Shown: piece by piece, positions 1-64,000 of the stretch
Layout of the letters: the number at the start of each line of letters is the position of its first letter
How positions within the stretch are numbered: position 1 is the first letter of the stretch
Source of the DNA: Thermoplasmata archaeon
Lineage (GTDB): Archaea > Thermoplasmatota > Thermoplasmata > Lutacidiplasmatales > UBA184
Direction: 5' to 3'
DNA: 64,000 bases
Assembly: GCA_021809545.1 (NCBI GenBank)
Contig: JAKAYL010000002.1
Span: 2,340 to 66,339 of the forward strand
Notes under the pieces: model-generated
Database searches by the model: none
What the model saw: the letters and a program-made list of their open reading frames with translations, nothing else
What the model was told of the DNA's origin: nothing
Position numbers and translations under genes: made by a program

Positions 1-1782
1 CTCCATCCGGGGGGTGGGAGACTCCATTCCACAATCCCACATCGCCTCCCGGGGATCCGGACGGGGGGCTCCGAGGCGCCGGAGGGCCCAAGCCACAAGA
101 ATCCCTGCGGCGAGAACCAGGGCAACTACTCCCAGCGCTACCGTACCCCCCGCACCGGAAGCGGAGGGGGAGGGTCGGGGAAGCGTCCCCAGCCAGCTGA
201 GAGCAGAGTACGAGGGAAGCCCGGAGTGCACCAACTCCGTCAGGGTTCCCCCGAAGAGGGGAAATGCCAGGACGGGAATGATGCCGAGGGTGAGGCAGGT
301 GCCCGCCATGAGTCCCATGCCCACCCTCTGGGCGAGAGGAGCGTCCCGGACGACCCCACGAGCCTCCGGGGAACGGGGCCGGGCGAGGAAGGTCATTCCG
401 AAGGCCTTCACGAAACAGTACGCCGCGAGGCCGCTCGCGAGCGCCAGGACCGCCGCCGTCGCCGTGAAGGTCATCTCCGTGGCAAGGGAGCCGGTGGCGA
501 AGGAGCCAAAAAAGGCCTGGAAAAGGAGCCATTCGCTGACGAAACCGTTGAAGGGAGGGAGGGCGGATATGGCCATGGCACCGACGAGGAAGGTCCCGGC
601 CGTCCCAGGCATGGAACGGGCCAGGCCGCCCATCTTCTCCATGTTCCTTGTCCCCACGGCCCCCACAACGGCCCCCGCGCCGAGGAAGAGGAGCCCCTTG
701 AACAGGGCGTGATTGAAGGTATGGAAAAGACCGGCTAGGAGGGCGAGCGCGGCCAGCACGGGCGATCCCAGGGCCTGGAAGACGAGCGAAGCTCCCAGCG
801 CCATGAAGATGATGCCGATGTTCTCGACCGAGGAGAAGGCCAGGAGACGCTTGAGGTCGTGTTGGGCGATCGCGTTGAGGATCCCCACCAACGCCGAGAC
901 CGCGCCCAGGGTTATCAGCGTGAACCCCCACCACAACTGGCCCCCCCCGAGCACCAAGAAGACGAAGCGCAGGATCCCATAGATCCCGATCTTGATCATC
1001 ACGCCGGACATGAGGGCGGAAACGTTGCTCGGAGCCGAGGGGTGGGCCTCGGGAAGCCAGGTATGGAGGGGCACGAGCCCCGCCTTCGTCCCGAACCCGA
1101 TCAGCAGGGCAACGAAGATCACATCCTGCCAGACCGGGGGAACGAGCGCCGCGGCGTGGCTCATGGGGACGAAGGAGAATTGTCCGGTGTCGACGGTGAG
1201 AAGGATCAGCCCCGCCAAGAGGGAAGCCGCAGCTGCATGGCTCATCACGAGGTAGGAGAGACCCGCTTTCCGCACCTCCCAGGAGCCGTGCTCGTGCACC
1301 ACGAGGAAGTAAGAGACCAGGGTCATTGCCTCCCAGCCCACGAGGAAGAGGAACGTGGTCTCCGCCAGAAGCACCAGAAGCATCGAAAGGAGGAAGAGTC
1401 CATAGAAACCGGCGAGCGTGGCGGGCCGTTCGTGCACGTACTCGGGTACGTACCCCAGGGAGGCGAGGGTGATCGCGAATCCCACGAATCCGAGCAGGAA
1501 GACGAAGAGCGCCGAGAGCGAATCCACGCCCAACCCGAGGCTAAGGCTGGGTGAGATCGTGGAAAAGCCCGGGAGAGACACTGGGAAAGTCACCCCGCTG
1601 CCCCCCAGCAAGACTCCTAAGGCGAAGGGCACCAGGAACGCGCAGCCCAGAAGGTCGAGGAGCAGGGATGCCCGGGCAAGCCGACGCGAAGCGGCGGGAC
1701 CGGAAAAACCAAGGAGAGAACCGGTGAGAAAGCTCAGGAGGGCTGCCGCCAGAAGCGGCGTTCCCAATGTCCCGAGGTCCAT
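1..1782 (-). CDS. hyfB: HyfB/NuoL/MrpD-like proton-translocating membrane subunit (hydrogenase-4 component B-like), truncated at the window edge
   Basis: Not in the ORF track because it runs off the edge. Manual translation from ATG at 1782 gives a very hydrophobic protein with FLVGWEAMTLVSYFLV, GFGTKAGLVPLHTWLPEAHPSAPSNVSALMSG, DLKRLLAFSSVENIG, NHALFKGLLFLGAG and LPPFNGFVSEW. Confidence 0.88.
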   Translation of the reverse strand, partial: MDLGTLGTPLLAAALLSFLTGSLLGFSGPAASRRLARASLLLDLLGCAFLVPFALGVLLGGSGVTFPVSLPGFSTISPSLSLGLGVDSLSALFVFLLGFVGFAITLASLGYVPEYVHERPATLAGFYGLFLLSMLLVLLAETTFLFLVGWEAMTLVSYFLVVHEHGSWEVRKAGLSYLVMSHAAAASLLAGLILLTVDTGQFSFVPMSHAAALVPPVWQDVIFVALLIGFGTKAGLVPLHTWLPEAHPSAPSNVSALMSGVMIKIGIYGILRFVFLVLGGGQLWWGFTLITLGAVSALVGILNAIAQHDLKRLLAFSSVENIGIIFMALGASLVFQALGSPVLAALALLAGLFHTFNHALFKGLLFLGAGAVVGAVGTRNMEKMGGLARSMPGTAGTFLVGAMAISALPPFNGFVSEWLLFQAFFGSFATGSLATEMTFTATAAVLALASGLAAYCFVKAFGMTFLARPRSPEARGVVRDAPLAQRVGMGLMAGTCLTLGIIPVLAFPLFGGTLTELVHSGLPSYSALSWLGTLPRPSPSASGAGGTVALGVVALVLAAGILVAWALRRLGAPRPDPREAMWDCGMESPTPRME

Positions 1783-1885
1783 TCGGTGCGAGTATCTCCG
1801 GCCCCCTGGTTCACGGCCCGTATCAGGGGCCTTCCAGGCAGACCGAGGGGGCCACTCAAACCCGTGACTTCAACATATCGTACAG

Positions 1886-1908
1886 CTAATCAGTATAAGC
1901 CTGATTAG
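1886..1908. promoter_or_regulatory. Perfect 8-bp inverted repeat CTAATCAG-N7-CTGATTAG around a TATA-like spacer upstream of hyfB; putative operator
   Basis: Repeat seen directly. The spacer reads GCTTATA on the minus strand, about 110 nt upstream of the hyfB start. Confidence 0.55.
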
Positions 1909-2288
1909 AAGCAGAATTCTGCGCCACGTCATGTCGGGACCACTGAGCCCCGCTGGGAGCCACGACCCACCTCCGGCGAGCCAAATGATCCTGAGAGCAC
2001 CTCCTGCCAAGGTGGCCCCTTGCCTGCGGAAGCCGCCGAACAGAAAGGTTCACCCACCCAATTCTAGCCCCTCTTCTCCTGAGGACCCAGTCCTTGATCC
2101 TCTTTCCTCGAGGGGGAGGCCAGGTGGCTCGCTCTTGTCTACCCCCCGGGGAAACCTCATCGGAGGGTCGACGTGGCGAGTTCCAGACCCATCTGGAAGT
2201 TCGGCTCCCGCGCGCGATTCCTTGGGTCCTTTGCAGACCCTCAGAGACCTGTAAGGGATCCGTTCTTAGTCTGCGGTTTCGGAAATCT

Positions 2289-2310
2289 ACATATATCTAT
2301 CTGTATATGT
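2289..2310. promoter_or_regulatory. ACATATA-N8-TATATGT inverted repeat immediately upstream of vapB; putative autorepression operator
   Basis: Seen directly in an AT-rich patch ending 8 nt before ATG 2318. TA operons commonly autorepress through promoter palindromes. Confidence 0.5.
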
Positions 2311-2317
2311 TTAGATT

Positions 2318-2470
2318 ATGTCCTCCAAGACGCTCATGGTACGGAAACCGGTCTACGAAGCCCTCCGAAAGGAGAAGCGCCCCGGCGAGAGTTTCTCCCG
2401 GCTGATGGAGAGGCTTATGGCCAAACGACTGGGGCTTAGGGCGTGTTACGGCACGTGGAGGAAGCGGTAG
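2318..2470 (+). CDS. vapB: Antitoxin, archaeal VapB (DUF217-like), 50 aa
   Basis: Below the ORF-track cutoff. MSSKTLMVRKPVYEALRKEKRPGESFSRLMERL fits the KT-x-x-V-x-x-x-VYE-x-L-x-x-x-K-x-x-GESFS pattern. Its TAG abuts the ATG of the PIN gene. Confidence 0.8.
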   Translation: MSSKTLMVRKPVYEALRKEKRPGESFSRLMERLMAKRLGLRACYGTWRKR

Positions 2471-2866
2471 ATGAAGTGCCTGGATACCCCCATCCTCGAG
2501 GATCTTCTCCTCGGGCGACCGAGGGTGAAACGGTGGTTGGACAAGGTTGAATCCACCGAGGGGGAAGTCGCCACCACGGAGTTGAACATGATCGAGCTGG
2601 CCGTCCTGGCCAAAGCCCACGGCGGGGGACTTAACCGTAGATTGGATGCCTTGGGAGCGCTTCGTCGAGAGCTCACCGTCCTCCCCATGGATGCCGAGAC
2701 CTACCGGGCCGCCATCTCTATCCTGAGGAAGAATACCGGCGGTGCACCCTACCCCGGACTCCTCGTGGCGGCGTCCGCCCTGGCCCACGGCGCCACCGTT
2801 CTCCTGACGGACAAGAAGCGGGCCCTTCCCAGGGATTTGGGGACCCTAAAGGTCCAAAGATACTGA
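2471..2866 (+). CDS. vapC: PIN-domain VapC-family toxin
   Basis: 131 aa with N-terminal CLDT, TELNMIEL and LLVAASALAHGATVLLTD; directly downstream of the antitoxin. Confidence 0.8.
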   Translation: MKCLDTPILEDLLLGRPRVKRWLDKVESTEGEVATTELNMIELAVLAKAHGGGLNRRLDALGALRRELTVLPMDAETYRAAISILRKNTGGAPYPGLLVAASALAHGATVLLTDKKRALPRDLGTLKVQRY

Positions 2867-3002
2867 TCCGGGGGGCAAGATGCGTCTGCGTTCATTCTCT
2901 TCAACCTCCCCCGAAGGGCCAGTTCGGACACTTAGATACTACATAACGCAAGACACGTTACTCTAGAGCCTAAATAAACAATCTACCGAGGTGGACACCC
3001 CT

Positions 3003-3030
3003 TTGTCGTATAACTCGTGTTATACGACAT
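3003..3030. other. Candidate Xer recombinase dif site TTGTCGTATAA-CTCGTG-TTATACGACAT
   Basis: 11-6-11 architecture with inner TAA/TTA ends and near-perfect dyad symmetry, in a long non-coding region. Confidence 0.6.
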
Positions 3031-3602
3031 TCCGGGCCGAAAGCGCCCGGAGTGCCGTTTGTCGCCGAGAATCCCCCGCATTTCCTGTGGAGCCTGCCAT
3101 GGACATCCGCGTGTCAGGGCCAGATTACACCCCCCAGATCCCCCCCCTTCACCGAGAGATTGCCAGGGAAGCGGGGTCTGCCGCCGAACAATGAGGGTTG
3201 TTTTCAGGCCACGCTCTGTCAGGCCCCCCCGTTAATCGGGGAGAGCCTACCCCGAAGACAATACCTCCCCCCCCGTTCCCCCTTGGCACCTGAAACCGGG
3301 ACCCCAGGGCTCTACGGGACGGTTTTGGAATGCCGACTACAGCTGCTTGGGCCCCAGTACCTTCAGCACTCTGACCCTCAGACCTCTCCCGAACAAGAAC
3401 CGGACCAAGTCAGGGTCCACGAGGAGGATTCGTGAGAAGAGAGACCCCAGTTCTTGAGGGAGACTACCTTGGAGATCCCTCGAAGGAGCATATCTCCTCC
3501 AGGAAAAGGGCGCCAAGTCCAGGCGGCTTCTCAAGGATTTTTCAGGCCCAGCAAATTTGTTGACTAAGTGAGTTCTGCGGCCGGACTGCTCATACATATT
3601 GA

Positions 3603-3616
3603 TATACATATGTATA
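3603..3616. repeat. Perfect 14-bp palindrome TATACATATGTATA in an AT-rich island
   Basis: Seen directly; shares the ACATAT core with the vapB upstream repeat. Confidence 0.5.
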
Positions 3617-3884
3617 GACTTACCTTCCACGTTTAGAGCAGAGGTACCCAGACAGGACCCTAAGGGTCGGACCCAGGGGCCACCCACCAAACTCTGGCAG
3701 GGACCCCCAGCTTCCAGGAACCCCACCGAAGGGGTAAGCTCAGACAGGGAAGGGGAGTAAGAAACCTGCTCCAGACCGAGGGAGGATGGTGCGTCTTCGA
3801 GGAAAAGGGGGGGAAAAATGTCGCTGACCCGTACCGGTAGGAACCTATGGAGGCGGTGGCGGGCGGGGGAGGGAGTGGGGAAGG

Positions 3885-4097
3885 TCAGTCCTGCCAGTCG
3901 TACTTTACCCGTTCGGTGACGGCTTTGCGATCGTGAGGGTTCTCACTCCGGACCTTGGAGTCGATGGAGACATTGGAAAGAAGGGCTTCCAAGCGACTGA
4001 CCCGCTCCTCGAGGTCGCCGACCCTCTTGGCCAGTTCAGCCCGGTCAGATTCTGCCAGTTGTAGTCTGCGCCGGAGCTCTTCGACCTGACCTTCCAT
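3885..4097 (-). CDS. Small coiled-coil hypothetical protein
   Basis: 70 aa with a heptad pattern (VEELRRRLQLAESDRAELAKRVGDLEERVSRLE); follows nadB on the same strand. Confidence 0.65.
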   Translation of the reverse strand: MEGQVEELRRRLQLAESDRAELAKRVGDLEERVSRLEALLSNVSIDSKVRSENPHDRKAVTERVKYDWQD

Positions 4098-4130
4098 GGG
4101 CTCAACCCATATCCCTCATGCAGGGAAGAC

Positions 4131-5699
4131 TCATGAAGCCTTGGGGGAGAACTCGATGTGCACTCGCCACTTCTCCCGGCGATGGGGGAAGTCTCTCCGG
4201 AAATGGCCGCCCCGGCTCTCTTCGCGAAGGAGGGCGCCCTTGGCCATGAGAAGGGCGGTGAGGACCTGATTCTCTTCCGAGGTGGGGTAGTCCCGCCCGC
4301 GCGAGGCGGCTCTCCGGGCGAGGTCCTCCTGGAACCGGTTGACTGCCTGGGCAAGGGGCACCGCCTCCCGTACGATCCCCACGTTCCGCCAGAGGAGCTC
4401 GCCGATCTCGTTTCTTGAGAGAGGGGGATGGTGGAGCTTCCGTCCCAACGAGGACCCACGGGGGAAAGGGAGGGAGAAACGACGGGTGGGAATACTGCCA
4501 CCTACCGAACCCCAGGGACGCCCGCTCGAGAGAACCCGCACCAGACGCTCTCCGAAGACAAGCCCCTCCATGAGAGAATTGCTGGCCAACCGATTGGCGC
4601 CGTGGACCCCGGTGGAAGTGACCTCGCCACAGGCATAGAGCCCCCGGACCGAGGTCTCGCCGTCCAAGCTGGTCGCTACCCCACCCACCATGTAGTGCGC
4701 GACCGGCGTCACCGGGATGAGGTCCTTTTCCAGCCGGAGACCGGCGCCTTCTAGGAAAGAGTAGACCGTGGGAAACCGATTTCGGAGCCGCTCCACGGGG
4801 ATGGAAGTGGCATCGAGGTAGACGACCGGGTCTCCGAGCTTCTCCATGTGGGTCACGATGGCCCGGGCGACGATGTCCCTGGGCGCTAACTCGGCCATGG
4901 GGTGGTAACTTCGCAGGAAAGCCTTCCCTTGAGAATCCCGGAGGAGCGCCCCTTCGCCTCGCAGCGCTTCGGTGATGAGGAAGCGGGGTCGACCGGGGCC
5001 ATAGTAGACCGTAGGGTGGAACTGGATGAACTCCATGTCCCGCACGGCCGCCCCAGCGTTGAGAGCGATCGCCACCCCCTCCCCCGTCGCCACTTCCGGG
5101 TTGGACGATTCTCGGAACAGCCGCCCTCCTCCACCGGTCGCAAGGACGACCTGGTCGGACTCCAGGGTCACTTCCCCTCGCTTTCCCCGGACAGCAAGAC
5201 CCCTCACTCGTCCTTTCGAGGAGAGAATGGCAATCATTGTGCGCCCCTCCTGCACCTCGATGGATCGATCCTCGACACACCTTTGGAGCGTCTCCTCGAT
5301 CTGGCGCCCCGTGGCGTCTCCCCCCGAATGCAACACCCGGGACATGGAGTGGGCAGCCTCCCGCCCCAGCGCCACCTGACCATCAACCGTGTCGAACGGC
5401 ACACCGAAGCGGACAAGGTCTCCGATTCGCTTCGGAGCCTCGTTGGCCAGGATCCAGGCCGCTTTCCGGTCGACCAGACCCGCGCCCGCCCTAACCGTGT
5501 CCCAAAAATGGAGACGGGGGGAGTCTTTCGTCCCTACCGCTGCCGCAATGCCTCCCTGGGCATAGAGGGTGTTGGATTCTCGCAGAGAGGACTTGGTGAT
5601 GAGGAGGGGGGTCAGGCCCGCTTCGTAGGCGCGCAGGGCGACGAAGAGCCCGGCGATGCCGGTCCCTACGATGATTACTCGTTTCTTTCGAGAGGGCAT
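4131..5699 (-). CDS. nadB: L-aspartate oxidase
   Basis: IVGTGIAG FAD motif, SNTLYAQGGIAAA, REAAHS, MEFIQFHPT, ELAPRDIVARAI, HYMVGG, GVHGANRLASNSL and REESRGGH. Start moved to ATG 5699 (MPSRKKRVIIVG). Confidence 0.93.
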   Translation of the reverse strand: MPSRKKRVIIVGTGIAGLFVALRAYEAGLTPLLITKSSLRESNTLYAQGGIAAAVGTKDSPRLHFWDTVRAGAGLVDRKAAWILANEAPKRIGDLVRFGVPFDTVDGQVALGREAAHSMSRVLHSGGDATGRQIEETLQRCVEDRSIEVQEGRTMIAILSSKGRVRGLAVRGKRGEVTLESDQVVLATGGGGRLFRESSNPEVATGEGVAIALNAGAAVRDMEFIQFHPTVYYGPGRPRFLITEALRGEGALLRDSQGKAFLRSYHPMAELAPRDIVARAIVTHMEKLGDPVVYLDATSIPVERLRNRFPTVYSFLEGAGLRLEKDLIPVTPVAHYMVGGVATSLDGETSVRGLYACGEVTSTGVHGANRLASNSLMEGLVFGERLVRVLSSGRPWGSVGGSIPTRRFSLPFPRGSSLGRKLHHPPLSRNEIGELLWRNVGIVREAVPLAQAVNRFQEDLARRAASRGRDYPTSEENQVLTALLMAKGALLREESRGGHFRRDFPHRREKWRVHIEFSPKAS

Positions 5700-5715
5700 G
5701 GGACGTACCCAAGAT

Positions 5716-6681
5716 TCAGCGGGAAGCCTCCCAGATGTAGATGGGCTCCTTCTGGATGACCCGGAAGCCCGCCTTCTCGTATAGATGGATGGCCGCAACG
5801 TTTTCCAAGGTGACCCACAGAGCGACCTCCCGGATCCCCCGGGCGAGGAGGCCACGCAGGGCACGGGAAAGGAGAGCGTATCCCACCCCCCGGCCGCGGC
5901 TTTCCAATAGGAGGGCCACGTCCACGATGAGCGCGTTCCCAGGGGTGAGTTCCACGGAGAGCACGAAACCCAGGAGGCTCTCCCCTCCCCCATCGAAGAC
6001 TTGGATCACGGAAGGGGAGCCATCCTTGAGGAAAGGGCTGAGCTCCCCGGCCAAGATGTCGGTCAGGATGCGCTCGTCCTCCTCCACGGATTCGGCCACG
6101 AGCCCTCGATCGGGGCTGTCCTCGAATGCCGAGAAATCCACGGCCGCCAGCAGGCTTACCGGGAAATCCGTGGCGGAGCCGAAGCGGAAGCCCGAAGGAA
6201 GGGGGGGCTGGGGAGGGGGTGTGGCCGAGTCCAACGTCCGGGACATACGCTGACGCTCGAGGAATCGGAAAGGTAACCCCCAGGTGGGGAATTGACGGCG
6301 GATCTCCTCTTCGGTCCGGGCCAGGACGGCGGAAAAAGTGAGGTCGATCCTACGGAGGTTCTCGGAATAGGTGGCGATCAGGGACCGGATCAGTGGGAGG
6401 GCGTCGAGTTCCGGATCGCCGACGGAGGTGAGGAAGAGGTGGGTGAACGCTCGACCCCGCCGCGTCGTGTGAATGAGGAGTCCGCCGACCCTCCCGTCGA
6501 CCGCGGAGATGAGGGCGAGCATCCTACCCGAACGGAGGCTCTCCACCGTGTCCTCGACCCAGCCCACGGGGACGGCCTCTCCTTTGCGACGGAGAGCGTG
6601 CGCAAGTAGGACGAGGGGCCCCTCAAGGTCCCCAGAATACTCCTTTGCAGGGAGCAAGCTACGAGAGGGCGTAGAGATCAC
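5716..6681 (-). CDS. GNAT-family acetyltransferase (two-domain)
   Basis: C-terminal SRGRGVGYALL...LWVTLENVAAIHLYEKAGF acetyl-CoA motifs. GTG 6681 overlaps the upstream TGA. Confidence 0.8.
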   Translation of the reverse strand: MISTPSRSLLPAKEYSGDLEGPLVLLAHALRRKGEAVPVGWVEDTVESLRSGRMLALISAVDGRVGGLLIHTTRRGRAFTHLFLTSVGDPELDALPLIRSLIATYSENLRRIDLTFSAVLARTEEEIRRQFPTWGLPFRFLERQRMSRTLDSATPPPQPPLPSGFRFGSATDFPVSLLAAVDFSAFEDSPDRGLVAESVEEDERILTDILAGELSPFLKDGSPSVIQVFDGGGESLLGFVLSVELTPGNALIVDVALLLESRGRGVGYALLSRALRGLLARGIREVALWVTLENVAAIHLYEKAGFRVIQKEPIYIWEASR

Positions 6682-7001
6682 CTCCGGGCAAACCGGCCCG
6701 CGATATAGTTCTGAATCTGATGGATCCGGTTGGTGATTCGGTCGAGTTCCCCCGCGGTGGCAAGGATGGCCCGGTACGTGACGTTCAGCTCGTCCCTCCA
6801 AGGCTTGGCGAGGACCATGCGCCGCCGGAGCTCGCTGCGGGTACCTTCGTCGGCGGGTGCCTCCGGTCGCAGGCTGAGAAAACGCTCCTCCACGTCCCGG
6901 ACCCGAGAAAGTTGGCCCTCCAATTCCTCCCTGAGCTGGGCATGCCGCTGGATGAGCTGATGGAGCTCGTATTCGAGGCCGTTGTCCTCAGGGACTGCCA
7001 T
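6678..7001 (-). CDS. Hypothetical coiled-coil protein
   Basis: Helical, charged protein of about 107 aa, overlapping both neighbours in an operon. Confidence 0.65.
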   Translation of the reverse strand: MAVPEDNGLEYELHQLIQRHAQLREELEGQLSRVRDVEERFLSLRPEAPADEGTRSELRRRMVLAKPWRDELNVTYRAILATAGELDRITNRIHQIQNYIAGRFARR

Positions 7002-7902
7002 GACCAACCACCAAACGCTCCTTGAGGATGGCCGCTATGTCGGGAGCCACGGAGCCCCGCTCCGCCGCGTTCTCCAGGGTGTCGGTGGAGAGAATGTCGC
7101 TCGCGACCCCTTTGATCCTCTCGAAAGCATCCTTAAGGAAGAGTCCATGGGTGCAGGCCGCGATCACGTTCTCGGCGCCCATCTTCTTCAGGAGCTGGGC
7201 GCTCTCCACGATGGTCCCGCCTGTGGAGATCACATCGTCCAGGATGGCCACGTGCTTGCCGGTGAGGTCCATGGCGTCGTCCGGGAGGGAGATCTCGACA
7301 TGCTCGCTGTCGATCCGCTTCTTCTGGAGGGAGAGCCAGGGTTTGTGCAGGAGGTTCGCCATCCTCTGGCAGCGTTCGACCGCGCCCTTGTCCGGGGATA
7401 CGATCACGTCGACGGGCCGGCGGCGCAAGAGACGGGCGATGGCCGGGACCCCGCTGACTTCCCGCATCGGCTTCGTGAAGATGTCCCGGTTGAAGGGGCT
7501 GTGGAGGTCTACTGTGATCACCATGTCTGCGTCGACCTCGAGACGGCGGGCCATTGCGCGGGCGCTGACCGCTTCCCCAGGGAAGAAACGTCGGTCCTGC
7601 CGGGAGTACCCGAAATAGGGAAGCACGAGACAGAGGCTTTTGGCCCCACCCTCACGGACCGCATCCTCCAGCAAGAAGAGCTCGAGTATCTCCTCGTCCC
7701 GACGGGTGGACTGCACCAGGACGACGTCTTCCCCTTCGAACCTCCCTCCGATCCGGACATAGAGCTCCCCGTCAGGGAACCGCTTCCGGAAGGGAAGCGT
7801 GAAGGGACAATTGCCAAGTTCCCGCGAAATGCTCTCAGCCAGGGAAGTGGATGCACTACCACCAATTACCAGCACGCCCTTATCACCCAGTAGGTAACGC
7901 AC
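6988..7902 (-). CDS. prs: Ribose-phosphate pyrophosphokinase
   Basis: FPDGELYVRI, PYFGYSRQDR, TVDLHS, VSPDKGA, ILDDVISTGGT, ACTHGLF. The start may be a few codons downstream. Confidence 0.95.
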   Translation of the reverse strand: MRYLLGDKGVLVIGGSASTSLAESISRELGNCPFTLPFRKRFPDGELYVRIGGRFEGEDVVLVQSTRRDEEILELFLLEDAVREGGAKSLCLVLPYFGYSRQDRRFFPGEAVSARAMARRLEVDADMVITVDLHSPFNRDIFTKPMREVSGVPAIARLLRRRPVDVIVSPDKGAVERCQRMANLLHKPWLSLQKKRIDSEHVEISLPDDAMDLTGKHVAILDDVISTGGTIVESAQLLKKMGAENVIAACTHGLFLKDAFERIKGVASDILSTDTLENAAERGSVAPDIAAILKERLVVGHGSP

Positions 7903-8058
7903 CCATCCTGCCGGGGTATTTGACTATGCAGGTGAGCGCTGCCCACGGGAACCGACCCGACCCCGGAGGACCTGGACCCCTTTCCTCCCAGGTGGGATTG
8001 CTTTCGTCCCGCACTCCGCCCCCCTATAAACTGGTGAAGTCTCGGGAGAGAACGAAAG

Positions 8059-8955
8059 ATGCGAGAGCCCCCAGCCCCCCAGCGTACTGTCCCGGAGCGC
8101 TTCCTGGAAGCGGACCGGTACCGGGCCCGGCGGGAGTGGCTCCGCTACGAGGGGACGCCCCAGAGGGAGCTTCTCCGAAGGACAAGGGAGATCTTCCTGG
8201 GGGCGGTACTGCGGCGGCGTCGAACCCCTTTTCCCCGTACCCTCGAAGTGGGTTCCGGCCCGGGGCGGTTCTCTCCGATCCTGATCCAAGGATCCCGGGA
8301 GACCGTCGTGCTCGATGCCTCCTCCGTAATGCTGCGGGAGGCGCGGCGGAGACTCCGAGGGATCCGAGACCTCGCGGTCACGAGGAGTTCCTTGGTCCAG
8401 GGAGATGCCGGCGTCCTTCCCTTCCCGGCGGAGACGTTCCAACTGGTCGTGGCCCTCGGGAACGTTGTGGGGTTCGCGGAAAAGAAGGCGGAACTCGTGC
8501 TCGAGGAACTCCTCCGGTGCGTTACCTCGAACGGAGTGGTCGTGATCGAGACGGTGTCCCCTATCTCCCGCGTTCCGCGATTCGTCGAGAGGACGGGACC
8601 GAGCCGCTGGGTCCGATTGTTGCGAAGCGACCCCGCGGAGACCCTGCCGGAACTGCTCCAAGACGGGTTCCAGGCGGTGCCGGTGCCCTCGGACTTCGGG
8701 AAGCCTGGAGAAAAGTTCGCGTTCTTCGGAGCGAAGGAGATTACCGATTATCTGGAAGAGGAAGGGTTCCGCGTCCAGGACCAGCTCGTCGCGGCACCGC
8801 TCACGGGTGGGGATCCGGATCTCGTCCGAGCGATCGCAAGTGCCGGCCCCGGCAACCTGGAAAGGCTGCTCCGGTGGGAGAACCGCGCGGGACGGAACGC
8901 TTCCCTTCGGACCGCGGGAGGCCACCTCTTGACGAGCGCCGTCCGGACCGGATAG
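8059..8955 (+). CDS. Class I SAM-dependent methyltransferase
   Basis: LEVGSGPGRF motif I, VLDASSVML and GDAGVLPF; TATAAA at 8025-8030. Confidence 0.85.
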   Translation: MREPPAPQRTVPERFLEADRYRARREWLRYEGTPQRELLRRTREIFLGAVLRRRRTPFPRTLEVGSGPGRFSPILIQGSRETVVLDASSVMLREARRRLRGIRDLAVTRSSLVQGDAGVLPFPAETFQLVVALGNVVGFAEKKAELVLEELLRCVTSNGVVVIETVSPISRVPRFVERTGPSRWVRLLRSDPAETLPELLQDGFQAVPVPSDFGKPGEKFAFFGAKEITDYLEEEGFRVQDQLVAAPLTGGDPDLVRAIASAGPGNLERLLRWENRAGRNASLRTAGGHLLTSAVRTG

Positions 8956-9042
8956 GACACCGGGTCACGCGACTCGGCGAAGGTGCTCCCACTTCAGCCT
9001 CCCCACATCTTCCTGACGGCCAAAAGCCACCCCCCGGACCTT

Positions 9043-9203
9043 CCCGCGGAGCCGATACTTTGGTGTCGGGATCGTGCGGGCGGTCCCTGGCTCGATGTTC
9101 TACGTGCAGACCAGGGGAATGATCGGCGGCTTGGGTGGCCCGCGGAGGGCTTGGATGGGTCGAAAGGCCGACCCAAGGAACTGTGGCGAACAGCTCCACC
9201 GCC
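9043..9203 (+). ncRNA. Candidate structured non-coding RNA (nested hairpins, GAAA tetraloop)
   Basis: Several nested stems whose mismatches are G-U only on the + strand; no family recognised. Confidence 0.3.
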
Positions 9204-9355
9204 AGTACCTGACAGGTCGATGTGGCCGAGTTCATGCCCTGACAGACGAAGACCTCACGCCCCGCCATCGGTCCCTCTAGGTTGCCCTGGGGGGGAGGAG
9301 CGGACCGGGATATAACCACTTATTCTTTGAGGGGAAATGGCTAAATAGTCGTGAT

Positions 9356-12300
9356 ATGTCGCGGCACGCCATGTTTTTCCGGAGGAATCGACGGAACGCG
9401 CAAGAAGGAACGTCACTGCCCGCACGGACGGAGCGAAAAGCGGCGGGATATCTGGTGGCCCTGGCGCTCTTGGTGGTCGTCCTCATGGCATTCTCCCCCG
9501 CCTACGCGAGCGTCTCCTCGGGAGTCTTCTCGGCCAAGTCCTCGGCGTCGTCCACGAAGCTCTCGGCCCAGGCTCCCTGGTCGATCCCTTCGGCACCTCA
9601 CGCCCACTTCATGCCGATCAGACCAGCGAACTCGAAGGCGATCACGTACAACACCACCGGGTGCAATTCCGGATACACCCCTCCCTGCTCGCTTGCCTCG
9701 GGCGGTGGACCCGTCATGCACAATCCCCAAGTCGTCATCGTCTTCTGGCTGCCGTCCGGCTACAGCTTTGATTCGACCGACACATCGACGATCAGCGCTT
9801 CGGACGCGATGTTCGAGCAGGTGATGAAAGGCTTCTTCATCAATTCCACCGGCAGTGGCTGGATGAGCATCGCCCAGCAGTATACCGACTCTTCTGGCGC
9901 TCCGGGTACCACCGTTACCCTGCTCAAGAGCGTCGTCATGACGAATGCATTCCCTTGCGGTACGTGCAATTCCGTCACTTCGCCGCTCTCGGACGCAAAT
10001 GTCCAGAGCGAGGTGTCGAGCGTGCAGTCCACCTACGGGACCCCGACGGGCTCCAACACGGAGTACTTCGTCTTTACCCCCCTCAACATTATCCAGTGCT
10101 TCAACAGTCCCGGACAGAGCGGTGGGTGCTCGGCGAACGCCCCGTCTGGGTACGCAGCATACTGTGCGTACCACAACTCCTTCACCTCGGGCGCCAACAC
10201 CTTCATTTACGCGGAGATGCCCGATGTCGGAACACTGCTCACCAGCTGCTCCACCTATGTGGATACCACGTATCCTTACGGGGCGAACGGGGACCAGTAC
10301 GCCGACTGGGAGATGAATGTGGCTTCTCACGAATTCATGGAGAGCATCACGGATCCCGAGCCCTCGACCGGCTGGACGGATTCCGGGAACGGGGGAGCCG
10401 AGATCGGTGACCTTTGCGCCTGGGTGTTTCCCCCGGCGCCCGGGTACGACGACATGGCGAACATCCTCCAGGACGTCCGCCCCTTCTATATCCAGCCGGA
10501 ATGGTCCAACTCGGCCAACGCCTGCGTTCTTCCGACAGAGCCTGCCAAGGCGGTTCCCTCCTTCACCACGAGCTTCGCACCCACGGTAGCGGCCGGCGGG
10601 ACGGAGAACATCTTCGTGAATGCGACAGATAGCGCGGCCCCCGCCGGATGGGCCAACGTCTCCGTCGAGTTCCCCTCCAACCCGTCGCTGGCCTCTCTTT
10701 CGGTCGTCTCGAGCACGTTCCCCGTGACTCCCACGGTCCTCGGAACCGGATCTGTGGTTGCCGGATGCTACTCGCTCTGCTCCCTCTCCGCAGGGTACCC
10801 GATCGTCGAGGCCCACGCCAACGCCTGGGCCGCGGGCACGACGTACTCGATGCAACTGGCCTTCACGCCTCCCGCGAATGGCAACTACACATTCTACGTG
10901 CACGACGTAAGCGCGGTCCCGGGCAGCGCCTTCGCCAATGCGTGGACCCCCCACAGCAACACGGTCGTCGACCAACTGAACGAGAATGTTACGAGCTACA
11001 CTTTCACGGTTGGCAGCGGCTCCTCCCCCCTCGCGGCGACGCTTACAGCCACCCCTTCATCGATCGCTTTGGGGTCGACCACGACCATAGCTACCTCGGC
11101 TTCCGGAGGGAGCGGCACGTACACCTATTCCTACACGGGACTCCCCACGGGATGCACTACCGCAAACCAGGTTTCCCTGAGCTGCACCCCCACGGCCCAA
11201 GGGAACTACACGGTGACCGTGAACGTCACGGATACCGCAGCACATTCGACCACGGCCACGACCACTATCACCGTGGGTCCGGCCGGAGTCACGGGACCCA
11301 CCATCTCGAGCTTCATCGTCTCCCCTAACCCCGTCACCCTGGGGAGCACTGCGGTCTACACCGTTACCGCATCGGGCGGTACCGCGCCCCTTGCCTACGC
11401 CTATGCCGGGCTCCCAACGGGGTGCACCACAGCCAACTCGGCCACCCTGAACTGTACCCCCACCGCGGCCGGTAACTTCTCGACCACGGTTACCGTCACC
11501 GATGCGAACTCGAAGTCGGCCACCTCGACGACCACGCTCTCCGTCACGCAGCCCCCGGGTCCCGTCGTGACCGCCTTCCTGGCGAGCCCCGCGATCATCA
11601 CCCTGGGGTCGACCAGCTACCTCAACGCGACCGTGACCGGAGGGACGGCACCCTACACCTACAACTATGTCGGGCTTCCCACAGGCTGCAGCAGCCAGAA
11701 TCTGGCGAACCTGGTCTGTACCCCGACGGTCTCCGGTGCGTTCACCGTCACGGTGACGGTCACGGACAGCAAGTCTCTCACGGCGTCCCAGTCGACGACC
11801 CTCACGGTGAACCAACCGCCCGCCCTCCTGATCTCCAGTTTCTCGGCCTCGCCGGCGAGCATCCAACTGGGACAGAGCACGACCCTCTCGGTCTCTGCGA
11901 GCGGCGGAACACAACCCTACACCTACAACTATACGGGACTCCCCTCGGGATGCACTTCCCAGGACCTCGCCTCCTTCGCCTGCACACCGGCGGGGATCGG
12001 AAACTTCACGGTGACGGTCTCGATCACGGACCCCGCGGGCCAGTTGGCGACCCAGACGACCACGGTTGCTGTGACGAACGCACCCGGCTCCCCCGTGATC
12101 AGCTCCTTCACCGCCTCCCCCTCGAGCGTAGTGCTGGGAGCAAGCGTAAGCTTCTCGGTCTTCGCATCCGGGGGAACGGCACCCTACACCTACGCGTACA
12201 CCGGGCTCCCGGCGGGCTGCGTCTCCACGAACGCTGCCTCGTTCTCCTGCGTCCCGACCGCCGCTGGGAACTACACGGTGGTGGCGAAGGTCACGGACTC

Positions 12301-13105
12301 GAAGTCGCTCTGGACTTCCGCGGCCGCCACCATTTCGGTCACCTCGGCCAGTGGAGGGATCTTGATCTCCTCGTTCGGAGTGAGCCCGAGCACAGCGTAC
12401 CTCAACTCCCAGGTCACGTTCTCGGTGTCCGCCACCGGAGGGACTGCCCCCTACTCGTACTCCTACACCGGGCTCCCCAGCGGATGTTTGTCTTCGAACC
12501 GGGCCACGCTCGCGTGCTCCCCGGCCCAGAGCGGGAGATTCACGGTCTCGGTCTACGTTTCGGACACCGCGGGCGGACGGGCCGCATCCTCGACCACGCT
12601 GACAGTGGACTCCTACTCCCAACTCGCGGCCTCGGCCACCCCCTCCGTCAACCCGGTCGCGGCGGGCTCCACCACGGTCATCACTGTGAGCGCCTCGGGG
12701 GGACAGTCTCCCTACAGCTACAGCTACACGGGGCTCCCGCAAGGCTGCACGAGCTCGAACACGAACTCGCTCTCCTGCACTCCGTCCCAGGCAGGGAACT
12801 TCACTGTGATCATCGTGGTCTCGGATAGCTCCGGCCAATCGAAGACCCTCTCTATGGCGTTGAGCGTCACGGCCGCTTCGAGCAACAACTCCGGCACCAT
12901 CCTGGGCCTGCCGAGCACCATCTTCCTCCTCCTGCTGGTCGTCCTCATCGTGGCCATCGTCGTGGTTGCGGTGGTGATCCGCCGGGGACGCACACGCCCC
13001 CCGCAGCCGCCCCCGCAGGTCCAGTCCTGGGCCCCACCCTCTCCCGGCTACCCCGCCCAGCCCGGCTGGCAACAGGGGCCACCCCCGCCCCCACCCCAAG
13101 GGTGA
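9356..13105 (+). CDS. Large membrane-anchored surface protein: Phi-1/EXORDIUM-like N-domain, 7 Cys-containing Ig/PKD-like repeats, C-terminal TM and Pro-rich tail
   Basis: Signal peptide; GGPVMH, YCAYH, SHEFMESITDP, GW-x-D and EIGDLC; seven Y-x-GLP-x-GC-x9-C-x-P repeats; hydrophobic helix followed by RRGR. Confidence 0.85.
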   Translation: MSRHAMFFRRNRRNAQEGTSLPARTERKAAGYLVALALLVVVLMAFSPAYASVSSGVFSAKSSASSTKLSAQAPWSIPSAPHAHFMPIRPANSKAITYNTTGCNSGYTPPCSLASGGGPVMHNPQVVIVFWLPSGYSFDSTDTSTISASDAMFEQVMKGFFINSTGSGWMSIAQQYTDSSGAPGTTVTLLKSVVMTNAFPCGTCNSVTSPLSDANVQSEVSSVQSTYGTPTGSNTEYFVFTPLNIIQCFNSPGQSGGCSANAPSGYAAYCAYHNSFTSGANTFIYAEMPDVGTLLTSCSTYVDTTYPYGANGDQYADWEMNVASHEFMESITDPEPSTGWTDSGNGGAEIGDLCAWVFPPAPGYDDMANILQDVRPFYIQPEWSNSANACVLPTEPAKAVPSFTTSFAPTVAAGGTENIFVNATDSAAPAGWANVSVEFPSNPSLASLSVVSSTFPVTPTVLGTGSVVAGCYSLCSLSAGYPIVEAHANAWAAGTTYSMQLAFTPPANGNYTFYVHDVSAVPGSAFANAWTPHSNTVVDQLNENVTSYTFTVGSGSSPLAATLTATPSSIALGSTTTIATSASGGSGTYTYSYTGLPTGCTTANQVSLSCTPTAQGNYTVTVNVTDTAAHSTTATTTITVGPAGVTGPTISSFIVSPNPVTLGSTAVYTVTASGGTAPLAYAYAGLPTGCTTANSATLNCTPTAAGNFSTTVTVTDANSKSATSTTTLSVTQPPGPVVTAFLASPAIITLGSTSYLNATVTGGTAPYTYNYVGLPTGCSSQNLANLVCTPTVSGAFTVTVTVTDSKSLTASQSTTLTVNQPPALLISSFSASPASIQLGQSTTLSVSASGGTQPYTYNYTGLPSGCTSQDLASFACTPAGIGNFTVTVSITDPAGQLATQTTTVAVTNAPGSPVISSFTASPSSVVLGASVSFSVFASGGTAPYTYAYTGLPAGCVSTNAASFSCVPTAAGNYTVVAKVTDSKSLWTSAAATISVTSASGGILISSFGVSPSTAYLNSQVTFSVSATGGTAPYSYSYTGLPSGCLSSNRATLACSPAQSGRFTVSVYVSDTAGGRAASSTTLTVDSYSQLAASATPSVNPVAAGSTTVITVSASGGQSPYSYSYTGLPQGCTSSNTNSLSCTPSQAGNFTVIIVVSDSSGQSKTLSMALSVTAASSNNSGTILGLPSTIFLLLLVVLIVAIVVVAVVIRRGRTRPPQPPPQVQSWAPPSPGYPAQPGWQQGPPPPPPQG
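11030..12880 (+). repeat. Seven tandem ~88-aa Ig-like coding repeats (GGT-x-PY-x-Y-x-Y-x-GLP-x-GC)
   Basis: Counted in the translation of 9356..13105; boundaries approximate. Confidence 0.8.
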
Positions 13106-13201
13106 GACTCCGTTCCGGAACCTCTCTTGTGCCCCCGCTCCTTCGGGTGACCCGGTCTCCAAGGAGTGGGGGAAGTACGCGGGGCGCCACGAGCCCGGAA
13201 G

Positions 13202-13521
13202 CTAGGGGCGATAGGGAAACCACCCACGGACCCGGGAAGCGTCTTCCCCGGGGACCTGCAGGGCCTGCCACGGCAGCTTAGCTGCGAACGCACAGATCAG
13301 AGACCCAATCGGACGAAATGATCACCTGAGCAGGATAGGGGGCACGTCAGACCTGCCCTCCCACTCTGCTCAGGAGCGCATCAAAGTGCGGATCCCAACC
13401 ACCACAACGCGCTCGCCTGACAACTCGCTCGTAGCACACCGGACCCCATCTCGGGAACCGGAACGGACCCGTTACGCGCGAGGAAGGGTTCCCAGGGAAC
13501 GGCCCAGGGGCCGTCCCCTAG
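13202..13521 (+). ncRNA. Candidate ~320-nt structured RNA between convergent genes
   Basis: Terminal CTAGGGG/CCCCTAG pairing encloses several hairpins. The SRP and RNase P signature motifs are absent. Confidence 0.3.
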
Positions 13522-13530
13522 GGGGTTCGT

Positions 13531-14730
13531 CTAGAACGTGGTGAACTTCCCCGTGAGGAGCAGTTCGGGGACCGTGTTCGCCTTGGCGAGCCAGGCGTCG
13601 GCAACGGCCTCCGCGTTCTTCCGGACCTTCTCGTCGGATACACCGTCGGCAGGGAGGATGCTCAGGGTGGCAATCTGGGGCTGGTCCACCGGCTTCCCGA
13701 TCTGGGAGAGGATCCGGGTATGGACCTCCTTGATGTTCCCGGCGGCTTCCTTCACGATGTCGGCCGAGATCTGGTTGGCGAGGACATTGTAGATCTTCCC
13801 GACGTGGTTCACGGGGTTCTTCCCGCTCGCCGCCTCGAGGCTCATCGGACGGTAGGGAGTGATGAGACCGTTGGCGCGGTTGCCGCGGCCGGTGGATCCA
13901 TCGTCCCCGTTCTCCATGGAGAGTCCGGTCACCGTGAGGTAGTAGACCCCGCGCTTCTCATCGTCACCGGTGTTCACGTTCACGGCGACCTGGCGCTTTG
14001 CGATCTTGGCCGCGTTGTCGAGGACCTTCTGGGCGATCTCCTCCTTTACGCTGTGATACTCTTTCGGGTCCTTGAGCTCGCCACCCACCAGGGCGGCGGC
14101 GATCGTGAGGGTGATCTTGTTGCCGCGGCGGCAACCCATGACCTTGACGTCTTCCCCCAGCGCCGGGAGCTTCTTCTTGTACTCCGTGGTGAGGAATTTC
14201 TCGGTCTGCAGCACCAGAGTCTCGGTCTCGGAGAAAGGGGCAAACCCGCAGCCGAAGGAAGTGTCGTTGGCAAGGATCCCCTCGCCCGCAAAGACCCCGC
14301 GGAGGTCGACGGACCCTTGGCCCAGCCGGCACTCGAGCTTGAGGTCCTTCTCAACATCCACGTGAGAAACGACGCTCTTGAGATAGTCGGTGGCCGCCTT
14401 CATGGCGACCTCCTTGTAGGGGAGGGATTCTCCGTCGACCTTCGTCGTGGCTCGGCCGACGAGTACGACCGTGGCCGGGGAGATGATCTTGCCGCCGCCG
14501 AAGGCGGGTTCTGCCTCGCCCCCGATGACGTGCGTTTCATCGGTGTTATGATGGAGGATGCGCCCAAAGCGGTCCTTGTACATACGGGACAGGGCTCGGC
14601 TCACCGACTCGGAGATTCCGTCGCAGATGCTGTCGGGGTGGCCGATACCTTTCCGCTCGACAAGCTCTACGGGTCGGTCCTCGATGTATCCAATCTTCAG
14701 AGGCTCTGCCTCTATGTTCCGCTTAGCCAT
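13531..14730 (-). CDS. mat: Archaeal-type S-adenosylmethionine synthetase
   Basis: VELVERKGIGHPDSICD, ILHHNTD, ANDTSFG, GEDVKVMG, GRGNRANGLITPYRPMSLEAASGKNPVNHVGKIYN. Confidence 0.96.
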   Translation of the reverse strand: MAKRNIEAEPLKIGYIEDRPVELVERKGIGHPDSICDGISESVSRALSRMYKDRFGRILHHNTDETHVIGGEAEPAFGGGKIISPATVVLVGRATTKVDGESLPYKEVAMKAATDYLKSVVSHVDVEKDLKLECRLGQGSVDLRGVFAGEGILANDTSFGCGFAPFSETETLVLQTEKFLTTEYKKKLPALGEDVKVMGCRRGNKITLTIAAALVGGELKDPKEYHSVKEEIAQKVLDNAAKIAKRQVAVNVNTGDDEKRGVYYLTVTGLSMENGDDGSTGRGNRANGLITPYRPMSLEAASGKNPVNHVGKIYNVLANQISADIVKEAAGNIKEVHTRILSQIGKPVDQPQIATLSILPADGVSDEKVRKNAEAVADAWLAKANTVPELLLTGKFTTF

Positions 14731-14858
14731 CGGTCAAAGCACCAGGGGCTCCATTTGGGTTGCCCTTTAAAGGCTTTCGTAGCGGAGACCTCTTCACCCA
14801 GGGACCCATCGGTCCCTTTCTCGCTAAATACGCTTTGCGTTTGCGCTGGGGACGAGGC

Positions 14859-14931
14859 GCCACTGTAGCTCAGTTGGCAGAGCAGCTGATTCGTAATCAG
14901 CAGGCCGAGGGTTCAAGTCCCTCCAGTGGCT
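14859..14931 (+). tRNA. tRNA-Thr (anticodon CGT), no encoded CCA, no intron
   Basis: GCCACTG/CAGTGGC acceptor stem, TAGCTCAGTTGGCAGAGC D arm, GCTGA-TTCGTAA-TCAGC anticodon arm, GGTTCAAGTCC T arm. Confidence 0.95.
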
Positions 14932-14951
14932 CATTACGGCTAGGAAACCGT

Positions 14952-15770
14952 TCAAGCCCCGCCGAGCGTCACCAGGAAGTCCGTGAGGACCCCCAGGATG
15001 AACCCGACGACCACGAAAAGGATCACAACGTCGCGCGTGGCCGGAGCCAGCATGGGCCGGGACATCTGGAGCACCACGTAGAGGATGGCCCCGGCCGCAA
15101 GCCCGTAGAAGAGCACGGAAAGTACGTCCGAGGAGTAGAGGCTACCGACCAGCGTGCCCACGAACGTCGGGCCCCCCCCGATGAGGCCCAGGGCAAAGAT
15201 CCGGCGGAGGGAATACCGGCTCCCGGCCATCATCCCCGGGGCCAGGATCCCGAAACCCTCGGTCGAGTTGTGTGCGGCGAAGCCGATCACCAGCACGATC
15301 GCGAGGGGAAGTCCCGCGGCATACGAGGCCCCGATGGCGAGACCCTCCGAGAGATTGTGCATCCCGATCCCGACGGCGATGATCGTGGAGAGGTGCAAGG
15401 GCTGGAGCGCACCATTCCCCTGGGTTGCGTCCCCTGCGGCGGCCCGGACCCGGCGAGTGAAGAGCTTCTCGAAGTAGAGGAGGGAGAGAACGCCCCCGGA
15501 GAAACCCACGAGCAGGACGACCAGATCCAGGGCTGCTCCGGCGCTCGCGGAGAAAGATCCGGTCACAACCCCGCTGGCGACGATCTCATGGGCGTTCGAG
15601 AGGACGTCAACGAAGAGGAACAGGAGGATCCCGACGGCCAGGGCAGAGAGGGCGGCACGCGTGCGGTCCGATAACCCCCGGGCCCGGGCCAGCGGCAGTC
15701 CCAGAAAGATCGTGAACCCCGCGAACGCTCCGAGTACGAAGATTTGCCACTCTGCGGGAGATGTGCTCAC
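14952..15770 (-). CDS. ZIP-family divalent metal transporter
   Basis: Multi-TM protein with GIGMHNLSEGLAIG and AAHNSTEGFGI motifs. Confidence 0.9.
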   Translation of the reverse strand: MSTSPAEWQIFVLGAFAGFTIFLGLPLARARGLSDRTRAALSALAVGILLFLFVDVLSNAHEIVASGVVTGSFSASAGAALDLVVLLVGFSGGVLSLLYFEKLFTRRVRAAAGDATQGNGALQPLHLSTIIAVGIGMHNLSEGLAIGASYAAGLPLAIVLVIGFAAHNSTEGFGILAPGMMAGSRYSLRRIFALGLIGGGPTFVGTLVGSLYSSDVLSVLFYGLAAGAILYVVLQMSRPMLAPATRDVVILFVVVGFILGVLTDFLVTLGGA

Positions 15771-15813
15771 GGGAACTTCCCCCGAGAAAGACCCCGAACG
15801 GTATTTAAGCGGA

Positions 15814-15850
15814 CTGTTTGTGAAGAAACTAAGTAAGTGTTCACAAACAG
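15814..15850. promoter_or_regulatory. Perfect 11-bp inverted repeat CTGTTTGTGAA-N15-TTCACAAACAG next to the ZIP promoter
   Basis: Seen directly. It lies just upstream of a minus-strand TTAAATA box about 33 nt before the ZIP start. Confidence 0.55.
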
Positions 15851-15947
15851 AACACGGACCACGGCCTCCGCGCCGGGGAGGTTTTCAGGGAGAAGGTTCC
15901 TCTTCGCAACTACGAAAGATTAACTTCCCCTGTGTATTCGGTGAGAC

Positions 15948-16526
15948 GTGCCCAAAGGAAGAAGGGCGGTCAACCAGCCACCGAAGGAATTCGCCGTGAA
16001 CCGGAAGCTCGAGGAGGGGAGGCATCCCCTCCGGTCGGTGTTTCCCGGACTCGAGGATATCCCAGCGTTCCGGGCCGTGGCCCAGAAGGATCCCCGAGGA
16101 ACGGCCGAACTCGCGAAGTCGGAGATCGAAGTGGTCGCCGCGGACGTCTGGATGTACGTTGCTCCCGCCACCGAGAAGGAGATTGGGGGACGAAGGGAAG
16201 GATGGACTCCCGTCTTCTCCGGGGGGAAGGACGTGATCGTCGTGGGCAGGAACCACCTGGTCGAGAGCCCCGAGATCCTGCTCTACCTCGACATCCTCCA
16301 CGAGCTCTGCCACATCACCCAGCGTCACCGGGGGCTCTCACTCTGGGACCAGGAGTATGATTACGTGGACCGGCCCACGGAACTCGAGGCCTACCAGTTC
16401 GTGATTGACGAGGCCCGGCGGCTGGGGGCCACCACCCCCTTCCTCCAGGAGTACCTGAAGGTGGAGTGGGTCTCGGATGAGGATTATCTCCGTCTGTTGG
16501 AGAAGATGGGACTTTCTTCGAAATGA
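15948..16526 (+). CDS. Hypothetical protein with HExxH zincin-like motif
   Basis: ILHELCHITQR followed by PTELEAY; stop overlaps the signal peptidase start (ATGA). Confidence 0.7.
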   Translation: MPKGRRAVNQPPKEFAVNRKLEEGRHPLRSVFPGLEDIPAFRAVAQKDPRGTAELAKSEIEVVAADVWMYVAPATEKEIGGRREGWTPVFSGGKDVIVVGRNHLVESPEILLYLDILHELCHITQRHRGLSLWDQEYDYVDRPTELEAYQFVIDEARRLGATTPFLQEYLKVEWVSDEDYLRLLEKMGLSSK

Positions 16527-17536
16527 CACAGACCAAGTCGCCCCGGTCAAAGGGGGAGTATCTCAGCTCCCGCAGCCACAATCGCAGGGAACGGATGCGG
16601 CGCATCATGAAGTCGCCCCTCTTCGAGCCCCTCGTGGCCGTCGCCGTCATCCTCCTGATCGTGACCTCGCTCTTCGCCTACACCGGCACCTGGCCGCCGA
16701 TGGTGGTCATCGAATCCCAGAGCATGCAGCACGGGTACAACGATGTGCCCGGCATCATCAACACGGGGGACATCGTCCTTGTCAAGCACGAGGTCAACAC
16801 CCAGGATCTGACGACCTACGTGGAGGGTGAGGTCAACGGTTTCTCGACCTATGGGGAGTACGGGAACGTCCTGCTCTACATCCCCCACGATGCCCTAGGG
16901 GACGTCCTGAGCACCACCCCTGTCATCCACCGGGCCATCGTTTACCTCCAGTACGACGGGGCCTCGGGATACTCCTTCCCTTCGGTCTTTGCGCTGAATT
17001 GTCCCACCCAGTATGTGGTGATCAATCCCGTGGGAGTGCGTACGTGCCCGACCTACCCGTCGGAACCCGAGCTCGGCCAGCTCGTCCTCTACGGGGTCGG
17101 CTGGCAGGGGGTCACGGTCGACATCAATCTCAACGCCCTGATTCAGCAACGGGAGACCTACTCGGGGTACATCACGATGGGGGACAACAACATCAACTAC
17201 GGTTCGAACCCCGCTTCGGGGGAATACGATCAGCAAGGGGGATGCCTCATCTCCTGCCTGGTGCAGCCCAGCTGGATCGAGGGCGTGGCCCGGGGGATGA
17301 TCCCCTGGTTCGGGGCGCTGAAACTGTGGCTGGAGGGGAACAGCGGCGAAGTGCCATCCCAGACGTGGGTCTATCTTGCCGTCTCGATCCTGGCGATCAT
17401 CGCTATTCCCCAGGTTCTTCCCTGGACCTACCGACGTCTTCGGGATAAGCTTCAGAGCCGGCATGGGGGGCGAGATTCGGAAGATGAGGAGGCTTCCCCG
17501 CCAGATAGCCGTCCACCCAAGACAGGCCCTCCTTGA
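16523..17536 (+). CDS. Signal peptidase I (S26, archaeal Sec11-type)
   Basis: N-terminal TM, VVIESQSMQH (catalytic Ser), TGDIVLV, PVIHR (His) and TMGDNN. Confidence 0.88.
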   Translation: MTQTKSPRSKGEYLSSRSHNRRERMRRIMKSPLFEPLVAVAVILLIVTSLFAYTGTWPPMVVIESQSMQHGYNDVPGIINTGDIVLVKHEVNTQDLTTYVEGEVNGFSTYGEYGNVLLYIPHDALGDVLSTTPVIHRAIVYLQYDGASGYSFPSVFALNCPTQYVVINPVGVRTCPTYPSEPELGQLVLYGVGWQGVTVDINLNALIQQRETYSGYITMGDNNINYGSNPASGEYDQQGGCLISCLVQPSWIEGVARGMIPWFGALKLWLEGNSGEVPSQTWVYLAVSILAIIAIPQVLPWTYRRLRDKLQSRHGGRDSEDEEASPPDSRPPKTGPP

Positions 17537-18995
17537 GAGCCAACGGCAACTGAGAGAGGATGTCCGAGGCCCGGATCCCGTAGCTCTGCTTTTCAAAGAG
17601 CCCTAGGGAGGCGTGGCCGATCCAGTAGGAGCTCAGGCGAGCCGCCTGGAAGGCGGTCAACCGGCGGGCCATGAGCGAAGCGGCGAGGCCCGAAAGGACG
17701 TCCCCCGCACCCCCCACGACGAGCGAGGGGTGATGGGTCGTGTTCTCCCGGAGGTCGTGACCGTCCGTGATGACGTCGATGTCGCTCTTGTAGAGCAGCG
17801 TGGCCCCCAACTGGTGGGCAAGCTTGCTGAGTTGCTCCCGGCGCTCGATCCGCTTCACCGAAACGTCGTAGCCGACGATGCGGTAGAGCTCGCGACGGTT
17901 AGGGGTGAGGAGGAGCTTCTCGTGGACGTCCCCAAACAGGGGACGGGTCTCCCGGATCGCGGCGAGCCGGGTGCCGTCGGCGTCGAGCACCACGGGGATC
18001 CGAGGAAGGCTCCGCTCGAGGAGCGCCGAGAACGCCTGGACCGTACCGTGGTCGAAACCGGCGCCGTTCCCGACTAGGAGTGCGTCGGGGTGAAGGCTCT
18101 CCACGGTCTTCCAGAGCTCGTCCGAATCTCCGGCGGAAAAGGTCCCGTCCCGGCCGACGCTCCGGACGATGAGATCCGGCGAATATCCGCGGATGATCGT
18201 GGCCGCCGGCTCGGGCGCCACGACGAACACCATGTCGACACCCGCGGAGAGAGCGGAAAGGGCCGCCAGCGCGGGAGCCCCGGTGTAGGGCCCGCCCCCG
18301 ACGACCACGAGCCGGCCGCTGTCCCCCTTCGAGGTCGACTTCCCGGGTCGGGGAAAGAAGAGGTACTCCCCAGGACCGGTCTCCTCGAGAGATTCCCTGG
18401 GGAACCCGATGGAACGGATCACGACCTCCCCTACATCGGCGTGGGTCATGCCTTCCTTCGGAACCTCGAGCGCGACCGTCCACCGGGGACGGAGCGCGGT
18501 GGAAGTGCCCAGACCGGTCGGAAGATCCACCGAGAGCACGTCGACCCCGGACTCCCGGATCGCTTTCACGGCGGAGAGATACGGCTCCCGGAGCTCATCC
18601 CTCCCCCCGGTCCCGATCATGGCATCGACGACGACGTCCAACTCCTTGAGCTTCGAGACGTCGGGAACCCCGATGTTGATCCCGGGGAAGTCCACGATCA
18701 TCTCGAAGCGGCGCCGGGCCGCCCGGGTGCGGATATCACGCCGGTGGACGATGAGCCATAGATCGACGGCGTAGCCCTTGCTACGGAGGTAGAGAGCGGC
18801 GGCGAACCCGTCGCCCCCGTTATTGCCCCCTCCGCAAACGATCCCGATCCGACCCTCGGGAGGAGCCCGGGCATGCTTGGCCGCTTCCTCGGCGACGGCA
18901 CGCCCCGCGTGGTCCATCAGGTTGTCAATGGTCGCCCCCCGGGCGACCGCGTTCGCCTCGAGGACGGCGACGTCAGCGAGCCCGTACGGCCGCAT
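17403..18995 (-). CDS. nnr: Bifunctional NAD(P)H-hydrate epimerase/dehydratase
   Basis: LMDHAGRAVA, CGGGNNGGDG, VDAMIGTG, SVDLPTG, KGDSGRLVVVGGGPYTGAP, VLDAD, LTPNRRE and GGAGDVLSG. ATG 18995 overlaps the upstream TAA. Confidence 0.92.
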   Translation of the reverse strand: MRPYGLADVAVLEANAVARGATIDNLMDHAGRAVAEEAAKHARAPPEGRIGIVCGGGNNGGDGFAAALYLRSKGYAVDLWLIVHRRDIRTRAARRRFEMIVDFPGINIGVPDVSKLKELDVVVDAMIGTGGRDELREPYLSAVKAIRESGVDVLSVDLPTGLGTSTALRPRWTVALEVPKEGMTHADVGEVVIRSIGFPRESLEETGPGEYLFFPRPGKSTSKGDSGRLVVVGGGPYTGAPALAALSALSAGVDMVFVVAPEPAATIIRGYSPDLIVRSVGRDGTFSAGDSDELWKTVESLHPDALLVGNGAGFDHGTVQAFSALLERSLPRIPVVLDADGTRLAAIRETRPLFGDVHEKLLLTPNRRELYRIVGYDVSVKRIERREQLSKLAHQLGATLLYKSDIDVITDGHDLRENTTHHPSLVVGGAGDVLSGLAASLMARRLTAFQAARLSSYWIGHASLGLFEKQSYGIRASDILSQLPLALKEGLSWVDGYLAGKPPHLPNLAPHAGSEAYPEDVGRSREEPGE

Positions 18996-19432
18996 TATGC
19001 GCGTTTGGCCCCCGCATCTCCCTCGAGAGGAACCTGGCCGAAGACGTCCATCGTCTGGGGGAGAAGCTTTCTCCGGCTCAGGTACGCCGCCTGGGTGCGT
19101 GTATAGCGGAACATGATGTCGGCCTTGCCGGACTGGAACTCCCAGGGGCTGACGACGAGGAGGTCCCCCTCGCGGATCCACATCTTCTTCTTGAGACGTC
19201 CGGTGATTCGGCCCATGCGGGAGACGTTGTCCTCACAAACGACCCGGATCCTTCCCGCGCCCAGGAGCTGGTTGGCGATGGCATAGATCTGTCCCTTGTC
19301 CCTGCGAGGGAGCGGGAACCGGCCGACGCCCTCCCCACCATCGACGGTGGTCTCGGTCTGGACGGGCGCTTCCTCCTCCTTCTTCTCGGGGGACTTCCCC
19401 TCATCAGGCGCTGGAGTAGGTTCGTCTTCCAC
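18995..19432 (-). CDS. eif1a: Translation initiation factor aIF-1A
   Basis: LLGAGRIRVVCEDNVSRMGRITGRLKKKMWIREGDLLVVSPWEFQSGKADIMFRYT. Start uncertain (GTG 19432 chosen). Confidence 0.92.
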   Translation of the reverse strand: MEDEPTPAPDEGKSPEKKEEEAPVQTETTVDGGEGVGRFPLPRRDKGQIYAIANQLLGAGRIRVVCEDNVSRMGRITGRLKKKMWIREGDLLVVSPWEFQSGKADIMFRYTRTQAAYLSRRKLLPQTMDVFGQVPLEGDAGAKRA

Positions 19433-19460
19433 GGTGAGGTGCCCAATCGTCGAATCTATT

Positions 19461-20051
19461 TCAACTAGACCAAGGGCGGCCCGACTTTCCCAACCAATCG
19501 GCGAGCCGGGAGAGGTCCGACTGCCAGCGCTCGGCGTACGCCTTACGTCGGAAGGTCGCGGCCGGATGGAGCAGGGGCACGAGCGGGCGCTGCTCCCAGG
19601 AAAGAAGGGAACCCGCAACCTCCGTCACCCGTCCGACCTCGGGAAGGAGTGCGTGGAGGGCGTTGTCGCCCAACGTCACGACAAACCGGGGGTCGAGCAG
19701 ATGGAGCTTCAGTCGGAGCCAATCGGTGCACGCCGTGGCGGCCTTCCGGTCGAAGACGTTCGCTTCGGGCCGGCACATGATCACGTTGGTGATCCCGTAC
19801 TCGTCCTCGGTGAGGCCGAGGCGGGCTATGGCCGCGGAGAGCGTCTTCCCCGCACGCCCGACGAAGGGGACACCGAGCCGGTCCTCCTCGGCCCCCGGAG
19901 CTTCTCCGAGGAAGAGGAGCTTGGGTGTCGGACTTCCCCGGTAGATCACGACGTGGTTCCGGGATCGGGAGAGGTGGCAACGGAGGCAGCCGGACATTTC
20001 CTTGGACGCGGCGTCCCAGGACCGCTGCCGGTCCTCCCGGAGGGGGTTCAA
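19461..20051 (-). CDS. udg: Family 4 (Fe-S) uracil-DNA glycosylase
   Basis: CLRC, LGEAPGAEED-x-x-G-x-PFVGRAG, TNVIMCRP and HPAA. TTG start overlaps the upstream TGA. Confidence 0.9.
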   Translation of the reverse strand: MNPLREDRQRSWDAASKEMSGCLRCHLSRSRNHVVIYRGSPTPKLLFLGEAPGAEEDRLGVPFVGRAGKTLSAAIARLGLTEDEYGITNVIMCRPEANVFDRKAATACTDWLRLKLHLLDPRFVVTLGDNALHALLPEVGRVTEVAGSLLSWEQRPLVPLLHPAATFRRKAYAERWQSDLSRLADWLGKSGRPWSS

Positions 20052-21349
20052 AGCTCCTTGTAGGCCGCGTAGAGGTCGCGCAGCATGCGGATCCGGCCGA
20101 CCTTGCCCCGGGCGACGGCCTTCTTCACGATCTCGCCCGTGTGGAGCTTCGGCTGGCTCTTCTCCGTCATCATATCGTGGAACGCCTGGGTCATGACCGC
20201 CGGGTACTGCGTGTAGATGCGCTCGTTCCACTTGACCTTCCCCACCTTCCGGAACTTCCGGAAGTCGGGTAGGATGCTGGCCTCCTCGAGGCGCGTCCCG
20301 TACGAAGCAAGGGTGGCGGCGGAGAAATCCTTCTTCTTTTGGGCTTCGAGCCCCGTGTCGGCGGCCAAGATCCCGCTGCGGATGGCGTAGTTCATCCCCT
20401 GGATGAGGATCCCGTTGGAGAAGACGAAACCCGCGGCGTCTCCGGCCACAAGGAACCCGTCCCCCCAGAGGAGATCGGGAGCGCTCGCTTGCCCGTCGGC
20501 GATGAGCTTCGCCCCATACTCCACCAGTTCGGCGCCCCGGAGGTAGGGGGCGATCGCGGGATGGGACTTGAACCGCTCTATGAGGTCGTGCGAGGCCAGT
20601 TTCTGTCCCTTGAGCGAGGCGATGTTCACGATGATGCCCAAGGAGAGAGTGTCGGCGTTCGTGTACAGGAAGCCTCCGGCCATGATGCCCGGGGGCAGGA
20701 AGCCTAGGACCCACTCCTGGGCCCGGCCGCTACCGGGGGCGACCTGGAACCGGTCGTCGATCGCTTCCCGGGAGAGCTTGAAGACCTCCTTGACGCCGAG
20801 CTCGGTGTGGTGCTCGTCCAGGCGCGGCCGCTTGCGGATGAAGGTGCCCAGGGTGATGCGGGAGTTCGTGCCGTCACAGATGATCGTGAGCGGGGCCCCG
20901 ACTACCTCCCCTCCCTGCACGACGCCGTGCACGCGGCCGTTCTCGATATTGAGCTTCTCGACGGGGACCTGGCTGATGACCGTCGCCCCCGCCTCCTCCG
21001 CTTTCTTGGCGAGCCAGGAGTCCGTGCGCGCCCTCAGGACGCTGTGGGCGTTGTACGGCGGCTTCGCCCAGTCCGCATCCTCGTACTCGAAGGAGAGCGC
21101 CCGGTCCGGGGTCAGAAAGCCGAAGCGCTTGGAGACGATGTGCCGCTCGAGGGGCATCTCCTCCCGCCATTTCGGGACCAACGCATCCAGATCGTGACCC
21201 CAGAGAATTCCCCCGGAAAGATTCTTCGCGCCGGGTTCTTCCCCGCGTTCGATCAGGAGGACATTCGCTCCTCCCTTAGCAAGCCGGAGCGCGGCGGCGC
21301 TCCCCGCCAGCCCCGCGCCAACTACGATGACGTCAAAATCGTCGGCCAT
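20048..21349 (-). CDS. fixC: FixC-like FAD-dependent electron transfer flavoprotein-quinone oxidoreductase
   Basis: DVIVVGAGLAG, IERGEEPGAKNLSGG, GVKEV, GGFLYTN, EYGAKLI and AGDAAG. Confidence 0.85.
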   Translation of the reverse strand: MADDFDVIVVGAGLAGSAAALRLAKGGANVLLIERGEEPGAKNLSGGILWGHDLDALVPKWREEMPLERHIVSKRFGFLTPDRALSFEYEDADWAKPPYNAHSVLRARTDSWLAKKAEEAGATVISQVPVEKLNIENGRVHGVVQGGEVVGAPLTIICDGTNSRITLGTFIRKRPRLDEHHTELGVKEVFKLSREAIDDRFQVAPGSGRAQEWVLGFLPPGIMAGGFLYTNADTLSLGIIVNIASLKGQKLASHDLIERFKSHPAIAPYLRGAELVEYGAKLIADGQASAPDLLWGDGFLVAGDAAGFVFSNGILIQGMNYAIRSGILAADTGLEAQKKKDFSAATLASYGTRLEEASILPDFRKFRKVGKVKWNERIYTQYPAVMTQAFHDMMTEKSQPKLHTGEIVKKAVARGKVGRIRMLRDLYAAYKEL

Positions 21350-21358
21350 CCCCGGAGA

Positions 21359-22030
21359 TCACCGAGACGTGGGAGCAGGAGTCGGCTGGGGACGCGTCAC
21401 TCCCGCGAGGCGTTCCTGGTTGTCTTCCACGAGCTTCTGGAACTTCGTCGGCTTGGGGAAGCCGGGCCAAAGCTCATTCCCGAGGGAGTTCGCCGCGCCG
21501 GATTCCGCGCTCAACCGGATGGTCCCGTAGCCAAGGGCCCTCTGCCCCAGGGATTGCTTGACCTCGATCCCGCGGATCTGACGGAGCTGAACCTCATCAA
21601 AGTCCTTGGAGACGATCCCCTTCTGACGGATGAACCGGGTGTTCGTCAGGGCGTACACGGTGGCGGCCCTCCGGAACCAGCGCTCCGCAAGGAACAGGAT
21701 GGCGATCAGCAGGAGGACCAGTGCGACGATGACCTGCCAGGATTCGACCGACGTCGCTCCGACGAGAAAATTGAGCCAGGACGGGATCGTAGGAAGGTAG
21801 CTCGAGACCTGTGCGTTCAAGGCCCGGGAAAGGGAGTCGTACACGAGGAAGTCGTAAACGAGCACCAGGAAGAGGAAGAACAGCGGAGGAGGGAAGTAAA
21901 GGAAGCCGGAAGGACGCCCTTCCCAGACGAATTCCTCCTCGGAGCCGAGGAAGGTGGCCGTCATGAGGTTGGGCAACTTCTTGGGGGCCGCCACGGGCTT
22001 GCTCTGGGTGTCAGCTACCTTACGGGCCAT
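21359..22030 (-). CDS. Membrane protein with bacterial PH (bPH_2-like) domain
   Basis: Two TMs followed by YALTNTRFIRQKGIVS...IEVKQSLGQRALGYGTI. A TATA-like box at ~22061-22070 supports ATG 22030. Confidence 0.8.
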   Translation of the reverse strand: MARKVADTQSKPVAAPKKLPNLMTATFLGSEEEFVWEGRPSGFLYFPPPLFFLFLVLVYDFLVYDSLSRALNAQVSSYLPTIPSWLNFLVGATSVESWQVIVALVLLLIAILFLAERWFRRAATVYALTNTRFIRQKGIVSKDFDEVQLRQIRGIEVKQSLGQRALGYGTIRLSAESGAANSLGNELWPGFPKPTKFQKLVEDNQERLAGVTRPQPTPAPTSR

Positions 22031-22369
22031 AGGTCTTCCTTTCGGGGGAAACCTAGGGAAGATATATATTGGGGGGGTCGAGCGGACAGGACAATTAGGG
22101 GCCCTTGGCGACCGGAAAGAGGCCCCCCGCTCATTCCGTGAAGTTTCCGGTGCCGGATCTCCCAACGCAGACCGACTCGCCCACCGCAAAAGTCATGGCC
22201 ATCAATGGGCCTGAGGACTTCACGCGGGATCTTTCCAAGTTGCGGGTCGGAGCTCGCGAAGACGACTCGGGTCACGTTCCTCGATAATTGAAGTGGATTT
22301 CCGAAGGATTGCCCATGGGGGCAGGTTCGCGTCCCGGAGAGAAGGTCAGGCTCCGGTCGACTGGGGCTG

Positions 22370-24742
22370 TTACTGTTCTTCGGATGGAGGAGTGTCTCCC
22401 GAGGAGGCATCGGAGGACTCCGACGCGTTCCCGGAGGAAGAATCATCCGAGTTCCCCTCGCCACCGGAGTTCTCCGAGGACGGGGTCCCGTCAGGGGCCG
22501 CTTCGGTGGTCATACCTGAGACGGCGCCTGCGGCCGCGGCGTAGCGGGCTTGCCGCTCCATCCTGCGCCGCTTCCGGAGCTCTCGCTTGCTGAGCTTCTC
22601 GGGAGGCGGGGAAGCGGGGGCGGGGTCAGCAACGGAGGGCTCAGAAGAAGGGGGCGCCTCCGGAGCCGCTTCGGGAGCCGACGGCTCGGAAGTAGATGGC
22701 TCCGGGGATGTTTCCGGTTCTACAGGGGGTGAGGATACGGGCTCTTCGGGCGCGGCGGCGGGCTCGGCCGCCGGGGGTTGAGGCTCGGCAGGGGCTTCCG
22801 CAACCGCGCTTCCCACTGCGACGGCGGCAACTCCTGCCTCAAGTTCCGAGGGGGGAACCCCCGAGGGTCCGGTGGGGCCCGAAGGGGCCGGCGCCGACAT
22901 CGCCTCCTCAGGCTCGCCCTTCTTGCGGCGCCGGATCGCGACCAGCAGGACGAGGAGGACGATGAGGAGGAGTAGGACGAGGAGAATGAGCCACAGATAG
23001 CTTCCGATCACATTGGTCGGCTGGGGCGCGGAGGTCGTGATGGTCACGGTGTGCGTCACCTTGTAGCTCGCTCCCGCGGAGTCGTTGACCCAAACGGAGA
23101 TCGTGTAGGTCCCGGCGCTGGTCCAGGTGTGGGACTCGTTCGCCAGCCCGTTCGCGACCAGCGTCCCATCTCCAAAGTCCCAGGTGTACTTGTAGGCGGG
23201 GACTCCCCCGGTTGCACTGACGGTGAAACTGAGGGGGGTGCCTGCGCTGCCGTTGGAGGGCCCTGTGAGCGTTGCCACCAAGGTGGGCGGGGGAGGTGCC
23301 TGGGTCACCTTCACGACGACCGAGCTCGTGGCCGTGACGTTGTAGAAGTCGGTGACGACGACACTGAACGTGTAGCTCCCCGCGGCGGAGAGGGTGTCGT
23401 TGAAGGTGTTGCCCGGCTGGACCTTGAGGACGGTGCTCCCAAGCTTGAAGAGATAGCTGTAAGGGGAGAAACCGCCCTTTGCCGTGGCCACGAGCTCGGT
23501 GGTGAGCGGGGCATTGCCACTGACCTTAGAGGCGGCGAGAGCGACCGTCACGGAGGGGACCACCGGGAGGACGAGGCTCGTGCTGGCGGAGATCCCGGTC
23601 GCATTCGTACCGGTGACGTTCACGGTGTAGTTCCCGGAGGCGGTGTAGACATGCTGCACCGTGGCCGAGGAGGTGGGTCCGAGAGAGGTCGTGTCACCGA
23701 AGGAGAAGAGGTACTGGAGTGCGGTCGACGATCCCGAGACGGTGGCCGTGAAGGAGGTGTTGGCCCCGACCTCGCTGGGGGAAGGATTCGGGAGGAGAGA
23801 GATCGTGAAGCCCACCGACACGGTCAGGGAGTAGATGGGGGAATCTACCCGATAGTTGCTCGTCGCGTTGAAGGCCGTGACGTTGAAGGAATAGGTGCCA
23901 GGACGCTGGTAGGCGTGACCAGCAACATTGGTGCCGGGGGCCGTGAGTCCGGAGTTGTTCCCATCTCCGTAGGTGAAGAAGTAGCGCCAACCCGCACCGG
24001 CGGGGGAGAGCACTGCGGTGAAGTTCACCGTCTGCCCTGCCTTGGGAGCGGGAGGCGACCAGACCATCGTCAGCGATGGGATGGCGAGCACCGTGACGGG
24101 GCTCGTGGCATTGGCAGAGGTGTTCCCGGCAGCGGTGACGGTCACGTTGGCGGGGAAGGTCCCTGCGCTCGCGTAGGCATGGACGGTGGTATTGATGGAG
24201 GTCGTCAACAACGGGGAGCCGTCCCCGAAATTCCAGAGATAGGAGTACGGGGGCAGTCCACCCCGGGTGGTGGCGGTGAGGGTCACGTTCTGGCTCACGT
24301 ACGCGGGGGTGGGAGTGACGGAGAGCGCGACCGTGAGATTCTGCGCCAGAAGGGTCACGTTGCACCAGCTGCCAGGGTACTTGGTGTTGACCGTCGTGTT
24401 GTTGGTTCCATGGGCGCCAAAGTAGTTCGCCGTTACGGTGACTAGATCCCCGTTCGTCGAATTCGTCAGGCTGCTGACCTGGTACTCTCCGAGCGAGTCC
24501 GTGACGGTGCTTTGAGAGGTGTTCGCAGTGGTGTCGTTGACGTAGACTTGGGCACCGGAAATGTGCGTGCCGTTCTTGAGAACGACGAACCCGTACACGT
24601 AATAGGGGCTGGGAGGGGGCTTGGCGAGCGCTACCCCGCCGTTACCGAGGAGGGCCAGGGAGAGGGATGTCCCGAGGATCAGCAGCGTTGCGATCAGCGA
24701 AAGGATTTCCCTACTATTCTGTCCCTTAATTCTCACGCCCAC
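22370..24742 (-). CDS. Membrane-anchored PKD-repeat surface protein with N-terminal 'YYVYG' beta domain
   Basis: Signal peptide; W-x-FGDG PKD motifs; TM followed by RRRKK; acidic Pro-rich cytoplasmic tail. Confidence 0.85.
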   Translation of the reverse strand: MGVRIKGQNSREILSLIATLLILGTSLSLALLGNGGVALAKPPPSPYYVYGFVVLKNGTHISGAQVYVNDTTANTSQSTVTDSLGEYQVSSLTNSTNGDLVTVTANYFGAHGTNNTTVNTKYPGSWCNVTLLAQNLTVALSVTPTPAYVSQNVTLTATTRGGLPPYSYLWNFGDGSPLLTTSINTTVHAYASAGTFPANVTVTAAGNTSANATSPVTVLAIPSLTMVWSPPAPKAGQTVNFTAVLSPAGAGWRYFFTYGDGNNSGLTAPGTNVAGHAYQRPGTYSFNVTAFNATSNYRVDSPIYSLTVSVGFTISLLPNPSPSEVGANTSFTATVSGSSTALQYLFSFGDTTSLGPTSSATVQHVYTASGNYTVNVTGTNATGISASTSLVLPVVPSVTVALAASKVSGNAPLTTELVATAKGGFSPYSYLFKLGSTVLKVQPGNTFNDTLSAAGSYTFSVVVTDFYNVTATSSVVVKVTQAPPPPTLVATLTGPSNGSAGTPLSFTVSATGGVPAYKYTWDFGDGTLVANGLANESHTWTSAGTYTISVWVNDSAGASYKVTHTVTITTSAPQPTNVIGSYLWLILLVLLLLIVLLVLLVAIRRRKKGEPEEAMSAPAPSGPTGPSGVPPSELEAGVAAVAVGSAVAEAPAEPQPPAAEPAAAPEEPVSSPPVEPETSPEPSTSEPSAPEAAPEAPPSSEPSVADPAPASPPPEKLSKRELRKRRRMERQARYAAAAGAVSGMTTEAAPDGTPSSENSGGEGNSDDSSSGNASESSDASSGDTPPSEEQ

Positions 24743-24754
24743 ATCACCTGTTGT

Positions 24755-27700
24755 TCATTCCGTGAAGGTCCCGCTCGCGGTCGTCCACACGTATACCGCA
24801 GAACCCGTAGGTATGTTAAAGTTGTAGGTAGGGTCGGAGAAGCCCACGATGTACGTTACCCAGGTCTGGGTTGCGGAATCCCACCAGCAGATGGCCTGCG
24901 CTCCAGGAATGGATGCCGCGAGAGTGGAGGCGTTCTCCGCGGACGTTGACGACCAGCCGATCCCGGACCAACCGGGACCGAAGGCGACACCGGAGACCGT
25001 GGATGACGCATTCCCCCAGATCGTGATCGAAATGGCCGAGCTCACGTTGATCCAGATCCCGTTCCCGGGGCTGATAGCGACAGAGCCGTTGAGCGAGTTC
25101 CCCGGGCGGGAGTAATTGGTCTCTCCCGTCCCGACGAGGACCTGGAGGTAGGAGAAGGGGGCGCCCATGAGGACCGAGAGCTCGTACGCCGTGTACGCGT
25201 TGGCGATGAGGGGCAACGCCACGAGGTTCCATCCCTTGACGAGCGAGAGCTGGGCCGAGGCCGACCCCCAGACCGTGAGCGAATAGCTGGCGGTGCTCGT
25301 GTATCCCAGGGCGTCCGTCACCGTCAGCGCGATGGTGTACGTGCCCGGTTTGTAGTAGATCTGATTCGGTGGCGTGACCGCGGTGGAGGTGTTCCCGTTG
25401 CCGAAATTCCAGGCGAGCGTGAAGGCACCGTGCCCGTAAAGGCTCGTGTTCGCGAAGGTCTCATTGGCCGGCACAACGGGATGGGTCGAAGAGACGGTGA
25501 ACGCGGCTTGGACGTGCTGGTAGACGGCGATCGTCAGCGAGGCCTTGCCCGACACGGTGTTCTTCGAACTGTTCACGAAAAGGGTCATGCTCGAAGAAGT
25601 GGGCGTGGTGTAGATGTGGCAGCCCGTGACCGAGGTAGCGCTCGTGGAAGCCGAGGTCTTGGTACCGTCCCCCCAGGTCCAGTTGAGGTAGAAGGGAGCG
25701 GTGACCTTGGTTGCGGTGAAGCTGGTGTTGAAGCACAGGGCATAGTTGGTCTCTCCGGTCGCCGTCCGGTTGGCCACGATCGGATTCACAGTGATCGAAC
25801 CTGCAGAGGCGATCACGTCGACGTTGAAAGGAGTGGCGCAGCCGAAGGTCTTGCTCAGGTTCCCGGTGGTGGCCCAGGCAGAGAGGTTGTAGGGGCTCCA
25901 GGAGTTACCCTGGTTCCTGTCCGTCGCCCAGACGCAGTACTGCAGCGTGCCGGTCGTGGTCAGGCTGGCCGCGGGGATGCTCCCGGTCCAGGTGCCGGAG
26001 GTGGAGCTTCCTGAGGAGAGCGTGAGGGTCGTGTTCTGCCACGTTCCCCCGGGAGCGAGGTAAGAGACATTCACGTAGTTGACGGACTGGATGTCGTTCA
26101 CGGTGGCCGTGATCGGGTAGCCAGCTCCCACGGTGGCCCCACCCTCGGGGTTCGTTGCGACAAAGGGCTTCCCGAGGTCCTTAGAGAGGTTCAGGGCCAT
26201 GGGGATCCCGTATCCCGTGGAGGTGTTGTAGTCCTGCGCCCCATTGAAGTAGGCGTTGCTCCCGTTGTTAACGAAGTAGACCGGGTCGAGCAGGTTGTTG
26301 GGTTGCTTGTAAAGGTACTGGAACATGAGGCCGTAGAACGCAGGATCGAGCTGGCCGAGCTTGTGGCCCAGGTAGACCATCATCGCCCCAGTGAGTCCTG
26401 CGGTGGCGGGCGAGGAGAAGCTGGTCCCCCCATAACCTGTCAGCCAAGCGCCGCTGTGCCAGGAGGCCATGTTGGCTCCCGGTCCGGACCAATCCGGAGC
26501 CGGGCGGGCCGACGTGGTGGACCAAGGGGCCCCTCCATCGGCGGTGGTCGTGGTGATGGCATTGCCCATGCTGGAGTTGACCGCGTAGCCGATCTGGTAC
26601 CAGGCTTTCGGGAAGGCGGTGCTGACCCCTCCCTGGCTCCCGGCGAAGGTGGTGGAGCTCTGACACCAGTTCCACACGTCATTGCCATAGTTGTCGGAGT
26701 ACGTGGTGGAGGCAGCCACCATGTTCGCGGATCCGCCCACGCTCATGACGTAGGGAGAAGATCCCGGGAAATCCAACCCGGGCGTCCCAGGATTCGTGCA
26801 AGTGCCATGGGAGGCGATGCTCCCGTCCCCATCGGCGCTGGAGGCAAAGAGCGAGATGCCCATGGAGGTCGCCTGTTGGTAATCCTGCTCATAGGTGGCC
26901 TCGAAGGAGCCAGCGGTCATGTTGACATCGTTACCTCCCCAGGACTGCGTGATGACATCGAGGTTCGGAACGTTGGTCAACAGCCAGCTGAGCAGAGCTT
27001 CCAAGGCGGCGTTGGAGCTGGAGCTCACCCACGTCGGATCGAGATAGGCACCGGGGGCGTCCGTCCCCGAGTACTGCATGTCGAGGGTGAGCTCGATGTC
27101 CCCACAGGTGCCCGTGCCGGGCGCCGAGGTGGTGTAGCCAGGTACCGAGTAGTGAGGCTGGATGGTGGGCTTGGGGAGACCGCTCCAGTACCCATCGCTC
27201 AAGTTGAAGAACTCGTTCATGTCCGTCAGGGAGTAGCCGCAGTCGGACTTGGAAGAAGCCCAGAGGGTCTGGGCGATCTTCACTCCCTGCGCGTAACTCG
27301 CCACCACACCGTGGGAGGCGTTCCCCGTGGAGTTGTACATCTGGTCGAGTTGGAAGATCTGGTGCATGTAGGTGGGGTAATCCAAGACCCCGGATCCCGG
27401 GCTCGCCATGGGTCCCATCTTCGAGTTCTGAACGAAGTTGGTGTGCACCGAACTGGGCAGGTTGTTGAGCCCCTCGACCCCGAGGATCCAGGGGGCAAGC
27501 TGGGCCGGGAGGGTAGGAGTGCCCGAGGGAGCCCAGTACGAACCGTGCACCGCGTCGCGGTAGGTGGCGAAGCTGACACCGAAGGCCTTCGATAGCTCGG
27601 ATGTCGTGCCCGTGGCCTCGATCGTCAGATGGTCCGAGGAGACGTACCGAACCTGAAGGCCGGAGCTCGAGAGCCAAGAAGCGACCGCGCTCGTCTCCGA

Positions 27701-28120
27701 GGCCGGAGGTGAAAACGCTTCGGTGAACTGTTGCAGCGTCAGGAAATGCGCGTAGAGAGGGGAGGAAGGATCGGATACCTGCTGGTCGAAAAGGGCCAGC
27801 ATCGCGGGATTGTTCACCGACATCGTCACCACGATCTGGGCCGAGGTGGAGGGACCGACGGGACCCACCTCGTGCCCTCCGAGGCCCGATCCGGTGAGGG
27901 CCGAGACGAGGGCGACCCTCCCCACAGGGGTGGTGAGGGTCTGGGGAGAGGCCCCCGAAGTTACGGTGACCTGGGAAGAGAAGGAAGTGGCGCCCAAGGG
28001 GAGCGCGTTCGCGGGCACAGAGTACGACAACACACTGAGCAAAGTGATCCCCAATGCCCACCAGGCCAGGTACTGTCCATTCCTTCGGCCAAGACCTCCT
28101 TTCCAACGGTATCCTACCAT
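24755..28120 (-). CDS. Secreted S53 (sedolisin/kumamolisin) serine-carboxyl protease with PKD domains and a C-terminal 'GWN' domain
   Basis: Pro-domain (DPSSPLYAHFLT...F-x-P); catalytic ELTLD (E...D); SSADGDG; GGTSFSSP; YNTSTGYG Ca-site; no C-terminal TM. Confidence 0.9.
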   Translation of the reverse strand: MVGYRWKGGLGRRNGQYLAWWALGITLLSVLSYSVPANALPLGATSFSSQVTVTSGASPQTLTTPVGRVALVSALTGSGLGGHEVGPVGPSTSAQIVVTMSVNNPAMLALFDQQVSDPSSPLYAHFLTLQQFTEAFSPPASETSAVASWLSSSGLQVRYVSSDHLTIEATGTTSELSKAFGVSFATYRDAVHGSYWAPSGTPTLPAQLAPWILGVEGLNNLPSSVHTNFVQNSKMGPMASPGSGVLDYPTYMHQIFQLDQMYNSTGNASHGVVASYAQGVKIAQTLWASSKSDCGYSLTDMNEFFNLSDGYWSGLPKPTIQPHYSVPGYTTSAPGTGTCGDIELTLDMQYSGTDAPGAYLDPTWVSSSSNAALEALLSWLLTNVPNLDVITQSWGGNDVNMTAGSFEATYEQDYQQATSMGISLFASSADGDGSIASHGTCTNPGTPGLDFPGSSPYVMSVGGSANMVAASTTYSDNYGNDVWNWCQSSTTFAGSQGGVSTAFPKAWYQIGYAVNSSMGNAITTTTADGGAPWSTTSARPAPDWSGPGANMASWHSGAWLTGYGGTSFSSPATAGLTGAMMVYLGHKLGQLDPAFYGLMFQYLYKQPNNLLDPVYFVNNGSNAYFNGAQDYNTSTGYGIPMALNLSKDLGKPFVATNPEGGATVGAGYPITATVNDIQSVNYVNVSYLAPGGTWQNTTLTLSSGSSTSGTWTGSIPAASLTTTGTLQYCVWATDRNQGNSWSPYNLSAWATTGNLSKTFGCATPFNVDVIASAGSITVNPIVANRTATGETNYALCFNTSFTATKVTAPFYLNWTWGDGTKTSASTSATSVTGCHIYTTPTSSSMTLFVNSSKNTVSGKASLTIAVYQHVQAAFTVSSTHPVVPANETFANTSLYGHGAFTLAWNFGNGNTSTAVTPPNQIYYKPGTYTIALTVTDALGYTSTASYSLTVWGSASAQLSLVKGWNLVALPLIANAYTAYELSVLMGAPFSYLQVLVGTGETNYSRPGNSLNGSVAISPGNGIWINVSSAISITIWGNASSTVSGVAFGPGWSGIGWSSTSAENASTLAASIPGAQAICWWDSATQTWVTYIVGFSDPTYNFNIPTGSAVYVWTTASGTFTE

Positions 28121-28206
28121 GTTTCAGTTTCCAGAGATAGGTGATCCCCAAGATTCAGGTATAGAAGCCACATTCCCCCAAATAAGCATTGTGGTGTGAT
28201 AGCACC

Positions 28207-31167
28207 TCACTCTATCATGGAGGTACTCGAAGGTACCCACACCAGCACGCCCGTGCCATCGGACACCGCGAAATCATACGAGGGGTCGGAGAAGCCGACG
28301 ATGAACGTCACATAGGACTGGGTCGTGGAGTTCCACATCGAGATCGCCGAGGCGTTCGGAACGAGTGCCGCGAGCGCCGAGGCGTTGGTCGCTCCGCTCA
28401 ACGACCAGCCCACATTGTTCCAGCCGCTCTGGAGGGAAAGCGCAGGGAAGAGGGGCCCCGTCGTGAGGTTCCCGGAGAGCGTCACGGTGAGCGCGAGGGA
28501 CACGTCTACCCACACCCCGCGTCCCGGCGCCACCGCGTACGTCGCTGCGTAGGCACCGCCTCCCGGATAGGAGACGTTCCCGGCTCCTGTCACGTTCTGA
28601 ACGGTGACGGACGTCGTGGCGGCCGAGGAGCCGTAGATCGCGGTCAGCACGTGGAAATACGCCCAGAGGGAGTAGCTCTCGTTCGTGGTGGGGGAGGCGA
28701 CCAGGTTCCATCCCACGTTCAGGTGGAGCGTCGTGTTGACCCCGGAAACGAGGAAGGTCTCCGTGACGAGGAGATGATCGGAGACGTTGTCCTTGACCAG
28801 GAGGTGAACGGTGTACCGACCCGAATTCCAGTAGGTGGTCACCGGTGAGTTGGGTCCTGTCAGACCGTTCGCCACGTTACCGTTGCCGAAGGTCCAGTTG
28901 TAGGAGACGTAGGTACCGCTGCCACCGGACACGAGGGCGTGGAAGGTGGCATTGACCGGCGGGTTCAGATTCCCGGTAAGCGTACTGTTGGTGAAACTTG
29001 CCCCGAGGTCGGGATAGATGAACAGCTTCAGCGAGACTGAGACCGATTCTCCCTGGGTATCGTTGACCGTCAGGTTGACCGACGTGTTGGTGACCACTGA
29101 GTAGGTCTGGAACTCCTGGTTGAGCGCCGAGGTCGAGAGACCCGCGACACTGAGCGTGTTGCCGTTACCGAACTGCCAGGCGAAGGTGAGGCCCGGCACA
29201 CCGCCCGTCACCGAGGCGTTGAAAGCGACGGAAAGGCTGACCTCCCCGGCGGTGCGGTTGGCGACCAAGGTGGGGGTTGCGAGCGCGTTGTAGACGGTCA
29301 AGGGGGCGGAGCTGGTCCCCACCACCCCGACCGAGTCCGTGACGTTCACCCGGAGGGTGTAGGTCCCGGCCACACCATAGATATGGGTCGTGGAGACATT
29401 GCACCCACTCGTGGTGCACGAGGCGAGGAAGAACGACCCGCCTCCAAAGGAGATGTTGAAACTGAATCCGGGAGTCCCGGTGCCTGCGGTCATCTGTGCC
29501 TCGACGGTCAGTACCTCGCCGACGTACGCTGACGAGGTTGCGGGCCCCAAGTATCTGTAGATCGTCAGGTTCACCACGGGGGTCGAGTTGACGACGAGGA
29601 GTCCCATCGAAGAGAGGTTGCTCGTGCCGACGCTGTCACCGGCCCGGGCCGTGGGATGGTACGTTCCGGCGACAGGGTAGGACACACCCGACAGTGTGTA
29701 GCTCAGGACGGAAGGCAGCGAGTTCGTGAAATTGCTGTACGTGCCTGCGCCGGTGGTGATGTTGAAGTAGAGGTAGGGCAGAGTTCCACCGGAAGCGGTG
29801 TCGGTCAGTGCGACCGGCGAATTGATGTCGGTGTAGGTCACGTTCGAGGAAATGGCGGCGTGGAGCGGAGCATTCACGGTGATCCCAAGGACCGCGGCCA
29901 CGGAGACGGCCTGGGCCGAGTTCGTGACGCTGTTGGTGGCGGTGTCGTTCAGGAGCAGGGTGACGATGTACGATCCCGAGGAGGCGTACGCGTGCGTAAC
30001 GGTGCAGATCGCGGTCGCCAAACACGTGGCGGTCTGCTTGGCCCCGTCCCCGTAGGCGAAGAAGAAGGTGTAGGCCGCACCACCCGAGCCGCCCTGGGCG
30101 TCCGCGGTGATCGTGACCGTCTGGCCCGCATCGGCGGGATTGGGGGTGGCGTGGAGGTCGATGAGATACACCCATACCGGCACATGGGAAGGTCCGGCCG
30201 TCTTTGCGGCGGAGTCCGTGACCGTGAGGTTCGCCTCGTAGCTCGCGTTGCTCGGGGCAGTGTAGGCGTGGGTGGTGGAGTTCGTGGCAAGGGAGGACGA
30301 GAGGGACACGCTAGCGCCGGCCTGTCCGAACTGGTAGTTGTAGGTGTAGGGTGCGGTTCCCCCGCTGACGGAGGCGGTGAACGACACCGATTGGCTCTCG
30401 TTGACGGCCTGGGGAGTGTCTGTGAACGAAGAGATCGAGGGGGGAGCGTTGGAGGTGATGGAGAGGCACGGGGTCTGCCAGGAGTCCCCGGCCGAGTCAT
30501 TGACGACGAGCTGCGCGCAGTAGGGACCTCCCTGGGAGTAGTTGTGATCGATGTACGGATGGGCTTGGTTCCATAGGCTGGGAGTGCCGTCTCCGAACTT
30601 CCAACCAAATACGTAGGAGCCGTTACCACCGAGGGTGGGGGCGGCGGTCCGGTTGTTGAAGAGGTGGACCCAGAGGGGGGCTTCCCCCGAGGTGACGTTA
30701 GCGGAGAGGTGGGGCGTCAGTTGCGGATAGACGAGGGAGAGGTTGAGCCAACTGCCCGGTTTTGACGTGACGACCGTCGTGGAGTTGGTCCCGGTGGCAT
30801 TGCCGTACTTGTGCGAGGCCCCGACCAGCGCATCGCCGTTCTTGTATCCGGGGGCGAGCGAGCTCACCTGATACTTGCCAGCGGAATCCGTCACTGCGGT
30901 CTGGGAGGCCGAAGGGTTGGTAGTGTCGTTGATCCATACCGTGACCCCGGCCGCGGCGACCGTGGAGGTATTGGTGTGGATCTTCACGTATCCATAGACA
31001 TAGTATGCCGGAGCGGGGGGCGGAGCTGCAATGCCCTCCGGCGAGACCTGGGAGGAGGCCGTGCTGGCCAGGAGCGCGGCGGAACCCGAGGAAAGGATGA
31101 GACCCCCCAGCACCACCGTAAGAATCAAAATATTCAGTTGTTCCCCAACACCCCAAGACCCCAGCAC
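28207..31167 (-). CDS. Secreted PKD-repeat protein with N-terminal 'YYVYG' and C-terminal 'GWN' domains
   Basis: Signal peptide and many PKD-like repeats; both terminal domains are shared with neighbouring genes. Start uncertain (open to 31254). Confidence 0.85.
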   Translation of the reverse strand: MLGSWGVGEQLNILILTVVLGGLILSSGSAALLASTASSQVSPEGIAAPPPAPAYYVYGYVKIHTNTSTVAAAGVTVWINDTTNPSASQTAVTDSAGKYQVSSLAPGYKNGDALVGASHKYGNATGTNSTTVVTSKPGSWLNLSLVYPQLTPHLSANVTSGEAPLWVHLFNNRTAAPTLGGNGSYVFGWKFGDGTPSLWNQAHPYIDHNYSQGGPYCAQLVVNDSAGDSWQTPCLSITSNAPPSISSFTDTPQAVNESQSVSFTASVSGGTAPYTYNYQFGQAGASVSLSSSLATNSTTHAYTAPSNASYEANLTVTDSAAKTAGPSHVPVWVYLIDLHATPNPADAGQTVTITADAQGGSGGAAYTFFFAYGDGAKQTATCLATAICTVTHAYASSGSYIVTLLLNDTATNSVTNSAQAVSVAAVLGITVNAPLHAAISSNVTYTDINSPVALTDTASGGTLPYLYFNITTGAGTYSNFTNSLPSVLSYTLSGVSYPVAGTYHPTARAGDSVGTSNLSSMGLLVVNSTPVVNLTIYRYLGPATSSAYVGEVLTVEAQMTAGTGTPGFSFNISFGGGSFFLASCTTSGCNVSTTHIYGVAGTYTLRVNVTDSVGVVGTSSAPLTVYNALATPTLVANRTAGEVSLSVAFNASVTGGVPGLTFAWQFGNGNTLSVAGLSTSALNQEFQTYSVVTNTSVNLTVNDTQGESVSVSLKLFIYPDLGASFTNSTLTGNLNPPVNATFHALVSGGSGTYVSYNWTFGNGNVANGLTGPNSPVTTYWNSGRYTVHLLVKDNVSDHLLVTETFLVSGVNTTLHLNVGWNLVASPTTNESYSLWAYFHVLTAIYGSSAATTSVTVQNVTGAGNVSYPGGGAYAATYAVAPGRGVWVDVSLALTVTLSGNLTTGPLFPALSLQSGWNNVGWSLSGATNASALAALVPNASAISMWNSTTQSYVTFIVGFSDPSYDFAVSDGTGVLVWVPSSTSMIE

Positions 31168-31305
31168 GCGGAATCCAGACTTCGTACTTCCACCCCTCTG
31201 GGCTGTTATGACATGGCAAGTATATAATCCGTTCTCAGGAATCCGCCGGGCCAAGGACGAGGGTCGGTCCCGTTCCGGGGGAACTTCTCCCCGTGAGGGG
31301 CCGGT

Positions 31306-31980
31306 CTACTTCCAGAGGAGAAGTCCGCCACGGAAGGCGTTCGCGTTGTTTCCCCGACGGCAACCGGACGGCAGACGGGGGAGCAAGCGGACGTTGCCGC
31401 CGCCGATCACCACATAGTCGGGTTCAAGGGCAGCCCGCAGGTCCTTGACGATCTTCCGGACCTCGGCCCTCCATCGGGAGGGCCCCAGATGTTTCAACCC
31501 GTGCTCCCCGAGATAGTCCTCGTAGGTCTTGTGGTGACGGTAGGGAAGGTGGCCGAGCTCCATCGGCTCAAGGACGCCCGAGACGATCATCGCGGTCCCG
31601 AGACCGGTGCCGAGGCCGAGAAAGAGCATCCGCCCTCCCTCGTAGCTGCCGAGAGCCTGCATCGCTGCGTCGTTCAGGAGCTTGACGGGGCACCCGAAGG
31701 CCTTCTCGAAGTCAAAACCGACCCACCCGTGACCGAGGTTCACGGGATCCTTGACCGGTCGACCGTGGAGGACGGGGCCCGGGTAGCCGATAGAGACCCG
31801 GTCGAAAGGGTGCCCCGCCGTCTGCGCCTTGAGTTCCTGGACCATCGCCCGGGCGGTCATGTGACGGCCCGAGCGGAACTTGACCGGCTCCTCCAACCCG
31901 GGTACCATCGCCTTGATGTGGGAGCCCCCCACGTCGACGACGAGCACCCGCTTTCCCTTGGGCCGCGGGGATGACTTCAC
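31306..31980 (-). CDS. ROK-family sugar kinase (polyphosphate glucokinase-like)
   Basis: VDVGGSHIK, GYPGPV, NDAAMQALG, LGLGTGLG, ELGHL and IGGGN. Confidence 0.88.
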   Translation of the reverse strand: MKSSPRPKGKRVLVVDVGGSHIKAMVPGLEEPVKFRSGRHMTARAMVQELKAQTAGHPFDRVSIGYPGPVLHGRPVKDPVNLGHGWVGFDFEKAFGCPVKLLNDAAMQALGSYEGGRMLFLGLGTGLGTAMIVSGVLEPMELGHLPYRHHKTYEDYLGEHGLKHLGPSRWRAEVRKIVKDLRAALEPDYVVIGGGNVRLLPRLPSGCRRGNNANAFRGGLLLWK

Positions 31981-32747
31981 GAGTCGACCTCGGCCGAGAG
32001 GGAGGGGAGCAGTTCCTGCGATCGGGAGGCCGCCGGGGCATCCAGATACCAGGTGAGGTTTCCTGCCGAACGGATTTGGCTCACGGGAAGGTTGGGATCT
32101 CCCGAGGGAAGGGACCGAAGGACCTGGGCCACGCGTTCCGCTTTCTCGGAACCCGTTACCAGTACACCGACCTCACGGGACGAGGAAAGGCACGTCCGGG
32201 TCAGGCTAACCCGGGGGACGAACGGAGGTTGGCCGGGATGGGGGACCGCCACCGTGCGACGGCCGGGCTCCCCTTCGAGCGGCTGCCCCGGGAAGAGGGA
32301 AGCCGTGTGCCCATCCTTTCCCATCCCGAGGAGAACGTAATCGAAGTCCGGGGTCTCGCTCCCTAGGGATCGGGAGAGCTCCTCCTCGTACCGCAGGGCG
32401 GCCTCCTCGGCCGTGGGTGCCTCACCGGGGATTCGATGGAGGTGGTCCCCAGGGACCGGGACCTTGTCCAGGAGATCCGCTCTCGCTTCCCGATAATTGC
32501 TCTCCGGGTCCTGGGGAGGCACACACCGCTCGTCTCCCCAGAAGACCTCGACCTCACCCCACGGAAGCCCTCCGGGTCCTTGCCCGGCGAGTAGCCGGTA
32601 GAGAGGGCGGGGCGTGCCCCCTCCGCTGAGCACCAGCCGGAACCTGCCCCGGGTGCTCCGTGCGGCGCGGGCTCCCTCGGACAGGTCCGCCGCGAGCCGA
32701 CGGCAGATCGCATCGGGATCCTTTGCGACCCGCACCCTCAGCGTCAT
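31977..32747 (-). CDS. pgl: 6-phosphogluconolactonase
   Basis: LSGGGTP, FWGDERCVP, SNY, LLGMGKDGHTASLFP. Confidence 0.93.
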   Translation of the reverse strand: MTLRVRVAKDPDAICRRLAADLSEGARAARSTRGRFRLVLSGGGTPRPLYRLLAGQGPGGLPWGEVEVFWGDERCVPPQDPESNYREARADLLDKVPVPGDHLHRIPGEAPTAEEAALRYEEELSRSLGSETPDFDYVLLGMGKDGHTASLFPGQPLEGEPGRRTVAVPHPGQPPFVPRVSLTRTCLSSSREVGVLVTGSEKAERVAQVLRSLPSGDPNLPVSQIRSAGNLTWYLDAPAASRSQELLPSLSAEVDS

Positions 32748-34201
32748 AGGTCATTCCACCGGTAGCCGAGTTCCCCCGTGAGTTGGGAAGATTCCGCCGG
32801 ACCCGCGCTGCCCGGCGAATACTTGTGGACCGGGGGAGGGTGGGAGAGGATAGCGTCGTAGAGGCGCCAGGACTCCTCCACCTCGTCGGCCCGGACGAAG
32901 AGGGTCTGGTCCCCGGAGAGCACGTCGAGGAGCAGCGTCTCGTAGGCGTCCCGGATCTCTCCGAAAACGTCCGAGTAGCGGAACTTCATCCGGTGGGTCT
33001 GGGTCCGGGTCGCCTCTCCGGGCACCTTGATCTCGAAGGCAAGATCGAACCCCTCGTCGGGCTGAAGGATGATGGAGAGCCGGTCGGGGTTCACCTCGTA
33101 CTCCTCCGATAGCTGGAAGAAGGAGATGGGGGGAGCCTTGAAGGTCACGGTGATCCGGGTGGACTTCCGGGGCAAGCGCTTTCCCGTCCGGAGGAAGAAC
33201 GGGACGCCGTGCCAGCGCCAGCTTGCGACCCGGAGACGGATCGCGGCATAGGTCTCCGTCGTGGAATCGGCCCTCACCCCGGGCTCCTCACGGTAGCCAG
33301 CGACGTCCTTGCCGTCGACCTTCCCCGAAGTATACTGCCCGAACACCACGTCCGATGGGCCGGGTCGTTCCACGGAGCGCAGGACCTTGACCTTCTCGTT
33401 GCGGATCGCATCCGCTTCGAAGGCCCCAGGAACTTCCATCGCGATGAGGGTCAAGAGCTGCGTCAGGTGGTTCTGCACCATATCCCGCATCGCCCCCGCC
33501 GTATCGTAGTACTCTGCGCGGCCCTCCACCCCCAGGGACTCCGAGACCGTGATCTGGACGTGCTCCACCCACTGCCGGTTCCAAAGGGACTCGATGAACA
33601 GGTTCGCGAAACGGAAGACCAGCAGGTTCTGAACGGTCTCCTTGCCCAGGTAATGGTCGATGCGGTAGACCTGTTCTTCCTTGAAGGATTGGTGGATGTC
33701 GCGATTGAGGGACTCCGCCGAGGCGAGGTCCCGCCCGAAGGGTTTCTCTACGACCAGGCGGGTCCACCCGGGTCCCCGGGAAAGGCCGGCACTGCCCAAT
33801 CCCTCCATCGCCGGGTGCAGCGCCCCCAAGGGCAGGGCCAGGTAGAGCACGCGGTTGCCCGGGAGCCCGCGGGCGGCTTCGATCTGCCGGATCCGCTCCG
33901 CCAAACGTTGATAGTCCTCCGGGCCCCCCTCACCGAGGCATTGGTAATGGAGGACCTCGCGGCACCACGGCTCGAGGCCTTCGGTCGTCCCGGCCTTCTC
34001 TTCGACGAGATGTTGGAGACCGAGCGCACGAAACTGATCCTCCGATATCGGTTTCCGGGCCGCCCCCAGGATGACGCTCGGTGAGACGATCTCCCCCTTC
34101 TGGTAGAGCTTGTGCAGGGACGGAAGCAACTTCCGCATCATGAGGTCACCCGTGGCGCCGAGGACGACGAAGAGGTGCGGGGGCGTGGTCGGCGTGCTCA
34201 C
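32744..34201 (-). CDS. zwf: Glucose-6-phosphate 1-dehydrogenase (bacterial type)
   Basis: GATGDL, VEKPFG, RIDHYLGKETVQN, RDMVQNHL and RTGKRL. GTG 34201 overlaps the gnd stop. Confidence 0.95.
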   Translation of the reverse strand: MSTPTTPPHLFVVLGATGDLMMRKLLPSLHKLYQKGEIVSPSVILGAARKPISEDQFRALGLQHLVEEKAGTTEGLEPWCREVLHYQCLGEGGPEDYQRLAERIRQIEAARGLPGNRVLYLALPLGALHPAMEGLGSAGLSRGPGWTRLVVEKPFGRDLASAESLNRDIHQSFKEEQVYRIDHYLGKETVQNLLVFRFANLFIESLWNRQWVEHVQITVSESLGVEGRAEYYDTAGAMRDMVQNHLTQLLTLIAMEVPGAFEADAIRNEKVKVLRSVERPGPSDVVFGQYTSGKVDGKDVAGYREEPGVRADSTTETYAAIRLRVASWRWHGVPFFLRTGKRLPRKSTRITVTFKAPPISFFQLSEEYEVNPDRLSIILQPDEGFDLAFEIKVPGEATRTQTHRMKFRYSDVFGEIRDAYETLLLDVLSGDQTLFVRADEVEESWRLYDAILSHPPPVHKYSPGSAGPAESSQLTGELGYRWNDL

Positions 34202-35112
34202 TTTCCCTGCTCCTTCTCGAACGCGTGGCCCCCGAACTTGTTCCGCATCATCGCCAGAAGGCGCTCCGAAAAGGGGTCGACCTCCCGCGAGCGGATCCGC
34301 GCCTCGAGCGCCAACGTGATGATGGGGACTGGGACATCGAGCGCCAGGGCCTCGGCCACGGTCCACCGGCCCTCTCCCGAGTCCGCCACCCAGGGCTTCA
34401 CTCCCTTCAGTTCCGGGCTCTCCGTCAGGATCTGCTCTACGAGCTCGAGCAGCCAAGAACGGACGACGCTGCCGTACCTCCAGATGCGGGCGATCTGAGC
34501 GAGGTCCAATCCGAACTCCTTCTTGGCCTCGAGGACCGAAAAACCCTCCGAGTAGGCCTCCATCAGCCCGTATTCGATCCCGTTGTGCACCATCTTCACG
34601 AAGTGGCCGGATCCGACGGGACCGACGTGGCCCCATCCCCGGTCCGCCGCCGGGGCAAGGGACTCGAGGACCGGCCGCAGCCGGTCCACGTCTTCCTTCT
34701 CGCCGCCAACCATCATGCTGTACCCCTCGGTCAACCCCCAGATGCCGCCGCTAGTGCCGACGTCGACGTACCGGCACCCCCAGGAGCGCACCAGCTCGGC
34801 CCTGCGGAGGGTATCCTTGTAGAAGGAATTCCCTCCATCGACCACGAGGTCCCCCGCCGAGAGGTTCGGCTTCAGCTGGGAAAGCACCTCATCGACCGCG
34901 GCGCCCGAGGGCACCATGAGCCACACCACCCTGGGAGAAGGGAGCTTGGCCATGAGTTCGGGGAGGGAGGCCGAGCCCACCATCCCCTTCGAAACAAAGC
35001 TGGCGACGAGTTCCGGCCGTCGAGCGAAGCCCACCACCCGGTGCCCTCCTTGGATCAGCCGTAGCACCATGTTCCCGCCCATCTTCCCCAGTCCTATCAT
35101 TCCTAGTTCCAT
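34198..35112 (-). CDS. gnd: 6-phosphogluconate dehydrogenase, decarboxylating (short type)
   Basis: GMIGLGKMG, DGGNS, DVGTSGG, GHFVKMVHNGIEYG, DSGEGRWT and RNKFGGH. Confidence 0.95.
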   Translation of the reverse strand: MELGMIGLGKMGGNMVLRLIQGGHRVVGFARRPELVASFVSKGMVGSASLPELMAKLPSPRVVWLMVPSGAAVDEVLSQLKPNLSAGDLVVDGGNSFYKDTLRRAELVRSWGCRYVDVGTSGGIWGLTEGYSMMVGGEKEDVDRLRPVLESLAPAADRGWGHVGPVGSGHFVKMVHNGIEYGLMEAYSEGFSVLEAKKEFGLDLAQIARIWRYGSVVRSWLLELVEQILTESPELKGVKPWVADSGEGRWTVAEALALDVPVPIITLALEARIRSREVDPFSERLLAMMRNKFGGHAFEKEQGK

Positions 35113-35142
35113 CGTTTTACCTCCTTAGTTGGATCCTCAAGA

Positions 35143-35751
35143 TCATACCACCCCGGCCGTGGCGAGCTCCTCCCCGAGCATCTCGGGGTTCCGCACCAGG
35201 AGCGTCTGCATCCCCAGACGGGAGGCAGCCGTAACATTCTCCGGGCGGTCGTCAAGAAAGAGGCACTCTCCGGGCGCCCGTTGGGTGACCCCCAGGGCCA
35301 CGCGGAAGGCTTCCGGTTCCGGCTTCCTCCATCCCGTGTAGCACGAGCTGAAGAAGAGGGAGAAGAACTCCCGTAGCCCGAACCGCTCGATACGGAACTC
35401 GTTCAATTCCTTCGACTCATTGCTCAGGGCAGCCATCGTGTAGCGGCCGCTCCGGGCCAGCTTGCGCACGCTTTCCAACGCCGAGGGATGAGGGGCAGAC
35501 TGCCCGAAGAAGAACTCGCGGAAGTCTTTTTGGGAGAGGGTGGAAGCATCCGTGTCGAGAACCTCCCGCAGGTAGTCCTCAAGGGAGAGATGACCGCGTT
35601 CGAAGGAATCCACGAGACGGGCATGCCGCGCCTCAAAGCGAACGGGATCCAGGCCAAACCGCTGGCAGGCCTTGAGCCGACGGTCGCGGTCCCAAGCATT
35701 GGAAAGCAGGACCCCACCGATGTCGAAGAAGAGCGCGGAGATCTCAGCCAT
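35143..35751 (-). CDS. HAD-family phosphatase
   Basis: FFDIGGVL, LSN, RKPEP and FLDDRPENV. Confidence 0.88.
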   Translation of the reverse strand: MAEISALFFDIGGVLLSNAWDRDRRLKACQRFGLDPVRFEARHARLVDSFERGHLSLEDYLREVLDTDASTLSQKDFREFFFGQSAPHPSALESVRKLARSGRYTMAALSNESKELNEFRIERFGLREFFSLFFSSCYTGWRKPEPEAFRVALGVTQRAPGECLFLDDRPENVTAASRLGMQTLLVRNPEMLGEELATAGVV

Positions 35752-38491
35752 GGAGCAGCTCCCGGAACGATCCGAGCCCCTGCGCCGACTCACGGCCGAT
35801 ATCGATCCGCAAGATCCGCCGCCCCTTCGACTGGAGGGCCAAGTAATCTCCGACCGATTGGGCCTGCACGATCTGTCCGAACGAGTAGTTTTCCCCGGGG
35901 ACGGGTTCGTCCTCCCCCGGAGGGTCGACGATCTGCAGGAAGACCCCCGTGGGCGGGCCCCCCTTGTGCAATTGTCCCGTCGAGTGCAAGAAGCGGGGAC
36001 CGTAGCCCACCGTGGTCGCCAGGTGGTACCGTAGGAGAAGATCCCGGCGGATCCCTTGAAGGAGAGCATCGTTGGACGGTTCGGGGGGAAGGAAGGCCTG
36101 CAAGGCGATGTAGTCTCCCGCGTGCGTCGTTCCCATCAGCGCTTGGAAGGCGGAACGCAAGGGAGCGGGCTCGTTGACCGGAACTGTGCGCACGGCTTCC
36201 CCGCGGTCCTTGCCTGGGCTCGCATCCATGGCTTTGCGGGCCAGTTGTTTGGCCAGCTCAACGTCCGGCTGGTCGTAGGGATCGATCCCCAGGACGGTAC
36301 CGGACAGTGCGACGGCCACCTCCCACCGGAAGAACTCCTGTCCGAGGTTCGCGAGCTCTGAGAGACGTACCCGCACCACGGGATGGCCCGCGGTCTCGAG
36401 GGCCGAGAGGTGACTCTCCAAGGCTTCCGTTCCCCCTTCCGGGCCGGAGAACGAGACGAAGACACGATCGGGGCCGTAGCACTCGGGACCCGCCAGGGGC
36501 TCGTCGACCACGGGGAGGATCCCCCGCCCGTTCTTCCCAGTGCTCTCCGCGAAGAGCTGCTCCAGCCAGACCGGGAATGCCGCCAGGCGCCCGGTGCCAT
36601 AGAGGGTCAGCTTGTCCCGCCCGTGCAAAGCGAGTTCCCCGAGGGCGGCTCCGAGCCGGATCCCTGGGTTCTCTTCGGGAGGGACGCAGGCGGCACATCC
36701 CTCGGCCATGGCCCATGCCTGGCCGAGCACGCGCCGCACGTCGACCCCCGTGAGCGCCGCAGGCACGAGCCCGAAATGCGTGAGGGCCGAGTACCGGCCT
36801 CCCACCGTGGCGACCGCGTGAAACACTTTCCGGAATCCCTGTTCCGTGGCCAGGGTCGAGAGGGGCGTGCCCGCGTCCGTGATCGCCACGAAGTTGTGGT
36901 CGGGAGAGGAGGACTGCTTCCCGACCTTCTCCCGGAAGTACCGGTAGAAGGACAGCGTCTCGAGAGTGGTTCCCGATTTGCTGGAGACCAGGAAGAGCGC
37001 GGCGGCAGGGTCGATGGATGCGGCCAGGGAGCGCACCGCCAGCGGATGCGTGCTGTCGAGGACGGCGAGAGAGGGAAACCCCGGACGGGATCCGAACACT
37101 CCTTGAAAGACCTTGGGGGCCAGGCTCGAACCGCCCATGCCCAGGAGGACGATGTGCTTCGTCCCTTCCTGCCGGACCTCGTCGGCAAACCGCTCGAGAG
37201 TGGTCAGCTCCTCCTGCATGTCCGCCGGGAGATGGAGCCAGCCGGTCCGCTCCCGCACATCCTTCGCAGGAGCTGCGGGCCAGAGCGACGGGTCCGGGTG
37301 CCAGAGTCGAGCGGAGACCTGCTGGGAGCCCCACGTCTTCAGACGCTCCTCAACGGTCGCGGAATAAGTTCCAAGATGGAGGGAGAGGGGATCCTCTTCC
37401 TCGGTGAGGATCTTCCGGCGCTTCGCCTCCAGCGCCTCCAAGAGCAGTCGGTAGGATTCCGCGAAGTCGGCGAGTCCCTCGACCTGGAGACGCTCGAGGA
37501 TCGGTTCGAGCTCGACACCCAGGGCTTCCGTCTGGCGAAGGATCCTCTGGGCCTCTTCCAGTCCCGACTCCACGGCGCCCGACTGCAGGATGCCATGGTC
37601 TTCGAAGGCCGAAAGGGTCCGGGGGGGGATGGTGATGACCGTCTGGGGACCGATCAGCCCTTCGACGTAGTAGGTGTCGCGGCCGGAGGGGTCCTTCATG
37701 CTCACGCTGGCCCAGAGGATGCGCTGCGGCCGTCCTCCCCCCGCAGTGCCCGAGGGGCCCGAAGCGAAGATCTCCCGGTACCGTTGGTAGATGCCCTTGG
37801 CGTACGCCACGGCGACCTTTCCCTTCACCTCGGCGATGCGGGGATCCGTCCGGCCGTCTAGTTCGCGGGCAACGGCCGCGTCCACGCGGCTCACGAAGAG
37901 GGAGGCCACGGAAGCGACGGGATGGGAAGTCCCGGAATGGGAGCGTCCGCGGAGGTAGGCCTGGGCCACGGCCTCGTACTGAGATCGGGAGAAGAGCAGC
38001 GTCGCGTTGACCGGGATCCCTTCCCCGACAAGTCGTTCGAGGGCCATCGCCCCTTCCTTGGTGCTGGGCACCTTGATCATCACGTTGGGACGGCCGACCG
38101 AATCCCACAGATGGTGGGCGGCCCGCACCGTGCCCTCGACATCGTGCTCGAGGCCCGGGGCCACCTCGAGGCTCACATAGCCGTCCTCTCCCCCGGTCCG
38201 GTCGAAGACGGGGCGCAGGAGGTCCGCGGCTTCCCGCACATCCTCGACCGCCAGCCGCTCGTACAGCACCGAGGCGGGGAGGGAAGGGTCCTTGGAAAGG
38301 AGGGCGCGGAGACCCTCATCGTAGTCCTTGCTACCGACGATCGCCTTCTCGAAGATCGTCGGGTTGGACGTGACGCCGAGGATCCCCTGGGAGATCTGCT
38401 GCACCAACTCTCCGCTGCGGACGGAGCCTCGTCGGATGTAGTCCAGCCAGGGGGATTGTCCTGCGTTTCGGAGGGCGACCAGGGACGTCAC
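35744..38491 (-). CDS. tal-pgi: Bifunctional transaldolase/phosphoglucose isomerase
   Basis: [23 protein letters not shown] and SLFVSRVD; then [37 protein letters not shown] and [10 protein letters not shown]. Confidence 0.93.
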
Positions 38492-40500
38492 GGCACACCC
38501 TCCGACGAGGGACCCAACAGTCTCTGTATCACCTCCTCAACATGTGAGGCGCTCATTCCCAAGTGCTCCGCTACCTTGTTGCCGGGGCCTGAGGCACCGA
38601 ACCGATCGATCCCCAGTGCGACTCCCCGGTCTCCCACGTACCGGGACCAACCCATCGTGGAGGCCGCCTCCAGGGAGACGCGGGGGAGGTGGGGGAGGAG
38701 AACGGCGCCACGATACTCGGGCGTCTGCTCCTCAAAGAGTTCCCACGAGGGCATCGAGACGACCCGGAGGCCGATCCCCCGGGTGGCCAAGTTCTTCTGG
38801 ACCGTGAGGGCGAGCACGACCTCGGAGCCCGTCGCCAGCAGGACCGCGCGGGGTGCTGCCCCTGCGGGTTCCGAGAGGACGTACGCGCCGCGGGCCACCC
38901 CTTCCTGGGCCTTCGACCCGGTCCCTTCGAGCACGGGAAGCTTCTGTCGCGAGAGAACGAGGGAGACCGGCCCCTTCCGCTCCAGCATCACCCTCCATGC
39001 GGCGGAAACCTCGTTCGCGTCGGCCGGACGGATCACCGTCATGCCCGGCATCGCGCGCAAGCTGGCGAGGTGCTCGATGGGCTGGTGGGTCGGACCGTCC
39101 TCCCCTACCCAGACACTGTCGTGCGTGAAGATGAAGAGGGAATGCACTCCCATCAATGCGGAGAGCCGAAGGGAGGGCCGGGCGTAGTCCGAGAAGACGA
39201 AGAAGGTGGCACCGTACGGGAGCAGCCCCCCGTGGAGCGCCATGCCGTTGACGATGGCTACCATAGCATTCTCGCGTACCCCGAAGTGGAGGTTGCGGGC
39301 CCCCTCGGTCTTCCCATCGAAGCTACCCATCCCCTTGAGGAGTGTCTTCGTGGACGGGGCCAGATCGGCCGAGCCGCCGATGAGGAGCGGAACGGCGGCC
39401 GCCACCGCATTCATCACCTTCTCGGAGGCCTCGCGGGTCGCGAGCGGGGGATCGCCCACTGCAAAGGCGGGCAGCGCTCGCGACCAGTTTTCGGGGAGGC
39501 GGCCTCCGATCGTGCGCTCGAACTCCTCCGCCTCGGATGGAAAACGCGACTGGTAGGTGGAGAAGAGCTCGTCCCAGGCCGCTTCCGCCGCGCGCCCGCG
39601 TTCCAGGGCCTTGCGCAAATGGGTGCGGGCCTCCTCGGGAAAGTAGAAGGGGGGTTCGACGGGGAAGCCGAGAGCGGTCTTCGTGGCCCGTGTGTTCTCC
39701 GGGCCGAGCGGCTCCCCATGGGCTTCCTTGGTGTCCTGCCGGGGGCTCCCGTATCCGATGTGCGTGCGGACCTGGATCAGGGTGGGACGGTCCCGACGTG
39801 AGGTGGCCTGCTGCAGGGCGGCATCGAGCGCTTCGACGTCGTTCCCGTCGGCGACACGAAGGACCCTCCAGCCGTAGGCCTCGAACCGGGCCGGAACGTT
39901 CTCGGTGAAGGAGAGCTCGGTCGATCCCTCCAACGAGATGTGATTGTCGTCGTAGAGATAGACCAGCTTGCCGAGCCCCAGATGGCCGGCCAGGGAGGCC
40001 GCCTCCGAGGCGATCCCCTCCATGAGGTCCCCGTCCGAGACGAGGCCATAGGTGAAGTGGTCGGTCAACGGGAATCCTTCGCGGTTGAAACGGGCGGCGA
40101 GGTGCTCCTCCGCAAGGGCCATCCCGACGCCCATGGCGAATCCCTGACCGAGCGGACCGGTGGTCGCTTCGACCCCGGGGGTGTGCCGATATTCGGGATG
40201 TCCGGGAGTGCGGCTGCCCATCTGACGGAACTGCTTCAGGTCCTCGAGGGTCAGGTCATATCCCGTGGCGTGAAGAAGGGCATAGAGGAGCGCGGACCCA
40301 TGGCCCGCAGAAAGGACGAACCGATCCCGGTTCCACCATCGGGGGTTGGCAGGGTTGTGCCGTAGCCGTCGGTCCCACAGCACGTAGGCCATGGGGGCGG
40401 CGCCGAGGGGAAGCCCCGGGTGTCCCGACCGGGCCTGCTCCACGGAGTCCACCGCCAGGAAGCGGAGGGAGTTGATGCAGAGCTGATCGAGATCACTCAT
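38488..40500 (-). CDS. tkt: Transketolase (single-chain bacterial type)
   Basis: [41 protein letters not shown] and GEDGPTHQP. Confidence 0.96.
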
Positions 40501-40611
40501 CGTGCCTATGTCAAGCAGCGACCGTATTTCTACTTGCCGAGGCGTGCAGAGGAATGCGATCCACCGGGCGAAGGCGACGCGTGCCCTGTCCGGGGTACGG
40601 ACCCTCGGCCC

Positions 40612-41181
40612 TCAGTAGGGAGTTCCGCACTTGTTGCAGAACTTGCTGTCGGGGGAGACCCTCGGGGAGAAGCACTTGGGGCAGCTTCCGGTAGGGACCG
40701 CGGCGGCAGCGGGCGAACGAGCGGGCACGTTCGGAGAGGAAACCTCGGTGGGCACCACCGAGGGTTCGGGAGCGCTCCCTGCGAGGGGGACGAGCGCCTC
40801 CCGGGCCCGGTCGAGGAAAAGCCCCGGTACGATCCCGCCGAAGAGGAAGGCGAGGAGGAGACGGCTCCCCCCGAGCACGGAGCGGCTCTGCGCGTAATTC
40901 CTCTTCTTCCAGAGGAGCAGTTGGCCGGCGCGGACGGTGAACGCCAGGTAGAGGTCCACGGCACCGCCGATGGCCAGAAGGCCGAGCGCGACGACGGGCA
41001 ACCCTTCCCACGGGAAACGCGGGGTGACGTAGATGGTGTACCCTATCCATGCGGCGAGGACAACGAGAACCGCCCCGATACCACCGGCGGCCGCGGTCAT
41101 ACGCTTCAGTTCCTGATCCGCCACCTCGGCCTCGACCGGGAGCGGTTCCTGCCTTTCGCTGCTCATGCTTGCTGTCCTCAT
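40612..41181 (-). CDS. Membrane protein with C-terminal zinc ribbon
   Basis: About 3 TMs; CPKC...FCNKCG; GAGGAG before ATG 41181. Confidence 0.75.
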   Translation of the reverse strand: MRTASMSSERQEPLPVEAEVADQELKRMTAAAGGIGAVLVVLAAWIGYTIYVTPRFPWEGLPVVALGLLAIGGAVDLYLAFTVRAGQLLLWKKRNYAQSRSVLGGSRLLLAFLFGGIVPGLFLDRAREALVPLAGSAPEPSVVPTEVSSPNVPARSPAAAAVPTGSCPKCFSPRVSPDSKFCNKCGTPY

Positions 41182-41188
41182 CTTCTCC

Positions 41189-41743
41189 TCACAGCGGGCA
41201 CGTGTGGGCGTGACCGTCCATGGCGTAGACCGTAGTGAGGAATGTGCTGCTGCCATCGAGGATGACTCCCTCCTGCCAGGCAACGAAATTGATCCCGTAC
41301 CCGAAGCTCAGGCAATCGTACTCGGAGGCTGTGAGCCAGGTCGAGTTGACCGAGGCCCCGTCCAAGCCGCGGGCGAGGCTGTAGTTGAGCAGGTGGACGG
41401 GTTCCGAGAGCTCGATGTACGAGCTCAGGGGAGAACCCCCGGAGACGTTCGCCGTGGCGACGACGAAATCCGACGTGACCTCGATCGAATAGGCGTGCCC
41501 CGAGATCTCGGCAGGGAGTTGGACCCCGACGAAACTATGGTTGTAGAAGAAGGGCTGCGAGACGCTCGCCCCCACCCCTTCGATACGGTCGATGTGGTCC
41601 GCCACGAGCGAGGCCACGTTCCCGAGCCCGATCCCGAGCGCATAGTTGTTCTCGGCCGAGGCAAAGATCACGTCGGCAGTGACCACGAGGCCCAATACCA
41701 GGATCGACACGATGCCGAGGGAGATCGCCCAATCGTAGATCAT
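41189..41743 (-). CDS. Pilin-like/accessory protein with N-terminal hydrophobic helix and no charged leader
   Basis: MIYDWAISLGIVSILVLG followed by an amphipathic helix; ATGA-coupled to the upstream pilin. Confidence 0.65.
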   Translation of the reverse strand: MIYDWAISLGIVSILVLGLVVTADVIFASAENNYALGIGLGNVASLVADHIDRIEGVGASVSQPFFYNHSFVGVQLPAEISGHAYSIEVTSDFVVATANVSGGSPLSSYIELSEPVHLLNYSLARGLDGASVNSTWLTASEYDCLSFGYGINFVAWQEGVILDGSSTFLTTVYAMDGHAHTCPL

Positions 41744-42279
41744 GGGAGGATCTTGACCTCCACGAAGGTCTTCGCGTAGGTCGAGGGGACCCCGCAGAGG
41801 GGCGAGCCCAACTCCACCTTGGTGAAGCCGAGGGTGTAACTCCCGGACGGGAGCGTGAGCGGGAGCGAGGTGGGATGGCCCGCCTGGCAGGAGAAGTTGC
41901 TCGCGTAAACGAGGGTCGCCCCGTTGTCGAACTGCACAAGGTACGAATGCCCCCCGATGAGGAACGTCACGTACGTGGCGTTGGGGTTGAGAGTGCTACC
42001 CTGGAAGAGCGCGGCCCCCACCAGGATCTTGCCCTGCTGGTTCACCGTGACTCCGAGGGTGAGGGTCGTGTTCGCGCCCCCGTCGTAGGTCTCCACCACG
42101 GTATTCGCGATCGAGGAGGCCTGTTGCTGGAGCGCCAAGAATTGCTGGCTGGTGAGGTAGGTGGCGAGCGCGCTCACCATGATGGGGATGACGATGAGCA
42201 GGATGATCACGATGATGATGAGCTCGAGAGGGACGTCGGTGACCCCCCGGCGGTTGCGCCGCGCGTGCCTTCCCCTCAT
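41740..42279 (-). CDS. Type IV pilin-like protein (class III signal peptide)
   Basis: MRGRHARRNRRG|VTDVPLELIIIVIILL; ATG 42279 overlaps the upstream TGA. Confidence 0.8.
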   Translation of the reverse strand: MRGRHARRNRRGVTDVPLELIIIVIILLIVIPIMVSALATYLTSQQFLALQQQASSIANTVVETYDGGANTTLTLGVTVNQQGKILVGAALFQGSTLNPNATYVTFLIGGHSYLVQFDNGATLVYASNFSCQAGHPTSLPLTLPSGSYTLGFTKVELGSPLCGVPSTYAKTFVEVKILP

Positions 42280-42776
42280 GTGACGATCACCAGCGAGGTC
42301 GAGTAGGTCTGCGAGGAGGAGCCACCCAGGGCTCCCGGGGGATCGTAGAGGGCCGAGATGGGGAGGACACAGCTGTTCGAGTGCGCCGGGAGAGTCGGGA
42401 TCGGGAGGAGGAACATCGCGGTCCCGTTCGAAAGCGTGTGCTGGATCTGGTCGATCCCGCACCCGTCGACCGTCACCGTGACCCCGCCTAGGGTGCCTCC
42501 GGACTGGGCCCAGGCCGTGGCGAGGAAGAGGAGGGGCTGCTTCCAAGCCCCGAAGACGTTCTCCCCCGCGAGAGAGCCCGAGGGGGTGGCCAGAGACAGG
42601 GAGTTGAGCGTGTGGGCACGGGAGTAGACGAAGAGCTCGAGGAGTATGCTGGTCCCGACGGCGATGAGGAGCATCGAGATGAGGAGGGTGAGCGGCAATC
42701 CCTCGAGGACCCCCCGGCGGCTGCGAAAGAGCCGGGCGCGGCGCCCGTGGCCCGATGATCCCCTTCTTCCCGACAT
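42276..42776 (-). CDS. Type IV pilin-like protein (class III signal peptide)
   Basis: RSRRG|VLEGLPLTLLISMLLI followed by a small Ig-like domain. Confidence 0.8.
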   Translation of the reverse strand: MSGRRGSSGHGRRARLFRSRRGVLEGLPLTLLISMLLIAVGTSILLELFVYSRAHTLNSLSLATPSGSLAGENVFGAWKQPLLFLATAWAQSGGTLGGVTVTVDGCGIDQIQHTLSNGTAMFLLPIPTLPAHSNSCVLPISALYDPPGALGGSSSQTYSTSLVIVT

Positions 42777-42794
42777 GCTTTGCCTGCCTCCGTC

Positions 42795-44909
42795 CTAACC
42801 GATGACGCTCACCACATAGACGCCGAGGGCCGATGCGAAGAGGAACACGAGTACGGCCACCCAGAGGTACTTGCCCAACATCATGCGGAGCGAGATGGGG
42901 TCCCCGCCCGACTCCACGCCCGTCGTGAAGAAGCTGATGACCGCCACCATCTCGATGAGGAAGGATCCTAGAACGACGAAGAAGACGGGGATGGACACGG
43001 AGAGCAGGCCGCCCGCGATCGTGTTCGACAGCAGCAGGTAGAGCGCTCCCGTCATGCCGAGCACCATGGGCGAGAGGCTGAAGGCGGTGGCCTTCATCAT
43101 CGAGGTCGTGGGCTTCAGGGCGTTCGTCAACGTCCGGTCGACCTGGCGGATCTGGTTGAGATAGTCGGCCATGGGCACCACGGTCCGCCCCACGGCCTCG
43201 GGTCCCTTCGAGGTGGCCTCAAGGAGGGCGCGCATCGAGACCTTGACGAGGCGCGAAGGATAGAGCTCGATGAGGCCCGGACCCTTGGTCCCCCCGAAGA
43301 TGACCTGGTCAGCCGGGGCTCCCGTCACCCGCATCGAGTGCACGATCCTCCGGAAGAAGACGGCGACCTCGGCGCCCGACATCGACTCCGCGGTCCGCTC
43401 GAGGGCGCGTTCCATCGACATCCCTTCGGTGATCCGGTTGCCCACCTGGAAGAGGGCGTCCGGGATCTCGTTCTCGAGCTTCTGGAGGGCGCGCATCGCC
43501 GCGTACGAGTCCCGGTTGTTCAGGAAGAAGTAGGTGGAGAGACCGCAGCCGACGCCTGCGACCAGCGGGAGGACGTAGAGCGGTTCGAAGACCGACCCGA
43601 TCCATCCCGCGTAGAACGGGTAGGCAACGGCACCGACGAGAGCGCCGACGAGGAGGGAGAGAAGGGTGACCGTCGTCGCGGGGAGCGTCTCCTGCACCTC
43701 CCCGGGATGGGGGGGCTTGATCGTCCCCGGTCGCTTCGAGAGCACCTGGGCAGAGTAAAGGTAGGCCATGAGGGGGAAGAGGACCCCGATCAAGAGGATG
43801 AACCCCACATTCACGACCAGGATCTCGGACGGAGGCAGCGGCTGGGAGGCCAGGGACCCCGTGGTCCCGGTCGCCTGGAGCGCGGAGGGGGCCCCGAAGG
43901 TGTTGAGGTTGGCGAGGAAGATGAGCGGGAGCATGGCCCCGATGATCATGGGAAGGAGGATCCCGAAGGCGAAGAGCACGGTCGTCGGGCTCTGCATGGC
44001 CACGGCGAACTCCTCGATCTTCTTCTGCGTGCTGGTGAGGATCGTCTCGAGCCCCTTCTCCAGGCTCTTGGCAAGACCCTCGTCAGTGTGCTCCATCGGG
44101 GCCATTCGGATGGAGTACATCGCCCGCTTGAAGTCCTCGTTCCAGTGCCCCCACTCGTCGGCGAAGGACATGAAAGCGTCCTCGATGGAGGACTTGACCT
44201 TGGTGTGCACATCCCAGAGGACCTTCTTCAGGCTCCCCGCCAGCGGCTCGTCCACGTTCTCGCTGGCGTAGCGCACGGCGAGGTCGAGGGAGGGGTTGAG
44301 CCGCATGGACATGACCATGTAGTAGACGGTCTCCGGGGCCCGTCCCAGGGCCTGGACCCGCAGGCGGTTCGAGAGCCAGAAGGGGTAGTTGTAGAGATAG
44401 ATGTAAACCAGGAAAGGAACGGAGATGATGCTGACCGCGAGGAGACCGCTGAAGATCCCTATGATGAAGGCGGAGAGGGCCAGGGTCACCACGAAGACCG
44501 CGAGGAGGACGGCGGCGGTGAGGATCGTGCCGACGATCGCCGTTGCGTACACCTCGTGGGGTGTCACGTCGAGGCCGGAGAAGTACAGCTCGCGCTTGAG
44601 CTGCACCTGGTTCACCACCTTGTCGAGGTAATCCACCCTCTGCTTGAGGGACCTTGCCCGGGACTTCAGGCGTCGCATCTCCTGGGTGTGGGAACCCTCG
44701 AGAAGCTCGGTACGTGCGAGGGAATCCTCCACCTCCCGAAGCTCGGTCCGGGCCTTGTCGAGCCGCTCCGCCTGAACCTTCCGGGATTCCTCCGAGGCCA
44801 GCTTCCGGGAGTACCCCTGGCCGATGTGATGGCACAACCAGACGTACCAACCGCCCTCGGCCTCGTCGTCCATGACGGGGTCGGGGGCCCCCGGTCCGTT
44901 CATGGGCAC
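42795..44909 (-). CDS. Type II secretion F/TadC-like membrane platform protein (two domains)
   Basis: Two repeats of soluble helical domain plus TMs (APETVYYMVMSMRLNPSL; EIPDALFQVGNRITEGMSME); adjacent to the ATPase. Confidence 0.85.
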   Translation of the reverse strand: MPMNGPGAPDPVMDDEAEGGWYVWLCHHIGQGYSRKLASEESRKVQAERLDKARTELREVEDSLARTELLEGSHTQEMRRLKSRARSLKQRVDYLDKVVNQVQLKRELYFSGLDVTPHEVYATAIVGTILTAAVLLAVFVVTLALSAFIIGIFSGLLAVSIISVPFLVYIYLYNYPFWLSNRLRVQALGRAPETVYYMVMSMRLNPSLDLAVRYASENVDEPLAGSLKKVLWDVHTKVKSSIEDAFMSFADEWGHWNEDFKRAMYSIRMAPMEHTDEGLAKSLEKGLETILTSTQKKIEEFAVAMQSPTTVLFAFGILLPMIIGAMLPLIFLANLNTFGAPSALQATGTTGSLASQPLPPSEILVVNVGFILLIGVLFPLMAYLYSAQVLSKRPGTIKPPHPGEVQETLPATTVTLLSLLVGALVGAVAYPFYAGWIGSVFEPLYVLPLVAGVGCGLSTYFFLNNRDSYAAMRALQKLENEIPDALFQVGNRITEGMSMERALERTAESMSGAEVAVFFRRIVHSMRVTGAPADQVIFGGTKGPGLIELYPSRLVKVSMRALLEATSKGPEAVGRTVVPMADYLNQIRQVDRTLTNALKPTTSMMKATAFSLSPMVLGMTGALYLLLSNTIAGGLLSVSIPVFFVVLGSFLIEMVAVISFFTTGVESGGDPISLRMMLGKYLWVAVLVFLFASALGVYVVSVIG

Positions 44910-44963
44910 CCCTCCTTGGGGACTCCCGGGACGGCCGTACCTGCGGATCGCTCGACCACGGAT

Positions 44964-46925
44964 CTATCGACCACCATGCACTGCCTTGGCGAACCAGGAC
45001 CGCCATTCCGACAGGACCTGATCGTAAGAAAGGGTGTGCGCCCGCTGCTCGTCCTTGTGGCGCTCCATGATCTCCCAGAAGACCGTGTTCGAGGAACTCA
45101 CCCAGTTCGCGCCGAGCAGGTCGGGACGGTTGTGCTCGGCAGAGAAGTTCACGATATCCTCCCGGTACTTCCCGCGGACGCTGATGTTCTGGAGGGCCTC
45201 CTCGTAGGACATTCCCCACGAGTCGGCGATGGTACGGATCCGCTGCGAGGCCTTCGCCATGCGCTTCCCCATCTCCATCGAGTCGGTCTCCTCCTGGTAC
45301 GACATGAGATCCTCGAACACCCCGAGGTCCGGCGCGTTCTTGTCGAGCTCTGCGATCTGGGTCACCCGGCGGGACTGGGTCCGCACCGAGCCGCCCAGAT
45401 TCACAAGGCCGGAGATGACCACGATGTCCGTGGCGTTGAAGGAGGTGGGAGCGATCCCGAGGTCGTGCACGACCCGCTCGTAGACGGAGTGGGCGCTGTT
45501 CCCGTGGATCGTCCCGAGCACCGCGCTGCCGGCGGTGCCGGCCCGCATGGCCTCGTAGAGGGTCTTCGCCTCGTGACCCCGCACTTCACCCAGGATGATG
45601 GCGCTCTCTCCGAGACGGAGGGAGACCTTGAGGGCGTCGTCCACGCTGAGCTCGCTCTGCTGTCCCGCCACCGCGCTCCGCACGAAGATGGTCTGGACCT
45701 TGTAGCCCAGCCGCCGCATCTCGATGGTCGGGAGCTCGAGCGTATCCTCAACGGTCAGGATGCGTTGGCTCTTCGGGAACTCGAGCATGAGGGCCCCGAC
45801 GAGCGAGGTCTTTCCAGCCCCTCGCGCCCCCGAGACCAGCATGGCCGAGCGGCCATCCACGAGGAAGGAGAGAAGGCCGGCGGCCTCCGGAGTGAGCGAT
45901 TTCATGCTGATCAGCTTGAGGAGGGTCCAGGGATCCGTCGCATGCCGCCGGAGGGTGATGGCGATCCCGTCGGGGGAGAGCGGTGGCCCGATGACCGAGG
46001 CCCGAGTGTTGTACTCCTTGAGGTCCGTCTCGAGGATCGGCATCGCTTCCGAGTAGGCCCGGCCGCTCTCGATGCGGAGGCGGGCCAGGATCGACTCGGC
46101 CTCCTCATCGGTGAGGATGATGTTGGTCAGCGCCTTGTCCCCGATCCGGGCGTCGGGATACCCAGTGATCCTCAGATGGATCCGGTTCTCCGAGGCGGGC
46201 GCATCGATGTAGACATCCTGGATGTGCGGATCCTGCAGGAGGAGCTGTACGACACCGAGGCCGGTCACGTGCCGTGAGAGGATCTCCGAGAGTTCCTTGA
46301 GCCGGGCGAGCGTCGCGCTCGATGTGCTCCCGAGGCTGATCCCCAGCTCCTTCGCCCGCTTGTAGAGCAGCTTCTCGACCACATCCTCGACGTACTGCCG
46401 GGTCTGCTCCATCCGCACGAGCTTCACGTGCTTCGGATACCATTGCAGGAGTTCCTTACGGACGGAATCGAGCAGGTGGATGTGCTGGGGGGTGAGCTTG
46501 TAGTCGGACAGGTCCAGATGATAGAGGGTGTCGATCTCGTTGGGGAGCTGGTAGATGGAGACCCGGCTGCGGCCGAGGGCGTACTGGTGGAGGAGTACCC
46601 CGTTCTCCGGGTGAGCGCTCGCGATCCAGCAACCCGAGAAGCCCGGGCGCGTCCGGACATCTCTCTGGAAGATGTGGCGGATCCCTTCGTTCATCCGAAC
46701 GGAAGACACCGCCTCCAGGTTCCGCAAGGCGAGGATGGCGGGGGGCAGCGGGGCTGCGGACCGGGCAACGGGGGGAGTCGCCGATGCCGGTCGGGGCGGG
46801 GGTGCGGCGGCAGGGGTAGATTTCGGCAAGGCCTTCCCGCAGGAGCTGCAGAAGGCGCTCCCATCGGGGCTCGCTCGCCCGCAGTTCGTGCATCGGGGGC
46901 TGTGGGCTCCGGTTCCAGCGATCAT
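44964..46925 (-). CDS. Type II/IV secretion (TadA/VirB11/PilB-like) ATPase with N-terminal zinc ribbon
   Basis: Walker A GARGAGKT, Asp box TVEDTLEL, Walker B IILGEVRG and GTIHG; CTNC...CSSC at the N-terminus. ATG 46925 overlaps the upstream TGA. Confidence 0.93.
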   Translation of the reverse strand: MIAGTGAHSPRCTNCGRASPDGSAFCSSCGKALPKSTPAAAPPPRPASATPPVARSAAPLPPAILALRNLEAVSSVRMNEGIRHIFQRDVRTRPGFSGCWIASAHPENGVLLHQYALGRSRVSIYQLPNEIDTLYHLDLSDYKLTPQHIHLLDSVRKELLQWYPKHVKLVRMEQTRQYVEDVVEKLLYKRAKELGISLGSTSSATLARLKELSEILSRHVTGLGVVQLLLQDPHIQDVYIDAPASENRIHLRITGYPDARIGDKALTNIILTDEEAESILARLRIESGRAYSEAMPILETDLKEYNTRASVIGPPLSPDGIAITLRRHATDPWTLLKLISMKSLTPEAAGLLSFLVDGRSAMLVSGARGAGKTSLVGALMLEFPKSQRILTVEDTLELPTIEMRRLGYKVQTIFVRSAVAGQQSELSVDDALKVSLRLGESAIILGEVRGHEAKTLYEAMRAGTAGSAVLGTIHGNSAHSVYERVVHDLGIAPTSFNATDIVVISGLVNLGGSVRTQSRRVTQIAELDKNAPDLGVFEDLMSYQEETDSMEMGKRMAKASQRIRTIADSWGMSYEEALQNISVRGKYREDIVNFSAEHNRPDLLGANWVSSSNTVFWEIMERHKDEQRAHTLSYDQVLSEWRSWFAKAVHGGR

Positions 46926-47731
46926 GCTTCCCCCTTCGCGTCGGCGGCAGGCTCCGCAGGCTCGCCTTCGGTCCGGCCCGACAAGCGCAGGTGGGCCTCC
47001 AGTTCGACGAGCTTCTCCGAAAGTGCCACAAAGTCCGAGGCGGAGGAAGCGAGGCATCGGCTGCAACCTTCCTCCTTCGTGCCCCGAGAGAGCGCGAGGG
47101 CCTTGGCACGGAGATCGGAATCGAAACCGCTGTATCCGGAGAGCAACGCCCGGTTCATCGCCGGGAACATGGTCCTAGGATTGTACGGACAGTTCGGGCA
47201 GTCCAGGTGCCTTACGACCCGAAGGATGGCGGCACGCTCCGACCGCAGGTGGCGGGCGACCTCGGCCGCATGCTTTGGCCCCGAGATCCGGAACGTGGGG
47301 TCGGCCGAGAGCAACGGACCGGGGAGCACTCCCGGGCCCGAGGCCATCGCCTCCAGCTCTGCGATGACGCCATCCACCTGCCCGTCAGGGAAGATGAGCC
47401 CCGCAGTGAAGGGGTGAGGCGACCGTAGGGAGAACTGCTCGATGAGCTTGGTGAGCGCGACGAGGGTCTTCAGGAAACGGACCGAGTCCCCGACGTACTG
47501 CCGCTCCATCGCCCCCGTGATGGTGATGGTGTCCACGTAGGGCTCCGTGGTGAGGATGTGGGTGACGACCGACATGCATTGCGAACTCAGTATCCCGGAG
47601 GGCCCTTCGCAAGCCGCGCACTTGAGGACGAGGTTCATCGACCGGCCCTCGGACTTGATCTCGTAGGTGAACTGCGGAAGTCGGTTGGCGTAACTGGTGG
47701 CCTCTCCTTTGGTGTTCTTTGCTTTCGTCAT
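46922..47731 (-). CDS. Cys-rich soluble protein coupled to the secretion ATPase
   Basis: CAAC...C, CPNC and CSRC; ATGA overlaps on both sides. Confidence 0.7.
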   Translation of the reverse strand: MTKAKNTKGEATSYANRLPQFTYEIKSEGRSMNLVLKCAACEGPSGILSSQCMSVVTHILTTEPYVDTITITGAMERQYVGDSVRFLKTLVALTKLIEQFSLRSPHPFTAGLIFPDGQVDGVIAELEAMASGPGVLPGPLLSADPTFRISGPKHAAEVARHLRSERAAILRVVRHLDCPNCPYNPRTMFPAMNRALLSGYSGFDSDLRAKALALSRGTKEEGCSRCLASSASDFVALSEKLVELEAHLRLSGRTEGEPAEPAADAKGEA

Positions 47732-49455
47732 GTTTCGCTCCCCCGCTGACGGGAAATGGTCCTCCAAGCGACGTAGGCTACTGCGCCCGCGACCACGAGG
47801 CCGATCGACCCGTACTCGAGATAGACGAAGGGGTCGAGGGCGGGCGGTGCGGCTGCGGTGGTCACCACGATGGCCACGGAGGTGGACGTCCGCTGTCCCT
47901 GGAAGGCCGAGATCACGACAGTGACGGTGTAATTGGTGGAGAAGCTCAGCCCTCCGACGGTCACCGGCCCGGGAAGGGCCACGGAGAAGTCCTTGGGGAG
48001 CACGGAATTCCCGCCTGGGACCTGGGGAACCACGCTGAGCGATATCCCGGTGAATCCCACGACGGTCGAGGGGAGGGACCAGGTCACCGAGAGGGAGGCG
48101 GTGGGGTCTCCCGCCGAGGGAGAGAGAGCGACCGCGGAGGTCAGGGCCGCCGGTGGGGTCGGGATCCCCTCATCCGGGGCAATGGTGAGTTCCCAGGAGT
48201 TGGCCGAGACCTGATAGGCCTGACCGACGGCGAGCGTGGCCTCGTTGGCCGAAAGCGCGACCGAGAGGATGGCGCCAGAGGTCACCAGGGAGCGGAAGTC
48301 CGCCGTGGAGCTCTGGGGCATCCCCGGGTAGAGGTAGTACCATCCCACATTGCTGGTCGACCAAGAGACCTCGAAGTAGTCGGGAGAGGAGGCGGCAAGC
48401 ACCGCGCTCGTGATCCCCGCCGGGAAGACCGTGCTCCAGGAGATGGCGTACGAGCTGCACCCTGCGGTGGCGGAAGCGTTGAGGTAGGTCACCCGGGTAC
48501 CCGCGGCCACCAGCACCTGGCAGCCGTTGGTGGAGGAGGAGACCGAGAGGGCGTCAATGAACGTGTTGCTGGTGTCCCCGTCGAGGGCGCTCTGGGAGGC
48601 GACGGTGGCCGCGAAGAAGCCCGTCACAGCGGTCGCGAACATGTGGCTCCCGTCTCCGGAGATCACGGCATCGCTCAGCCTCTCGGCCGGACCCGGATTG
48701 GGCAACCCTCCGATGGGGCTCCATTCCGCCGTATAGGAAGCCTTCTGGCCGCCGCTTCCCTGGTTCCCGGAGAAGACGAAGACGGCGCCGTTCCCGTTCG
48801 CGTCGTTGGAGCCGACCACGAACCAACTGCCGTCCGTGTCCATCGAGAGGTCGGTGAAGCTCTGCCCCGTGACGACGGAGTAGAAGGCGAGCTGGGGAGA
48901 GGAGAGTGGGTTGGTATAGTAGGAGACGTTGAACCCGGGGAGATTGGTGCCGGGATCGACGAAGGTGGCGACAACCACGAGCGCGTTGCCGTCCTGGGAG
49001 ATCGCGGCGTGGTCTACCGAGCCCTTGACGGCGGACCCGTCCCCCTTGTAGTTGGAGCCGGTCCATATCGGGGAGGCCCCCGAGACGGAGTAAAGGTACG
49101 CGGAGTTGTTCGCCGTGAGCAGGACCTCGGGCGTTCCGGCCGGTCCCGACAGGGAGATCATGGTAGAGGTAGCATTACCCGGAAGAGACCAGTTCTCCAG
49201 CGGCGTGGACGAGCTCGTGCCGAAGAGGTACGCATGATCCCCTGTGGAGGTGGCGACAACGTAGGAGCCGTCAGGAGCCGTCGCCACGTGGGCGACCCCG
49301 GTGGGGGCTGGGGTCGAATAGTTGATCAGAGCGGGAGGCGCGGTGAGGGGATGTACGGCGAAAACGGGCCCGGCGGAGGAATGGGCGGAGGAGGGAAGGG
49401 CGGTGAGCAACAGGGGGACGATGACCAGAAGGGGAAGTACCTTGATCCAGCTCAT
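47728..49455 (-). CDS. Membrane-anchored beta-propeller plus FN3-like surface protein
   Basis: Signal peptide MSWIKVLPLL; repeated S-x-DG/APDG blade motifs; GLSFSTNYTVTV; C-terminal TM. Confidence 0.75.
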   Translation of the reverse strand: MSWIKVLPLLVIVPLLLTALPSSAHSSAGPVFAVHPLTAPPALINYSTPAPTGVAHVATAPDGSYVVATSTGDHAYLFGTSSSTPLENWSLPGNATSTMISLSGPAGTPEVLLTANNSAYLYSVSGASPIWTGSNYKGDGSAVKGSVDHAAISQDGNALVVVATFVDPGTNLPGFNVSYYTNPLSSPQLAFYSVVTGQSFTDLSMDTDGSWFVVGSNDANGNGAVFVFSGNQGSGGQKASYTAEWSPIGGLPNPGPAERLSDAVISGDGSHMFATAVTGFFAATVASQSALDGDTSNTFIDALSVSSSTNGCQVLVAAGTRVTYLNASATAGCSSYAISWSTVFPAGITSAVLAASSPDYFEVSWSTSNVGWYYLYPGMPQSSTADFRSLVTSGAILSVALSANEATLAVGQAYQVSANSWELTIAPDEGIPTPPAALTSAVALSPSAGDPTASLSVTWSLPSTVVGFTGISLSVVPQVPGGNSVLPKDFSVALPGPVTVGGLSFSTNYTVTVVISAFQGQRTSTSVAIVVTTAAAPPALDPFVYLEYGSIGLVVAGAVAYVAWRTISRQRGSET

Positions 49456-50132
49456 CCCCATACCCCGAGAACCACCGTGTCGAAGGAAGACGCGTTCCCG
49501 GTGACGGTCAACGTCGCCGAGGCGGAGTAGACGGTGCCCGATGTCCCCGCAGCCCCAAAGCCAGCGTAAACGCACGCGCTCGAGATCGAGCAGGGGACCG
49601 ACGGCACGGAAGTGTTCTGGTATTCCAAGTAGTATTCCTGGAAGGTCTGCGCATTCGCACTCGAGGGAGAGCCCATGGCGACCTGTGATGCTGTATCATT
49701 TATCACGTATCCGACCCACCCAGGGGACTCCAGGAGCTGCTCCAACTGCGCCCGCGCAGGGCCAGGGGCCACGGCCTGGAGCAGGCTCAGGTGAAGCACG
49801 ATCAGCTGACCCATGGAATAGTCCTGGACCGTCCCCGTGCCCCAATCCGAATTGAAGGCATGGCAGGGGTCCGTGGGCAGGGAGGGGGTGACGTTCCCAA
49901 CACAGAGGGTCGCGTTCGGCGCCGTGGCGAAGAGCAGGGATTGGAGCGCGCTCGATGCGTACGCGGTCCCCCCGTAGTTCTGGTCAACGATGACCGGGTT
50001 GATCGAGAGCATGGCGTAGAGGAAGAGGGTGGCCACCACGAGCAGGGGGACAAAGAGGACGATATCGAAGGCGGCGACCTCGCCGCGCCGGTCGCTCCCG
50101 CTGCGCTGCCGTCCCCGTGCCCGCCGCCGCAT
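49452..50132 (-). CDS. Type IV pilin-like protein (class III signal peptide)
   Basis: DRRG|EVAAFDIVLFVPLLVVA. Confidence 0.75.
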   Translation of the reverse strand: MRRRARGRQRSGSDRRGEVAAFDIVLFVPLLVVATLFLYAMLSINPVIVDQNYGGTAYASSALQSLLFATAPNATLCVGNVTPSLPTDPCHAFNSDWGTGTVQDYSMGQLIVLHLSLLQAVAPGPARAQLEQLLESPGWVGYVINDTASQVAMGSPSSANAQTFQEYYLEYQNTSVPSVPCSISSACVYAGFGAAGTSGTVYSASATLTVTGNASSFDTVVLGVWG

Positions 50133-50133
50133 C

Positions 50134-50664
50134 TTAGTTCCAGATCTCCACGGAAAGGGTGGCGGTGTGGTACTCCCCGTACGGCACGCCCGGGAACCAG
50201 ATGTCCACGGGGGACACCGAGGTGACGAAGCCCTGCTTGAGACCTGAGGGGTTCGTGGGCGGAACCGCGGTCTCGACCACCTTTGGCTGGGTCAACCAAG
50301 CGTGCGGGTAGGAGGAAATATCCGTGATGACCACCCGGTATTGAAAGGAGGGATGGAAGTCGTAGGAGATATTGGACGTCGTGAGGTTGAGCACCTTGAA
50401 GACATCAAAAACACCCACCTCGCCCTGGTAGGTCAGGTTCTTGTAATCCCTGAGGTCCGAGAGCAGAAGGGGAGCCTGCTCCGCGAACGTCACGTTCTGT
50501 TGCCGCCGTTCGAAACTGTTGAGACCACTGAAGAGGGCGGCAAAGAACAGGAAGAGCGCCGTGATCACGATCCAGGCGGCCGGCACTTCCTCAAGGAAGC
50601 CAGCAACGCCACGACGTCCCATGCGATGCCGCATCAGCGATGCCAGAGATGCCCCGTCACTCAT
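50134..50664 (-). CDS. Type IV pilin-like protein (class III signal peptide)
   Basis: GRRG|VAGFLEEVPAAWIVITALFLF; C-terminal LSVEIW. Confidence 0.75.
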   Translation of the reverse strand: MSDGASLASLMRHRMGRRGVAGFLEEVPAAWIVITALFLFFAALFSGLNSFERRQQNVTFAEQAPLLLSDLRDYKNLTYQGEVGVFDVFKVLNLTTSNISYDFHPSFQYRVVITDISSYPHAWLTQPKVVETAVPPTNPSGLKQGFVTSVSPVDIWFPGVPYGEYHTATLSVEIWN

Positions 50665-50823
50665 AAGCCCTTTGCCGGCCTAATGAGCGTGCGGGGAAAG
50701 GCACCCGCCTTAAGCGACCCCCCGTCGGGAGGTGAAAGTCGGGCTCACCTCCGCCTCCGGCGCCCTTCAGAACCCTGACGACAAGAGTCGATTCCTTTCT
50801 TAGAGCCTTCCCCAGAATACCGA

Positions 50824-51336
50824 TCAGGGGGCGTCTGGGGAACCGCTGGCGACCCGCTCCAGCAGGTGGACGTCGATGCGCCGGCCAAACTTGCGCCCGA
50901 CCTGGTGCATCACCCCGACGGGGACGAAACCGAAACGCGAGTGAAGTGCGAGGCTCGCCGGGTTCCCGTCGGCTATCCTTGCAAGGAGCACGTGAAGACC
51001 GGCCTCCTCGGCGGCCTGGACGGTCGTCTTCAGAAGGCTCCGGCCGATCCCTTGTCCCTGGTGTTTGGGCTCTACGTAGACCGAGACTTCGGCCGTGTCC
51101 GCGTAGGCTCGTCGGTCGGACCACGGAGAGAGTGAGGACCATCCGATGACCTCCCCCTCGGCATCGGCGACGAATACGGGATGGCGTTCGTCATGCCGTC
51201 GCAACCAATCGATCTGGGCGGGGAGCGAGCGAGGCTCCGTGTCGAAGGTGGCGATCGTCTCCATCACGGCCTGATTGTAGATCCCCGCGATGCGCGCTGC
51301 GTCCTCCTCCGTGGCGTGCCGAACATGAACGACCAT
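50824..51336 (-). CDS. Phosphinothricin/methionine-sulfoximine-type GNAT N-acetyltransferase
   Basis: IYNQAV...ATFD, TAEVSVYV, QGQGIGRSLL, NPASLALHSRFGF and VGRKFGR. Confidence 0.9.
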   Translation of the reverse strand: MVVHVRHATEEDAARIAGIYNQAVMETIATFDTEPRSLPAQIDWLRRHDERHPVFVADAEGEVIGWSSLSPWSDRRAYADTAEVSVYVEPKHQGQGIGRSLLKTTVQAAEEAGLHVLLARIADGNPASLALHSRFGFVPVGVMHQVGRKFGRRIDVHLLERVASGSPDAP

Positions 51337-51338
51337 GT

Positions 51339-54300
51339 TCAACGGGAGCGGAAACGGTCCCGGCTCCCGAGCATCCCTGGTTTCGCCGTGTTTGTGAGGC
51401 CCTTGTTCCTCCGTCGGAGGAGGAGAACGATCACCAAGACCACCACGACCACAGCGGCCACCGCGAGGAGAATGAGGGCTAGGCTTCCCGAGGAATTACT
51501 GCCATTGCAGTTCGAGGTGCACGTTGGCGGAGGGCTGGTGGAGCCGGCCGACACCTGGACGACCTGCGTCTGGGAGACCTTGGCCCCGGAGGCATCGGTC
51601 GCGTTGACGGTCACGGTGTAGTTCCCGGCCGATGCGTAGGTGTGGGTTGCGGTCCCGGTGGAGGGTTCCCCGGTCAAGACCGCGCTGGTGTCCCCGAAGT
51701 CGACCGTGACCCCCCCGTACGGGGTCGCCCCGCCCGTTACGTCCCAGGAGACCTTGACCGAGAGCGGAGCCTTCCCGCTCGAAGGGGTGACCCCGAGGCT
51801 AACGGCGAGCGGGGGCAAGTTCGAGGTGACATCGATCGTGACGGTTTGGCGGGCGGTCCCCCCGATGGAATCGGTCAGGTTCACGGTCAGGTTGTACGTC
51901 CCGGGACTGGAGTAGACGTGGGAAGCGGAACCCGTCGCGGGCTGGCCTGCGAGGGAAACTGAGCCATCGCCGAAGTTGACGGTGACCCCGCCATACGGTG
52001 TGACGCCGCCCGTAGCGTTCCAGTTCGCCGTGACGCTGAGGGGGGCGGTCCCGTTGATCGGGCTGGCCGATAGGGAAACGGAGAAGTGCGAGTAGAGAAC
52101 CTCGGTTCCGGTAAGGTTGAGCGGGACGCCCGCCTGGTCACGGAAAGAGACGTTGACCGTGTAGCTGCCTCCGGTGGTGAAGTTGTAGGTCACCGGGGAA
52201 CCCGACTGCGAGGGGAGCCCGGACACGTTCCAAGCGAAGGAGCCGTAGGGCGGAACTCCCCCGGAGGCCACCACAGAGAACTGGATGCTCGCGGGGGCAT
52301 CGACCAGCGTGGAATTGGAGTAGAGCGTCGCCTGGAGCGGAGGAGCGGTGTAGTCGAAGCTGAGCGTCCCGTTCAGGTTCAACCCGACGATAACGAAGGG
52401 GCCCCCCGCATAGAGGACGGCGGCCGCCGGGTACCAGGCACCCCCGAGGAGCGGGGTGAGGTCGTTCAGGACCGCTCCGGCCGTTCCCGAGTAGACGACG
52501 GGCACGTTGGTCCGATTCGCGGACTCATTGCCGGTCCCCGAGACGAGCACGCTCGAGCCCCAAACGGCGATGGAATTCAGCGCGGAGGTGGGCACCGGGA
52601 ATATGAAGTAGGGCTGTCCGGAGAAGAACGACCCGGGGACCCAGGTGTAGGGTTGGCTACCGTTCAGCACCCAAAAGGCCGACCCGTTCCAAGCGACCGT
52701 GCCCGGGTTGGGCACGTCGAGACTGAGGCCGAAGGTCGTGCTCACGTTGAGGAACCCGGAAGAATTGTAGTACCAGAGATCCCCGGAAAGGGTTCCGCTC
52801 TCTCCCCCCAGCAGTGCGTCCCCGGGAGCACCGGGGATGATCGCGGTCACTCCGAGGGTGATCGACGTCACCTGGGAAGAAAGGTTCGTCCAGTTGCCCG
52901 TAGCGGGGGCGTAGGAAAAGAGACCACCACCACCGAGGGGGAGAATGCCTCCTGCCCAGAGCGAGGAGTTCACCCACCCCAGGCTGAAGAGGGTCTCTGC
53001 CGGGGAGGGGAGGGTGCGGAACGCCCCGGTGGAGAGGTTGTAGCTGAAGACCCGGGCAGAGTCCGATAGGTAGAGCGTGTCCGGGCCGAACGCGGCGGCC
53101 GAGAGGAGTCCGGTCCCGGACGGGATGAGGGACTCGAGGTTGGTGACATTGCGGGTGCTCAGGTTCACGAGGAACCCGTCACCCTGGGTTCCGTTCCATC
53201 CACCCATCCAGACCCGCCCGTCCCCGAAGACGAGGCTCCCGCCCGAGACGAATCCTGTGGGCAGGTCCACGGCCGAGGGAGAAGCACCGGGAGTCCAGGA
53301 GGTGAGGAATCCCCCCATCCCATTGCGGTAGCCACCGACCACGAGGGCTGAGCCCATCCAGAGGAGGGCCAGAGGATTCGTGGTGTTGGTCCACGGGGCG
53401 GAGAGAGACAAGGGGGAGACCGTAGAGAGCGCGGCATCGAGGTCAGCTGCGCCCGAGGGAGAGGCGAGCGTGAAATTGGTCCCCGCCACGCGGGAGTCCG
53501 CGGCGAAGGCCGAGGGGGTACCAAGGACGGAGGTGATCTGGGAGGTCACGTCCACGAAGGAGCCGGTCGCCAGATCGAAGACGCCCCAGTGGTAGGTGAA
53601 GGAGGAGGACTCCAGGCTCTGGAGGAGCACGTAGTTCCCCGTCACGGCCAGCGGCACGGCCGGCGAGGTGAAGGCCGACGCCGCGGGGAGATACCCCGAG
53701 AGGTTCTGAAAGGTCCAGCCCGAGGTAGAGTTGTACGAGAGGATCCCGAAGGTGTTTTGGGAGCGGTTCGTGGTCAACAGGAAAGCGCCTCGCGAGCCCA
53801 GGGCGTGGGAAGGGACACCGAACGTGGCGGGGATCTTGCCGCTCAGGTTCTGGAACCCCGAGCTTGCGTTGTAGGAGAAGAGCAGCGTCTCAGGCCCCGA
53901 GAAGCTCAGGTTCTGCCCCACGAGGAGGACCGAGCTTCCGTCCGAGGCGCCCCCGTAGAGCGTGCGAAGGTCGGGCGGTAGGGAAAGGTTCGCCGCCGCG
54001 CCGGTCGTAGGGTTCTGCGCCCAGACCCGGGACGGAGGGCTGAGCACGTTGAAGGAAGCGTCCCAGTAGTAGGCGGTCGGGGTGGGGGAGGAAAGTTCCC
54101 CGATCCCGAAGGATTGCCCGATCACGTACTGGGAGGCGACGCTCACGTTGACCGTGGACAAGAAACCGGAGGAGGTGTCCGAGAGGGCGACCGGGGGACC
54201 CAAGCTGAGCGTTCCGGTCTTCGGCATCTGCGTGCCGTTGTCCGTCCCTAACACGGCGACCTGGGTGCCCGAGAGGGGGAGAAGACCTGTGACCTCGGAC

Positions 54301-54530
54301 CAGGAACCCCCGGGAAGGGAGGGGATTCGGGAGGTCAGGTTGACGGGGGGCTCCGCGACCGACCCGGTGTCGAGAGGGCATTGCGTGCACCCGGCCGCGG
54401 GAACCAGGTCGGGTGCGGATCCCACGCTCCCGCTTCCGTGGCCCGGTAGAGTCGGGGCACCGGCGAAGGCCGCGGGCACCGAAAGCCCGAGGCAGGCAAG
54501 AAGGACAAGGACCGCAGGGACGCTACGCAT
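51339..54530 (-). CDS. Membrane-anchored beta-propeller plus PKD surface protein
   Basis: Signal peptide MRSVPAVLVLL with a TTTTAA box about 30 nt upstream; repeated N-L-S blade motifs; three PKD-like domains; TM followed by RRR. Confidence 0.8.
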   Translation of the reverse strand: MRSVPAVLVLLACLGLSVPAAFAGAPTLPGHGSGSVGSAPDLVPAAGCTQCPLDTGSVAEPPVNLTSRIPSLPGGSWSEVTGLLPLSGTQVAVLGTDNGTQMPKTGTLSLGPPVALSDTSSGFLSTVNVSVASQYVIGQSFGIGELSSPTPTAYYWDASFNVLSPPSRVWAQNPTTGAAANLSLPPDLRTLYGGASDGSSVLLVGQNLSFSGPETLLFSYNASSGFQNLSGKIPATFGVPSHALGSRGAFLLTTNRSQNTFGILSYNSTSGWTFQNLSGYLPAASAFTSPAVPLAVTGNYVLLQSLESSSFTYHWGVFDLATGSFVDVTSQITSVLGTPSAFAADSRVAGTNFTLASPSGAADLDAALSTVSPLSLSAPWTNTTNPLALLWMGSALVVGGYRNGMGGFLTSWTPGASPSAVDLPTGFVSGGSLVFGDGRVWMGGWNGTQGDGFLVNLSTRNVTNLESLIPSGTGLLSAAAFGPDTLYLSDSARVFSYNLSTGAFRTLPSPAETLFSLGWVNSSLWAGGILPLGGGGLFSYAPATGNWTNLSSQVTSITLGVTAIIPGAPGDALLGGESGTLSGDLWYYNSSGFLNVSTTFGLSLDVPNPGTVAWNGSAFWVLNGSQPYTWVPGSFFSGQPYFIFPVPTSALNSIAVWGSSVLVSGTGNESANRTNVPVVYSGTAGAVLNDLTPLLGGAWYPAAAVLYAGGPFVIVGLNLNGTLSFDYTAPPLQATLYSNSTLVDAPASIQFSVVASGGVPPYGSFAWNVSGLPSQSGSPVTYNFTTGGSYTVNVSFRDQAGVPLNLTGTEVLYSHFSVSLSASPINGTAPLSVTANWNATGGVTPYGGVTVNFGDGSVSLAGQPATGSASHVYSSPGTYNLTVNLTDSIGGTARQTVTIDVTSNLPPLAVSLGVTPSSGKAPLSVKVSWDVTGGATPYGGVTVDFGDTSAVLTGEPSTGTATHTYASAGNYTVTVNATDASGAKVSQTQVVQVSAGSTSPPPTCTSNCNGSNSSGSLALILLAVAAVVVVVLVIVLLLRRRNKGLTNTAKPGMLGSRDRFRSR

Positions 54531-54695
54531 GCTCGGCGGTCCACGGAGGCCCCCCCTCCTTAAAAGCGTTCGCGCGCAAGGGCCGCAACCCTCTCGGGGC
54601 AACGGTCCCTGAGCAACTCTGCTCTCGGAGATCGGGAAGGGGACAGAGGAACCACGCACCACGCCTTCCCTCTCCGGGTCCGACCGATCGATCCT

Positions 54696-57600
54696 CTACG
54701 GCGCCTGCGGCGCGGTGCCGAACCGAGAGGGCGGGGAGGCAGCGACCATCAGGACCGGGAACCCCATTCCCAGGTTCTCCAGCGCCGGATGCGTGGTGTG
54801 CAGGGCGATCGTAACGGGAGAGATAGCGTGGTAACCCGAGCCAGAGATGGGAGTGGCGGGGGGTTGCCCATTGTAGGTGACGTGCACCAACCAGACAGAG
54901 GCGGCCGAGGACATCTCCCAAGAGACGCCGTTCTGGGAATCGGTATGGGCATCCACCAGGATCCTTCCTCCCGAGGTGCTCACGATCACGGCGACATGGT
55001 CGACGTTCCAGATGTTCGTGCCGGTAACGTCGTTCCAGTTGTAGCCGATGAAGTCTCCCGGCTGGAGCTGCGAGAGCTGGGCGGAGGAGACCGAAGTGGC
55101 GGGGACGAGACCGTTCGTGACCGAGGTCGCCCACTTGGCGTTCAACATGTCCCCGACGAGATGGGGTGCGGAGGGAATGCCGTAGGGGCCGCCGCTCGTG
55201 GCATCGGGCAGCTTCTCGATCGGCACCCCGCCTCCACCATCGTCACCGATGGCGCTGCTCACGAAGTGGGCGCAGTCGCACCCGTTGTTGTTCTCGTAGC
55301 TCGTGATGGTTGCGCCCGGGCCGCCATCCTGACTGGGGGAGAGGAGCCCGCCGCAGAGCCAGAAGTACCCGTCCTTGTTGACCTCGTTCCAGTACGTGTT
55401 CGCGTAACTTACCGCCGCGTTCCGGTTGTAGGCGCCCGATCCCGGACCGCCCCCGCTGCTTCCCGTCGTGCACTGGTCGTTCGGACAAACGGTGGACCAG
55501 GGCAGATTGGCCTGATTCTGGTTGTAGCCGGAGCACCGGACTGAGCCGGTGCCGGTGAACCCGTTCGGAGCCCATTTGCAATAGGCGCCCGAGATGTAAC
55601 TGCCCCAGAAGCAGGAGAAGCTGTTCCCGCAATCCTGGTACTCCGCGTAGGACCATTCGAACGCGCAGGTGGGGTTGAAGTAAACCCCACCCCAGTCCGT
55701 AGCCCCGGAGCACTGGGAGTAGGAAGGGTACCCGGTGATCGGGCTGGGCTCACCCTGGGGCACCGGCTGGGGCTGGAGACATTGTCCCGACGGGGAGGTC
55801 TGGGCCGGATGACCCAGCTGAAGGATCCCGAGTGCCTGGCATCCCGAGTTGGGGGCAACGGTGGAGCAGGCCCCGCTGCCGCCCTCGATCGCCCCGGGGC
55901 AGAAGGTGCTTTCTTGGTACGCCATGGAAACGACCGTGATCACGAGCGCGCTTGACGGGAAGCCCCCGTTCATGGCGCAGTCCACCGCGGCCTGAAGGTT
56001 GAGGGAATGACCGTTCTGATAGTAACTCTGATCGGGACACCCGGCCCCGGCGCCCCCGCCTCCGCCACCGCCGCCACCACCACCACCGCCTCCCCCGCCT
56101 CCACCGCCGCCGACGGCGGGAGGGTGCTCGAGGGTGTAGAGGAAGTTCCAGAACTCGGTGTTGGGGATGGCAGCTCCACCGTCATCCAGGGCGAACCACC
56201 CTAGGTTCTGGAGATGGTGGTAGACGCTCCAGTTCGCCTCGGACTCCATCGCGGGCAGTGCGTTCGGGCTCCCCGCACAGTTGACGGAGCTGAGCAGCGC
56301 CCCCAACTGGTTTCCCGTAAGGCCCGCGGCCTGGAGGGTTTGGATGGCCTGCTCGTAACCCGTGACCGAGCAGGTGAAGTCCTTGAGGTACCAGGTGACG
56401 CCCGCCCCCGCCATGGCGGGGAGGAACCAGAAGTCACTGCCCGAGTTGCCGGTCTCCCAGAGGCTGGAGGAGCCGACGAGGGCATCCAATTGGAGTCCCT
56501 TGGCCTTGAGCGCGGAGGCGAAGCTGTGCATGAAGTTGCCGAAGAGAACACCCTCGCCGCTCGAGACGCCGACCCCGTCACAAGGAGTGGGCTCGAAGTC
56601 CACGACATAGCCCTTGTACCCGCTAGCCTGGGCGACCCCGACAGCCGACTGGATGAAATGGGCCTGGGCCCCTGCTCCGGAGGAGAGGAAGGTCTGCAAC
56701 GATGCGGCGGGGCACCCCCCCGCGGTAATGGTTGCGAACACCGGGAGACTGTTCTTCTGACCCCAGGAAGTGAGGTTGTTCTGGGGGTTGAGGAACCAGG
56801 AGGCGGGCTCAAAGCCGCCAGACGGAGTGAGTTCGTAACCGTACTCCGCGAGGTCCTGCATGTCGGGAACGAGAGCGGTGTAGGTCGAGGAGAAGGCCGA
56901 GGCATTTCCGATCCAGGCACACGACTGGCAGACGACCGGGAGGAAGTATGCGGGCGGCGCAGTGATGGCCACGGCGATCACCGAGGTAGCGGTCGTGCCC
57001 TGCCCGTCCGTCACGGTGAGGGTGGCGGTGTAGCGGCCCTCGGCGGAGTAGACGTGAGCGGGGTTCTGAGAAGTGCTCGTACTTCCGTCGCCGAAGTTCC
57101 AAGAGTAGGCATAGGGTGGGAGCCCTCCCGCGGCGGCTCCTTCAAATTGGAATGTCGTGGCCGATGCTTCCCCGCTTCCGGGGGAGACGGACGCCCTGGC
57201 GGTGAGCTTCGGCACCTTGACCGTGATGGCGAAGGTATTCGACACCGAGTTCCCGGCGCTGTCCCTGACGGTCAGGGTCGCCTGGTAGTTGCCCTGGGCG
57301 GTATAGTTGTGGGACGTCGCCGAAGAGTAATTCAACGCACTATTGTCCCCGAAGTTCCATGTGTAGTTGTAGGGAGGGCTGCCGCCCGAGGGGGTGGTGG
57401 CGAAGTTGACCTGGAGCGGAATGTTCCCACTCACCGGACCGACCGTGTTGCTCACCTTCAGGGGTCCGCCGATGCCACCTCCCCCTCCTCCGGCGCATCC
57501 CGCAGGATACTGCCATAGCATCCATTGCTGGCTATAGAGGGTCACGACCAGGTTGACGTCGACCGTGAGGCTGAGCCCCCAGAACTGGAGACCGATCTTC

Positions 57601-58874
57601 TTCAACCCGGCGACGACCTGCAGCCCCACCGAGAGCGAGAGACAGTACTTGAACGAGGACAAGGTGGCGGTCAGTTGTCCCTGGAAGTCGAGGTAGGGGC
57701 GGATGTAGAAATAGGGCCCGACGATGGAATAGTAGAATTTCGTGTCGACCTTCGGCACGTCGGCGTAGGCCCATACATCGAAAGAGGCCTGCAGGGTCGG
57801 GGCGGTGACCGTCGTAGTGTTACTATACTTGCTGATCGGCTGCCATCCGTTCGCGGAGCTGTACTCGAATCCCGCCTCCGCGGTGAAGGTATAGTCGATG
57901 GAAGCGCTCACTTGTGCGTCGACCGTGACCTGGACCCCCAGCACGATCTCCGGGGTGATGGAAATCTCCACGGGGACCGGGCCGATGTCGAACCAGAGGT
58001 TCCAGGTGGTCAGCGGGTAGGTCACGCTCGCCTGGTAACTCACCTTGTCGGAGATCGAGGCGGAGAGAAGGGCATCGTTGGTCATCTCGAGCTTGACCGA
58101 GAACTGGTTGACATTGATCCCGCAAGGGACGAAGAGACACCACTTGAGGGAAACGTCGAGGTAGGCCTTGAGCTCGACATCGAGGGAGTCCGTGGCGGAG
58201 ATCGAGATCGTGACCACGTTCGACCCACCCTTGAAGTGGGTGGTGGTCTTCCAAGTGTACCCGTACGTCTGCGACCAAGAGAGGAGAGTCACGGTCCCGC
58301 CCGCGCTGATATCCGTGGTGACGTGCCCATACTTGGCCACCGCCTGGGAGTACTCCATCGGACCGTCGATCCACACCTTGCCCTGAAGGATGACGTTCGT
58401 GATGGAAGCGTTCGTTGTGTTGAGGATGTATTCTCCGTTCGCAAAGAGCTTCTGCGTGACCACCCGGAAGACCCCCGGCTGCTGGATGCTCACAAGGACG
58501 GAACCGGGCTGTACCCCCTGGATCTGGGTGGCCGTGTATCGGAAATAATAGACAGAGCCTTGCACCGCGAGGAGCTTTCCCATCGTGGAGGGCCCCAAGA
58601 CCATGACCTGTTTGTTGATGTAGACGCCCTGGGTCTGCACAACGTACCCATTGCTGAAGTAGGTGCCGTTCGCCACGGAGGTGGCATAGTTGTTGATATC
58701 ACCGACCTGGGAGGTCGTGGAGGGGACGGCCTTCGCAGAGACCGGAGCTGCCACGTTCCCCGGGGCTATCTGGATCGCTGAAGCACCGGAGGAAAGGACC
58801 AGGATGCCCAGTACGAGGAAGACGTAATGTGCGGGGTGGCTCCTCAGGCTCCACAGATCCTGCCACAGCGCCAT
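54696..58874 (-). CDS. Secreted multidomain putative peptidoglycan hydrolase: beta-rich domain, 2 PKD, GH18-like, lysozyme/SLT-like and Amidase_6-like domains
   Basis: Signal peptide; GYKGYVVDFEP; GF...MAYQES...GILQL...FNP; YNRNAAVSYA...DCAHFVS...LQPGD...DHVAVIV...DAHT; no C-terminal TM. Confidence 0.8.
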   Translation of the reverse strand: MALWQDLWSLRSHPAHYVFLVLGILVLSSGASAIQIAPGNVAAPVSAKAVPSTTSQVGDINNYATSVANGTYFSNGYVVQTQGVYINKQVMVLGPSTMGKLLAVQGSVYYFRYTATQIQGVQPGSVLVSIQQPGVFRVVTQKLFANGEYILNTTNASITNVILQGKVWIDGPMEYSQAVAKYGHVTTDISAGGTVTLLSWSQTYGYTWKTTTHFKGGSNVVTISISATDSLDVELKAYLDVSLKWCLFVPCGINVNQFSVKLEMTNDALLSASISDKVSYQASVTYPLTTWNLWFDIGPVPVEISITPEIVLGVQVTVDAQVSASIDYTFTAEAGFEYSSANGWQPISKYSNTTTVTAPTLQASFDVWAYADVPKVDTKFYYSIVGPYFYIRPYLDFQGQLTATLSSFKYCLSLSVGLQVVAGLKKIGLQFWGLSLTVDVNLVVTLYSQQWMLWQYPAGCAGGGGGGIGGPLKVSNTVGPVSGNIPLQVNFATTPSGGSPPYNYTWNFGDNSALNYSSATSHNYTAQGNYQATLTVRDSAGNSVSNTFAITVKVPKLTARASVSPGSGEASATTFQFEGAAAGGLPPYAYSWNFGDGSTSTSQNPAHVYSAEGRYTATLTVTDGQGTTATSVIAVAITAPPAYFLPVVCQSCAWIGNASAFSSTYTALVPDMQDLAEYGYELTPSGGFEPASWFLNPQNNLTSWGQKNSLPVFATITAGGCPAASLQTFLSSGAGAQAHFIQSAVGVAQASGYKGYVVDFEPTPCDGVGVSSGEGVLFGNFMHSFASALKAKGLQLDALVGSSSLWETGNSGSDFWFLPAMAGAGVTWYLKDFTCSVTGYEQAIQTLQAAGLTGNQLGALLSSVNCAGSPNALPAMESEANWSVYHHLQNLGWFALDDGGAAIPNTEFWNFLYTLEHPPAVGGGGGGGGGGGGGGGGGGGGAGAGCPDQSYYQNGHSLNLQAAVDCAMNGGFPSSALVITVVSMAYQESTFCPGAIEGGSGACSTVAPNSGCQALGILQLGHPAQTSPSGQCLQPQPVPQGEPSPITGYPSYSQCSGATDWGGVYFNPTCAFEWSYAEYQDCGNSFSCFWGSYISGAYCKWAPNGFTGTGSVRCSGYNQNQANLPWSTVCPNDQCTTGSSGGGPGSGAYNRNAAVSYANTYWNEVNKDGYFWLCGGLLSPSQDGGPGATITSYENNNGCDCAHFVSSAIGDDGGGGVPIEKLPDATSGGPYGIPSAPHLVGDMLNAKWATSVTNGLVPATSVSSAQLSQLQPGDFIGYNWNDVTGTNIWNVDHVAVIVSTSGGRILVDAHTDSQNGVSWEMSSAASVWLVHVTYNGQPPATPISGSGYHAISPVTIALHTTHPALENLGMGFPVLMVAASPPSRFGTAPQAP
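56052..56111 (-). repeat. Poly-glycine linker (20 consecutive Gly codons)
   Basis: Counted directly; all four GGN codons are used. Confidence 0.9.
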
Positions 58875-59141
58875 TCCTTCTTAGTGCCCCGCTCTCCCGA
58901 AAGTGACTGCGCCCGACGGCGCATCGTGTGATATATATTGGCATAGTACCATATATTCCTTCCGGTAAGAGACGGCAAAGCGACGCCCAGAGATTGAGAA
59001 AGGCCCCGACGGACGGTCCGGTAGATTTCGCTTCAGGAGGGGGAGGGGTCCCCATCTGGGAAGTCTCCCCCAGATTCAAGAGACCGGGCGAAAGCCTTTT
59101 AGCCCCGCCGAGGTTGCTACGCCAACTCACGGGGCTGGAAA

Positions 59142-59699
59142 ATGCGAACGAGATACTTGCGGGGGAATCGCCGAGGTGCGTTGGAAGGAGTGCCGTTGTA
59201 CCTGATCATTCTGATCGTCATTGCAGCGATCGTCGTGGTGATCCTGCTGGGCTGGCTCTCTAGCATTCAGCATCCCACGATAGGATCGGTCGCGACCACC
59301 GTCGGTGGTTCGAGCACCATGACCATCAGCGGGACGACCTCCTGTTCGGGAACGGCGTACTGGTGCTTCACACCGGACAACGCGACCGGAGGATGCCGCT
59401 ACACCTACCTGCAGTCCGCAACCCAACCCGCCGTCCAGATCCAGGTCCAAGACAGCCACGGGAATCCCCTCGGAGGGGTCACCGTCACGCTCACGGCGAA
59501 CTCGGGAGTGAACATCACAGGGGCCAACATCGCCAACACCGGGTCGAACGGGATCGCCGCCTTCTCCACGCTCACCGGTTCCGTTAACGCCAACACGCAG
59601 AGCGCCACGATCTCGGTATCGGCGTCCTACGGTTCGGGCGGAACCCCGAGCACGGATGGCGGTGGCACCATCATCGTAGACCCACCGGCTGGCTGCTGA
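59142..59699 (+). CDS. Type IV pilin-like protein (class III signal peptide); candidate major pilin
   Basis: GNRRG|ALEGVPLYLIILIVIAAIVVVILL; paralogous to 42276..42776. Confidence 0.82.
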   Translation: MRTRYLRGNRRGALEGVPLYLIILIVIAAIVVVILLGWLSSIQHPTIGSVATTVGGSSTMTISGTTSCSGTAYWCFTPDNATGGCRYTYLQSATQPAVQIQVQDSHGNPLGGVTVTLTANSGVNITGANIANTGSNGIAAFSTLTGSVNANTQSATISVSASYGSGGTPSTDGGGTIIVDPPAGC

Positions 59700-59731
59700 T
59701 CGGGGCCACCCCCCCGACGTGAGAGGGAGGC

Positions 59732-62700
59732 GTGCGCAGGATCTCCCGGCGGGACGGAAGGATACCCTATTCTTTCGTCGCCGTCGTCATCCTCGCCAGC
59801 ATCTTTCTCCTCGTGGCCTCCCTGGAACAGGTCTCCATCGCCACCACGACCCAGAACGCCTACGATGTTCCGGGCGCCACGCAGAACGCGCTTGCCCTGG
59901 TCGAGTCGGACATTTCCTCCGCCGCGCAGTACGACCTCATGCGCTCGGAGGCCAATCTCCTCGCCGGCACGGTCAACCCTTCCCTGAATCTCCTCAACGG
60001 ATCCCTCAACACAGCCTTCACCACCTCGATGGCCGCCCTGGGCCTCTCCTCGCCTCAGGGGTTAACTGAGGGTACGGTCGTAGTCAAGGCGAGCGGCTGG
60101 GGGATCAATGCCACCTTCGCCGAGGGGCAAGTCATGGACGGCACCCCGGCGGTCACGCTGACACCGGGTCCGACGAATCCCTACCTTCCGCTCCCGAACG
60201 AGGTGAACCTCGCGCAACAGACCACGTGGTCGTTCACGACCGAACCCATCTATCCCATGGCGACCGGTCACGTCGTCCTGACCGCTTTGGACGGTAACAG
60301 TGGGCAGACCCTGACCCAGAGCTACAGCTTTTCCGTGAGCGTGCAAAGCGAGCTCGGCCTCCTCGAAGCGAAAGCAGGCCAATTCCGGGATGCCCTCACA
60401 GGGCCCTCGGGCAGCCTCTCCGAGCTCGTGAAGTACCTTGTCACCACCCTGGGAGAGCTGCGGGCGCTCTCGGGGTACGGCTCCGGTGGGTACCCGGGGC
60501 CCACCTCCGGGACCGTGATCTCGGGGGCGACGAACAACTCCGTCCTGTCCCAGTCGGACGTTCGCGATGCCGTCAGTCTGGCAATCCTGCTCGATTCCCT
60601 GAGGTACTTCCGTTCCTTCGACGCCGGCGCCGTCACCTCCTTCCTCAGCAGCATGCCGCCGGGCGCCTATCAGCAACTCCTCGAACACTACGTCTTCAAT
60701 GGCACCATCGACCCCGCTACGCTCTTCCTGCTCTTCCTCGACAGCCAGGGAGGGTGGTCCGATGGCTGGGTCGCGAGCGGTGAAGGCCTGGCAAGCGCCA
60801 TCTATGGGTTCGCGGATCGCTTCAAGTTCGATCTCCTGCAGCACTTCTGGGGTGCCAATGTTGTGGATCCCACCTTGACAGAGCCCGTGGCCAGTTGGTC
60901 GACAGTACAGAGTCAGGGGACCTCGTACGCGATCTCGATGCTCTCTCAGTGGCTCTGGGACTACGGAACCTGGCTGGGGGTGACCCAGAAGTCCCTCCCG
61001 GCCTACAACAACACGGCGACCATCCCGGCGATGACGGCGACGGTGGCGGGATGTACGTACGTGCTTTTCCCAGGGGGTAGCATCCAGACGAGCGACCCCG
61101 GTGTTCCCGATCTTGCGAGCCTCATCTTGGGGACTCCGTACTCAGAGACGATCACGCTCCCGAATAACCAGCAGGTCACGCTGATGCTTGCCCCGGACAA
61201 CTACCAGATCTGGGAGAACGTCTCCATCGACAACCCCGGTTCACCCTACTACTACGCCCCGAACTACTGGATCGATTTCAACGAGAACGCGACGTACATC
61301 ACGACGAACCAATCCCTTCTGTGGCTCTTCAACCCACAGGAGTTCAGCTCCTATGACCCTGGAGCCTACGACCGGACGCTCCACACGGTCATGGTGGACC
61401 TCTCCAACTCGATGCAGCACAAGTCCGCTACGGCGGGGCTGGTCGGGGACAAGGGGTACCTGGATTACGTCGGGTACCAGGGTGACCTGAGCGGCGCCAA
61501 CACCACCCTGACCGGAGCGGGGCTTCCGAACCTCAGCACCCCCGCGGGCAGGAATACCGCGCTCAACACCTCCTACTCCTTCCTCACCAACGGCACCACC
61601 TCCCTTTTCCAGGGACCTTTCTCGCGCACCCTCGCAAACTTCAGCCAGCGGGCGGCGAACCCGGCGAACGTGACCAACTGGTGGGTGAACGGGGCCTCCC
61701 ACCCGACACTCGTCGGCCCGGCGGACCCCCCGACAACGGATGCCGCGAACAACTGGACCATGTCGGCCATCTCGAGCTACGCCGCCCGGGAGTGGTTCCA
61801 GATGCTCTACACGCTCTGGTACGGTTCGGGCGGAACGGTCCCCACCACGGCTCCCGCCGTGAACCAGATCAACTACCAGAACATGGATGCGAGCCAGTAC
61901 AATGTCGTCAGCCCCGGAGTGGAGAGGGCACCGCCTGCGCCCTATCAGGAACCGAACTTTGCTATCAACGTCATGAACGAGACGTTCTACTCGGTCTACT
62001 GCTGGATCACCGGCACGGGCACCGGGATCGGCTGCGGGGGAGAGGACGGGTACCAGTTCTGCCCCAACAACCAGAACTTCTTCGGGGATTGTCTGGGTGC
62101 GACGGCGCAGGACAACCCCAACTACTACTACGGCGCCTGCGGGGGCGGTAACGCGGGGCTCGCCTACAATGCCGCCCTCAACAACTACTACTACCCCGGG
62201 ACGGGTGGGCTCAACAACATGTGGAACGTGGTGCGAACCTCGGTGCTGCAGTCCCTCGCCGGAGGGGTCGACCAGATCCACGCCCTGCTCCAATCCTCGT
62301 GGGACAGTGTCTATAACAACACCGGGGACGCAACCTGGGGCGGGCAGAACTTCACCCAGTGGATCCTCCAGTTCATCGCTCCTCCCATCCTCAACGACAC
62401 CGTCCTCCTCGCCCAGGCGGGAGGCTGGGTGACCCAGCTGTACAACACTACCGAACGCTGGCTCTCGGGCGCGACGAACCTCAGCGGAACCGTGGTGAAG
62501 CCCTGGTTGGACCGGGGAAGACCGTACGCTTTTGCCCTCGGGAACTCCACCCTAGAGACCGCGGACGCACAGGTCTTCAATGAGAGCTTGAGCCAGATGA
62601 CCATGTCCTTCGGTGGCGGTGCCCTCACATGGTCCCTGCCGCAGTACAGCGTCCACCTGGTCGACCCGCAGAACCAGAGCACGAACATGGGAATCGCACC

Positions 62701-64000
62701 CTTCGAGACGAGCTGGTCCATCTCCCTGCAGGGTTCGCTTTCGCTTTCTCTCGTGAGCTCCCGGATGAGCTTGCTCTCCGGAGGGACGCTGCACCCGACG
62801 GTCCTCAATCTGAGCTTGCCGGTCAATTCCCAGACGCTCGTCACGCTCTACACACCCTGGGAGCTCGGGAGCGGTTGGGACAACCTCCCCACACCCCTTC
62901 CGGGAGATCCGACCCTGCTCAACACGCGAGGGCTCACGGGACTCGAAGGACACGACTATCACAGTGCCCCCGCTCTTCTCCCCGGTGTCTATCCGAGCGT
63001 TCCGCTCGATGACCTGCTGCTCCGCACCGCGGCCCTCGGGAGGGTTACGGCCGGCGAGGGGCTCTCGCTTGCGAACCTGCTGGCCGGATACCCCGGGCTC
63101 GCCTCCGGCGGCTCAGCGGCGTGGAGCCAGAATCTGACCCTGCTCGAACTGACCACGAACGCCGGGCTCGCGGCGACCTCCGGCACCTTCCTCACCGCCT
63201 CCCAGACGGATCTGGCGCTCCTGCGGTCCGACCTTTCTTCCGCAGCCCAGGGGGGCGTTCCGCTTGCGTTCGACTTCGGGGCGAACGCCTTCCTCGGCGC
63301 CAACGCGACCTTTGACACGACCGGGCAAGTCGTGAGCTACTTCTGGCCCGCTCCCGCCTCCCCCACGTTCGGTCCCCAAGAGGAGTACACCCTGACATTC
63401 CAAGGTGCCCGCGTCGGGGACGCCTTCACGATCGACAACCCCTTCGTTGTGGCGAACCCAGGAACGAACGGGTTCTCGGGCTCTTGGGGGACCAGCGCCG
63501 CTGGGACCTACCAGCTCCATTCCCTCTGGGTAGAGTTCGGTCAGAAGTACATGCTCAGTCTGAGAGGACCGGCCACCCCGGCCCCGGTCACCTCACAAAC
63601 CGCCACCTACCCCAGTCTCTCAGTACCCTATCTCTTCGGGAAGGGCGGAGGGATTCCGGGCAGCGTGAGTGTCTTCGGCGCAGGGGGGCTCCCCGGAACG
63701 GCCACCTCCACGTTTGTTGCCTCGTTGCCTCCCCCCGGCACCACCGTCACTTTCCCGGACTACATCGCCCAGCAAGAATACGCAGCTGGCCACTTCTATG
63801 ACGATCTGGTTTCCGGTGCGGTCCCCGTGCAGGCAGGGATCGGCGCGTTCGGATACTCGACCGCGATCTCCCAGGGAGGAGCGGGACTCGCCAACTACTC
63901 GCTCTATCTCACAGGGCCCACAGGAGGAGTGTTCGGCTCGGCCGCCGCGGAGCAGAACCTTACTGCGTTCCTCCTCTGGCTCGACGACAACATGGAGCCG
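59732..64000 (+). CDS. Giant (>1400 aa) protein with pilin-like leader, truncated at the window edge
   Basis: Missing from the ORF track. GTG 59732 follows GAGGGAGG and reads MRRISRRDG|RIPYSFVAVVILASIFLLV. The same frame reads sensibly at sampled points (ELRALSGYG, SDVRDAVSLAILL) through AFLLWLDDNMEP at 64000; not every codon was checked. Confidence 0.8.
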   Translation, partial: MRRISRRDGRIPYSFVAVVILASIFLLVASLEQVSIATTTQNAYDVPGATQNALALVESDISSAAQYDLMRSEANLLAGTVNPSLNLLNGSLNTAFTTSMAALGLSSPQGLTEGTVVVKASGWGINATFAEGQVMDGTPAVTLTPGPTNPYLPLPNEVNLAQQTTWSFTTEPIYPMATGHVVLTALDGNSGQTLTQSYSFSVSVQSELGLLEAKAGQFRDALTGPSGSLSELVKYLVTTLGELRALSGYGSGGYPGPTSGTVISGATNNSVLSQSDVRDAVSLAILLDSLRYFRSFDAGAVTSFLSSMPPGAYQQLLEHYVFNGTIDPATLFLLFLDSQGGWSDGWVASGEGLASAIYGFADRFKFDLLQHFWGANVVDPTLTEPVASWSTVQSQGTSYAISMLSQWLWDYGTWLGVTQKSLPAYNNTATIPAMTATVAGCTYVLFPGGSIQTSDPGVPDLASLILGTPYSETITLPNNQQVTLMLAPDNYQIWENVSIDNPGSPYYYAPNYWIDFNENATYITTNQSLLWLFNPQEFSSYDPGAYDRTLHTVMVDLSNSMQHKSATAGLVGDKGYLDYVGYQGDLSGANTTLTGAGLPNLSTPAGRNTALNTSYSFLTNGTTSLFQGPFSRTLANFSQRAANPANVTNWWVNGASHPTLVGPADPPTTDAANNWTMSAISSYAAREWFQMLYTLWYGSGGTVPTTAPAVNQINYQNMDASQYNVVSPGVERAPPAPYQEPNFAINVMNETFYSVYCWITGTGTGIGCGGEDGYQFCPNNQNFFGDCLGATAQDNPNYYYGACGGGNAGLAYNAALNNYYYPGTGGLNNMWNVVRTSVLQSLAGGVDQIHALLQSSWDSVYNNTGDATWGGQNFTQWILQFIAPPILNDTVLLAQAGGWVTQLYNTTERWLSGATNLSGTVVKPWLDRGRPYAFALGNSTLETADAQVFNESLSQMTMSFGGGALTWSLPQYSVHLVDPQNQSTNMGIAPFETSWSISLQGSLSLSLVSSRMSLLSGGTLHPTVLNLSLPVNSQTLVTLYTPWELGSGWDNLPTPLPGDPTLLNTRGLTGLEGHDYHSAPALLPGVYPSVPLDDLLLRTAALGRVTAGEGLSLANLLAGYPGLASGGSAAWSQNLTLLELTTNAGLAATSGTFLTASQTDLALLRSDLSSAAQGGVPLAFDFGANAFLGANATFDTTGQVVSYFWPAPASPTFGPQEEYTLTFQGARVGDAFTIDNPFVVANPGTNGFSGSWGTSAAGTYQLHSLWVEFGQKYMLSLRGPATPAPVTSQTATYPSLSVPYLFGKGGGIPGSVSVFGAGGLPGTATSTFVASLPPPGTTVTFPDYIAQQEYAAGHFYDDLVSGAVPVQAGIGAFGYSTAISQGGAGLANYSLYLTGPTGGVFGSAAAEQNLTAFLLWLDDNMEP

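Follow-up and report, generated by a model that had tools for sequence, protein, structure and literature searches.

A bacterial-type pentose phosphate operon in one archaeal family: gene content, probable history, and candidate roles

How does an archaeon come to carry a compact set of pentose phosphate pathway (PPP) genes that look bacterial, and what could such a set do for it? The locus that raises this question lies on the minus strand of the window (the whole 64,000-nucleotide stretch analyzed here), where seven genes of one orientation, each overlapping or closely abutting the next, occupy positions 31306–40500. All seven genes of the initial annotation were recovered where it had placed them: tkt (38488–40500, 670 aa), the first gene of the operon, encoding a full-length bacterial-type transketolase; tal-pgi (35744–38491, 915 aa, GTG start), a transaldolase/glucose-6-phosphate isomerase fusion; a gene for a HAD-IA family phosphatase (35143–35751, 202 aa); gnd (34198–35112, 304 aa), for a short-form decarboxylating 6-phosphogluconate dehydrogenase; zwf (32744–34201, 485 aa), for glucose-6-phosphate dehydrogenase (G6PDH); pgl (31977–32747, 256 aa), for 6-phosphogluconolactonase; and, last, a gene for a small ROK-like sugar kinase (31306–31980, 224 aa).

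Overlaps of 4 nt mark the tkt/tal-pgi, gnd/zwf, zwf/pgl, and pgl/kinase junctions, while tal-pgi and the HAD gene overlap by 8 nt and a 30-nt gap separates the HAD gene from gnd. The longest open reading frames of the HAD and zwf genes extend upstream into the preceding gene; we prefer ATG at 35751 and GTG at 34201, respectively, because the Pfam domains start just downstream of these codons and because the resulting short-overlap coupling then matches the other junctions. Direct reading of the 111-nt intergenic region 5′ of tkt (40501–40611) reveals a minus-strand AT-rich box, AAGTAGAAATAC (40524–40535), standing 24–35 nt ahead of the tkt ATG, which is a possible archaeal TATA-type promoter. 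The GC content is flat (0.64–0.67 over the operon vs 0.62–0.65 in the flanks) and no mobility genes occur among the flanking reading frames scanned in the window, in keeping with the earlier description of a locus free of both compositional breaks and mobility genes. As the flanks encode PKD-domain surface proteins, a pro-kumamolisin-type peptidase, and a TadA/FlaI-like ATPase that adjoins small reading frames with N-terminal hydrophobic helices, the earlier label of "surface and pilus genes" is reasonable, although none of the flanking reading frames scanned matched a pilin family.

We took the curated NCBIfam cut-offs as our test of enzyme identity, and the six PPP enzymes of the operon (Tkt, Tal, Pgi, Gnd, Zwf, and Pgl) all pass. 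Tkt scores 856.5 against the TIGR00232 cut-off of 682.25, carries the three Pfam transketolase domains (N, pyrimidine-binding, and C) within one reading frame, and is the sole Transketolase_N match in the genome. The fusion protein reaches 1064.1 against a cut-off of 712 for NF007080, with residues 1–913 covering model positions 2–944 of 949 and with the Pfam domains TAL_FSA at residues 15–353 and PGI at 444–654. Gnd passes two models that differ in the cofactor they name (NF007161, 438.5 vs 271, and TIGR00872, 364.9 vs 297.2), and Pgl passes TIGR01198 (195.2 vs 124.45) and matches Pfam Glucosamine_iso (E 9.8e-68). In the case of Zwf, a TIGR00871 score of 547.0 (cut-off 400.6) is accompanied by both Pfam domains, G6PD_N (PF00479, E 1.7e-50) and G6PD_C (PF02781, E 1.5e-110), and the nearest solved structure is PDB 9EMM (E 1.9e-137). 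Across an alignment of 27 sequences (numbering of the operon Zwf), G15, G18, L20, E152-K153-P154, R180–E188, and H245 are invariant and R49 is nearly so; these include what we take to be the dinucleotide-binding GxxGDL, the catalytic His245, and the conserved Zwf motifs EKPFG and RIDHYLGKE. The reduced cofactor is probably NADPH, judging from single conserved arginines.

The two remaining proteins are less readily named. The HAD protein matches Pfam Hydrolase/HAD_2 and passes TIGR01509 (51.9 vs 29.4), with a weak match to the glucose-1-phosphatase model NF006991 (39.8 vs a cut-off of 295); its gene keeps its place in the cluster in 10 of 20 loci from relatives. The kinase, earlier called a ROK kinase outright, does exceed the Pfam ROK cut-off (PF00480, 30.2 vs 22.9 bits, residues 14–136), but the match spans only model positions 3–143 of 294, and the protein fails both the polyphosphate glucokinase model NF045942 (58.8 vs 250) and TIGR00744 (27.8 vs 260). 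Classical ROK kinases carry a cysteine-rich zinc motif after their ExGH motif; this motif is absent from the 224-residue operon kinase, which has two cysteines only. The kinase resembles PDB 3LM2 (226 aa) along almost all of its sequence (E 1.4e-77), an entry whose title, "putative kinase", assigns no substrate, while the polyphosphate/ATP-glucomannokinase of PDB 1WOQ, some 40 residues longer, aligns weakly (E 1.6e-8) with NDA and ELGH shared. Taking these matches together, we regard the protein as a candidate glucokinase.

Turning to the pathway as a whole, the operon had been described as complete, which says too much: rpe and rpiA are encoded outside it in the host genome. That genome also encodes a second, small Tal/FSA, a 3-hexulose-6-phosphate synthase (HPS) of the ribulose monophosphate (RuMP) type that exceeds its cut-off (222.2 vs 200), and a PHI-like protein that falls below its own (134.7 vs 160). 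In archaea, the RuMP route (HPS/PHI) and split transketolase likewise supply pentose phosphates, though the RuMP route makes no NADPH and releases formaldehyde, not CO2. From this gene complement, glucose-6-phosphate would be made by the Pgi domain out of fructose-6-phosphate, with phosphorylation of glucose by the small kinase as a possible second source; Zwf, Pgl, and Gnd would oxidize it to ribulose-5-phosphate with release of CO2 and reduction of two nicotinamide cofactors; Rpe, RpiA, Tkt, and Tal would return the carbon to fructose-6-phosphate and triose phosphate; and Pgi would close the cycle, with the RuMP-type pentose route presumably retained alongside. This cycle may be the main route of hexose-phosphate oxidation, since neither phosphofructokinase of the PF00365 or ADP-dependent (PF04587) type nor KDPG aldolase (PF01081) was matched in the host genome, in a search that covered these three families. 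We note that the operon is possibly expressed, as one metatranscriptome run contains 0.59 of the sampled words of a 9.9-kb stretch, although the run may hold this sequence as DNA.

Whether such a cycle starts from glucose, as was first proposed, is a weaker part of the picture, as the substrate of the small ROK-like kinase is putative only. The operon could instead serve a mainly biosynthetic role in a peptide-eating aerobe, drawing NADPH and pentoses from gluconeogenic fructose-6-phosphate, with the kinase and the HAD protein acting on other sugar phosphates. This is a serious alternative, if not the one we would choose: the Pgi domain ties the operon to fructose-6-phosphate, the kinase falls short of the curated glucokinase-type cut-offs, secreted peptidases and PKD proteins abound on the contig and in the window, a PRPP synthetase is encoded on the same contig (6988–7902), and a published reconstruction describes a peptide-based lifestyle and gluconeogenesis for another Thermoplasmata order (PMC9038741, consulted for that order). 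Weighing in the other direction are the alignment of the kinase with the glucomannokinase through sugar-kinase motifs, the candidacy of the PPP as a hexose route given the phosphofructokinase and aldolase searches above, and the genomic association of the kinase with the pathway, its gene adjoining pgl, on either strand, in 12 of 20 loci from relatives, with ROK-like genes also standing in the PPP clusters of bacterial loci L050 and L106.

The closest counterparts of the operon are bacterial tkt/tal-pgi/gnd/zwf/pgl clusters, which share its enzymes, the Tal-Pgi fusion (NF007080), the short Gnd, and the gene order, and differ in that the archaeal operon has no OpcA-sized gap between zwf and pgl. 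The bacterial sampling for comparison was limited, with 80 stretches kept from at least 600 that matched. Closest among the matches listed is a Salinivenus contig (L036), on which the order of tkt, tal-pgi, gnd, and zwf is that of the archaeal operon, with identities of 56% (Tkt), 48% (Tal-Pgi), 59% (Gnd), and 55% (Zwf); such clusters were also found in Chloroflexota, Acidobacteriota, Dormibacterota, and Gaiellaceae loci. The bacterial order of Salinivenus also includes Salinibacter. Loci fetched from this order gave no match to the genes for the HAD protein and the small kinase, but a few other bacterial PPP clusters do contain them (L050, L089, L106, and L111).

Phylogenies of Zwf, Gnd, Tkt, and Tal, which were rooted at the midpoint or on rows of other bacteria rather than on an inferred root, place the sequences of the host family inside bacterial ones, bearing out the view of these genes as bacterial in type. 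In the Zwf tree, 16 host-family rows form one clade (100/98) that is sister (97/87) to six sequences of the Salinivenus order, and the enclosing 43-row clade (100/100) holds 15 more sequences of that order, in which the same Zwf type is matched in 42 of 61 genomes. The Gnd tree has a 30-row clade (100/99) composed of the host family (97/97), 12 Salinivenus-order sequences, one from Gemmatimonadales, and one from Nitrososphaeria; the bacterial sister seen in the Zwf tree is not recovered here (node 95/72, drawn open). In the tree of the Tal domain, nine host-family rows (94) are sister to Salinivenus (87), the sole sequence of the candidate order in that tree, and in the Tkt tree the host family (97) stands among bacterial full-length transketolases, nearest to a Nitrososphaeria archaeon (88) and to an operon-linked second Tkt of Salinivenus (90), while 22 housekeeping transketolases of the Salinivenus order fall in another clade.

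Thus, the trees of zwf and gnd agree on a clade dominated by the Salinivenus order, though they narrow the donor no further, whereas for tkt and tal-pgi, placed with moderate support on fewer bacterial sequences, the ultimate source may differ. The proposal that the operon was transferred en bloc is accordingly well supported for the first pair of genes and less so for the second. As the host-family Tkt is nearest to operon-linked copies and not to housekeeping ones, the cassette may already have been moving between bacteria by the time archaea acquired it. Relative synonymous codon usage in the operon genes correlates with that of the genome at 0.90–0.96, which corresponds to the 25th–85th percentile of 634 long reading frames, with the short HAD gene (0.80) as the exception. 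This host-like usage, together with the single host-family clade found for each gene, agrees with the earlier suggestion that the acquisition was old.

What happened after entry is less simple, because the single clade per gene is accompanied by a patchy presence and by tree conflict that contradict plain vertical descent. On a tree of SAM synthetase for 30 host-family genomes, the presence and absence of the operon requires 8 changes, which is no fewer than for shuffled labels (228 of 500 shuffles were equally low), and two sister genomes on this tree, each assembled in 5 contigs, differ in having (G018) or lacking (G008) the operon. The operon trees join genus g7 to g4 and g6 and split g4, against both the marker tree and the genus labels; the g7 operon is nested in the g4/g6 clade of the Zwf tree (100/98), while the marker tree groups g7 with g3 and g2, and genome G021 of genus g4 carries a "basal" operon type otherwise seen in g5. 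The flanks differ from genus to genus: apart from weak PKD matches, none of the flanking genes of the window turned up less than 10 kb from the operon in the 20 other loci. These observations would fit a single entry followed mainly by lateral passage of the operon, as a mobile accessory cassette, among members of the family. As the principal mode of inheritance we nevertheless find this doubtful: the operon trees track genus labels inside g1, g3, g6, and g7, no mobility genes turned up among the flanking reading frames scanned in the window, the patchiness could arise by loss alone (the split archaeal Tkt persists in genomes that lack the operon), and the marker that stands in for the species tree is a single gene.

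Beyond the family, canonical Zwf is rare in archaea, as had been assumed at the outset. The haloarchaeal oxidative PPP (Azf and GndA) likewise leads from glucose-6-phosphate to ribulose-5-phosphate in archaea, and haloarchaea also have a short-form 6-phosphogluconate dehydrogenase. Their G6PDH is, however, a nonhomologous short-chain enzyme, described as archaeal in origin in a passage of PMC12525153 that cites Pickl and Schoenheit (2015), whereas the host operon encodes a canonical Zwf, over the TIGR00871 cut-off, and a canonical Pgl. In a review table (PMC4518329), the share of 83 archaeal genera with G6PDH is 0%. In our own samples, 22 of the 35 other host-family genomes, spread over 6 of 7 genera, have Zwf, against 0 of 24 genomes from 17 families elsewhere in the order and class, 3 of 392 non-family genomes evenly sampled from the phylum, and 2 of 201 genomes of the Nitrososphaeria class. 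Operon-type Tal-Pgi or Pgi is likewise present in 22 of the 35 host-family genomes (13 of these 22 copies are missing the Tal domain), with one weak Pgi match among the 24 others. The operon, on this check of related genomes, was found in one family only; it was not inherited class-wide.

It is therefore very improbable that the operon descends vertically from an early archaeal ancestor and was lost nearly everywhere else, for although Zwf does occur in those two Nitrososphaeria-class genomes and an oxidative PPP is reported in a preprint (bioRxiv 10.1101/2024.07.04.601786) for Hodarchaeales and Kariarchaeaceae, Asgard archaea that are also aerobic and uncultured, stand in another phylum, and are likened to the host through that report only, no Zwf was found in the 24 genomes of sister families, each of four genes places the host-family clade within bacterial ones, the two Nitrososphaeria Zwf sequences have a long branch to themselves, and the two full-length Zwf proteins among the three from elsewhere in Thermoplasmatota fall in another part of the tree at 38–39% identity to the operon Zwf. 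An old transfer from bacteria into the host family is, in contrast, supported by the family-limited range, the nested clades, and the host-matching codon usage.

The host itself, an uncultured member of the class Thermoplasmata, is archaeal, as previously stated: its SSU rRNA is a full-length match to the archaeal model (1484.6 bits), and the contig that carries the operon also encodes, 17.5 kb from the operon's near end, a SAM synthetase of archaeal type (PF01941, E 5.7e-164). The closest Zwf proteins with a source name are labelled "Thermoplasmata archaeon". The gene order tkt-(tal-)pgi-(HAD)-gnd-zwf-pgl recurs, within the reach of the contigs, in 20 of 20 loci from 20 other host-family genomes, which rules against an assembly artefact. 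That a bacterial fragment was attached to an archaeal genome through faulty assembly or binning would account for the bacterial type of the genes but is scarcely credible given the archaeal marker on the same contig, the separate assemblies of those 20 genomes, the host-like codon usage, a genome that is 99% complete with 0.03% contamination, and a host-family Zwf clade of its own with 52–57% identity to the nearest bacterial Zwf among the matches listed.

The transketolases show what the acquisition has displaced. Split N-half and C-half reading frames (at most 46% identity) are the only Tkt in all 24 non-family genomes and in 9 host-family genomes that have no operon-type Tkt, while full-length Tkt is present in 25 of 35 host-family genomes, 5 of which have both types; in the host genome, full-length Tkt alone is found and the split form is gone. 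Bacterial Tkt has thus often replaced the ancestral split archaeal Tkt in carriers of the operon.

Taking all of this into account, the history that we favor, with good though not complete confidence, is that the family most likely acquired the operon from bacteria a single time, in the distant past, and that the operon has been an accessory cassette ever since: about two-thirds of the sampled family genomes keep it while close relatives lack it, many copies have lost the Tal domain, it has probably moved within the family, and it often replaces the split Tkt. More tentatively, and with clearly less confidence, we suggest that tkt/tal-pgi/gnd/zwf(/pgl) may constitute a self-contained mobile "NADPH cassette" that crossed into archaea at least twice, into the host family and into a few Nitrososphaeria (in one of these, locus L140 shares the four genes and their order and encodes a Tkt that is sister to the host-family one), and that circulates within the family, supplanting split Tkt and providing what would be the only route of hexose-phosphate oxidation in aerobic archaea devoid of phosphofructokinase.

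All seven genes that the initial annotation had assigned to 31306–40500 were found there on the minus strand, and six of the seven proteins clear the NCBIfam curated cut-offs that served as our pass mark for gene identity. From its upstream end, the operon comprises tkt (38488–40500; TIGR00232, 856.5 against a cut-off of 682), a tal-pgi fusion (35744–38491; NF007080, 1064.1 against 712, full length), a HAD-family hydrolase gene (35143–35751; HAD-IA model, 51.9 against 29.4), a short form of gnd (34198–35112; NF007161, 438.5 against 271), zwf (32744–34201; TIGR00871, 547.0 against 400.6), pgl (31977–32747; TIGR01198, 195.2 against 124.5) and a gene for a 224-residue ROK-like protein (31306–31980), which falls below the curated kinase cut-off. 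The longest open reading frames (ORFs) of the HAD gene and zwf extend 5′ into the preceding gene; we adopted ATG 35751 and GTG 34201 as their starts, both because the Pfam domains begin right behind these codons and because the short-overlap coupling then matches the remaining junctions. The operon thus has four 4-nt overlaps, one 8-nt overlap and one 30-nt gap (HAD/gnd). Across 27 aligned sequences, with residue numbers taken from the window's Zwf, the motifs GxxGDL, EKPFG and RIDHYLGKE, as well as His245, are invariant. An AT-rich box, AAGTAGAAATAC (40524–40535, minus strand), lies 24–35 nt ahead of the tkt start within a 111-nt intergenic region, and may be the operon promoter. A TTATATA box at ~31228–31236 (minus strand) lies just 3′ of the last stop of the operon and 5′ of a gene for a PKD-domain protein, suggesting that this gene has its own promoter, with its true start downstream of TTG 31254.

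The designation of the seventh protein as a ROK kinase stands in part: its NDA and ELGH motifs are aligned in a weak match to the polyphosphate/ATP-glucomannokinase 1WOQ, but the Pfam ROK domain is restricted to its first 136 residues (30 bits), and it scores 58.8 with the polyphosphate-glucokinase model, for which the cut-off is 250. It strongly matches PDB 3LM2 (E 1.4e-77), an entry titled only "putative kinase". Small kinase genes also occur in two bacterial pentose phosphate pathway (PPP) clusters (L050 and L106), and HAD genes in three (L089, L106 and L111).

The host is an archaeon, as had been proposed. The genome (1.96 Mb in 83 contigs, 99% complete, 0.03% contamination) carries an SSU rRNA that matches the archaeal model end to end with 1484.6 bits, a model that still wins in clan competition, and the contig that holds the operon also encodes an archaeal-type SAM synthetase (13531–14730; PF01941, E 5.7e-164). 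The closest source-named Zwf proteins in a large protein collection are likewise labelled "Thermoplasmata archaeon". A search for the copper monooxygenase family PF02461 drew a blank, as did its control, and carries no weight. The operon is compositionally host-like, with a GC content of 0.64–0.67 compared to 0.62–0.65 alongside, and with codon-usage correlations to the genome of 0.90–0.96 for tkt, tal-pgi, gnd, zwf, pgl and the kinase gene (the 25th to 85th percentile of the 634 long ORFs used as reference); the short HAD gene has a lower value, 0.80. This agrees with the reported lack of a compositional break, and the view of the acquisition as old appears largely right.

The operon lies between genes for large secreted PKD-domain proteins of 790, 1121 and 1015 residues, one with a pro-kumamolisin activation domain, and a putative pilus locus (neighbors within 22370–31254 and 40612–58874); PKD proteins of 1107 and 1392 residues are encoded farther out. 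The pilus locus has a TadA/FlaI-like ATPase, a weakly T2SSF-like membrane protein and small ORFs in which a basic N-terminus is followed by a hydrophobic helix. A PRPP synthetase (ribose-phosphate pyrophosphokinase), which uses ribose-5-phosphate, is encoded on the same contig some 23 kb away (6988–7902, minus strand). Apparent flanking clusters shared across the family's loci proved to be mostly alternative-frame ORFs on top of the operon itself; a single large flanking protein is common to five loci of genera g1 and g3 (the family's genera are numbered g1–g7), and the window's own flank genes found no match in the family-wide comparison of flanking genes.

The operon belongs to a single family rather than to the class. 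Zwf (PF00479) was detected in 22 of 35 other family genomes, spanning six of the seven genera (21 of 34 when the unpublished genome G027 is excluded), and in none of the 24 genomes that represent 17 further families within the order and class. The Tal-Pgi query likewise matched 22 of the 35 family genomes, and returned one weak Pgi match from the 24 others. In an even sample of the phylum (401 genomes), eight carry Zwf, five of them within the family including the window's own genome, leaving three of 392 outside, one of which is a 31-bit fragment. The two full-length outsiders (L115, G274:C33, and L116, G118:C15) belong to different Thermoplasmatota families, are 38–39% identical to the window's Zwf and are placed elsewhere in the Zwf tree, away from the family, and are probably separate acquisitions. 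With the operon confined to one family, class-wide vertical inheritance, the alternative raised by the initial annotation, falls away. Within the family, 20 loci from 20 other genomes all repeat the arrangement tkt, (tal-)pgi, (HAD), gnd, zwf, pgl as far as their contigs reach, which independently supports the assembly of the window at the operon; a ROK-like gene adjoins pgl in 12 of these loci, on either strand.

The proposed bacterial type of the operon is borne out by the trees of Zwf, Gnd, Tal and Tkt, all of which put the family clade among bacterial sequences. Among the matches listed, the Zwf neighbors outside the family are bacterial, with 49–57% identity, and come from Salinivenus, Salinibacter, Bryobacterales, Gemmatimonadales, Nitrospiraceae and Acidimicrobiia; the labelled bacterial sequences are the best 80 of at least 600 stretches, a thin sampling. 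Four of the ten nearest 50%-identity Zwf clusters have an organism name (Bacteroidota/Rhodothermales, Gemmatimonadota and a Chamaesiphon [Cyanobacteria] label), and the other six have an enzyme name alone or no name. In a quick tree of 100 rows, all 19 family rows fall into one clade (99) inside a 26-row clade (100) that also holds neighbor bacteria and one Nitrososphaeria archaeon. In the careful tree of 53 rows (paired values are node supports), the 16 family rows (100/98) have as their sister group (97/87) six sequences from the bacterial order of the Salinivenus genome, which we call Rhodothermales-like after the NCBI labels of two loci (L036 and L037). Both lie inside a 43-row clade (100/100) with 15 more Rhodothermales-like sequences, four other bacteria and a Nitrososphaeria pair. 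A Zwf match is present in 42 of 61 genomes of this order, about half of these being 52–57% identical. For Gnd, a 30-row clade (100/99) unites the family (97/97) with 12 Rhodothermales-like, one Gemmatimonadales and one Nitrososphaeria sequence, and the sister group seen for Zwf is not recovered. On these trees, we read the direction of transfer as from bacteria to the archaeal family, and a Rhodothermales-like source is well supported for zwf and gnd.

The suggestion of an en-bloc transfer fares less evenly, as zwf and gnd agree on the Rhodothermales-like clade, whereas the Tkt of the operon stands apart from the housekeeping Tkts of that order, 22 of which form a separate clade (95). The family's Tkt (97) instead groups with that of a Nitrososphaeria archaeon (88), followed by the operon-linked second Tkt of Salinivenus (90). 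In the Tal-domain tree, which includes one Rhodothermales-like sequence, the nine family copies (94) have Salinivenus as their sister (87). The gene order of the window, tkt, tal-pgi, gnd and zwf, is also that of the Salinivenus contig L036, whose genome (G448; L036 and L164) has two transketolases, of which the housekeeping copy groups with its order and the operon-linked copy with the archaeal ones, suggesting that the cassette is an import in this bacterium too. The Nitrososphaeria-labelled locus L140 (G537:C7:37900-57300) also shares the window's order, with tkt 62%, fused tal-pgi 48%, gnd 58% and zwf 49% identical; in a second such locus, L038, pgi adjoins zwf. Such Zwfs occur in two of 201 genomes in the sample of that class, and the pair forms a separate long branch, the L140 Tkt nonetheless being sister to the family's. 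A single donor for all operon genes is likely, and the cassette as a whole may have been moving among bacteria before the transfer.

Since its entry, the operon has undergone repeated loss, domain loss and, probably, within-family transfer. Loss explains much of the patchiness of the operon, and some transfer within the family is likely. On a tree of the SAM synthetases of 30 family genomes, the presence and absence of Zwf requires eight changes, no fewer than with shuffled labels (228 of 500 shuffles were as low), this single gene being a proxy for the species tree that is too little to settle loss against transfer. Two near relatives differ, G018 having the operon and G008 lacking it, both in five-contig assemblies. 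The operon trees agree with the genus labels for g1, g3, g6 and g7, but, contrary to the marker tree, they nest g7 in the g4/g6 group and break up g4. We note that in L033 (G018:C5) zwf and tal-pgi are each matched as two pieces in different frames, and in L027 (G035:C104) tal-pgi as two pieces that overlap; either the genes are frameshifted and en route to loss, or the assemblies contain indels.

The native transketolase has been replaced to different extents. The split archaeal Tkt, with its N- and C-terminal halves as separate ORFs (46% identity to the query at most), is the sole type in all 24 non-family genomes and in nine family genomes, while the full-length bacterial-type Tkt is found in 25 of 35 family genomes; five have both types, one has neither, and the window's genome has the bacterial type only. 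Two genomes, G017 and G025 (91% and 83% complete), have the full-length Tkt without a Zwf or Tal-Pgi match, which could be an operon remnant or an assembly gap. Another, G012 (C52 and C84), has two full-length Tkts, 65% and 57% identical to the window's, and one Zwf match at a contig edge.

Fused Tal-Pgi accounts for nine of the 22 family copies, and the other 13 are Pgi only, beginning near fusion residue 351–378; in G003, of the window's genus, neither Tal-Pgi nor HAD lies between tkt and gnd. As the window's Tal domain clusters with the other fused copies in the Tal tree, the fusion goes back at least to the ancestor that g1 and the fused-copy clade share, and the Tal domain was lost several times. 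Such repeated loss is plausible because a second, small Tal/FSA (TIGR00875, 326 against 246) is encoded elsewhere in the window's genome. The window's Tal domain (35744–38491, residues 1–360), the only one compared from g1, has an end branch of 0.95 changes per column, compared to 0.03–0.2 in the other eight family Tal domains and to 0.22–0.33 for the window's Zwf, Gnd and Tkt. Its IKVPST stretch, which we take to be the site of the Schiff-base lysine, is intact.

As judged from the encoded enzymes, Zwf, Pgl and Gnd would convert glucose-6-phosphate to ribulose-5-phosphate and CO2 while reducing two cofactors. The sequences point weakly to NADP+ as the probable cofactor: Zwf Arg49, presumably the arginine that binds the 2′-phosphate of NADP+ in studied enzymes, is nearly invariant in the 27-sequence alignment, and Gnd has GFARRPE after its first strand, which we take to be NADP-type; Gnd passes two NCBIfam models, which differ in the cofactor they name. 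The PPP operon, described as complete, does not encode the whole pathway: it has Zwf, Pgl, Gnd, Tkt and Tal-Pgi, but rpe (219.6 bits) and rpiA are encoded outside it, the latter in two pieces at contig ends (C63:9-296 and C51:10152-10502), suggesting that these contigs abut. Rpe and RpiA, together with Tkt and Tal, would make up a full non-oxidative branch, with the Pgi domain able to return carbon by converting fructose-6-phosphate to glucose-6-phosphate. The small kinase is a candidate for glucose entry into the pathway. A search restricted to phosphofructokinases of the PF00365 and ADP types and to KDPG aldolase found none of these in the 99%-complete genome, and a cyclic PPP may thus be the main way to oxidize hexose phosphate. 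The genome still encodes two proteins of the RuMP route, HPS, which passes its cut-off, and a PHI-like protein that falls short of its own, such that the ancestral pentose route was not simply replaced.

Near-identical sequence, whole or in part, is present in 20 runs listed from nine studies (seven of which runs are possibly the source itself), labelled as mine tailings, mine drainage, sediment and soil, and 0.59 of the sampled words of the stretch are present in one metatranscriptome run. We treat these as indications only of occurrence and expression.

The textbook view is that the canonical oxidative PPP is absent from archaea, where pentoses are said to come from the RuMP route or, in haloarchaea, via a non-homologous dehydrogenase. 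Our searches of full texts and names found no published account of this operon in this family, although the supplementary tables of genome papers may list the genes; several apparent matches to the oxidative PPP were to "non-oxidative pentose phosphate". A 2015 review that counts genera with finished genomes (PMC4518329) puts G6PDH (EC 1.1.1.49) at 66% of the bacterial and 0% of the 83 archaeal ones; for 6PGDH, the archaeal share is 27%. The pathway of haloarchaea uses a different G6PDH that is described as archaeal in origin (PMC12525153), whereas this family has the bacterial pathway as one operon. An oxidative PPP is reported for Hodarchaeales and Kariarchaeaceae (bioRxiv 10.1101/2024.07.04.601786), while the model genome of one Thermoplasmata order lacks its enzymes according to the published reconstruction (PMC9038741), and the main texts on two other archaeal orders are, in the parts covered, silent on it (PMC9239135, PMC9287336).

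The earlier interpretation of a bacterial-type operon acquired long ago by an archaeal host is, as a whole, largely right. Mesophilic aerobic archaea are known to have taken up metabolic genes from bacteria, and the operon is an instance of this process and not a new kind of system. It is a source of archaeal-host versions of Zwf, Gnd and Tal-Pgi for study. Against the view of archaea without this pathway, a whole family of uncultured Thermoplasmata carries it in bacterial form as one operon. With presence and absence in near relatives, a RuMP-type HPS alongside and stepwise replacement of the split Tkt, the family is a natural comparison set in which one could follow an imported central-metabolic module as it becomes integrated and displaces native enzymes.

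Follow-up and report, generated by a model that had tools for sequence, protein, structure and literature searches.

The window, i.e. the whole stretch of 64,000 nucleotides that was analysed, contains a 'System 2'-like archaeal locus for a type IV pilus (adhesion filament), which has a paralogous counterpart outside the window. Embedded in this locus is a conserved two-gene accessory cassette, comprising a three-module hydrolase and a gene for a PKD protein. Its domains and catalytic motifs mark the enclosed enzyme as a very probable peptidoglycan hydrolase. The conserved association of adhesion with wall lysis at the surface is probably functional. We give about even chances to a reading in which the System 2-like pilus would attach the archaeon to bacteria or wall debris and the hydrolase, exported by the Sec route, would cut peptidoglycan at the surface.

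Pilus locus and machine

The host is an uncultured acid-mine archaeon. All genes in the window run were backed by GC3 frame analysis and translation, and the genes listed in a preliminary description of the same DNA proved to be real. The pilus operon was a translationally coupled minus-strand run (40612-50664, coordinates of ATG starts) for an archaeal type IV pilus machine. Described earlier as ATGA-coupled, it remained a coupled run, with ATGA overlaps at four of the nine junctions and gaps of -10, 1, 18, 22 and 60 nt at the others. The features were:

40612-41166, minus strand: membrane protein, Zn ribbon at its C-terminus, encoded at the end of the operon (GC3 0.79; weak DZR/Zn_ribbon match, E 8e-4)
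41189-41743, minus strand: pilin-like protein resembling DUF7266, no charged leader (PF23928, E 0.0014, below cut-off)
41740-42279, minus strand: pil3, pilin-like, leader RRG/VTDVPLEL (ATGA overlap at either side)
42276-42776, minus strand: pil2, pilin-like, leader RRG/VLEGLPL (translation, leader comparison)
42795-44903, minus strand: TadC/FlaJ-like polytopic platform, single gene of 702 aa (PF00482, E 1.3e-4, 22.3 bits, cut-off 25.2)
44964-46925, minus strand: secretion ATPase of the VirB11/FlaI/PilB superfamily with an N-terminal Zn ribbon (PF00437, E 1.5e-22; PF13240, E 6.7e-5)
46922-47731, minus strand: Cys-rich cytoplasmic protein, conserved partner of the ATPase (conserved position)
47728-49461, minus strand: repeat surface protein with signal peptide, FN3-like part and C-terminal anchor (internal repeats)
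49452-50132, minus strand: pilY, pilin-like, leader RRG/EVAAFD (translation, leader comparison)
50134-50664, minus strand: pilX, pilin-like, leader RRG/VAGFLEE, first gene of the core operon (translation, leader comparison)
50824-51336, minus strand: GNAT acetyltransferase, 2 nt after the PKD gene and between it and pilX (PF00583, E 2.1e-19)
51339-54530, minus strand: PKD1107, conserved partner gene of the hydrolase (PKD_4, E 1.5e-20)
54696-58874, minus strand: predicted exported three-module wall hydrolase, 1392 aa (Pfam, structure-profile and motif evidence)
58925-58960, no strand: AT-rich TATA-like element between the divergent hydrolase and pilin genes (base composition)
59142-59699, plus strand: Ig-like pilin, candidate major pilin, with leader RRG/ALEGVPLYLII and a Big_1-like domain (Big_1, E 4.5e-7, below cut-off)
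59732-64000, plus strand, running 270 nt beyond the window: giant protein of 1512 aa, candidate adhesin or tip protein (conserved N-terminus)

The locus held five proteins with RRG-type class III-like leaders and one DUF7266-like protein. By eye, five small families showed a conserved basic leader, [RK]R[GA], ahead of a hydrophobic stretch. The pil3 leader was kept across 11 orthologs and paralogs and that of the Ig-like pilin in 8 homologs, and the DUF7266-like protein had a conserved N-terminus (M-x-x-D-W, then a hydrophobic stretch). A Peptidase_A24-like gene was located elsewhere in the genome (G000:C69:15864-16037), with 26.2 bits against a cut-off of 26.5. Orthologs of the Zn-ribbon membrane protein occupied the equivalent position in relatives. 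The Cys-rich protein returned no family in a family search, and its homologs lay directly upstream of the ATPase in seven of ten distant loci. The repeat surface protein had no match in Pfam, and a paralog of it matched fn3 (E 0.0047). Its self-comparison gave an internal repeat (88%, E 3e-6), as did that of the PKD protein family (99.5%, E 3e-23). No family confirmed the 'propellers' formerly seen in these two proteins.

The Ig-like pilin and the giant gene, described earlier as a divergent pair at the right end, were real open reading frames and form a pair belonging to the same locus as the minus-strand operon. The cassette does lie where it had been placed, between 'two halves', the right one being this pair; the GNAT gene had been missed. 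No GNAT homolog was found in the pilus-locus regions compared from relatives; at this place the gene was seen only in this genome. The giant protein had a conserved leader-like N-terminus, RS[GA]R/[IVL]PY, and no match in Pfam, NCBIfam or PDB; only 10 clusters of homologs were found, and in the genomes compared its gene always lay in these pilus loci. Across 40-64 kb, strongly AT-rich intergenic 10-mers occurred only in the TATA-like element. A complete paralogous second pilus locus was located outside the window, about 34 kb downstream, and the pairs of giant protein and Ig-like pilin differed between the two loci.

The ATPase matched PF00437 with 80.2 bits (cut-off 24.9), and its Zn ribbon reached 23.0 bits with PF13240 (cut-off 25). 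Scores of 134.7 bits against the TadA family TIGR03819 (cut-off 373.15) and 106.5 bits against FlaI were below the respective family and equivalog cut-offs. The platform, which invariably adjoined the ATPase in the loci of relatives, matched PF00482 over residues 494-618 and showed weak UpsF/ArlJ matches. The paralog matched PF00482 weakly with its other half (residues 216-344, E 0.025), and a self-comparison gave no significant sign of a repeated half (E 0.03). The 'double TadC' of the preliminary description is therefore retained as a single TadC-like platform gene; its doubling is doubtful because the PF00482 match was sub-threshold and the paralog and self-repeat values were weak. A Tad/Kil system was rejected, because the ATPase scored below the TadA-family cut-off and only one platform gene was present; the leaders were of the RRG/[AV]x[ED] type. 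What stands of the former 'Tad/type IV pilus-like' label is a type IV pilus-like locus of archaeal type.

The likeness to archaeal System 2, e.g. the Haloferax PilB/PilC loci, rests on descriptive features and not on published models or arCOGs. Shared with the loci described in two surveys (Sivabalasarma & Albers 2026, PMC13705601; Makarova et al. 2016, PMC4858521) were the extended ATPase N-terminus, one platform gene, several pilin-like genes of which some have class III-like motifs and others do not, membrane proteins and large adhesin-like proteins, Cys-rich/Zn-ribbon accessory proteins and the presence of more than one locus in a genome. The window locus differs in its giant protein family without known domain and in its wall-hydrolase cassette, which the main texts of these surveys do not mention ('hydrolase' has 0 occurrences there).

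Wall hydrolase and PKD partner

The hydrolase was divided into five parts, all on the minus strand:

57435-58769, minus strand: N-terminal domain of 445 aa, found only in this genus (33-34% identity to 2 orthologs)
56949-57434, minus strand: two PKD domains (PKD_4, E 9.5e-32, above cut-off)
56130-56948, minus strand: module 1, GH18-like barrel with D-F-E intact (profile against solved structures)
55443-56036, minus strand: module 2, Cys-rich lysozyme/SLT-like, with invariant Y-Q-E-S and G-I-L-Q (motifs, weak Pfam and structural matches)
54699-55442, minus strand: module 3, Amidase_6, an NlpC/P60-CHAP-like cysteine amidase/peptidase (PF12671, E 1.3e-12, 48.6 bits, cut-off 23.2)

The N-terminal domain had no match in Pfam or PDB. 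The module 1 profile matched the GH18 structure 4q6t (E 5.2e-9, DFE aligned) and YdhD (3cz8, E 7.4e-4). Its D-x-E motif was intact in the window enzyme and in all four second-genus orthologs, and the putative catalytic Glu was absent in G001 and G002. Module 2 had weak Pfam matches throughout (E 0.002-0.007) and no PDB match by sequence. Its hhalign comparison with Slt70 gave a probability of 8%, yet QES and G[IL][LM]Q were aligned, and the structure model reached a pLDDT of 63.9. The module belongs to a rare Cys-rich family, with only 129 representatives among 1.84 billion matched by the whole 750-aa query. In module 3, the motifs DC[AT]HF and [DQG]H, holding Cys and His, were kept in 7/7 orthologs, and CHAP or NlpC_P60 matched additionally in orthologs. 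Three LysM domains were detected in the G005 ortholog (E 6.9e-20), the one second-genus ortholog scanned. The window enzyme had no recognised wall-binding domain (PKD was the only Pfam match apart from the catalytic ones) and no membrane anchor. With Amidase_6 above its cut-off, the GH18-like profile and the catalytic motifs, the earlier identification as a wall hydrolase is very probably right.

The N-terminus of the hydrolase was of the Sec type, with a hydrophobic segment at residues 15-38 followed by A-S-A. All four second-genus hydrolases carried a C-terminal hydrophobic membrane anchor, which fits action at the cell surface. PKD1107 comprised a signal peptide, a tandem-repeat region of ~780 aa, three PKD domains and a C-terminal membrane anchor, with hydrophobic segments at both termini. 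Its orthologs, with 33-39% identity over >900 aa, adjoined the hydrolase in six other genomes, and a C-terminal anchor was found in all six PKD partners scanned.

In the preliminary description, display or secretion of the hydrolase by the pilus-like machine itself was suggested, a route comparable to a type II secretion pseudopilus or a bindosome. The physical enclosure of the cassette in the locus would agree with it, and so would the idea put forward in the literature that cargo proteins with class III signals functionalise the type IV filament machines of archaea (PMC13705601). The idea is nevertheless hardly credible and went unsupported, because the hydrolase has the Sec-type N-terminus and no class III leader. 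The RRG-type leader of the pilin-like proteins was absent from the N-termini of both hydrolase and PKD partner, which resemble signal peptides. Moreover, the C-terminal anchors of the second genus fit Sec insertion, and unlinked paralogs share the modules with no dedicated machine nearby. It is also very unlikely that the locus serves attachment to and digestion of non-bacterial material, with chitin or another glycan or glycoprotein as substrate (fungal walls in acid biofilms, archaeal surface glycans). Such a substrate would suit the GH18-like module 1, GH18 being a chitinase family, the lysozyme-fold chitinases and GH124 cellulase among the structural neighbours of module 2, and a window enzyme without specific wall-binding domain. 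It is opposed by the conserved Cys and His of module 3, since the targets of Amidase_6, CHAP and NlpC/P60 domains are peptide stems or amide bonds in peptidoglycan, and by the presence among the best GH18 relatives of YdhD, a putative sporulation-specific glycosylase according to its deposition. Such a set of glycosidase, lysozyme-like and amidase modules typifies wall lysins. Peptidoglycan, the preferred substrate, is unlikely to be that of an own wall, because the genome had one Mur-ligase-like gene, the same as in wall-less control archaea.

Linkage across genomes and in RNA

The three-module hydrolase and the PKD partner adjoined pilus-locus genes in 7/7 genomes having the enzyme (G000, G001, G002, G005, G010, G015 and G020), which belong to two genera of one family. 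Recurrence at this position had been left to a neighbourhood comparison in the preliminary description, and it was found despite rearrangements. The adjacency occurred in three arrangements, and the relocations were short-range. A 7-kb insert separated cassette and giant in G010; in G001 and G002, the hydrolase followed the same-strand giant gene at a distance of 133 nt. Among the other loci with one or two hydrolase modules and enough flank, 19/20 were without pilus genes. Flanking housekeeping genes were not syntenic between the two genera: transketolase was on a different contig from the pilus loci in 5/5 relatives and ValRS was elsewhere in 4/4 second-genus genomes. Within the family, this pilus type and strong hydrolase matches co-occurred in the same two genera.

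The ATPase-platform core was present in 19/24 genomes of other families, and the hydrolase was absent from all ten of the distant core loci examined. In G003, a genome of this genus with 98% completeness, the pilus locus was present and the query found no three-module enzyme. The hydrolase is thus dispensable for the pilus. No hydrolase adjoined the A-type loci of G005, G010 and G020 either. In the module-2 tree, the linked enzymes of the two genera were not united on a backbone that lacks support, and the window copy grouped with unlinked paralogs (support 80/85). The linkage may be traceable to one ancestral event, because the seven genomes with linkage come from two genera within a single family.

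RNA evidence consisted of contigs from two runs of one study, which do not resolve operons, levels or strand. Within these bounds, and with regard to the co-expression raised in the preliminary description, contigs of one metatranscriptome covered both the pilus and the hydrolase gene sets. Run X16 yielded 18 such contigs, each at least 99% alike, over the ATPase/platform, the repeat protein, GNAT/PKD, the PKD/hydrolase junction, the hydrolase, pilin/giant and the giant. One contig spanned the PKD/GNAT junction. The hydrolase contig ended at 58891, an end that as such does not prove a transcript start. RNA depth ranged from 0 to about 900 and that of the DNA run was flat at about 51. The Ig-like pilin was on the RNA contig of highest word depth, 901, a contig depth that does not rank expression.

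Linkage without joint function is possible, though rather doubtful. The pili would then serve general adhesion or biofilm formation and the hydrolase would be an independent PKD-tagged exoenzyme, directed against bacteria or used for wall debris, in a cluster of surface genes inherited from one ancestor. Large PKD proteins were common in the genome (88 PKD_4 matches, about 38 ORFs), and the window has further ones 20-30 kb upstream, among them an acid protease that combines pro-kumamolisin with PKD. Surface genes may therefore cluster generically. The widespread pilus core without hydrolase, the loci of G003, G005, G010 and G020 without it, paralogous hydrolases at unlinked sites and the restriction of the linkage to two related genera point the same way, and for the wall hydrolases of archaea, scavenging is a use that the literature leaves open (PMC12352652). 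However, the adjacency outlived three rearrangements while the flanking housekeeping genes were dispersed. Only the three-module enzyme with its PKD partner was linked (7/7, against 1/20 of the other module-bearing loci), and the same-strand position of the hydrolase behind the giant in G001 and G002 also argues for a joint role. As to scavenging, no MurQ etherase was found at the cut-off (best 25.8 against 302 bits), leaving the use of muramic acid unsupported.

Proposed role and known systems

In the preferred reading, attachment and subsequent lysis at the surface, the pili and the giant protein would attach the archaeon to bacterial cells or wall-containing biofilm debris. The hydrolase would leave the cell via the Sec route and not via the pilus machine, and would stay on or close to the surface of the archaeon. 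Its own C-terminal anchor would hold it in the sister genus; in this genus it might be held by the anchored PKD partner or diffuse. At the surface, the peptidoglycan of bacteria would be cut in both its glycan strands and its peptide stems. The coupling would consist of co-location and probably co-regulation of adhesion with lysis, and the outcome may be killing of live bacteria, competition or scavenging.

Individual components resemble known enzymes and machines. Module 1 aligned with Bacillus GH18 glycosidases (YdhD) with the D-x-E motif in register, and the combination of LysM and GH18 also occurs in second-genus orthologs. A similar mix of glycosidase with amidase or peptidase is known from autolysins and phage endolysins. 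The window enzyme differs in its archaeal host, PKD domains, 445-aa N-terminal domain and poly-glycine linkers, and in the unlikely role at an own wall. With the archaeal modular peptidoglycan hydrolases of Strock et al. 2025 (PMC12352652), for which the phylum of the Thermoplasmata, Thermoplasmatota, was named as rich, it shares export, bacterial-type wall-cleaving domains, a host without peptidoglycan, patchy distribution, shuffled domains and several copies per genome. In contrast to these enzymes, it has three catalytic modules per chain, one of them from the rare Cys-rich family, and would fail the selection rule of that study because it has no recognised wall-binding domain. Neither a pilus-locus association nor a membrane anchor is described in the main text of the study ('pili', 'pilus' and 'type IV', 0 occurrences).

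The Tad-like Kil system of Myxococcus xanthus is likewise a machine of the type IV filament class proposed for contact with other bacteria (PMC12075869). Its specificity is attributed to variable large tip or minor-pilin proteins, paralleled here by the pairs of giant protein and Ig-like pilin. The archaeal locus has one platform gene where Tad systems have TadB and TadC, and its ATPase is below the TadA cut-off. Killing by Kil is tied to minor-pilin tips and T3SS*, and the abstract names no linked wall hydrolase; the archaeal locus is not known to have a killing phenotype. Prey contact, killing and predation by these archaea are conceivable from gene content. We consider it quite unlikely that the locus is a dedicated contact-dependent bacteriolytic apparatus of two acid-mine Thermoplasmata genera. 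In such an apparatus, a pilus with an interchangeable giant tip would capture bacteria, the surface-held three-module enzyme and the anchored PKD partner would open the wall, and the N-terminal domain might help to reach it. If true, no machine for predation-like behaviour or contact killing would have been described in archaea before.

Bacteria-killing wall hydrolases are by now on record in archaea; their deployment is stated to be an open question, and antibacterial genes of archaea are yet to be mapped by guilt by association (PMC12352652). A literature search found no paper on an association of hydrolase and pilus, and the main texts (supplements excluded) of the archaeal pilus surveys and the hydrolase paper held none. 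Two protein families also come with the locus: a rare lysozyme-like, Cys-rich domain family, which was found here almost exclusively in genomes of archaea, and a family of giant pilus-associated proteins without known domains. The locus represents a concrete conserved association of a wall hydrolase with an adhesion machine, and the enzyme of one genus is predicted to be membrane-tethered. Together, association and predicted tether make 'attach, then lyse at the surface' a testable model, which bears on archaeon-bacterium antagonism or necromass feeding in acid mine communities.

Gene content of the pilus locus and its paralogs

The G+C content of the window was 65%, so that open frames were plentiful on both strands; a single gene set was picked out by third-position G+C (GC3). 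Ten closely packed genes with ATG starts ran along the minus strand from 50664 to 40612. ATGA overlaps joined four of their nine junctions and the remaining gaps ranged from -10 to 60 nt. All genes listed in the preliminary description were present by GC3 and ATG-start translation; a GNAT gene had been overlooked.

Genes of the window's pilus locus (locus A) and of the adjoining cassette; the ten-gene run (50664 to 40612) comes first, followed by the genes upstream of it
pilX and pilY (-), first two genes of the run, small, with a basic leader and a hydrophobic stretch
Surface repeat protein (-), after pilY, 577 aa
Cys-rich protein (-), after the repeat protein, 269 aa
ATPase (-), after the Cys-rich protein, 653 aa
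Platform (-), after the ATPase, polytopic membrane protein, 702 aa
pil2 and pil3 (-), after the platform, leader-bearing
DUF7266-like protein (-), after pil3
Zn-ribbon membrane protein (-), last in the run, ending at 40612
GNAT acetyltransferase (-), 159 nt upstream of pilX
51339-54530 (-), PKD partner, 2 nt upstream of the GNAT gene, 1063 aa
54696-58874 (-), multi-domain hydrolase, 165 nt upstream of the PKD partner gene, 1392 aa
Ig-like pilin (+), divergent from the hydrolase, 185 aa
Giant (+), divergent from the hydrolase and running past the window edge, 1512 aa in the contig

The ATPase matched T2SSE (E 1.5e-22) and also carried an N-terminal Zn ribbon. Among curated families, the TadA-type and FlaI models scored best, both far under their cut-offs. 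The ATPase is thus a member of the superfamily outside the TadA and FlaI equivalogs. The earlier reading of the locus as Tad was dropped in the bacterial sense of the term, as the ATPase lay far below the TadA-type cut-off. Matches of the platform to T2SSF were sub-threshold, and the half of the protein that matched differed between the locus A copy and the paralog; self-comparison of the platform for a two-repeat structure was not significant. A leader was conserved across orthologs of five small families, namely pilX, pilY, pil2, pil3 and the Ig-like pilin; it consists of [RK]R[GA], then [AV]x[ED], then a hydrophobic run of about 20 residues. The N-terminus of the giant, RS[GA]R|[IVL]PY, was related to this pilin-type leader. 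A Peptidase_A24-like gene elsewhere in the genome scored 0.3 bits below the cut-off. System 2 archaeal type IV filaments are described, in part of PMC13705601, as having an extended ATPase N-terminus, one platform gene, multiple loci per genome and large adhesin-like proteins. The pilus locus fits this description at the level of described features.

In the genome (1.96 Mb, 83 contigs, 99% complete), a paralog of the ATPase with 55% identity lay 34 kb downstream on the contig of locus A. It belonged to locus B (G000:C36:64000-87400; L063, L064), which lies outside the window and was complete, with the gene order of locus A. Locus B came with a separate Ig-like pilin of 184 aa, a giant of 1535 aa and a 120-aa Zn-ribbon gene, and also with a 963-aa anchored Big_1 surface protein. 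The giants of the two loci face each other. Two more, distant ATPases (25-26% identical) were located on another contig. A word-index search with the giant returned 11 proteins, itself included. A Gly-rich motif, LE[AS]DLGG.GGG...P.V.[LI]GG, was conserved at the C-termini of all giants (e.g. L063:4400-4610), which have no transmembrane segment there; the motif may serve in assembly or sorting. Outside the window, the 1.4 kb that separate the 963-aa surface gene from locus B (G000:C36:75280-76717) gave no Rfam match; by eye, this stretch had an AT-richer centre and one possible small secreted-protein ORF. A third, divergent pilus-like locus was seen in G005, a genome of the second genus of the family (G005:C48:26800-56100; L017, L018). 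Three large secreted proteins lay there between the pilin genes and the ATPase: one with a lactonase-type propeller and PKD (1402 aa), one of 972 aa and one of 1508 aa with a GH18-like module in which D-F-E was kept.

Directly downstream of the pilus operon (31306-40500, -) was a bacterial-style oxidative pentose-phosphate gene run, comprising a ROK-like fragment, 6-phosphogluconolactonase, glucose-6-phosphate dehydrogenase (E 1.5e-110), a transaldolase-PGI fusion (915 aa) and transketolase. Such a run is, to our knowledge, unusual in archaea. Large exported PKD proteins were clustered (22370-31254, - and 9356-13105, +): one of 790 aa with four PKD, one of 1121 aa (pro-kumamolisin, a sedolisin-type acid protease, with PKD), one of 1015 aa and one of 1249 aa (PKD/Y_Y_Y). 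A tRNA (14859-14931, +) was the sole Rfam match across the window and the next 20 kb.

The hydrolase and its PKD partner

The hydrolase comprised a Sec-type N-terminus (hydrophobic at residues 15-38, with A-S-A after it), a 445-aa N-domain, two PKD and three predicted catalytic modules, with a poly-glycine linker between modules 1 and 2. Module 3 was Amidase_6, over the Pfam cut-off; CHAP and NlpC/P60 were also matched in orthologs, and its DC[AT]HF and His motifs were kept in seven of seven. For module 1, single-sequence searches gave nothing but a weak chitinase match. A 10-sequence profile matched GH18 structures with D-x-E in register: 4q6t (E 5.2e-9) and YdhD (E 7.4e-4), the latter a deposition annotated as a putative sporulation-specific glycosylase. 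The module 1 Glu was kept in the window copy and the second genus and replaced in the two closest orthologs.

Module 2 was Cys-rich, with invariant Y-Q-E-S and G-I-L-Q. Its sequence profiles matched none of the solved structures. Pfam matches were weak (E 0.002-0.007) and exclusively to lysozyme-like families: SLT in 6, Phage_lysozyme2 in 5 and SLT_3 in 3 of 21 members. Profile comparison with E. coli Slt70 was weak (8% probability), with the catalytic QES and GLMQ aligned exactly. The AlphaFold model was of middling confidence (pLDDT 63.9, pTM 0.70). One second-genus ortholog scanned against Pfam had three LysM (E 6.9e-20). The genome encoded one Mur-ligase-like gene, the same number as wall-less control archaea, and the substrate of the hydrolase should therefore be foreign. 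No MurQ etherase over the cut-off was found in the genome.

The N-domain (57435-58769, -) was conserved within the window's genus only and matched nothing known. Its phmmer search was uninformative (two antibody chains, E 0.0099 and 0.25), and a 3-sequence profile gave zero informative matches. By eye it was beta-rich, with alternating polar and hydrophobic runs; it may be an adaptor or membrane-active. The N-region of the PKD partner, a putative propeller, was unmatched among PDB sequences.

The word-index search returned four proteins for the PKD partner and one for the hydrolase, where poly-Gly words probably swamped the search. A 750-aa hydrolase query had 129 matches among 1.84 billion representatives. 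A survey of 185,579 species genomes found module 2 at 21 loci, labelled as 16 Thermoplasmata MAGs, two 'bacterium' records and three Micrarchaeota MAGs. The module families are thus rare. In the Micrarchaeota (DPANN-type), module 2 lay inside giant proteins of 2044, 2718 and 2530 aa (L059, L061, L062), and no pilus genes were detected within 10 kb of it in the three MAG contigs.

Proposed surface action and linkage of the cassette to pilus loci

A hydropathy scan placed a C-terminal membrane segment in four of four second-genus enzymes and in none of three from the window's genus. All six PKD partners scanned had a signal peptide and a C-terminal anchor. A hydrolase tethered on a wall-less archaeon can only reach substrate touching the cell, which gives independent support for action on contact. 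It had been proposed that the pilus machine displays or secretes the enzyme. This was not borne out, because both the hydrolase and the PKD partner lack an RRG-type leader.

Strong matches to the catalytic region among 60 relatives came from three of three other genomes of the window's genus, four of four of the second genus and one other genome; the neighbouring family had module 3 alone. The ATPase type was present in 27 of the 60 (19 of 24 genomes outside the family; within it, the same two genera only). Gene maps of relatives were drawn by blastp comparison with the window's proteins. Seven genomes had an enzyme that combines all three modules, and a gene like that of the PKD partner and pilus-locus genes adjoined it in every one. 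The recurrence of hydrolase and pilus genes as neighbours, raised as a check on the preliminary description, was thus confirmed across two genera and three arrangements.

Within the window's genus, G001 and G002 carried giant-B, hydrolase, PKD and a small Zn-ribbon gene on one strand (gaps of 133, 92 and 62 nt), and this run converged on giant-A. In the window's genome the cassette was relocated within locus A, where it lies between pilX and the Ig-like pilin. Throughout the second genus it converged on the B-type giant; in G015, pilX of the A-type locus was a further neighbour, and in G010 a 7-kb insert intervened between giant and cassette. This insert (G010:C5:33433-40559; L022) had few GC3-supported ORFs and no counterpart in the sister genome G005, and it may be mobile or of foreign origin. 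As for the genes that flank the two loci in the window's genome, transketolase (beside locus A) was on a different contig in five of five relatives, and ValRS (beside locus B) kept its place only in the same-genus genome. Twenty other loci had one or two of the modules and sufficient flank; 19 of them were without nearby pilus genes, the sole exception being the third, divergent locus of G005; two additional module contigs were too short and were left out. These controls point the same way as a conserved linkage of cassette and pilus.

The pilus does not require the enzyme. G003, of the window's genus, had a pilus locus without the three-module enzyme, and the A-type loci of G005, G010 and G020 in the second genus had no adjoining hydrolase. 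Ten loci from other families (10 of 19 genomes) were minimal, with a Cys-rich protein, ATPase, platform and a few pilins at most; neither a giant nor a hydrolase module was seen within about 15 kb of them. Module order was unlike between the two genera, and domain shuffling in the hydrolases is evident. The backbone of the module-2 tree was unresolved, with the window's copy on a long branch among unlinked paralogs, and the tree neither supports nor rejects a single origin of the linked enzymes. Orthology is clear for the PKD partners, which were 33-39% identical over >900 aa; the enzymes are at most putative strict orthologs.

RNA contigs and interpretation

The DNA runs in which the stretch was found carried the labels mine tailings, mine drainage and sediment; it was also present in two metatranscriptome runs of one study, X16 and X20. 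X16 yielded 18 RNA contigs, each with a similarity of 99% or more to the window. They covered the platform/ATPase junction, ATPase/Cys-rich and the repeat protein in the pilus core; GNAT/PKD, the PKD/hydrolase junction and the hydrolase, to a point 17 nt upstream of its ATG; and, at the right end, the giant and the pilin/giant junction, which had the highest word depth (901). Depth in X16 ranged from 0 to about 900 whereas a DNA run was flat at about 51, which argues for RNA rather than carried-over DNA. Uncovered stretches, including 48669-49335 and 60008-61341, are holes in contigs and were not read as silence. Coverage in X20 was small (7 contigs). On co-expression, raised as a check in the preliminary description, contigs of X16 cover both hydrolase cassette and pilus genes; contigs give no levels and cannot prove transcripts or starts. 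The sole strongly AT-rich intergenic element in 40-64 kb, TATA-like and at 58925-58960, lay between the hydrolase and the pilin gene. Scans with bacterial models are uninformative in an archaeal host; they gave one promoter-like site against 1.0 expected and eight terminator-like sites against 5.8 expected.

Bacteria-killing archaeal wall hydrolases are published; part of PMC12352652 names Thermoplasmatota as rich in such enzymes and states their deployment as an open question. Archaeal pilus surveys (PMC13705601, PMC4858521) list adhesins and S-layer-like, Cys-rich and Zn-ribbon accessory proteins, and the word 'hydrolase' is absent from their main texts. The abstract on Myxococcus Kil (PMC12075869) attributes killing to minor-pilin tips together with a T3SS-like partner; a linked hydrolase is not named in it. 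We therefore rate the individual parts as known kinds and their conserved association, with the surface anchor, as a variation on them.

The linkage might be inherited, with pilus and hydrolase having no joint function. The seven linked genomes represent two related genera only, so linkage events are few, and relocations were local. Exported proteins with PKD tags abound in this organism (88 PKD_4 matches in about 38 ORFs), and farther upstream the window contains the pro-kumamolisin acid protease along with three further PKD proteins, which leaves room for a generic exoenzyme or surface-gene neighbourhood. Set beside the adjacency in all seven genomes, inheritance of this kind seems rather unlikely, and predation proper is improbable. 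The reading to which we give about an even chance is that of adhesion pili with a co-located, Sec-exported, surface-acting wall-hydrolase cassette: the pili would act alongside the cassette, and the hydrolase, exported by Sec, would act at the cell surface on walls.

Follow-up and report, generated by a model that had tools for sequence, protein, structure and literature searches.

An uninterrupted reading frame of 1392 amino acids (aa) in the genome of a Thermoplasmata archaeon probably encodes a Sec-exported, multimodule peptidoglycan-degrading protein of a wall-less, Thermoplasmata-type producer. Most likely, the protein would break down the walls of neighboring bacteria. Judged from their sequences, three of its modules (A, B, and C) are of the enzyme-like kinds that bacteria use to cut their own walls, and the association of the same modules in related proteins indirectly supports peptidoglycan as the target. 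The substrate, the secretion, and the purpose (i.e., whether bacteria are killed or their walls are used as food) are all things that we infer.

Architecture and modules of the protein

Positions are those of the window, which is the whole stretch of 64,000 nucleotides that was analyzed.

54696–58874, minus strand: whole gene, 1392 aa plus stop (open reading frame list and translation)
58776–58874, minus strand: putative Sec signal peptide, aa 1–33 (R11, hydrophobic core 17–28, ASA|IQ; translation alone)
57495–58775, minus strand: N-terminal domain, aa 34–460, family not assigned, without a Pfam match
56961–57464, minus strand: two PKD domains, aa ~471–638 (PKD_4 E 9.5e-32, PKD E 2.9e-16, two stretches each)
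56121–56957, minus strand: module A, divergent GH18-like (beta/alpha)8 barrel, aa 640–918
56589–56621, minus strand: GYKGYVVDFEP of module A, aa 752–762
56598–56600, minus strand: D759 of module A
56592–56594, minus strand: E761 of module A
56052–56111, minus strand: Gly20 linker, aa 922–941 (translation)
55470–56045, minus strand: module B, Cys-rich and lysozyme/SLT-like, aa 944–1135
55908–55919, minus strand: YQES of module B, aa 986–989 (GILQL follows at aa 1016–1020, with GILQ at aa 1016–1019)
55911–55913, minus strand: putative catalytic E988 of module B
54855–55439, minus strand: module C, Amidase_6/NlpC-P60-type cysteine hydrolase, aa 1146–1340 (DCAHFVS at aa 1200–1206, DHVAV at aa 1292–1296, AHT at aa 1309–1311)
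55272–55274, minus strand: C1201 of module C
54996–54998, minus strand: H1293 of module C
54945–54947, minus strand: H1310 of module C
54699–54854, minus strand: C-terminal tail, aa 1341–1392 (translation)
51339–54662, minus strand: downstream neighbor, 1107 aa, with two PKD domains and a C-terminal hydrophobic anchor

Pfam recognizes only PKD and Amidase_6 in the 1392-aa protein, and its search returned no recognized cell-wall-binding domain there. The original prediction had relied on short motifs, all of which are present in the translation where it had placed them. It had read two PKD domains followed by a GH18-like, an SLT/lysozyme-like, and an Amidase_6/NlpC-P60 module, exported by an archaeon as one multi-warhead enzyme. 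Both PKD domains are recovered by Pfam, the module families were guessed right in kind, and the archaeal producer stands as well. Three warheads, on the other hand, are probably too many, as hallmark residues of GH18 are gone from the module in its orthologue group.

Module A is invisible to Pfam as a single sequence, which gave no PF00704 match and GH85 alone at 0.035; a PF00704 search of the entire genome likewise returned zero matches. A profile built from 11 module-A sequences did find GH18 structures in the PDB, with chain 4q6t at E 3.9e-9 and seven chains at E ≤ 0.01, and this search aligned the module's DFE (D759 and E761) with the LDFE/VDFE of 4q6t and 5jh8. The AF2 model (pLDDT 80) superposes as a (beta/alpha)8 barrel on solved GH18 structures, its best fold matches being a tie of 5jh8, 4q6t, and the spore cortex-lytic SleL, which agrees with the D-x-E barrel proposed earlier. 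Sequence identity to these proteins, including the SleL/YaaH-type structures 4s3j and 4s3k, is 10–18%.

The hallmarks of GH18 are a DxxDxDxE strand carrying the D-x-E pair, a Tyr, and a Trp at the barrel end. Compared with SleL-type GH18, module A has lost much of this: the first two Asp of DxxDxDxE are absent (K and V instead), V stands where 8 of the 11 aligned modules have N, and F833 and F894 replace the hallmark Tyr and the barrel-end Trp, respectively, in all three members of the orthologue group. Two of the 11 aligned modules, both of them orthologues (two-thirds of the group), have Ala or Thr in place of the catalytic Glu. The module also carries additional disulfide-type Cys pairs, another difference from the SleL type. 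With these residues changed, and with neither orthologue retaining the Glu, module A may have a binding rather than a cutting role.

Module B is likewise without a Pfam family (none at E ≤ 10), and no sequence relative of it was found in the PDB. Several lines of evidence nonetheless make a lysozyme/SLT-like domain, as foreseen earlier from its motifs, a reading of moderate strength. E988, G1016, and Q1019 are invariant in 31/31 module-B sequences. In hhalign comparisons with six Escherichia coli SLT domains (probabilities of 74.4% and 81.4%, E 1.2e-5 to 2.7e-5), QES is matched to the ES motif of SLT and GILQ to its GLMQ, with only 47–53 columns aligned. With the family-1 lytic transglycosylases (Slt70 and MltC/D/E/F; PF01464, PF18896, and PF18013), the module thus shares a helix ending in E-S and a G-[IL]-[LM]-Q some 25–30 residues further on. 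It differs from them in that the alignment is without an AYNxG-type third motif, that it stays below every Pfam cut-off, and that it carries a Cys-rich insert and a C-terminal half that is rich in Cys as well. Weak, subthreshold matches to SLT (9/21), Phage_lysozyme2 (8/21), and SLT_3 (5/21) appear in its relatives, among which the best E-values are 0.0016 to 0.006 and, in a further set, 8e-5, none reaching the gathering score. The AF2 model of module B itself is poor (pLDDT 46.2). For the homologue P0012 an Atlas model (pTM 0.73) is available, whose structure neighbors with a named family are all lysozyme-like at TM 0.40–0.50, a lead rather than proof; its Atlas feature and structure neighbors belong to SLT, SLT_3, Lys, and Phage_lysozyme2 clusters. 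The family is tiny: a search of 1.84 billion representatives gave 51 clusters at E ≤ 1e-3, and the ten looked up were all unnamed or "hypothetical."

Module C is the one that Pfam does recognize. PF12671 matches aa 1149–1324 with 48.6 bits against a cut-off of 23.2 (E 1.3e-12; profile positions 2–154 of 163) and was found again in the genome-level search. In the module-C alignment, C1201 and H1293 are invariant (20/20) and H1310 is conserved in at least 90%. A module-C profile matches the NlpC/P60 structures MepS/Spr, CwlO, and 7cfl with the triad residues aligned, the counterparts in 7cfl, Spr, and MepS being the DCSGF Cys, the HVGIY His, and a downstream His/Ala-Ser region, which bears out the Cys-His-His assignment. 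Amidase_6 carries the Pfam label "putative amidase," and we know of no characterized member.

The remaining parts are less telling. The N-terminus reads like a Sec signal peptide. For the domain behind it, described as beta-rich in the original prediction, Pfam gave nothing, a PDB sequence search gave only chance matches to antibody chains, and the Atlas leads comprise nothing but hypothetical proteins and DUF8402/8403; it is homologous in the two orthologues only, at 31–33% identity. The Gly20 run is written in mixed GGN codons, i.e., not as a pure repeat, and in the orthologue P0002 the matching position is taken by a linker rich in Gly, Thr, and Ser. In translation the tail shows no clear membrane anchor, and its conservation in P0002 is weak.

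Cutting is thus predicted for modules B and C, both of which have complete catalytic signatures: module B (E988) would cleave the MurNAc-GlcNAc glycan and module C (C1201, H1293, and H1310) the stem peptide or the amide bond that links it. The GH18-like barrel, related to SleL-type N-acetylglucosaminidases, keeps D759 and E761 with other hallmarks gone, and may act weakly or may bind glycan in place of the LysM of its relatives. We take the PKD pair and the N-terminal domain as putative spacers or targeting parts.

Producer, locus, and transcription

The contig is archaeal, as had been assumed at the outset. An archaeal small-subunit rRNA gene (1484.6 bits) lies on contig C13 of the same bin, relatives are titled Thermoplasmata archaeon, and a SAM synthetase of archaeal type (PF01941, E 5.7e-164) is encoded in the window. 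The genome is 98.98% complete with a contamination of 0.03. Neither SEDS nor a PBP transpeptidase was found in it, in keeping with the supposition that the producer makes no peptidoglycan. Among the canonical genes of MurNAc salvage, AnmK was not found in the genome and MurQ scored only 25.8 bits where the cut-off is 302, so that salvage by the known route is not supported. The producer comes from mine waters.

Synteny and metatranscriptome contigs support a native gene that is in use. It and its neighbors are syntenic in a genome of the same genus (G002), where the 1107-aa neighbor (38% identity) adjoins the orthologue too (on C15), so that the adjacency is conserved. A T2SSE-type ATPase is encoded in the locus too, as are large surface proteins. 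RNA library X17 yielded contigs that are 100% alike and that cover 54152–55459, 56196–56671, and 56843–58891; the first crosses the junction with the downstream gene, which does not prove a single transcript. RNA depth is very uneven (0 to 901 over 9 kb), and that of the DNA run X13 is flat at ~51. A contig of 35,868 bases from this independent DNA run spans the region. Identities of 47% and 28%, versus 79–81% for two pilus-locus neighbors, point to fast divergence.

Relatives and rival explanations

The modules are present in 15 of 60 related archaeal genomes. Among 29 family proteins from such genomes, four carry LysM, two SH3_3, two a GH73 glucosaminidase, and 15 Amidase_6. The layouts vary: B, two LysM, A, and C in L025, L038, and L040; LysM, A, and C in L024; and GH73, Amidase_6, and SH3_3 in L013 and L014. 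The order B-C recurs in seven related proteins and in distant homologues, three of which (P0013, P0021, and P0038) have module B followed by a canonical NLPC_P60. Module B has so far been seen only in metagenome-assembled genomes (MAGs) titled Thermoplasmata, in four titled Candidatus Micrarchaeota, and in one titled "bacterium," whose protein shares its N-terminal domain-A-B-C architecture with the G001 orthologue, which is from the same genus. The Micrarchaeota sequences fall in at least two places of the module-B tree, which needs three changes.

That the same modules stand beside LysM, SH3_3, and GH73 in relatives points to peptidoglycan as the substrate. Chitin is also acted on by GH18, LysM, and lysozyme-like folds, and the protein might therefore degrade chitin or another GlcNAc polymer (e.g., of fungal walls), with the relatives' LysM binding chitin. 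We consider this unlikely, because chitin leaves no role for a cysteine amidase/peptidase, yet Amidase_6 is the commonest partner (15/29). GH73 and SH3_3 are typical of bacterial autolysins; relatives pair the cysteine module with exactly these, and the GH18 module is the degenerate-looking one here. An archaeal surface as the target, be it the producer's own glycocalyx or the contact between Thermoplasmata and Micrarchaeota, which associate in nature, would suit the narrow range of module B, and the scattered Micrarchaeota placements would fit exchange between lineages. No known envelope polymer of these lineages, however, suits lysozyme-like and NlpC/P60-like modules together with GH73, SH3_3, and LysM, and no peptidoglycan synthesis genes were found in the producer; we consider this explanation improbable.

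The protein could also be a nonlytic adhesin whose enzyme-like modules hold the archaeon on bacterial walls or debris. Its PKD domains and sizeable N-terminal domain are features typical of surface proteins, and the surface-protein locus and the lost hallmarks of module A would agree with this; the strict conservation of the module B Glu and of the module C Cys and first His is unexpected for pure binding, and we give the adhesin little credence. We regard a bacterial or chimeric contig in an archaeal bin as highly implausible: the catalytic families are typically bacterial and one related MAG bears the title "bacterium," but the SAM synthetase, the low contamination, the synteny, the occurrence in related archaeal genomes, and the independent DNA contig all argue against it.

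Returning to the degradation of bacterial walls, we tentatively entertain a wider, rather doubtful scenario in which mine-water Thermoplasmata and the Micrarchaeota that occur with them share a fast-evolving, combinatorially shuffled wall-cutting arsenal (a lineage-restricted, as yet unannotated lysozyme-like module B, divergent GH18, and Amidase_6). Modules would be exchanged between paralogues and phyla, and the arsenal would be turned on bacteria in acidic biofilms, lysing or stripping them. The protein described here would be a secreted, Pfam-invisible weapon from it, its GH18 now serving for targeting.

Comparison with known systems

CwlT of ICEBs1 combines a lysozyme-like muramidase with an NlpC/P60 endopeptidase, and proteins of its type serve in DNA transfer, where they cut the wall of the cell that makes them. 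The lysozyme-like module directly before an NlpC/P60-type hydrolase corresponds to the B-C order here. Unlike CwlT, the protein described here has a wall-less producer, an Amidase_6-type peptidase and, in addition, a GH18 barrel, PKD domains, and a 430-aa domain of unassigned family. Aciduliprofundum boonei is related to Thermoplasmata. The available part of Metcalf et al. 2014 eLife (PMC4241558) describes its GH25 lysozyme as antibacterial, an earlier example of an archaeon that has a wall-cutting enzyme of bacterial type; as presented there, it is a single GH25 of a different family and has no multimodule architecture.

The idea of archaeal wall-cutting enzymes is not new. According to the available part of Strock et al. 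2025 PLoS Biol (PMC12352652), secreted peptidoglycan hydrolase homologues occur in archaea without peptidoglycan, are prominent in Thermoplasmatota, patchy, and domain-shuffled, and have been proposed, and partly shown, to kill bacteria, the enzymes tested being M23 peptidases from a haloarchaeon. As given there, the definition demands at least one Pfam peptidoglycan-cleaving and at least one Pfam wall-binding domain per protein. The 1392-aa protein has no recognized binding domain and two of its three modules are Pfam-invisible, so that this definition, as worded in that part, would miss it; it differs from the enzymes described there in uniting three enzyme-like modules in a single chain.

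Should the protein prove active, the range of archaeal enzymes that attack bacteria or scavenge walls would extend well past what domain-based surveys detect. The lysozyme-like superfamily would then gain a small new branch, possibly along with acid-adapted muralytic enzymes being added, and the protein would be a concrete, expressed candidate for antagonism between archaea and bacteria, or for the turnover of necromass, in mine-drainage communities. The shuffling among paralogues and the presence in Micrarchaeota make a tractable case for studying how such an arsenal evolves. Among the relatives, those with LysM (L024, L025, L038, and L040) or SH3_3 (L013 and L014) would qualify under the definition in the available part of Strock et al., provided that Amidase_6 or GH73 is on its list.

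Layout of the gene and its archaeal producer

The focal protein is encoded by a single uninterrupted open reading frame (ORF) of 1392 aa on the reverse strand (window 54696-58874), as seen in the ORF listing and its translation. On balance, we think it probable that the protein is secreted and degrades peptidoglycan, with two or more of its modules functional. The original prediction had described three different wall-cleaving modules in an archaeal protein; what it observed was confirmed and scripted placement recovered every motif it quoted, whereas its interpretation stands only in part.

Motifs of the focal protein (reverse strand, aa positions)
752-762: GYKGYVVDFEP, in module A (GH18-like barrel; D759, E761)
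922-941: run of 20 Gly
986-989: YQES, in module B (lysozyme/SLT-like; E988)
1016-1020: GILQL, in module B
1200-1206: DCAHFVS, in module C (Amidase_6; C1201)
1292-1296: DHVAV, in module C (H1293)
1309-1311: AHT, in module C (H1310)

The Gly run is written in mixed GGN codons, and a Gly/Ser/Thr linker occupies the same place in an orthologue. Pfam detects the two predicted PKD domains as well as Amidase_6 above cut-off, with no further match of weight, and an NCBIfam search of the protein added no family. Judged by eye, the N-terminal residues resemble a Sec signal peptide. For the N-terminal domain, an Atlas search returned only hypothetical proteins and DUF8402/8403 leads, and phmmer against the PDB only antibody chains.

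A bacterial or chimeric origin of the contig is very unlikely, because several observations agree on an archaeal one. The genome bin (1.96 Mb in 83 contigs, 98.98% complete, 0.03 contamination), in which the window lies on contig C36, carries a full-length archaeal SSU rRNA on C13 (1484.6 bits), and the window itself encodes an archaeal-type SAM synthetase (PF01941, E 5.7e-164). Relatives with the same domains come from records titled ‘Thermoplasmata archaeon’. In the same-genus genome G002, one contig (C15) holds the focal gene, its downstream neighbor, and the surrounding T2SSE-ATPase locus, with local rearrangement, and a 35,868-base contig from an independent DNA run spans the region. The sole tRNA of the window is a tRNA-Thr (CGT) at 14859-14932.

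Neither a SEDS protein nor a PBP transpeptidase was found in this genome at that completeness, which fits a peptidoglycan-free producer. Its one Mur_ligase_M match has counterparts in the archaeal controls M. jannaschii and H. volcanii.

Identity of the three modules

Mapping with tblastn separates three modules, namely A (aa 640-920), B (944-1140), and C (1146-1340). Module C, predicted to be Amidase_6/NlpC-P60-like, is borne out by Amidase_6 and by a profile matching solved NlpC/P60 enzymes (7cfl, 2.7e-5; Spr/MepS, 1.2e-4 to 2.4e-4; CwlO, 6.7e-4; and RipA), whose Cys and His positions align with its own. Of the triad residues, C1201 (in DCAHF) and H1293 (in DHVAV) do not vary across 20 aligned modules, and H1310 (in AHT) hardly does. 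With its triad intact, module C is best described as a predicted papain-like cysteine hydrolase, akin to wall peptidases and amidases.

Module A escapes the Pfam GH18 model. An 11-sequence profile nevertheless matches GH18 structures (4q6t, 3.9e-9; 5jh8, 1.9e-5; B. subtilis YdhD, 3cz8, 0.0034; and several chitinases), with its DFE aligned to LDFE and VDFE. AF2 predicts a (beta/alpha)8 barrel (pLDDT 80.2, pTM 0.84), and the top Foldseek matches to it are 5jh8, 4q6t, and SleL (4s3k), a spore cortex-lytic enzyme. Profile, model, and fold ranking together assign module A to GH18 by predicted fold and family, closest to the SleL/YdhD-like group. The fold on its own is compatible with peptidoglycan as well as with chitin as substrate.

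Further changes in module A could not have been visible to the original prediction. We compared the three N-A-B-C orthologues (the focal protein and two same-genus proteins) with the other eight modules, where the positions in question are mostly or fully conserved. In the three orthologues, V, I, and V replace the Asn two residues ahead of the Asp, and Phe stands in for both the Tyr in the ‘MDYTC’ strand and the Trp preceding ALDD; the two same-genus proteins have Ala or Thr in place of the catalytic Glu, and the focal protein keeps E761. Because hallmark residues have changed, we read the module as being under relaxed or altered catalytic constraint. In the focal protein it may be a weak enzyme or a glycan-binding domain.

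For module B, Pfam gave zero matches at E<=10, and module-B profiles against PDB sequences found nothing, or factor X light chains at E 2-4, which we discarded as Cys-rich chance matches. An AF2 model from 21 sequences is of low confidence (pLDDT 46.2). The lysozyme/SLT-like nature put forward earlier is nonetheless suggested by four agreeing, individually weaker lines. The Glu, Gly, and Gln of QES and G-I-L-Q are invariant in 31/31 module-B sequences, distant ones included. Sub-threshold matches to SLT (9/21), Phage_lysozyme2 (8/21), and SLT_3 (5/21) occur among 21 members, and 11 of 28 distant homologues match SLT_3 (best 8e-5), within the module-B region in those checked (P0014, P0020, P0033, P0039, P0034, and P0036). 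Comparison by hhalign with six E. coli SLT domains reached probabilities of 74.4% (47 columns) and 81.4% (53 columns), pairing the module-B Glu with the SLT catalytic Glu and GILQ with GLMQ. Finally, for the 210-aa homologue P0012, SLT sets make up 17 of the best 30 clusters by Atlas features, and the named families among its best 10 nearest Atlas models are all lysozyme-like (SLT_3, SLT, Lys, and Phage_lysozyme2; TM 0.40-0.50). The Cys-rich second half of the module falls outside this explanation. A Phage_lysozyme2 match in the homologue P0015 (8.6e-15) had seemed a family link; it covers aa 354-495, beside module B (572-754) and not on it, and so marks co-occurrence only.

Among 1.84 billion representatives, the module-B family comprises 51 clusters at E<=1e-3 and 35 at 1e-10. 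Some of the weak representatives contain unrelated families (STI1-HOP_DP in five, UBQLN1 in two, and protein_MS5, CBM_1, and Lustrin_cystein in one each), so the tail of the 51 clusters probably includes false matches. Ten module-B proteins were looked up and none bore a name beyond ‘hypothetical protein’; one came from a Candidatus Micrarchaeota record.

A combinatorial family and its likely substrate

Searched in six frames, focal aa 640-1392 have counterparts in 15 of 60 related genomes, own genome counted: 10/35 in its own family and 4/4 in a second family of the order, whereas another 16 sampled families gave none. At genus level, matches occur in g1 (3/3), g3 (4/4), g8 (4/4), and g7 (1/3), and g5 and g6 gave weak single matches only (E 1.1e-4, 1/8 each). 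In a collection of 5.8 billion proteins, P0002 (47% identity) is the sole match of similar length. A motif scan for module B in 185,579 species genomes returned 23 loci, from Thermoplasmata metagenome-assembled genomes (MAGs), four Micrarchaeota MAGs, and one MAG titled ‘bacterium’. The N-A-B-C protein of the last (L046, L048, L066) equals the orthologue of the same-genus genome G001 in layout and identities, and the title is probably a generic label, if the MAG and G001 are one genome. In the Micrarchaeota MAGs (L058, L062, L064, L065; P0015), module B lies within proteins of 1500-2250 aa; locus GC is 0.48-0.50 there versus 0.62-0.66 for three measured ‘bacterium’-MAG loci. L058 (equal to P0009) clusters with Thermoplasmata-type modules and the other Micrarchaeota loci with a distant group. 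In L062, module B is divided between two frames, which could reflect a frameshift or an assembly error.

Module orders in the family and further members in the own genome
N-A-B-C: focal protein and two same-genus orthologues (tblastn mapping)
B-C, B-A-C, A-C: further module orders (tblastn mapping)
A, B, or C as the single module: PKD repeats alongside in most cases (tblastn mapping)
B-A: L038, L039 (tblastn mapping)
B-LysM-LysM-A-C: L025, L038, L040 (Pfam domain tables)
LysM-A-C: L024 (Pfam domain tables)
GH73-Amidase_6-SH3_3: L013, L014 (Pfam domain tables)
C27:84654-85859 (L041), own genome: 402-aa frame, module B alone
C27:145928-149656 (L042), own genome: 1243-aa frame, module B with PKD, Y_Y_Y, and He_PIG
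C34:8030-11590 (L043), own genome: 1187-aa frame, weak Amidase_6-like module (21.7 bits, below cut-off)

The own genome thus holds at least three further genes of the family. Since Pfam sees a weak terminal Amidase_6 in L038, its order is B-LysM-A-C and not B-A. In a quick, unrooted, and weakly supported module-B tree with many open forks, the focal module stands nearest the 402-aa paralogue (own C27, G001) and not its architectural orthologues, and named Micrarchaeota sequences occupy at least two places (three changes). Together with the many domain orders, these placements suggest module swapping among paralogues and between the Thermoplasmata and Micrarchaeota phyla.

LysM, SH3_3, GH73, NlpC/P60, and Phage_lysozyme2 are building blocks of bacterial autolysins and endolysins, and SleL itself is laid out as LysM-LysM-GH18. 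Pfam finds LysM in four, SH3_3 in two, and the GH73 Glucosaminidase in two of 29 family proteins of related genomes, next to PKD (17/29) and Amidase_6 (15/29), and in the distant homologues P0013, P0021, and P0038 module B is followed by a canonical NlpC/P60 domain. This domain association in relatives is the best evidence that peptidoglycan is the likely substrate. Unlike these relatives, the focal protein is without LysM and SH3_3 and has its N-terminal domain and two PKDs instead. In order-level relatives, L013:147-2285 (G041) and L014:604-2529 (G040) share the arrangement GH73 - Amidase_6 - SH3_3 x2-3, which is that of a textbook bacterial autolysin in archaeal genomes.

In the mechanism we propose, the protein would be exported by Sec and then be free, or be held at the surface via a partner, for which the downstream neighbor (1107 aa, window 51339-54662, reverse strand) with its C-terminal anchor is a candidate. 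Its N-terminal domain and PKDs, perhaps aided by the GH18 barrel, would position it on a bacterial sacculus. There, glycan strands would be cut by module B, and stem peptides or their amide links by module C. A producer without peptidoglycan would need no immunity. The benefit may lie in killing competitors or in harvesting wall material. Of the MurNAc salvage genes, AnmK was not found in the own genome, and the MurQ model reached 25.8 bits, far below its cut-off of 302. Feeding therefore gains no support from the established route of MurNAc salvage, though peptides or GlcNAc could still be used.

The concept of archaeal peptidoglycan hydrolases is already known. Strock et al. 2025 (PMC12352652) report modular peptidoglycan hydrolases from 175 of 3,706 archaeal genomes, with Nanoarchaeota, Thermoplasmatota, and Halobacteriota prominent among them, and show that two M23 enzymes of haloarchaea kill a bacterium; Metcalf et al. 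2014 (PMC4241558) reported an archaeal GH25 lysozyme with antibacterial action. Searching the main text of PMC12352652 gave no mention of PKD, Amidase_6, NlpC, GH18, or SLT, and among the papers listed on peptidoglycan hydrolysis in Thermoplasmata or Micrarchaeota none is on the focal family. New aspects are an architecture that joins three modules but has no recognised binding domain, two modules that Pfam misses, a lysozyme-like family that is small and lineage-restricted, an apparent decay of module A, and a combinatorial family common to Thermoplasmata and Micrarchaeota.

Neighborhood and RNA-library coverage

The focal gene sits in a conserved locus (window 42795-50132 and 59142-64000; G002:C15:10122-24130, 54-81% identical).

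Genes of the conserved locus (window positions)
44964-47066: T2SSE-type secretion/pilus ATPase (PF00437)
704-aa and 615-aa proteins: without Pfam match
59142-59699: small Big_1-like protein with N-terminal anchor
59732-64000: protein of >1423 aa with N-terminal anchor

Relative to G002, the enzyme half of the focal protein is 47% and its N-terminal part 28% identical, and the downstream PKD/anchor gene 38%, compared with 79-81% for two pilus-locus neighbors and 54-68% for the others. Elsewhere in the window runs a series of large PKD-repeat proteins (9356-13105, 22370-24742, 24755-28120, and 28207-31254), suggesting that secreted or surface proteins abound in this part of the genome; the one at 24755-28120 combines PKD domains with a pro-kumamolisin (sedolisin-type) protease (PF09286, E 2.4e-26).

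Near-identical sequence occurs in at least 20 runs from nine studies of mine tailings, mine drainage, and sediment metagenomes, nine of those 20 runs being possibly the source of the window itself. Metatranscriptomic contigs of the RNA run X17, 100% alike, cover 54152-55459, 56196-56671, and 56843-58891. Contig depth in the RNA library varies from 0 to 901 over 9 kb versus a flat ~51 in the DNA run X13, which argues for RNA and not carried-over DNA, although contigs cannot prove a transcript. The X17 contigs are missing over 55515-56116, skipped Gly repeat included, and a second RNA run (X19) gave three short contigs only on the stretch; neither carries an inference. One RNA-library contig bridges the junction of the focal and downstream genes. 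Another ends at 58891, 17 nt ahead of the ATG; upstream of this end lies an AT-rich, TATA-like stretch (aatatat ... caatatatatcac; window 58891-58940, ~50-65 nt upstream of the ATG) in surroundings of 64% GC; stretch and contig end may hint at an archaeal TATA box and a transcript start. Within the 9-kb stretch, the small Big_1-like gene at 59142-59699 has by far the highest RNA-library contig depth (590-901).
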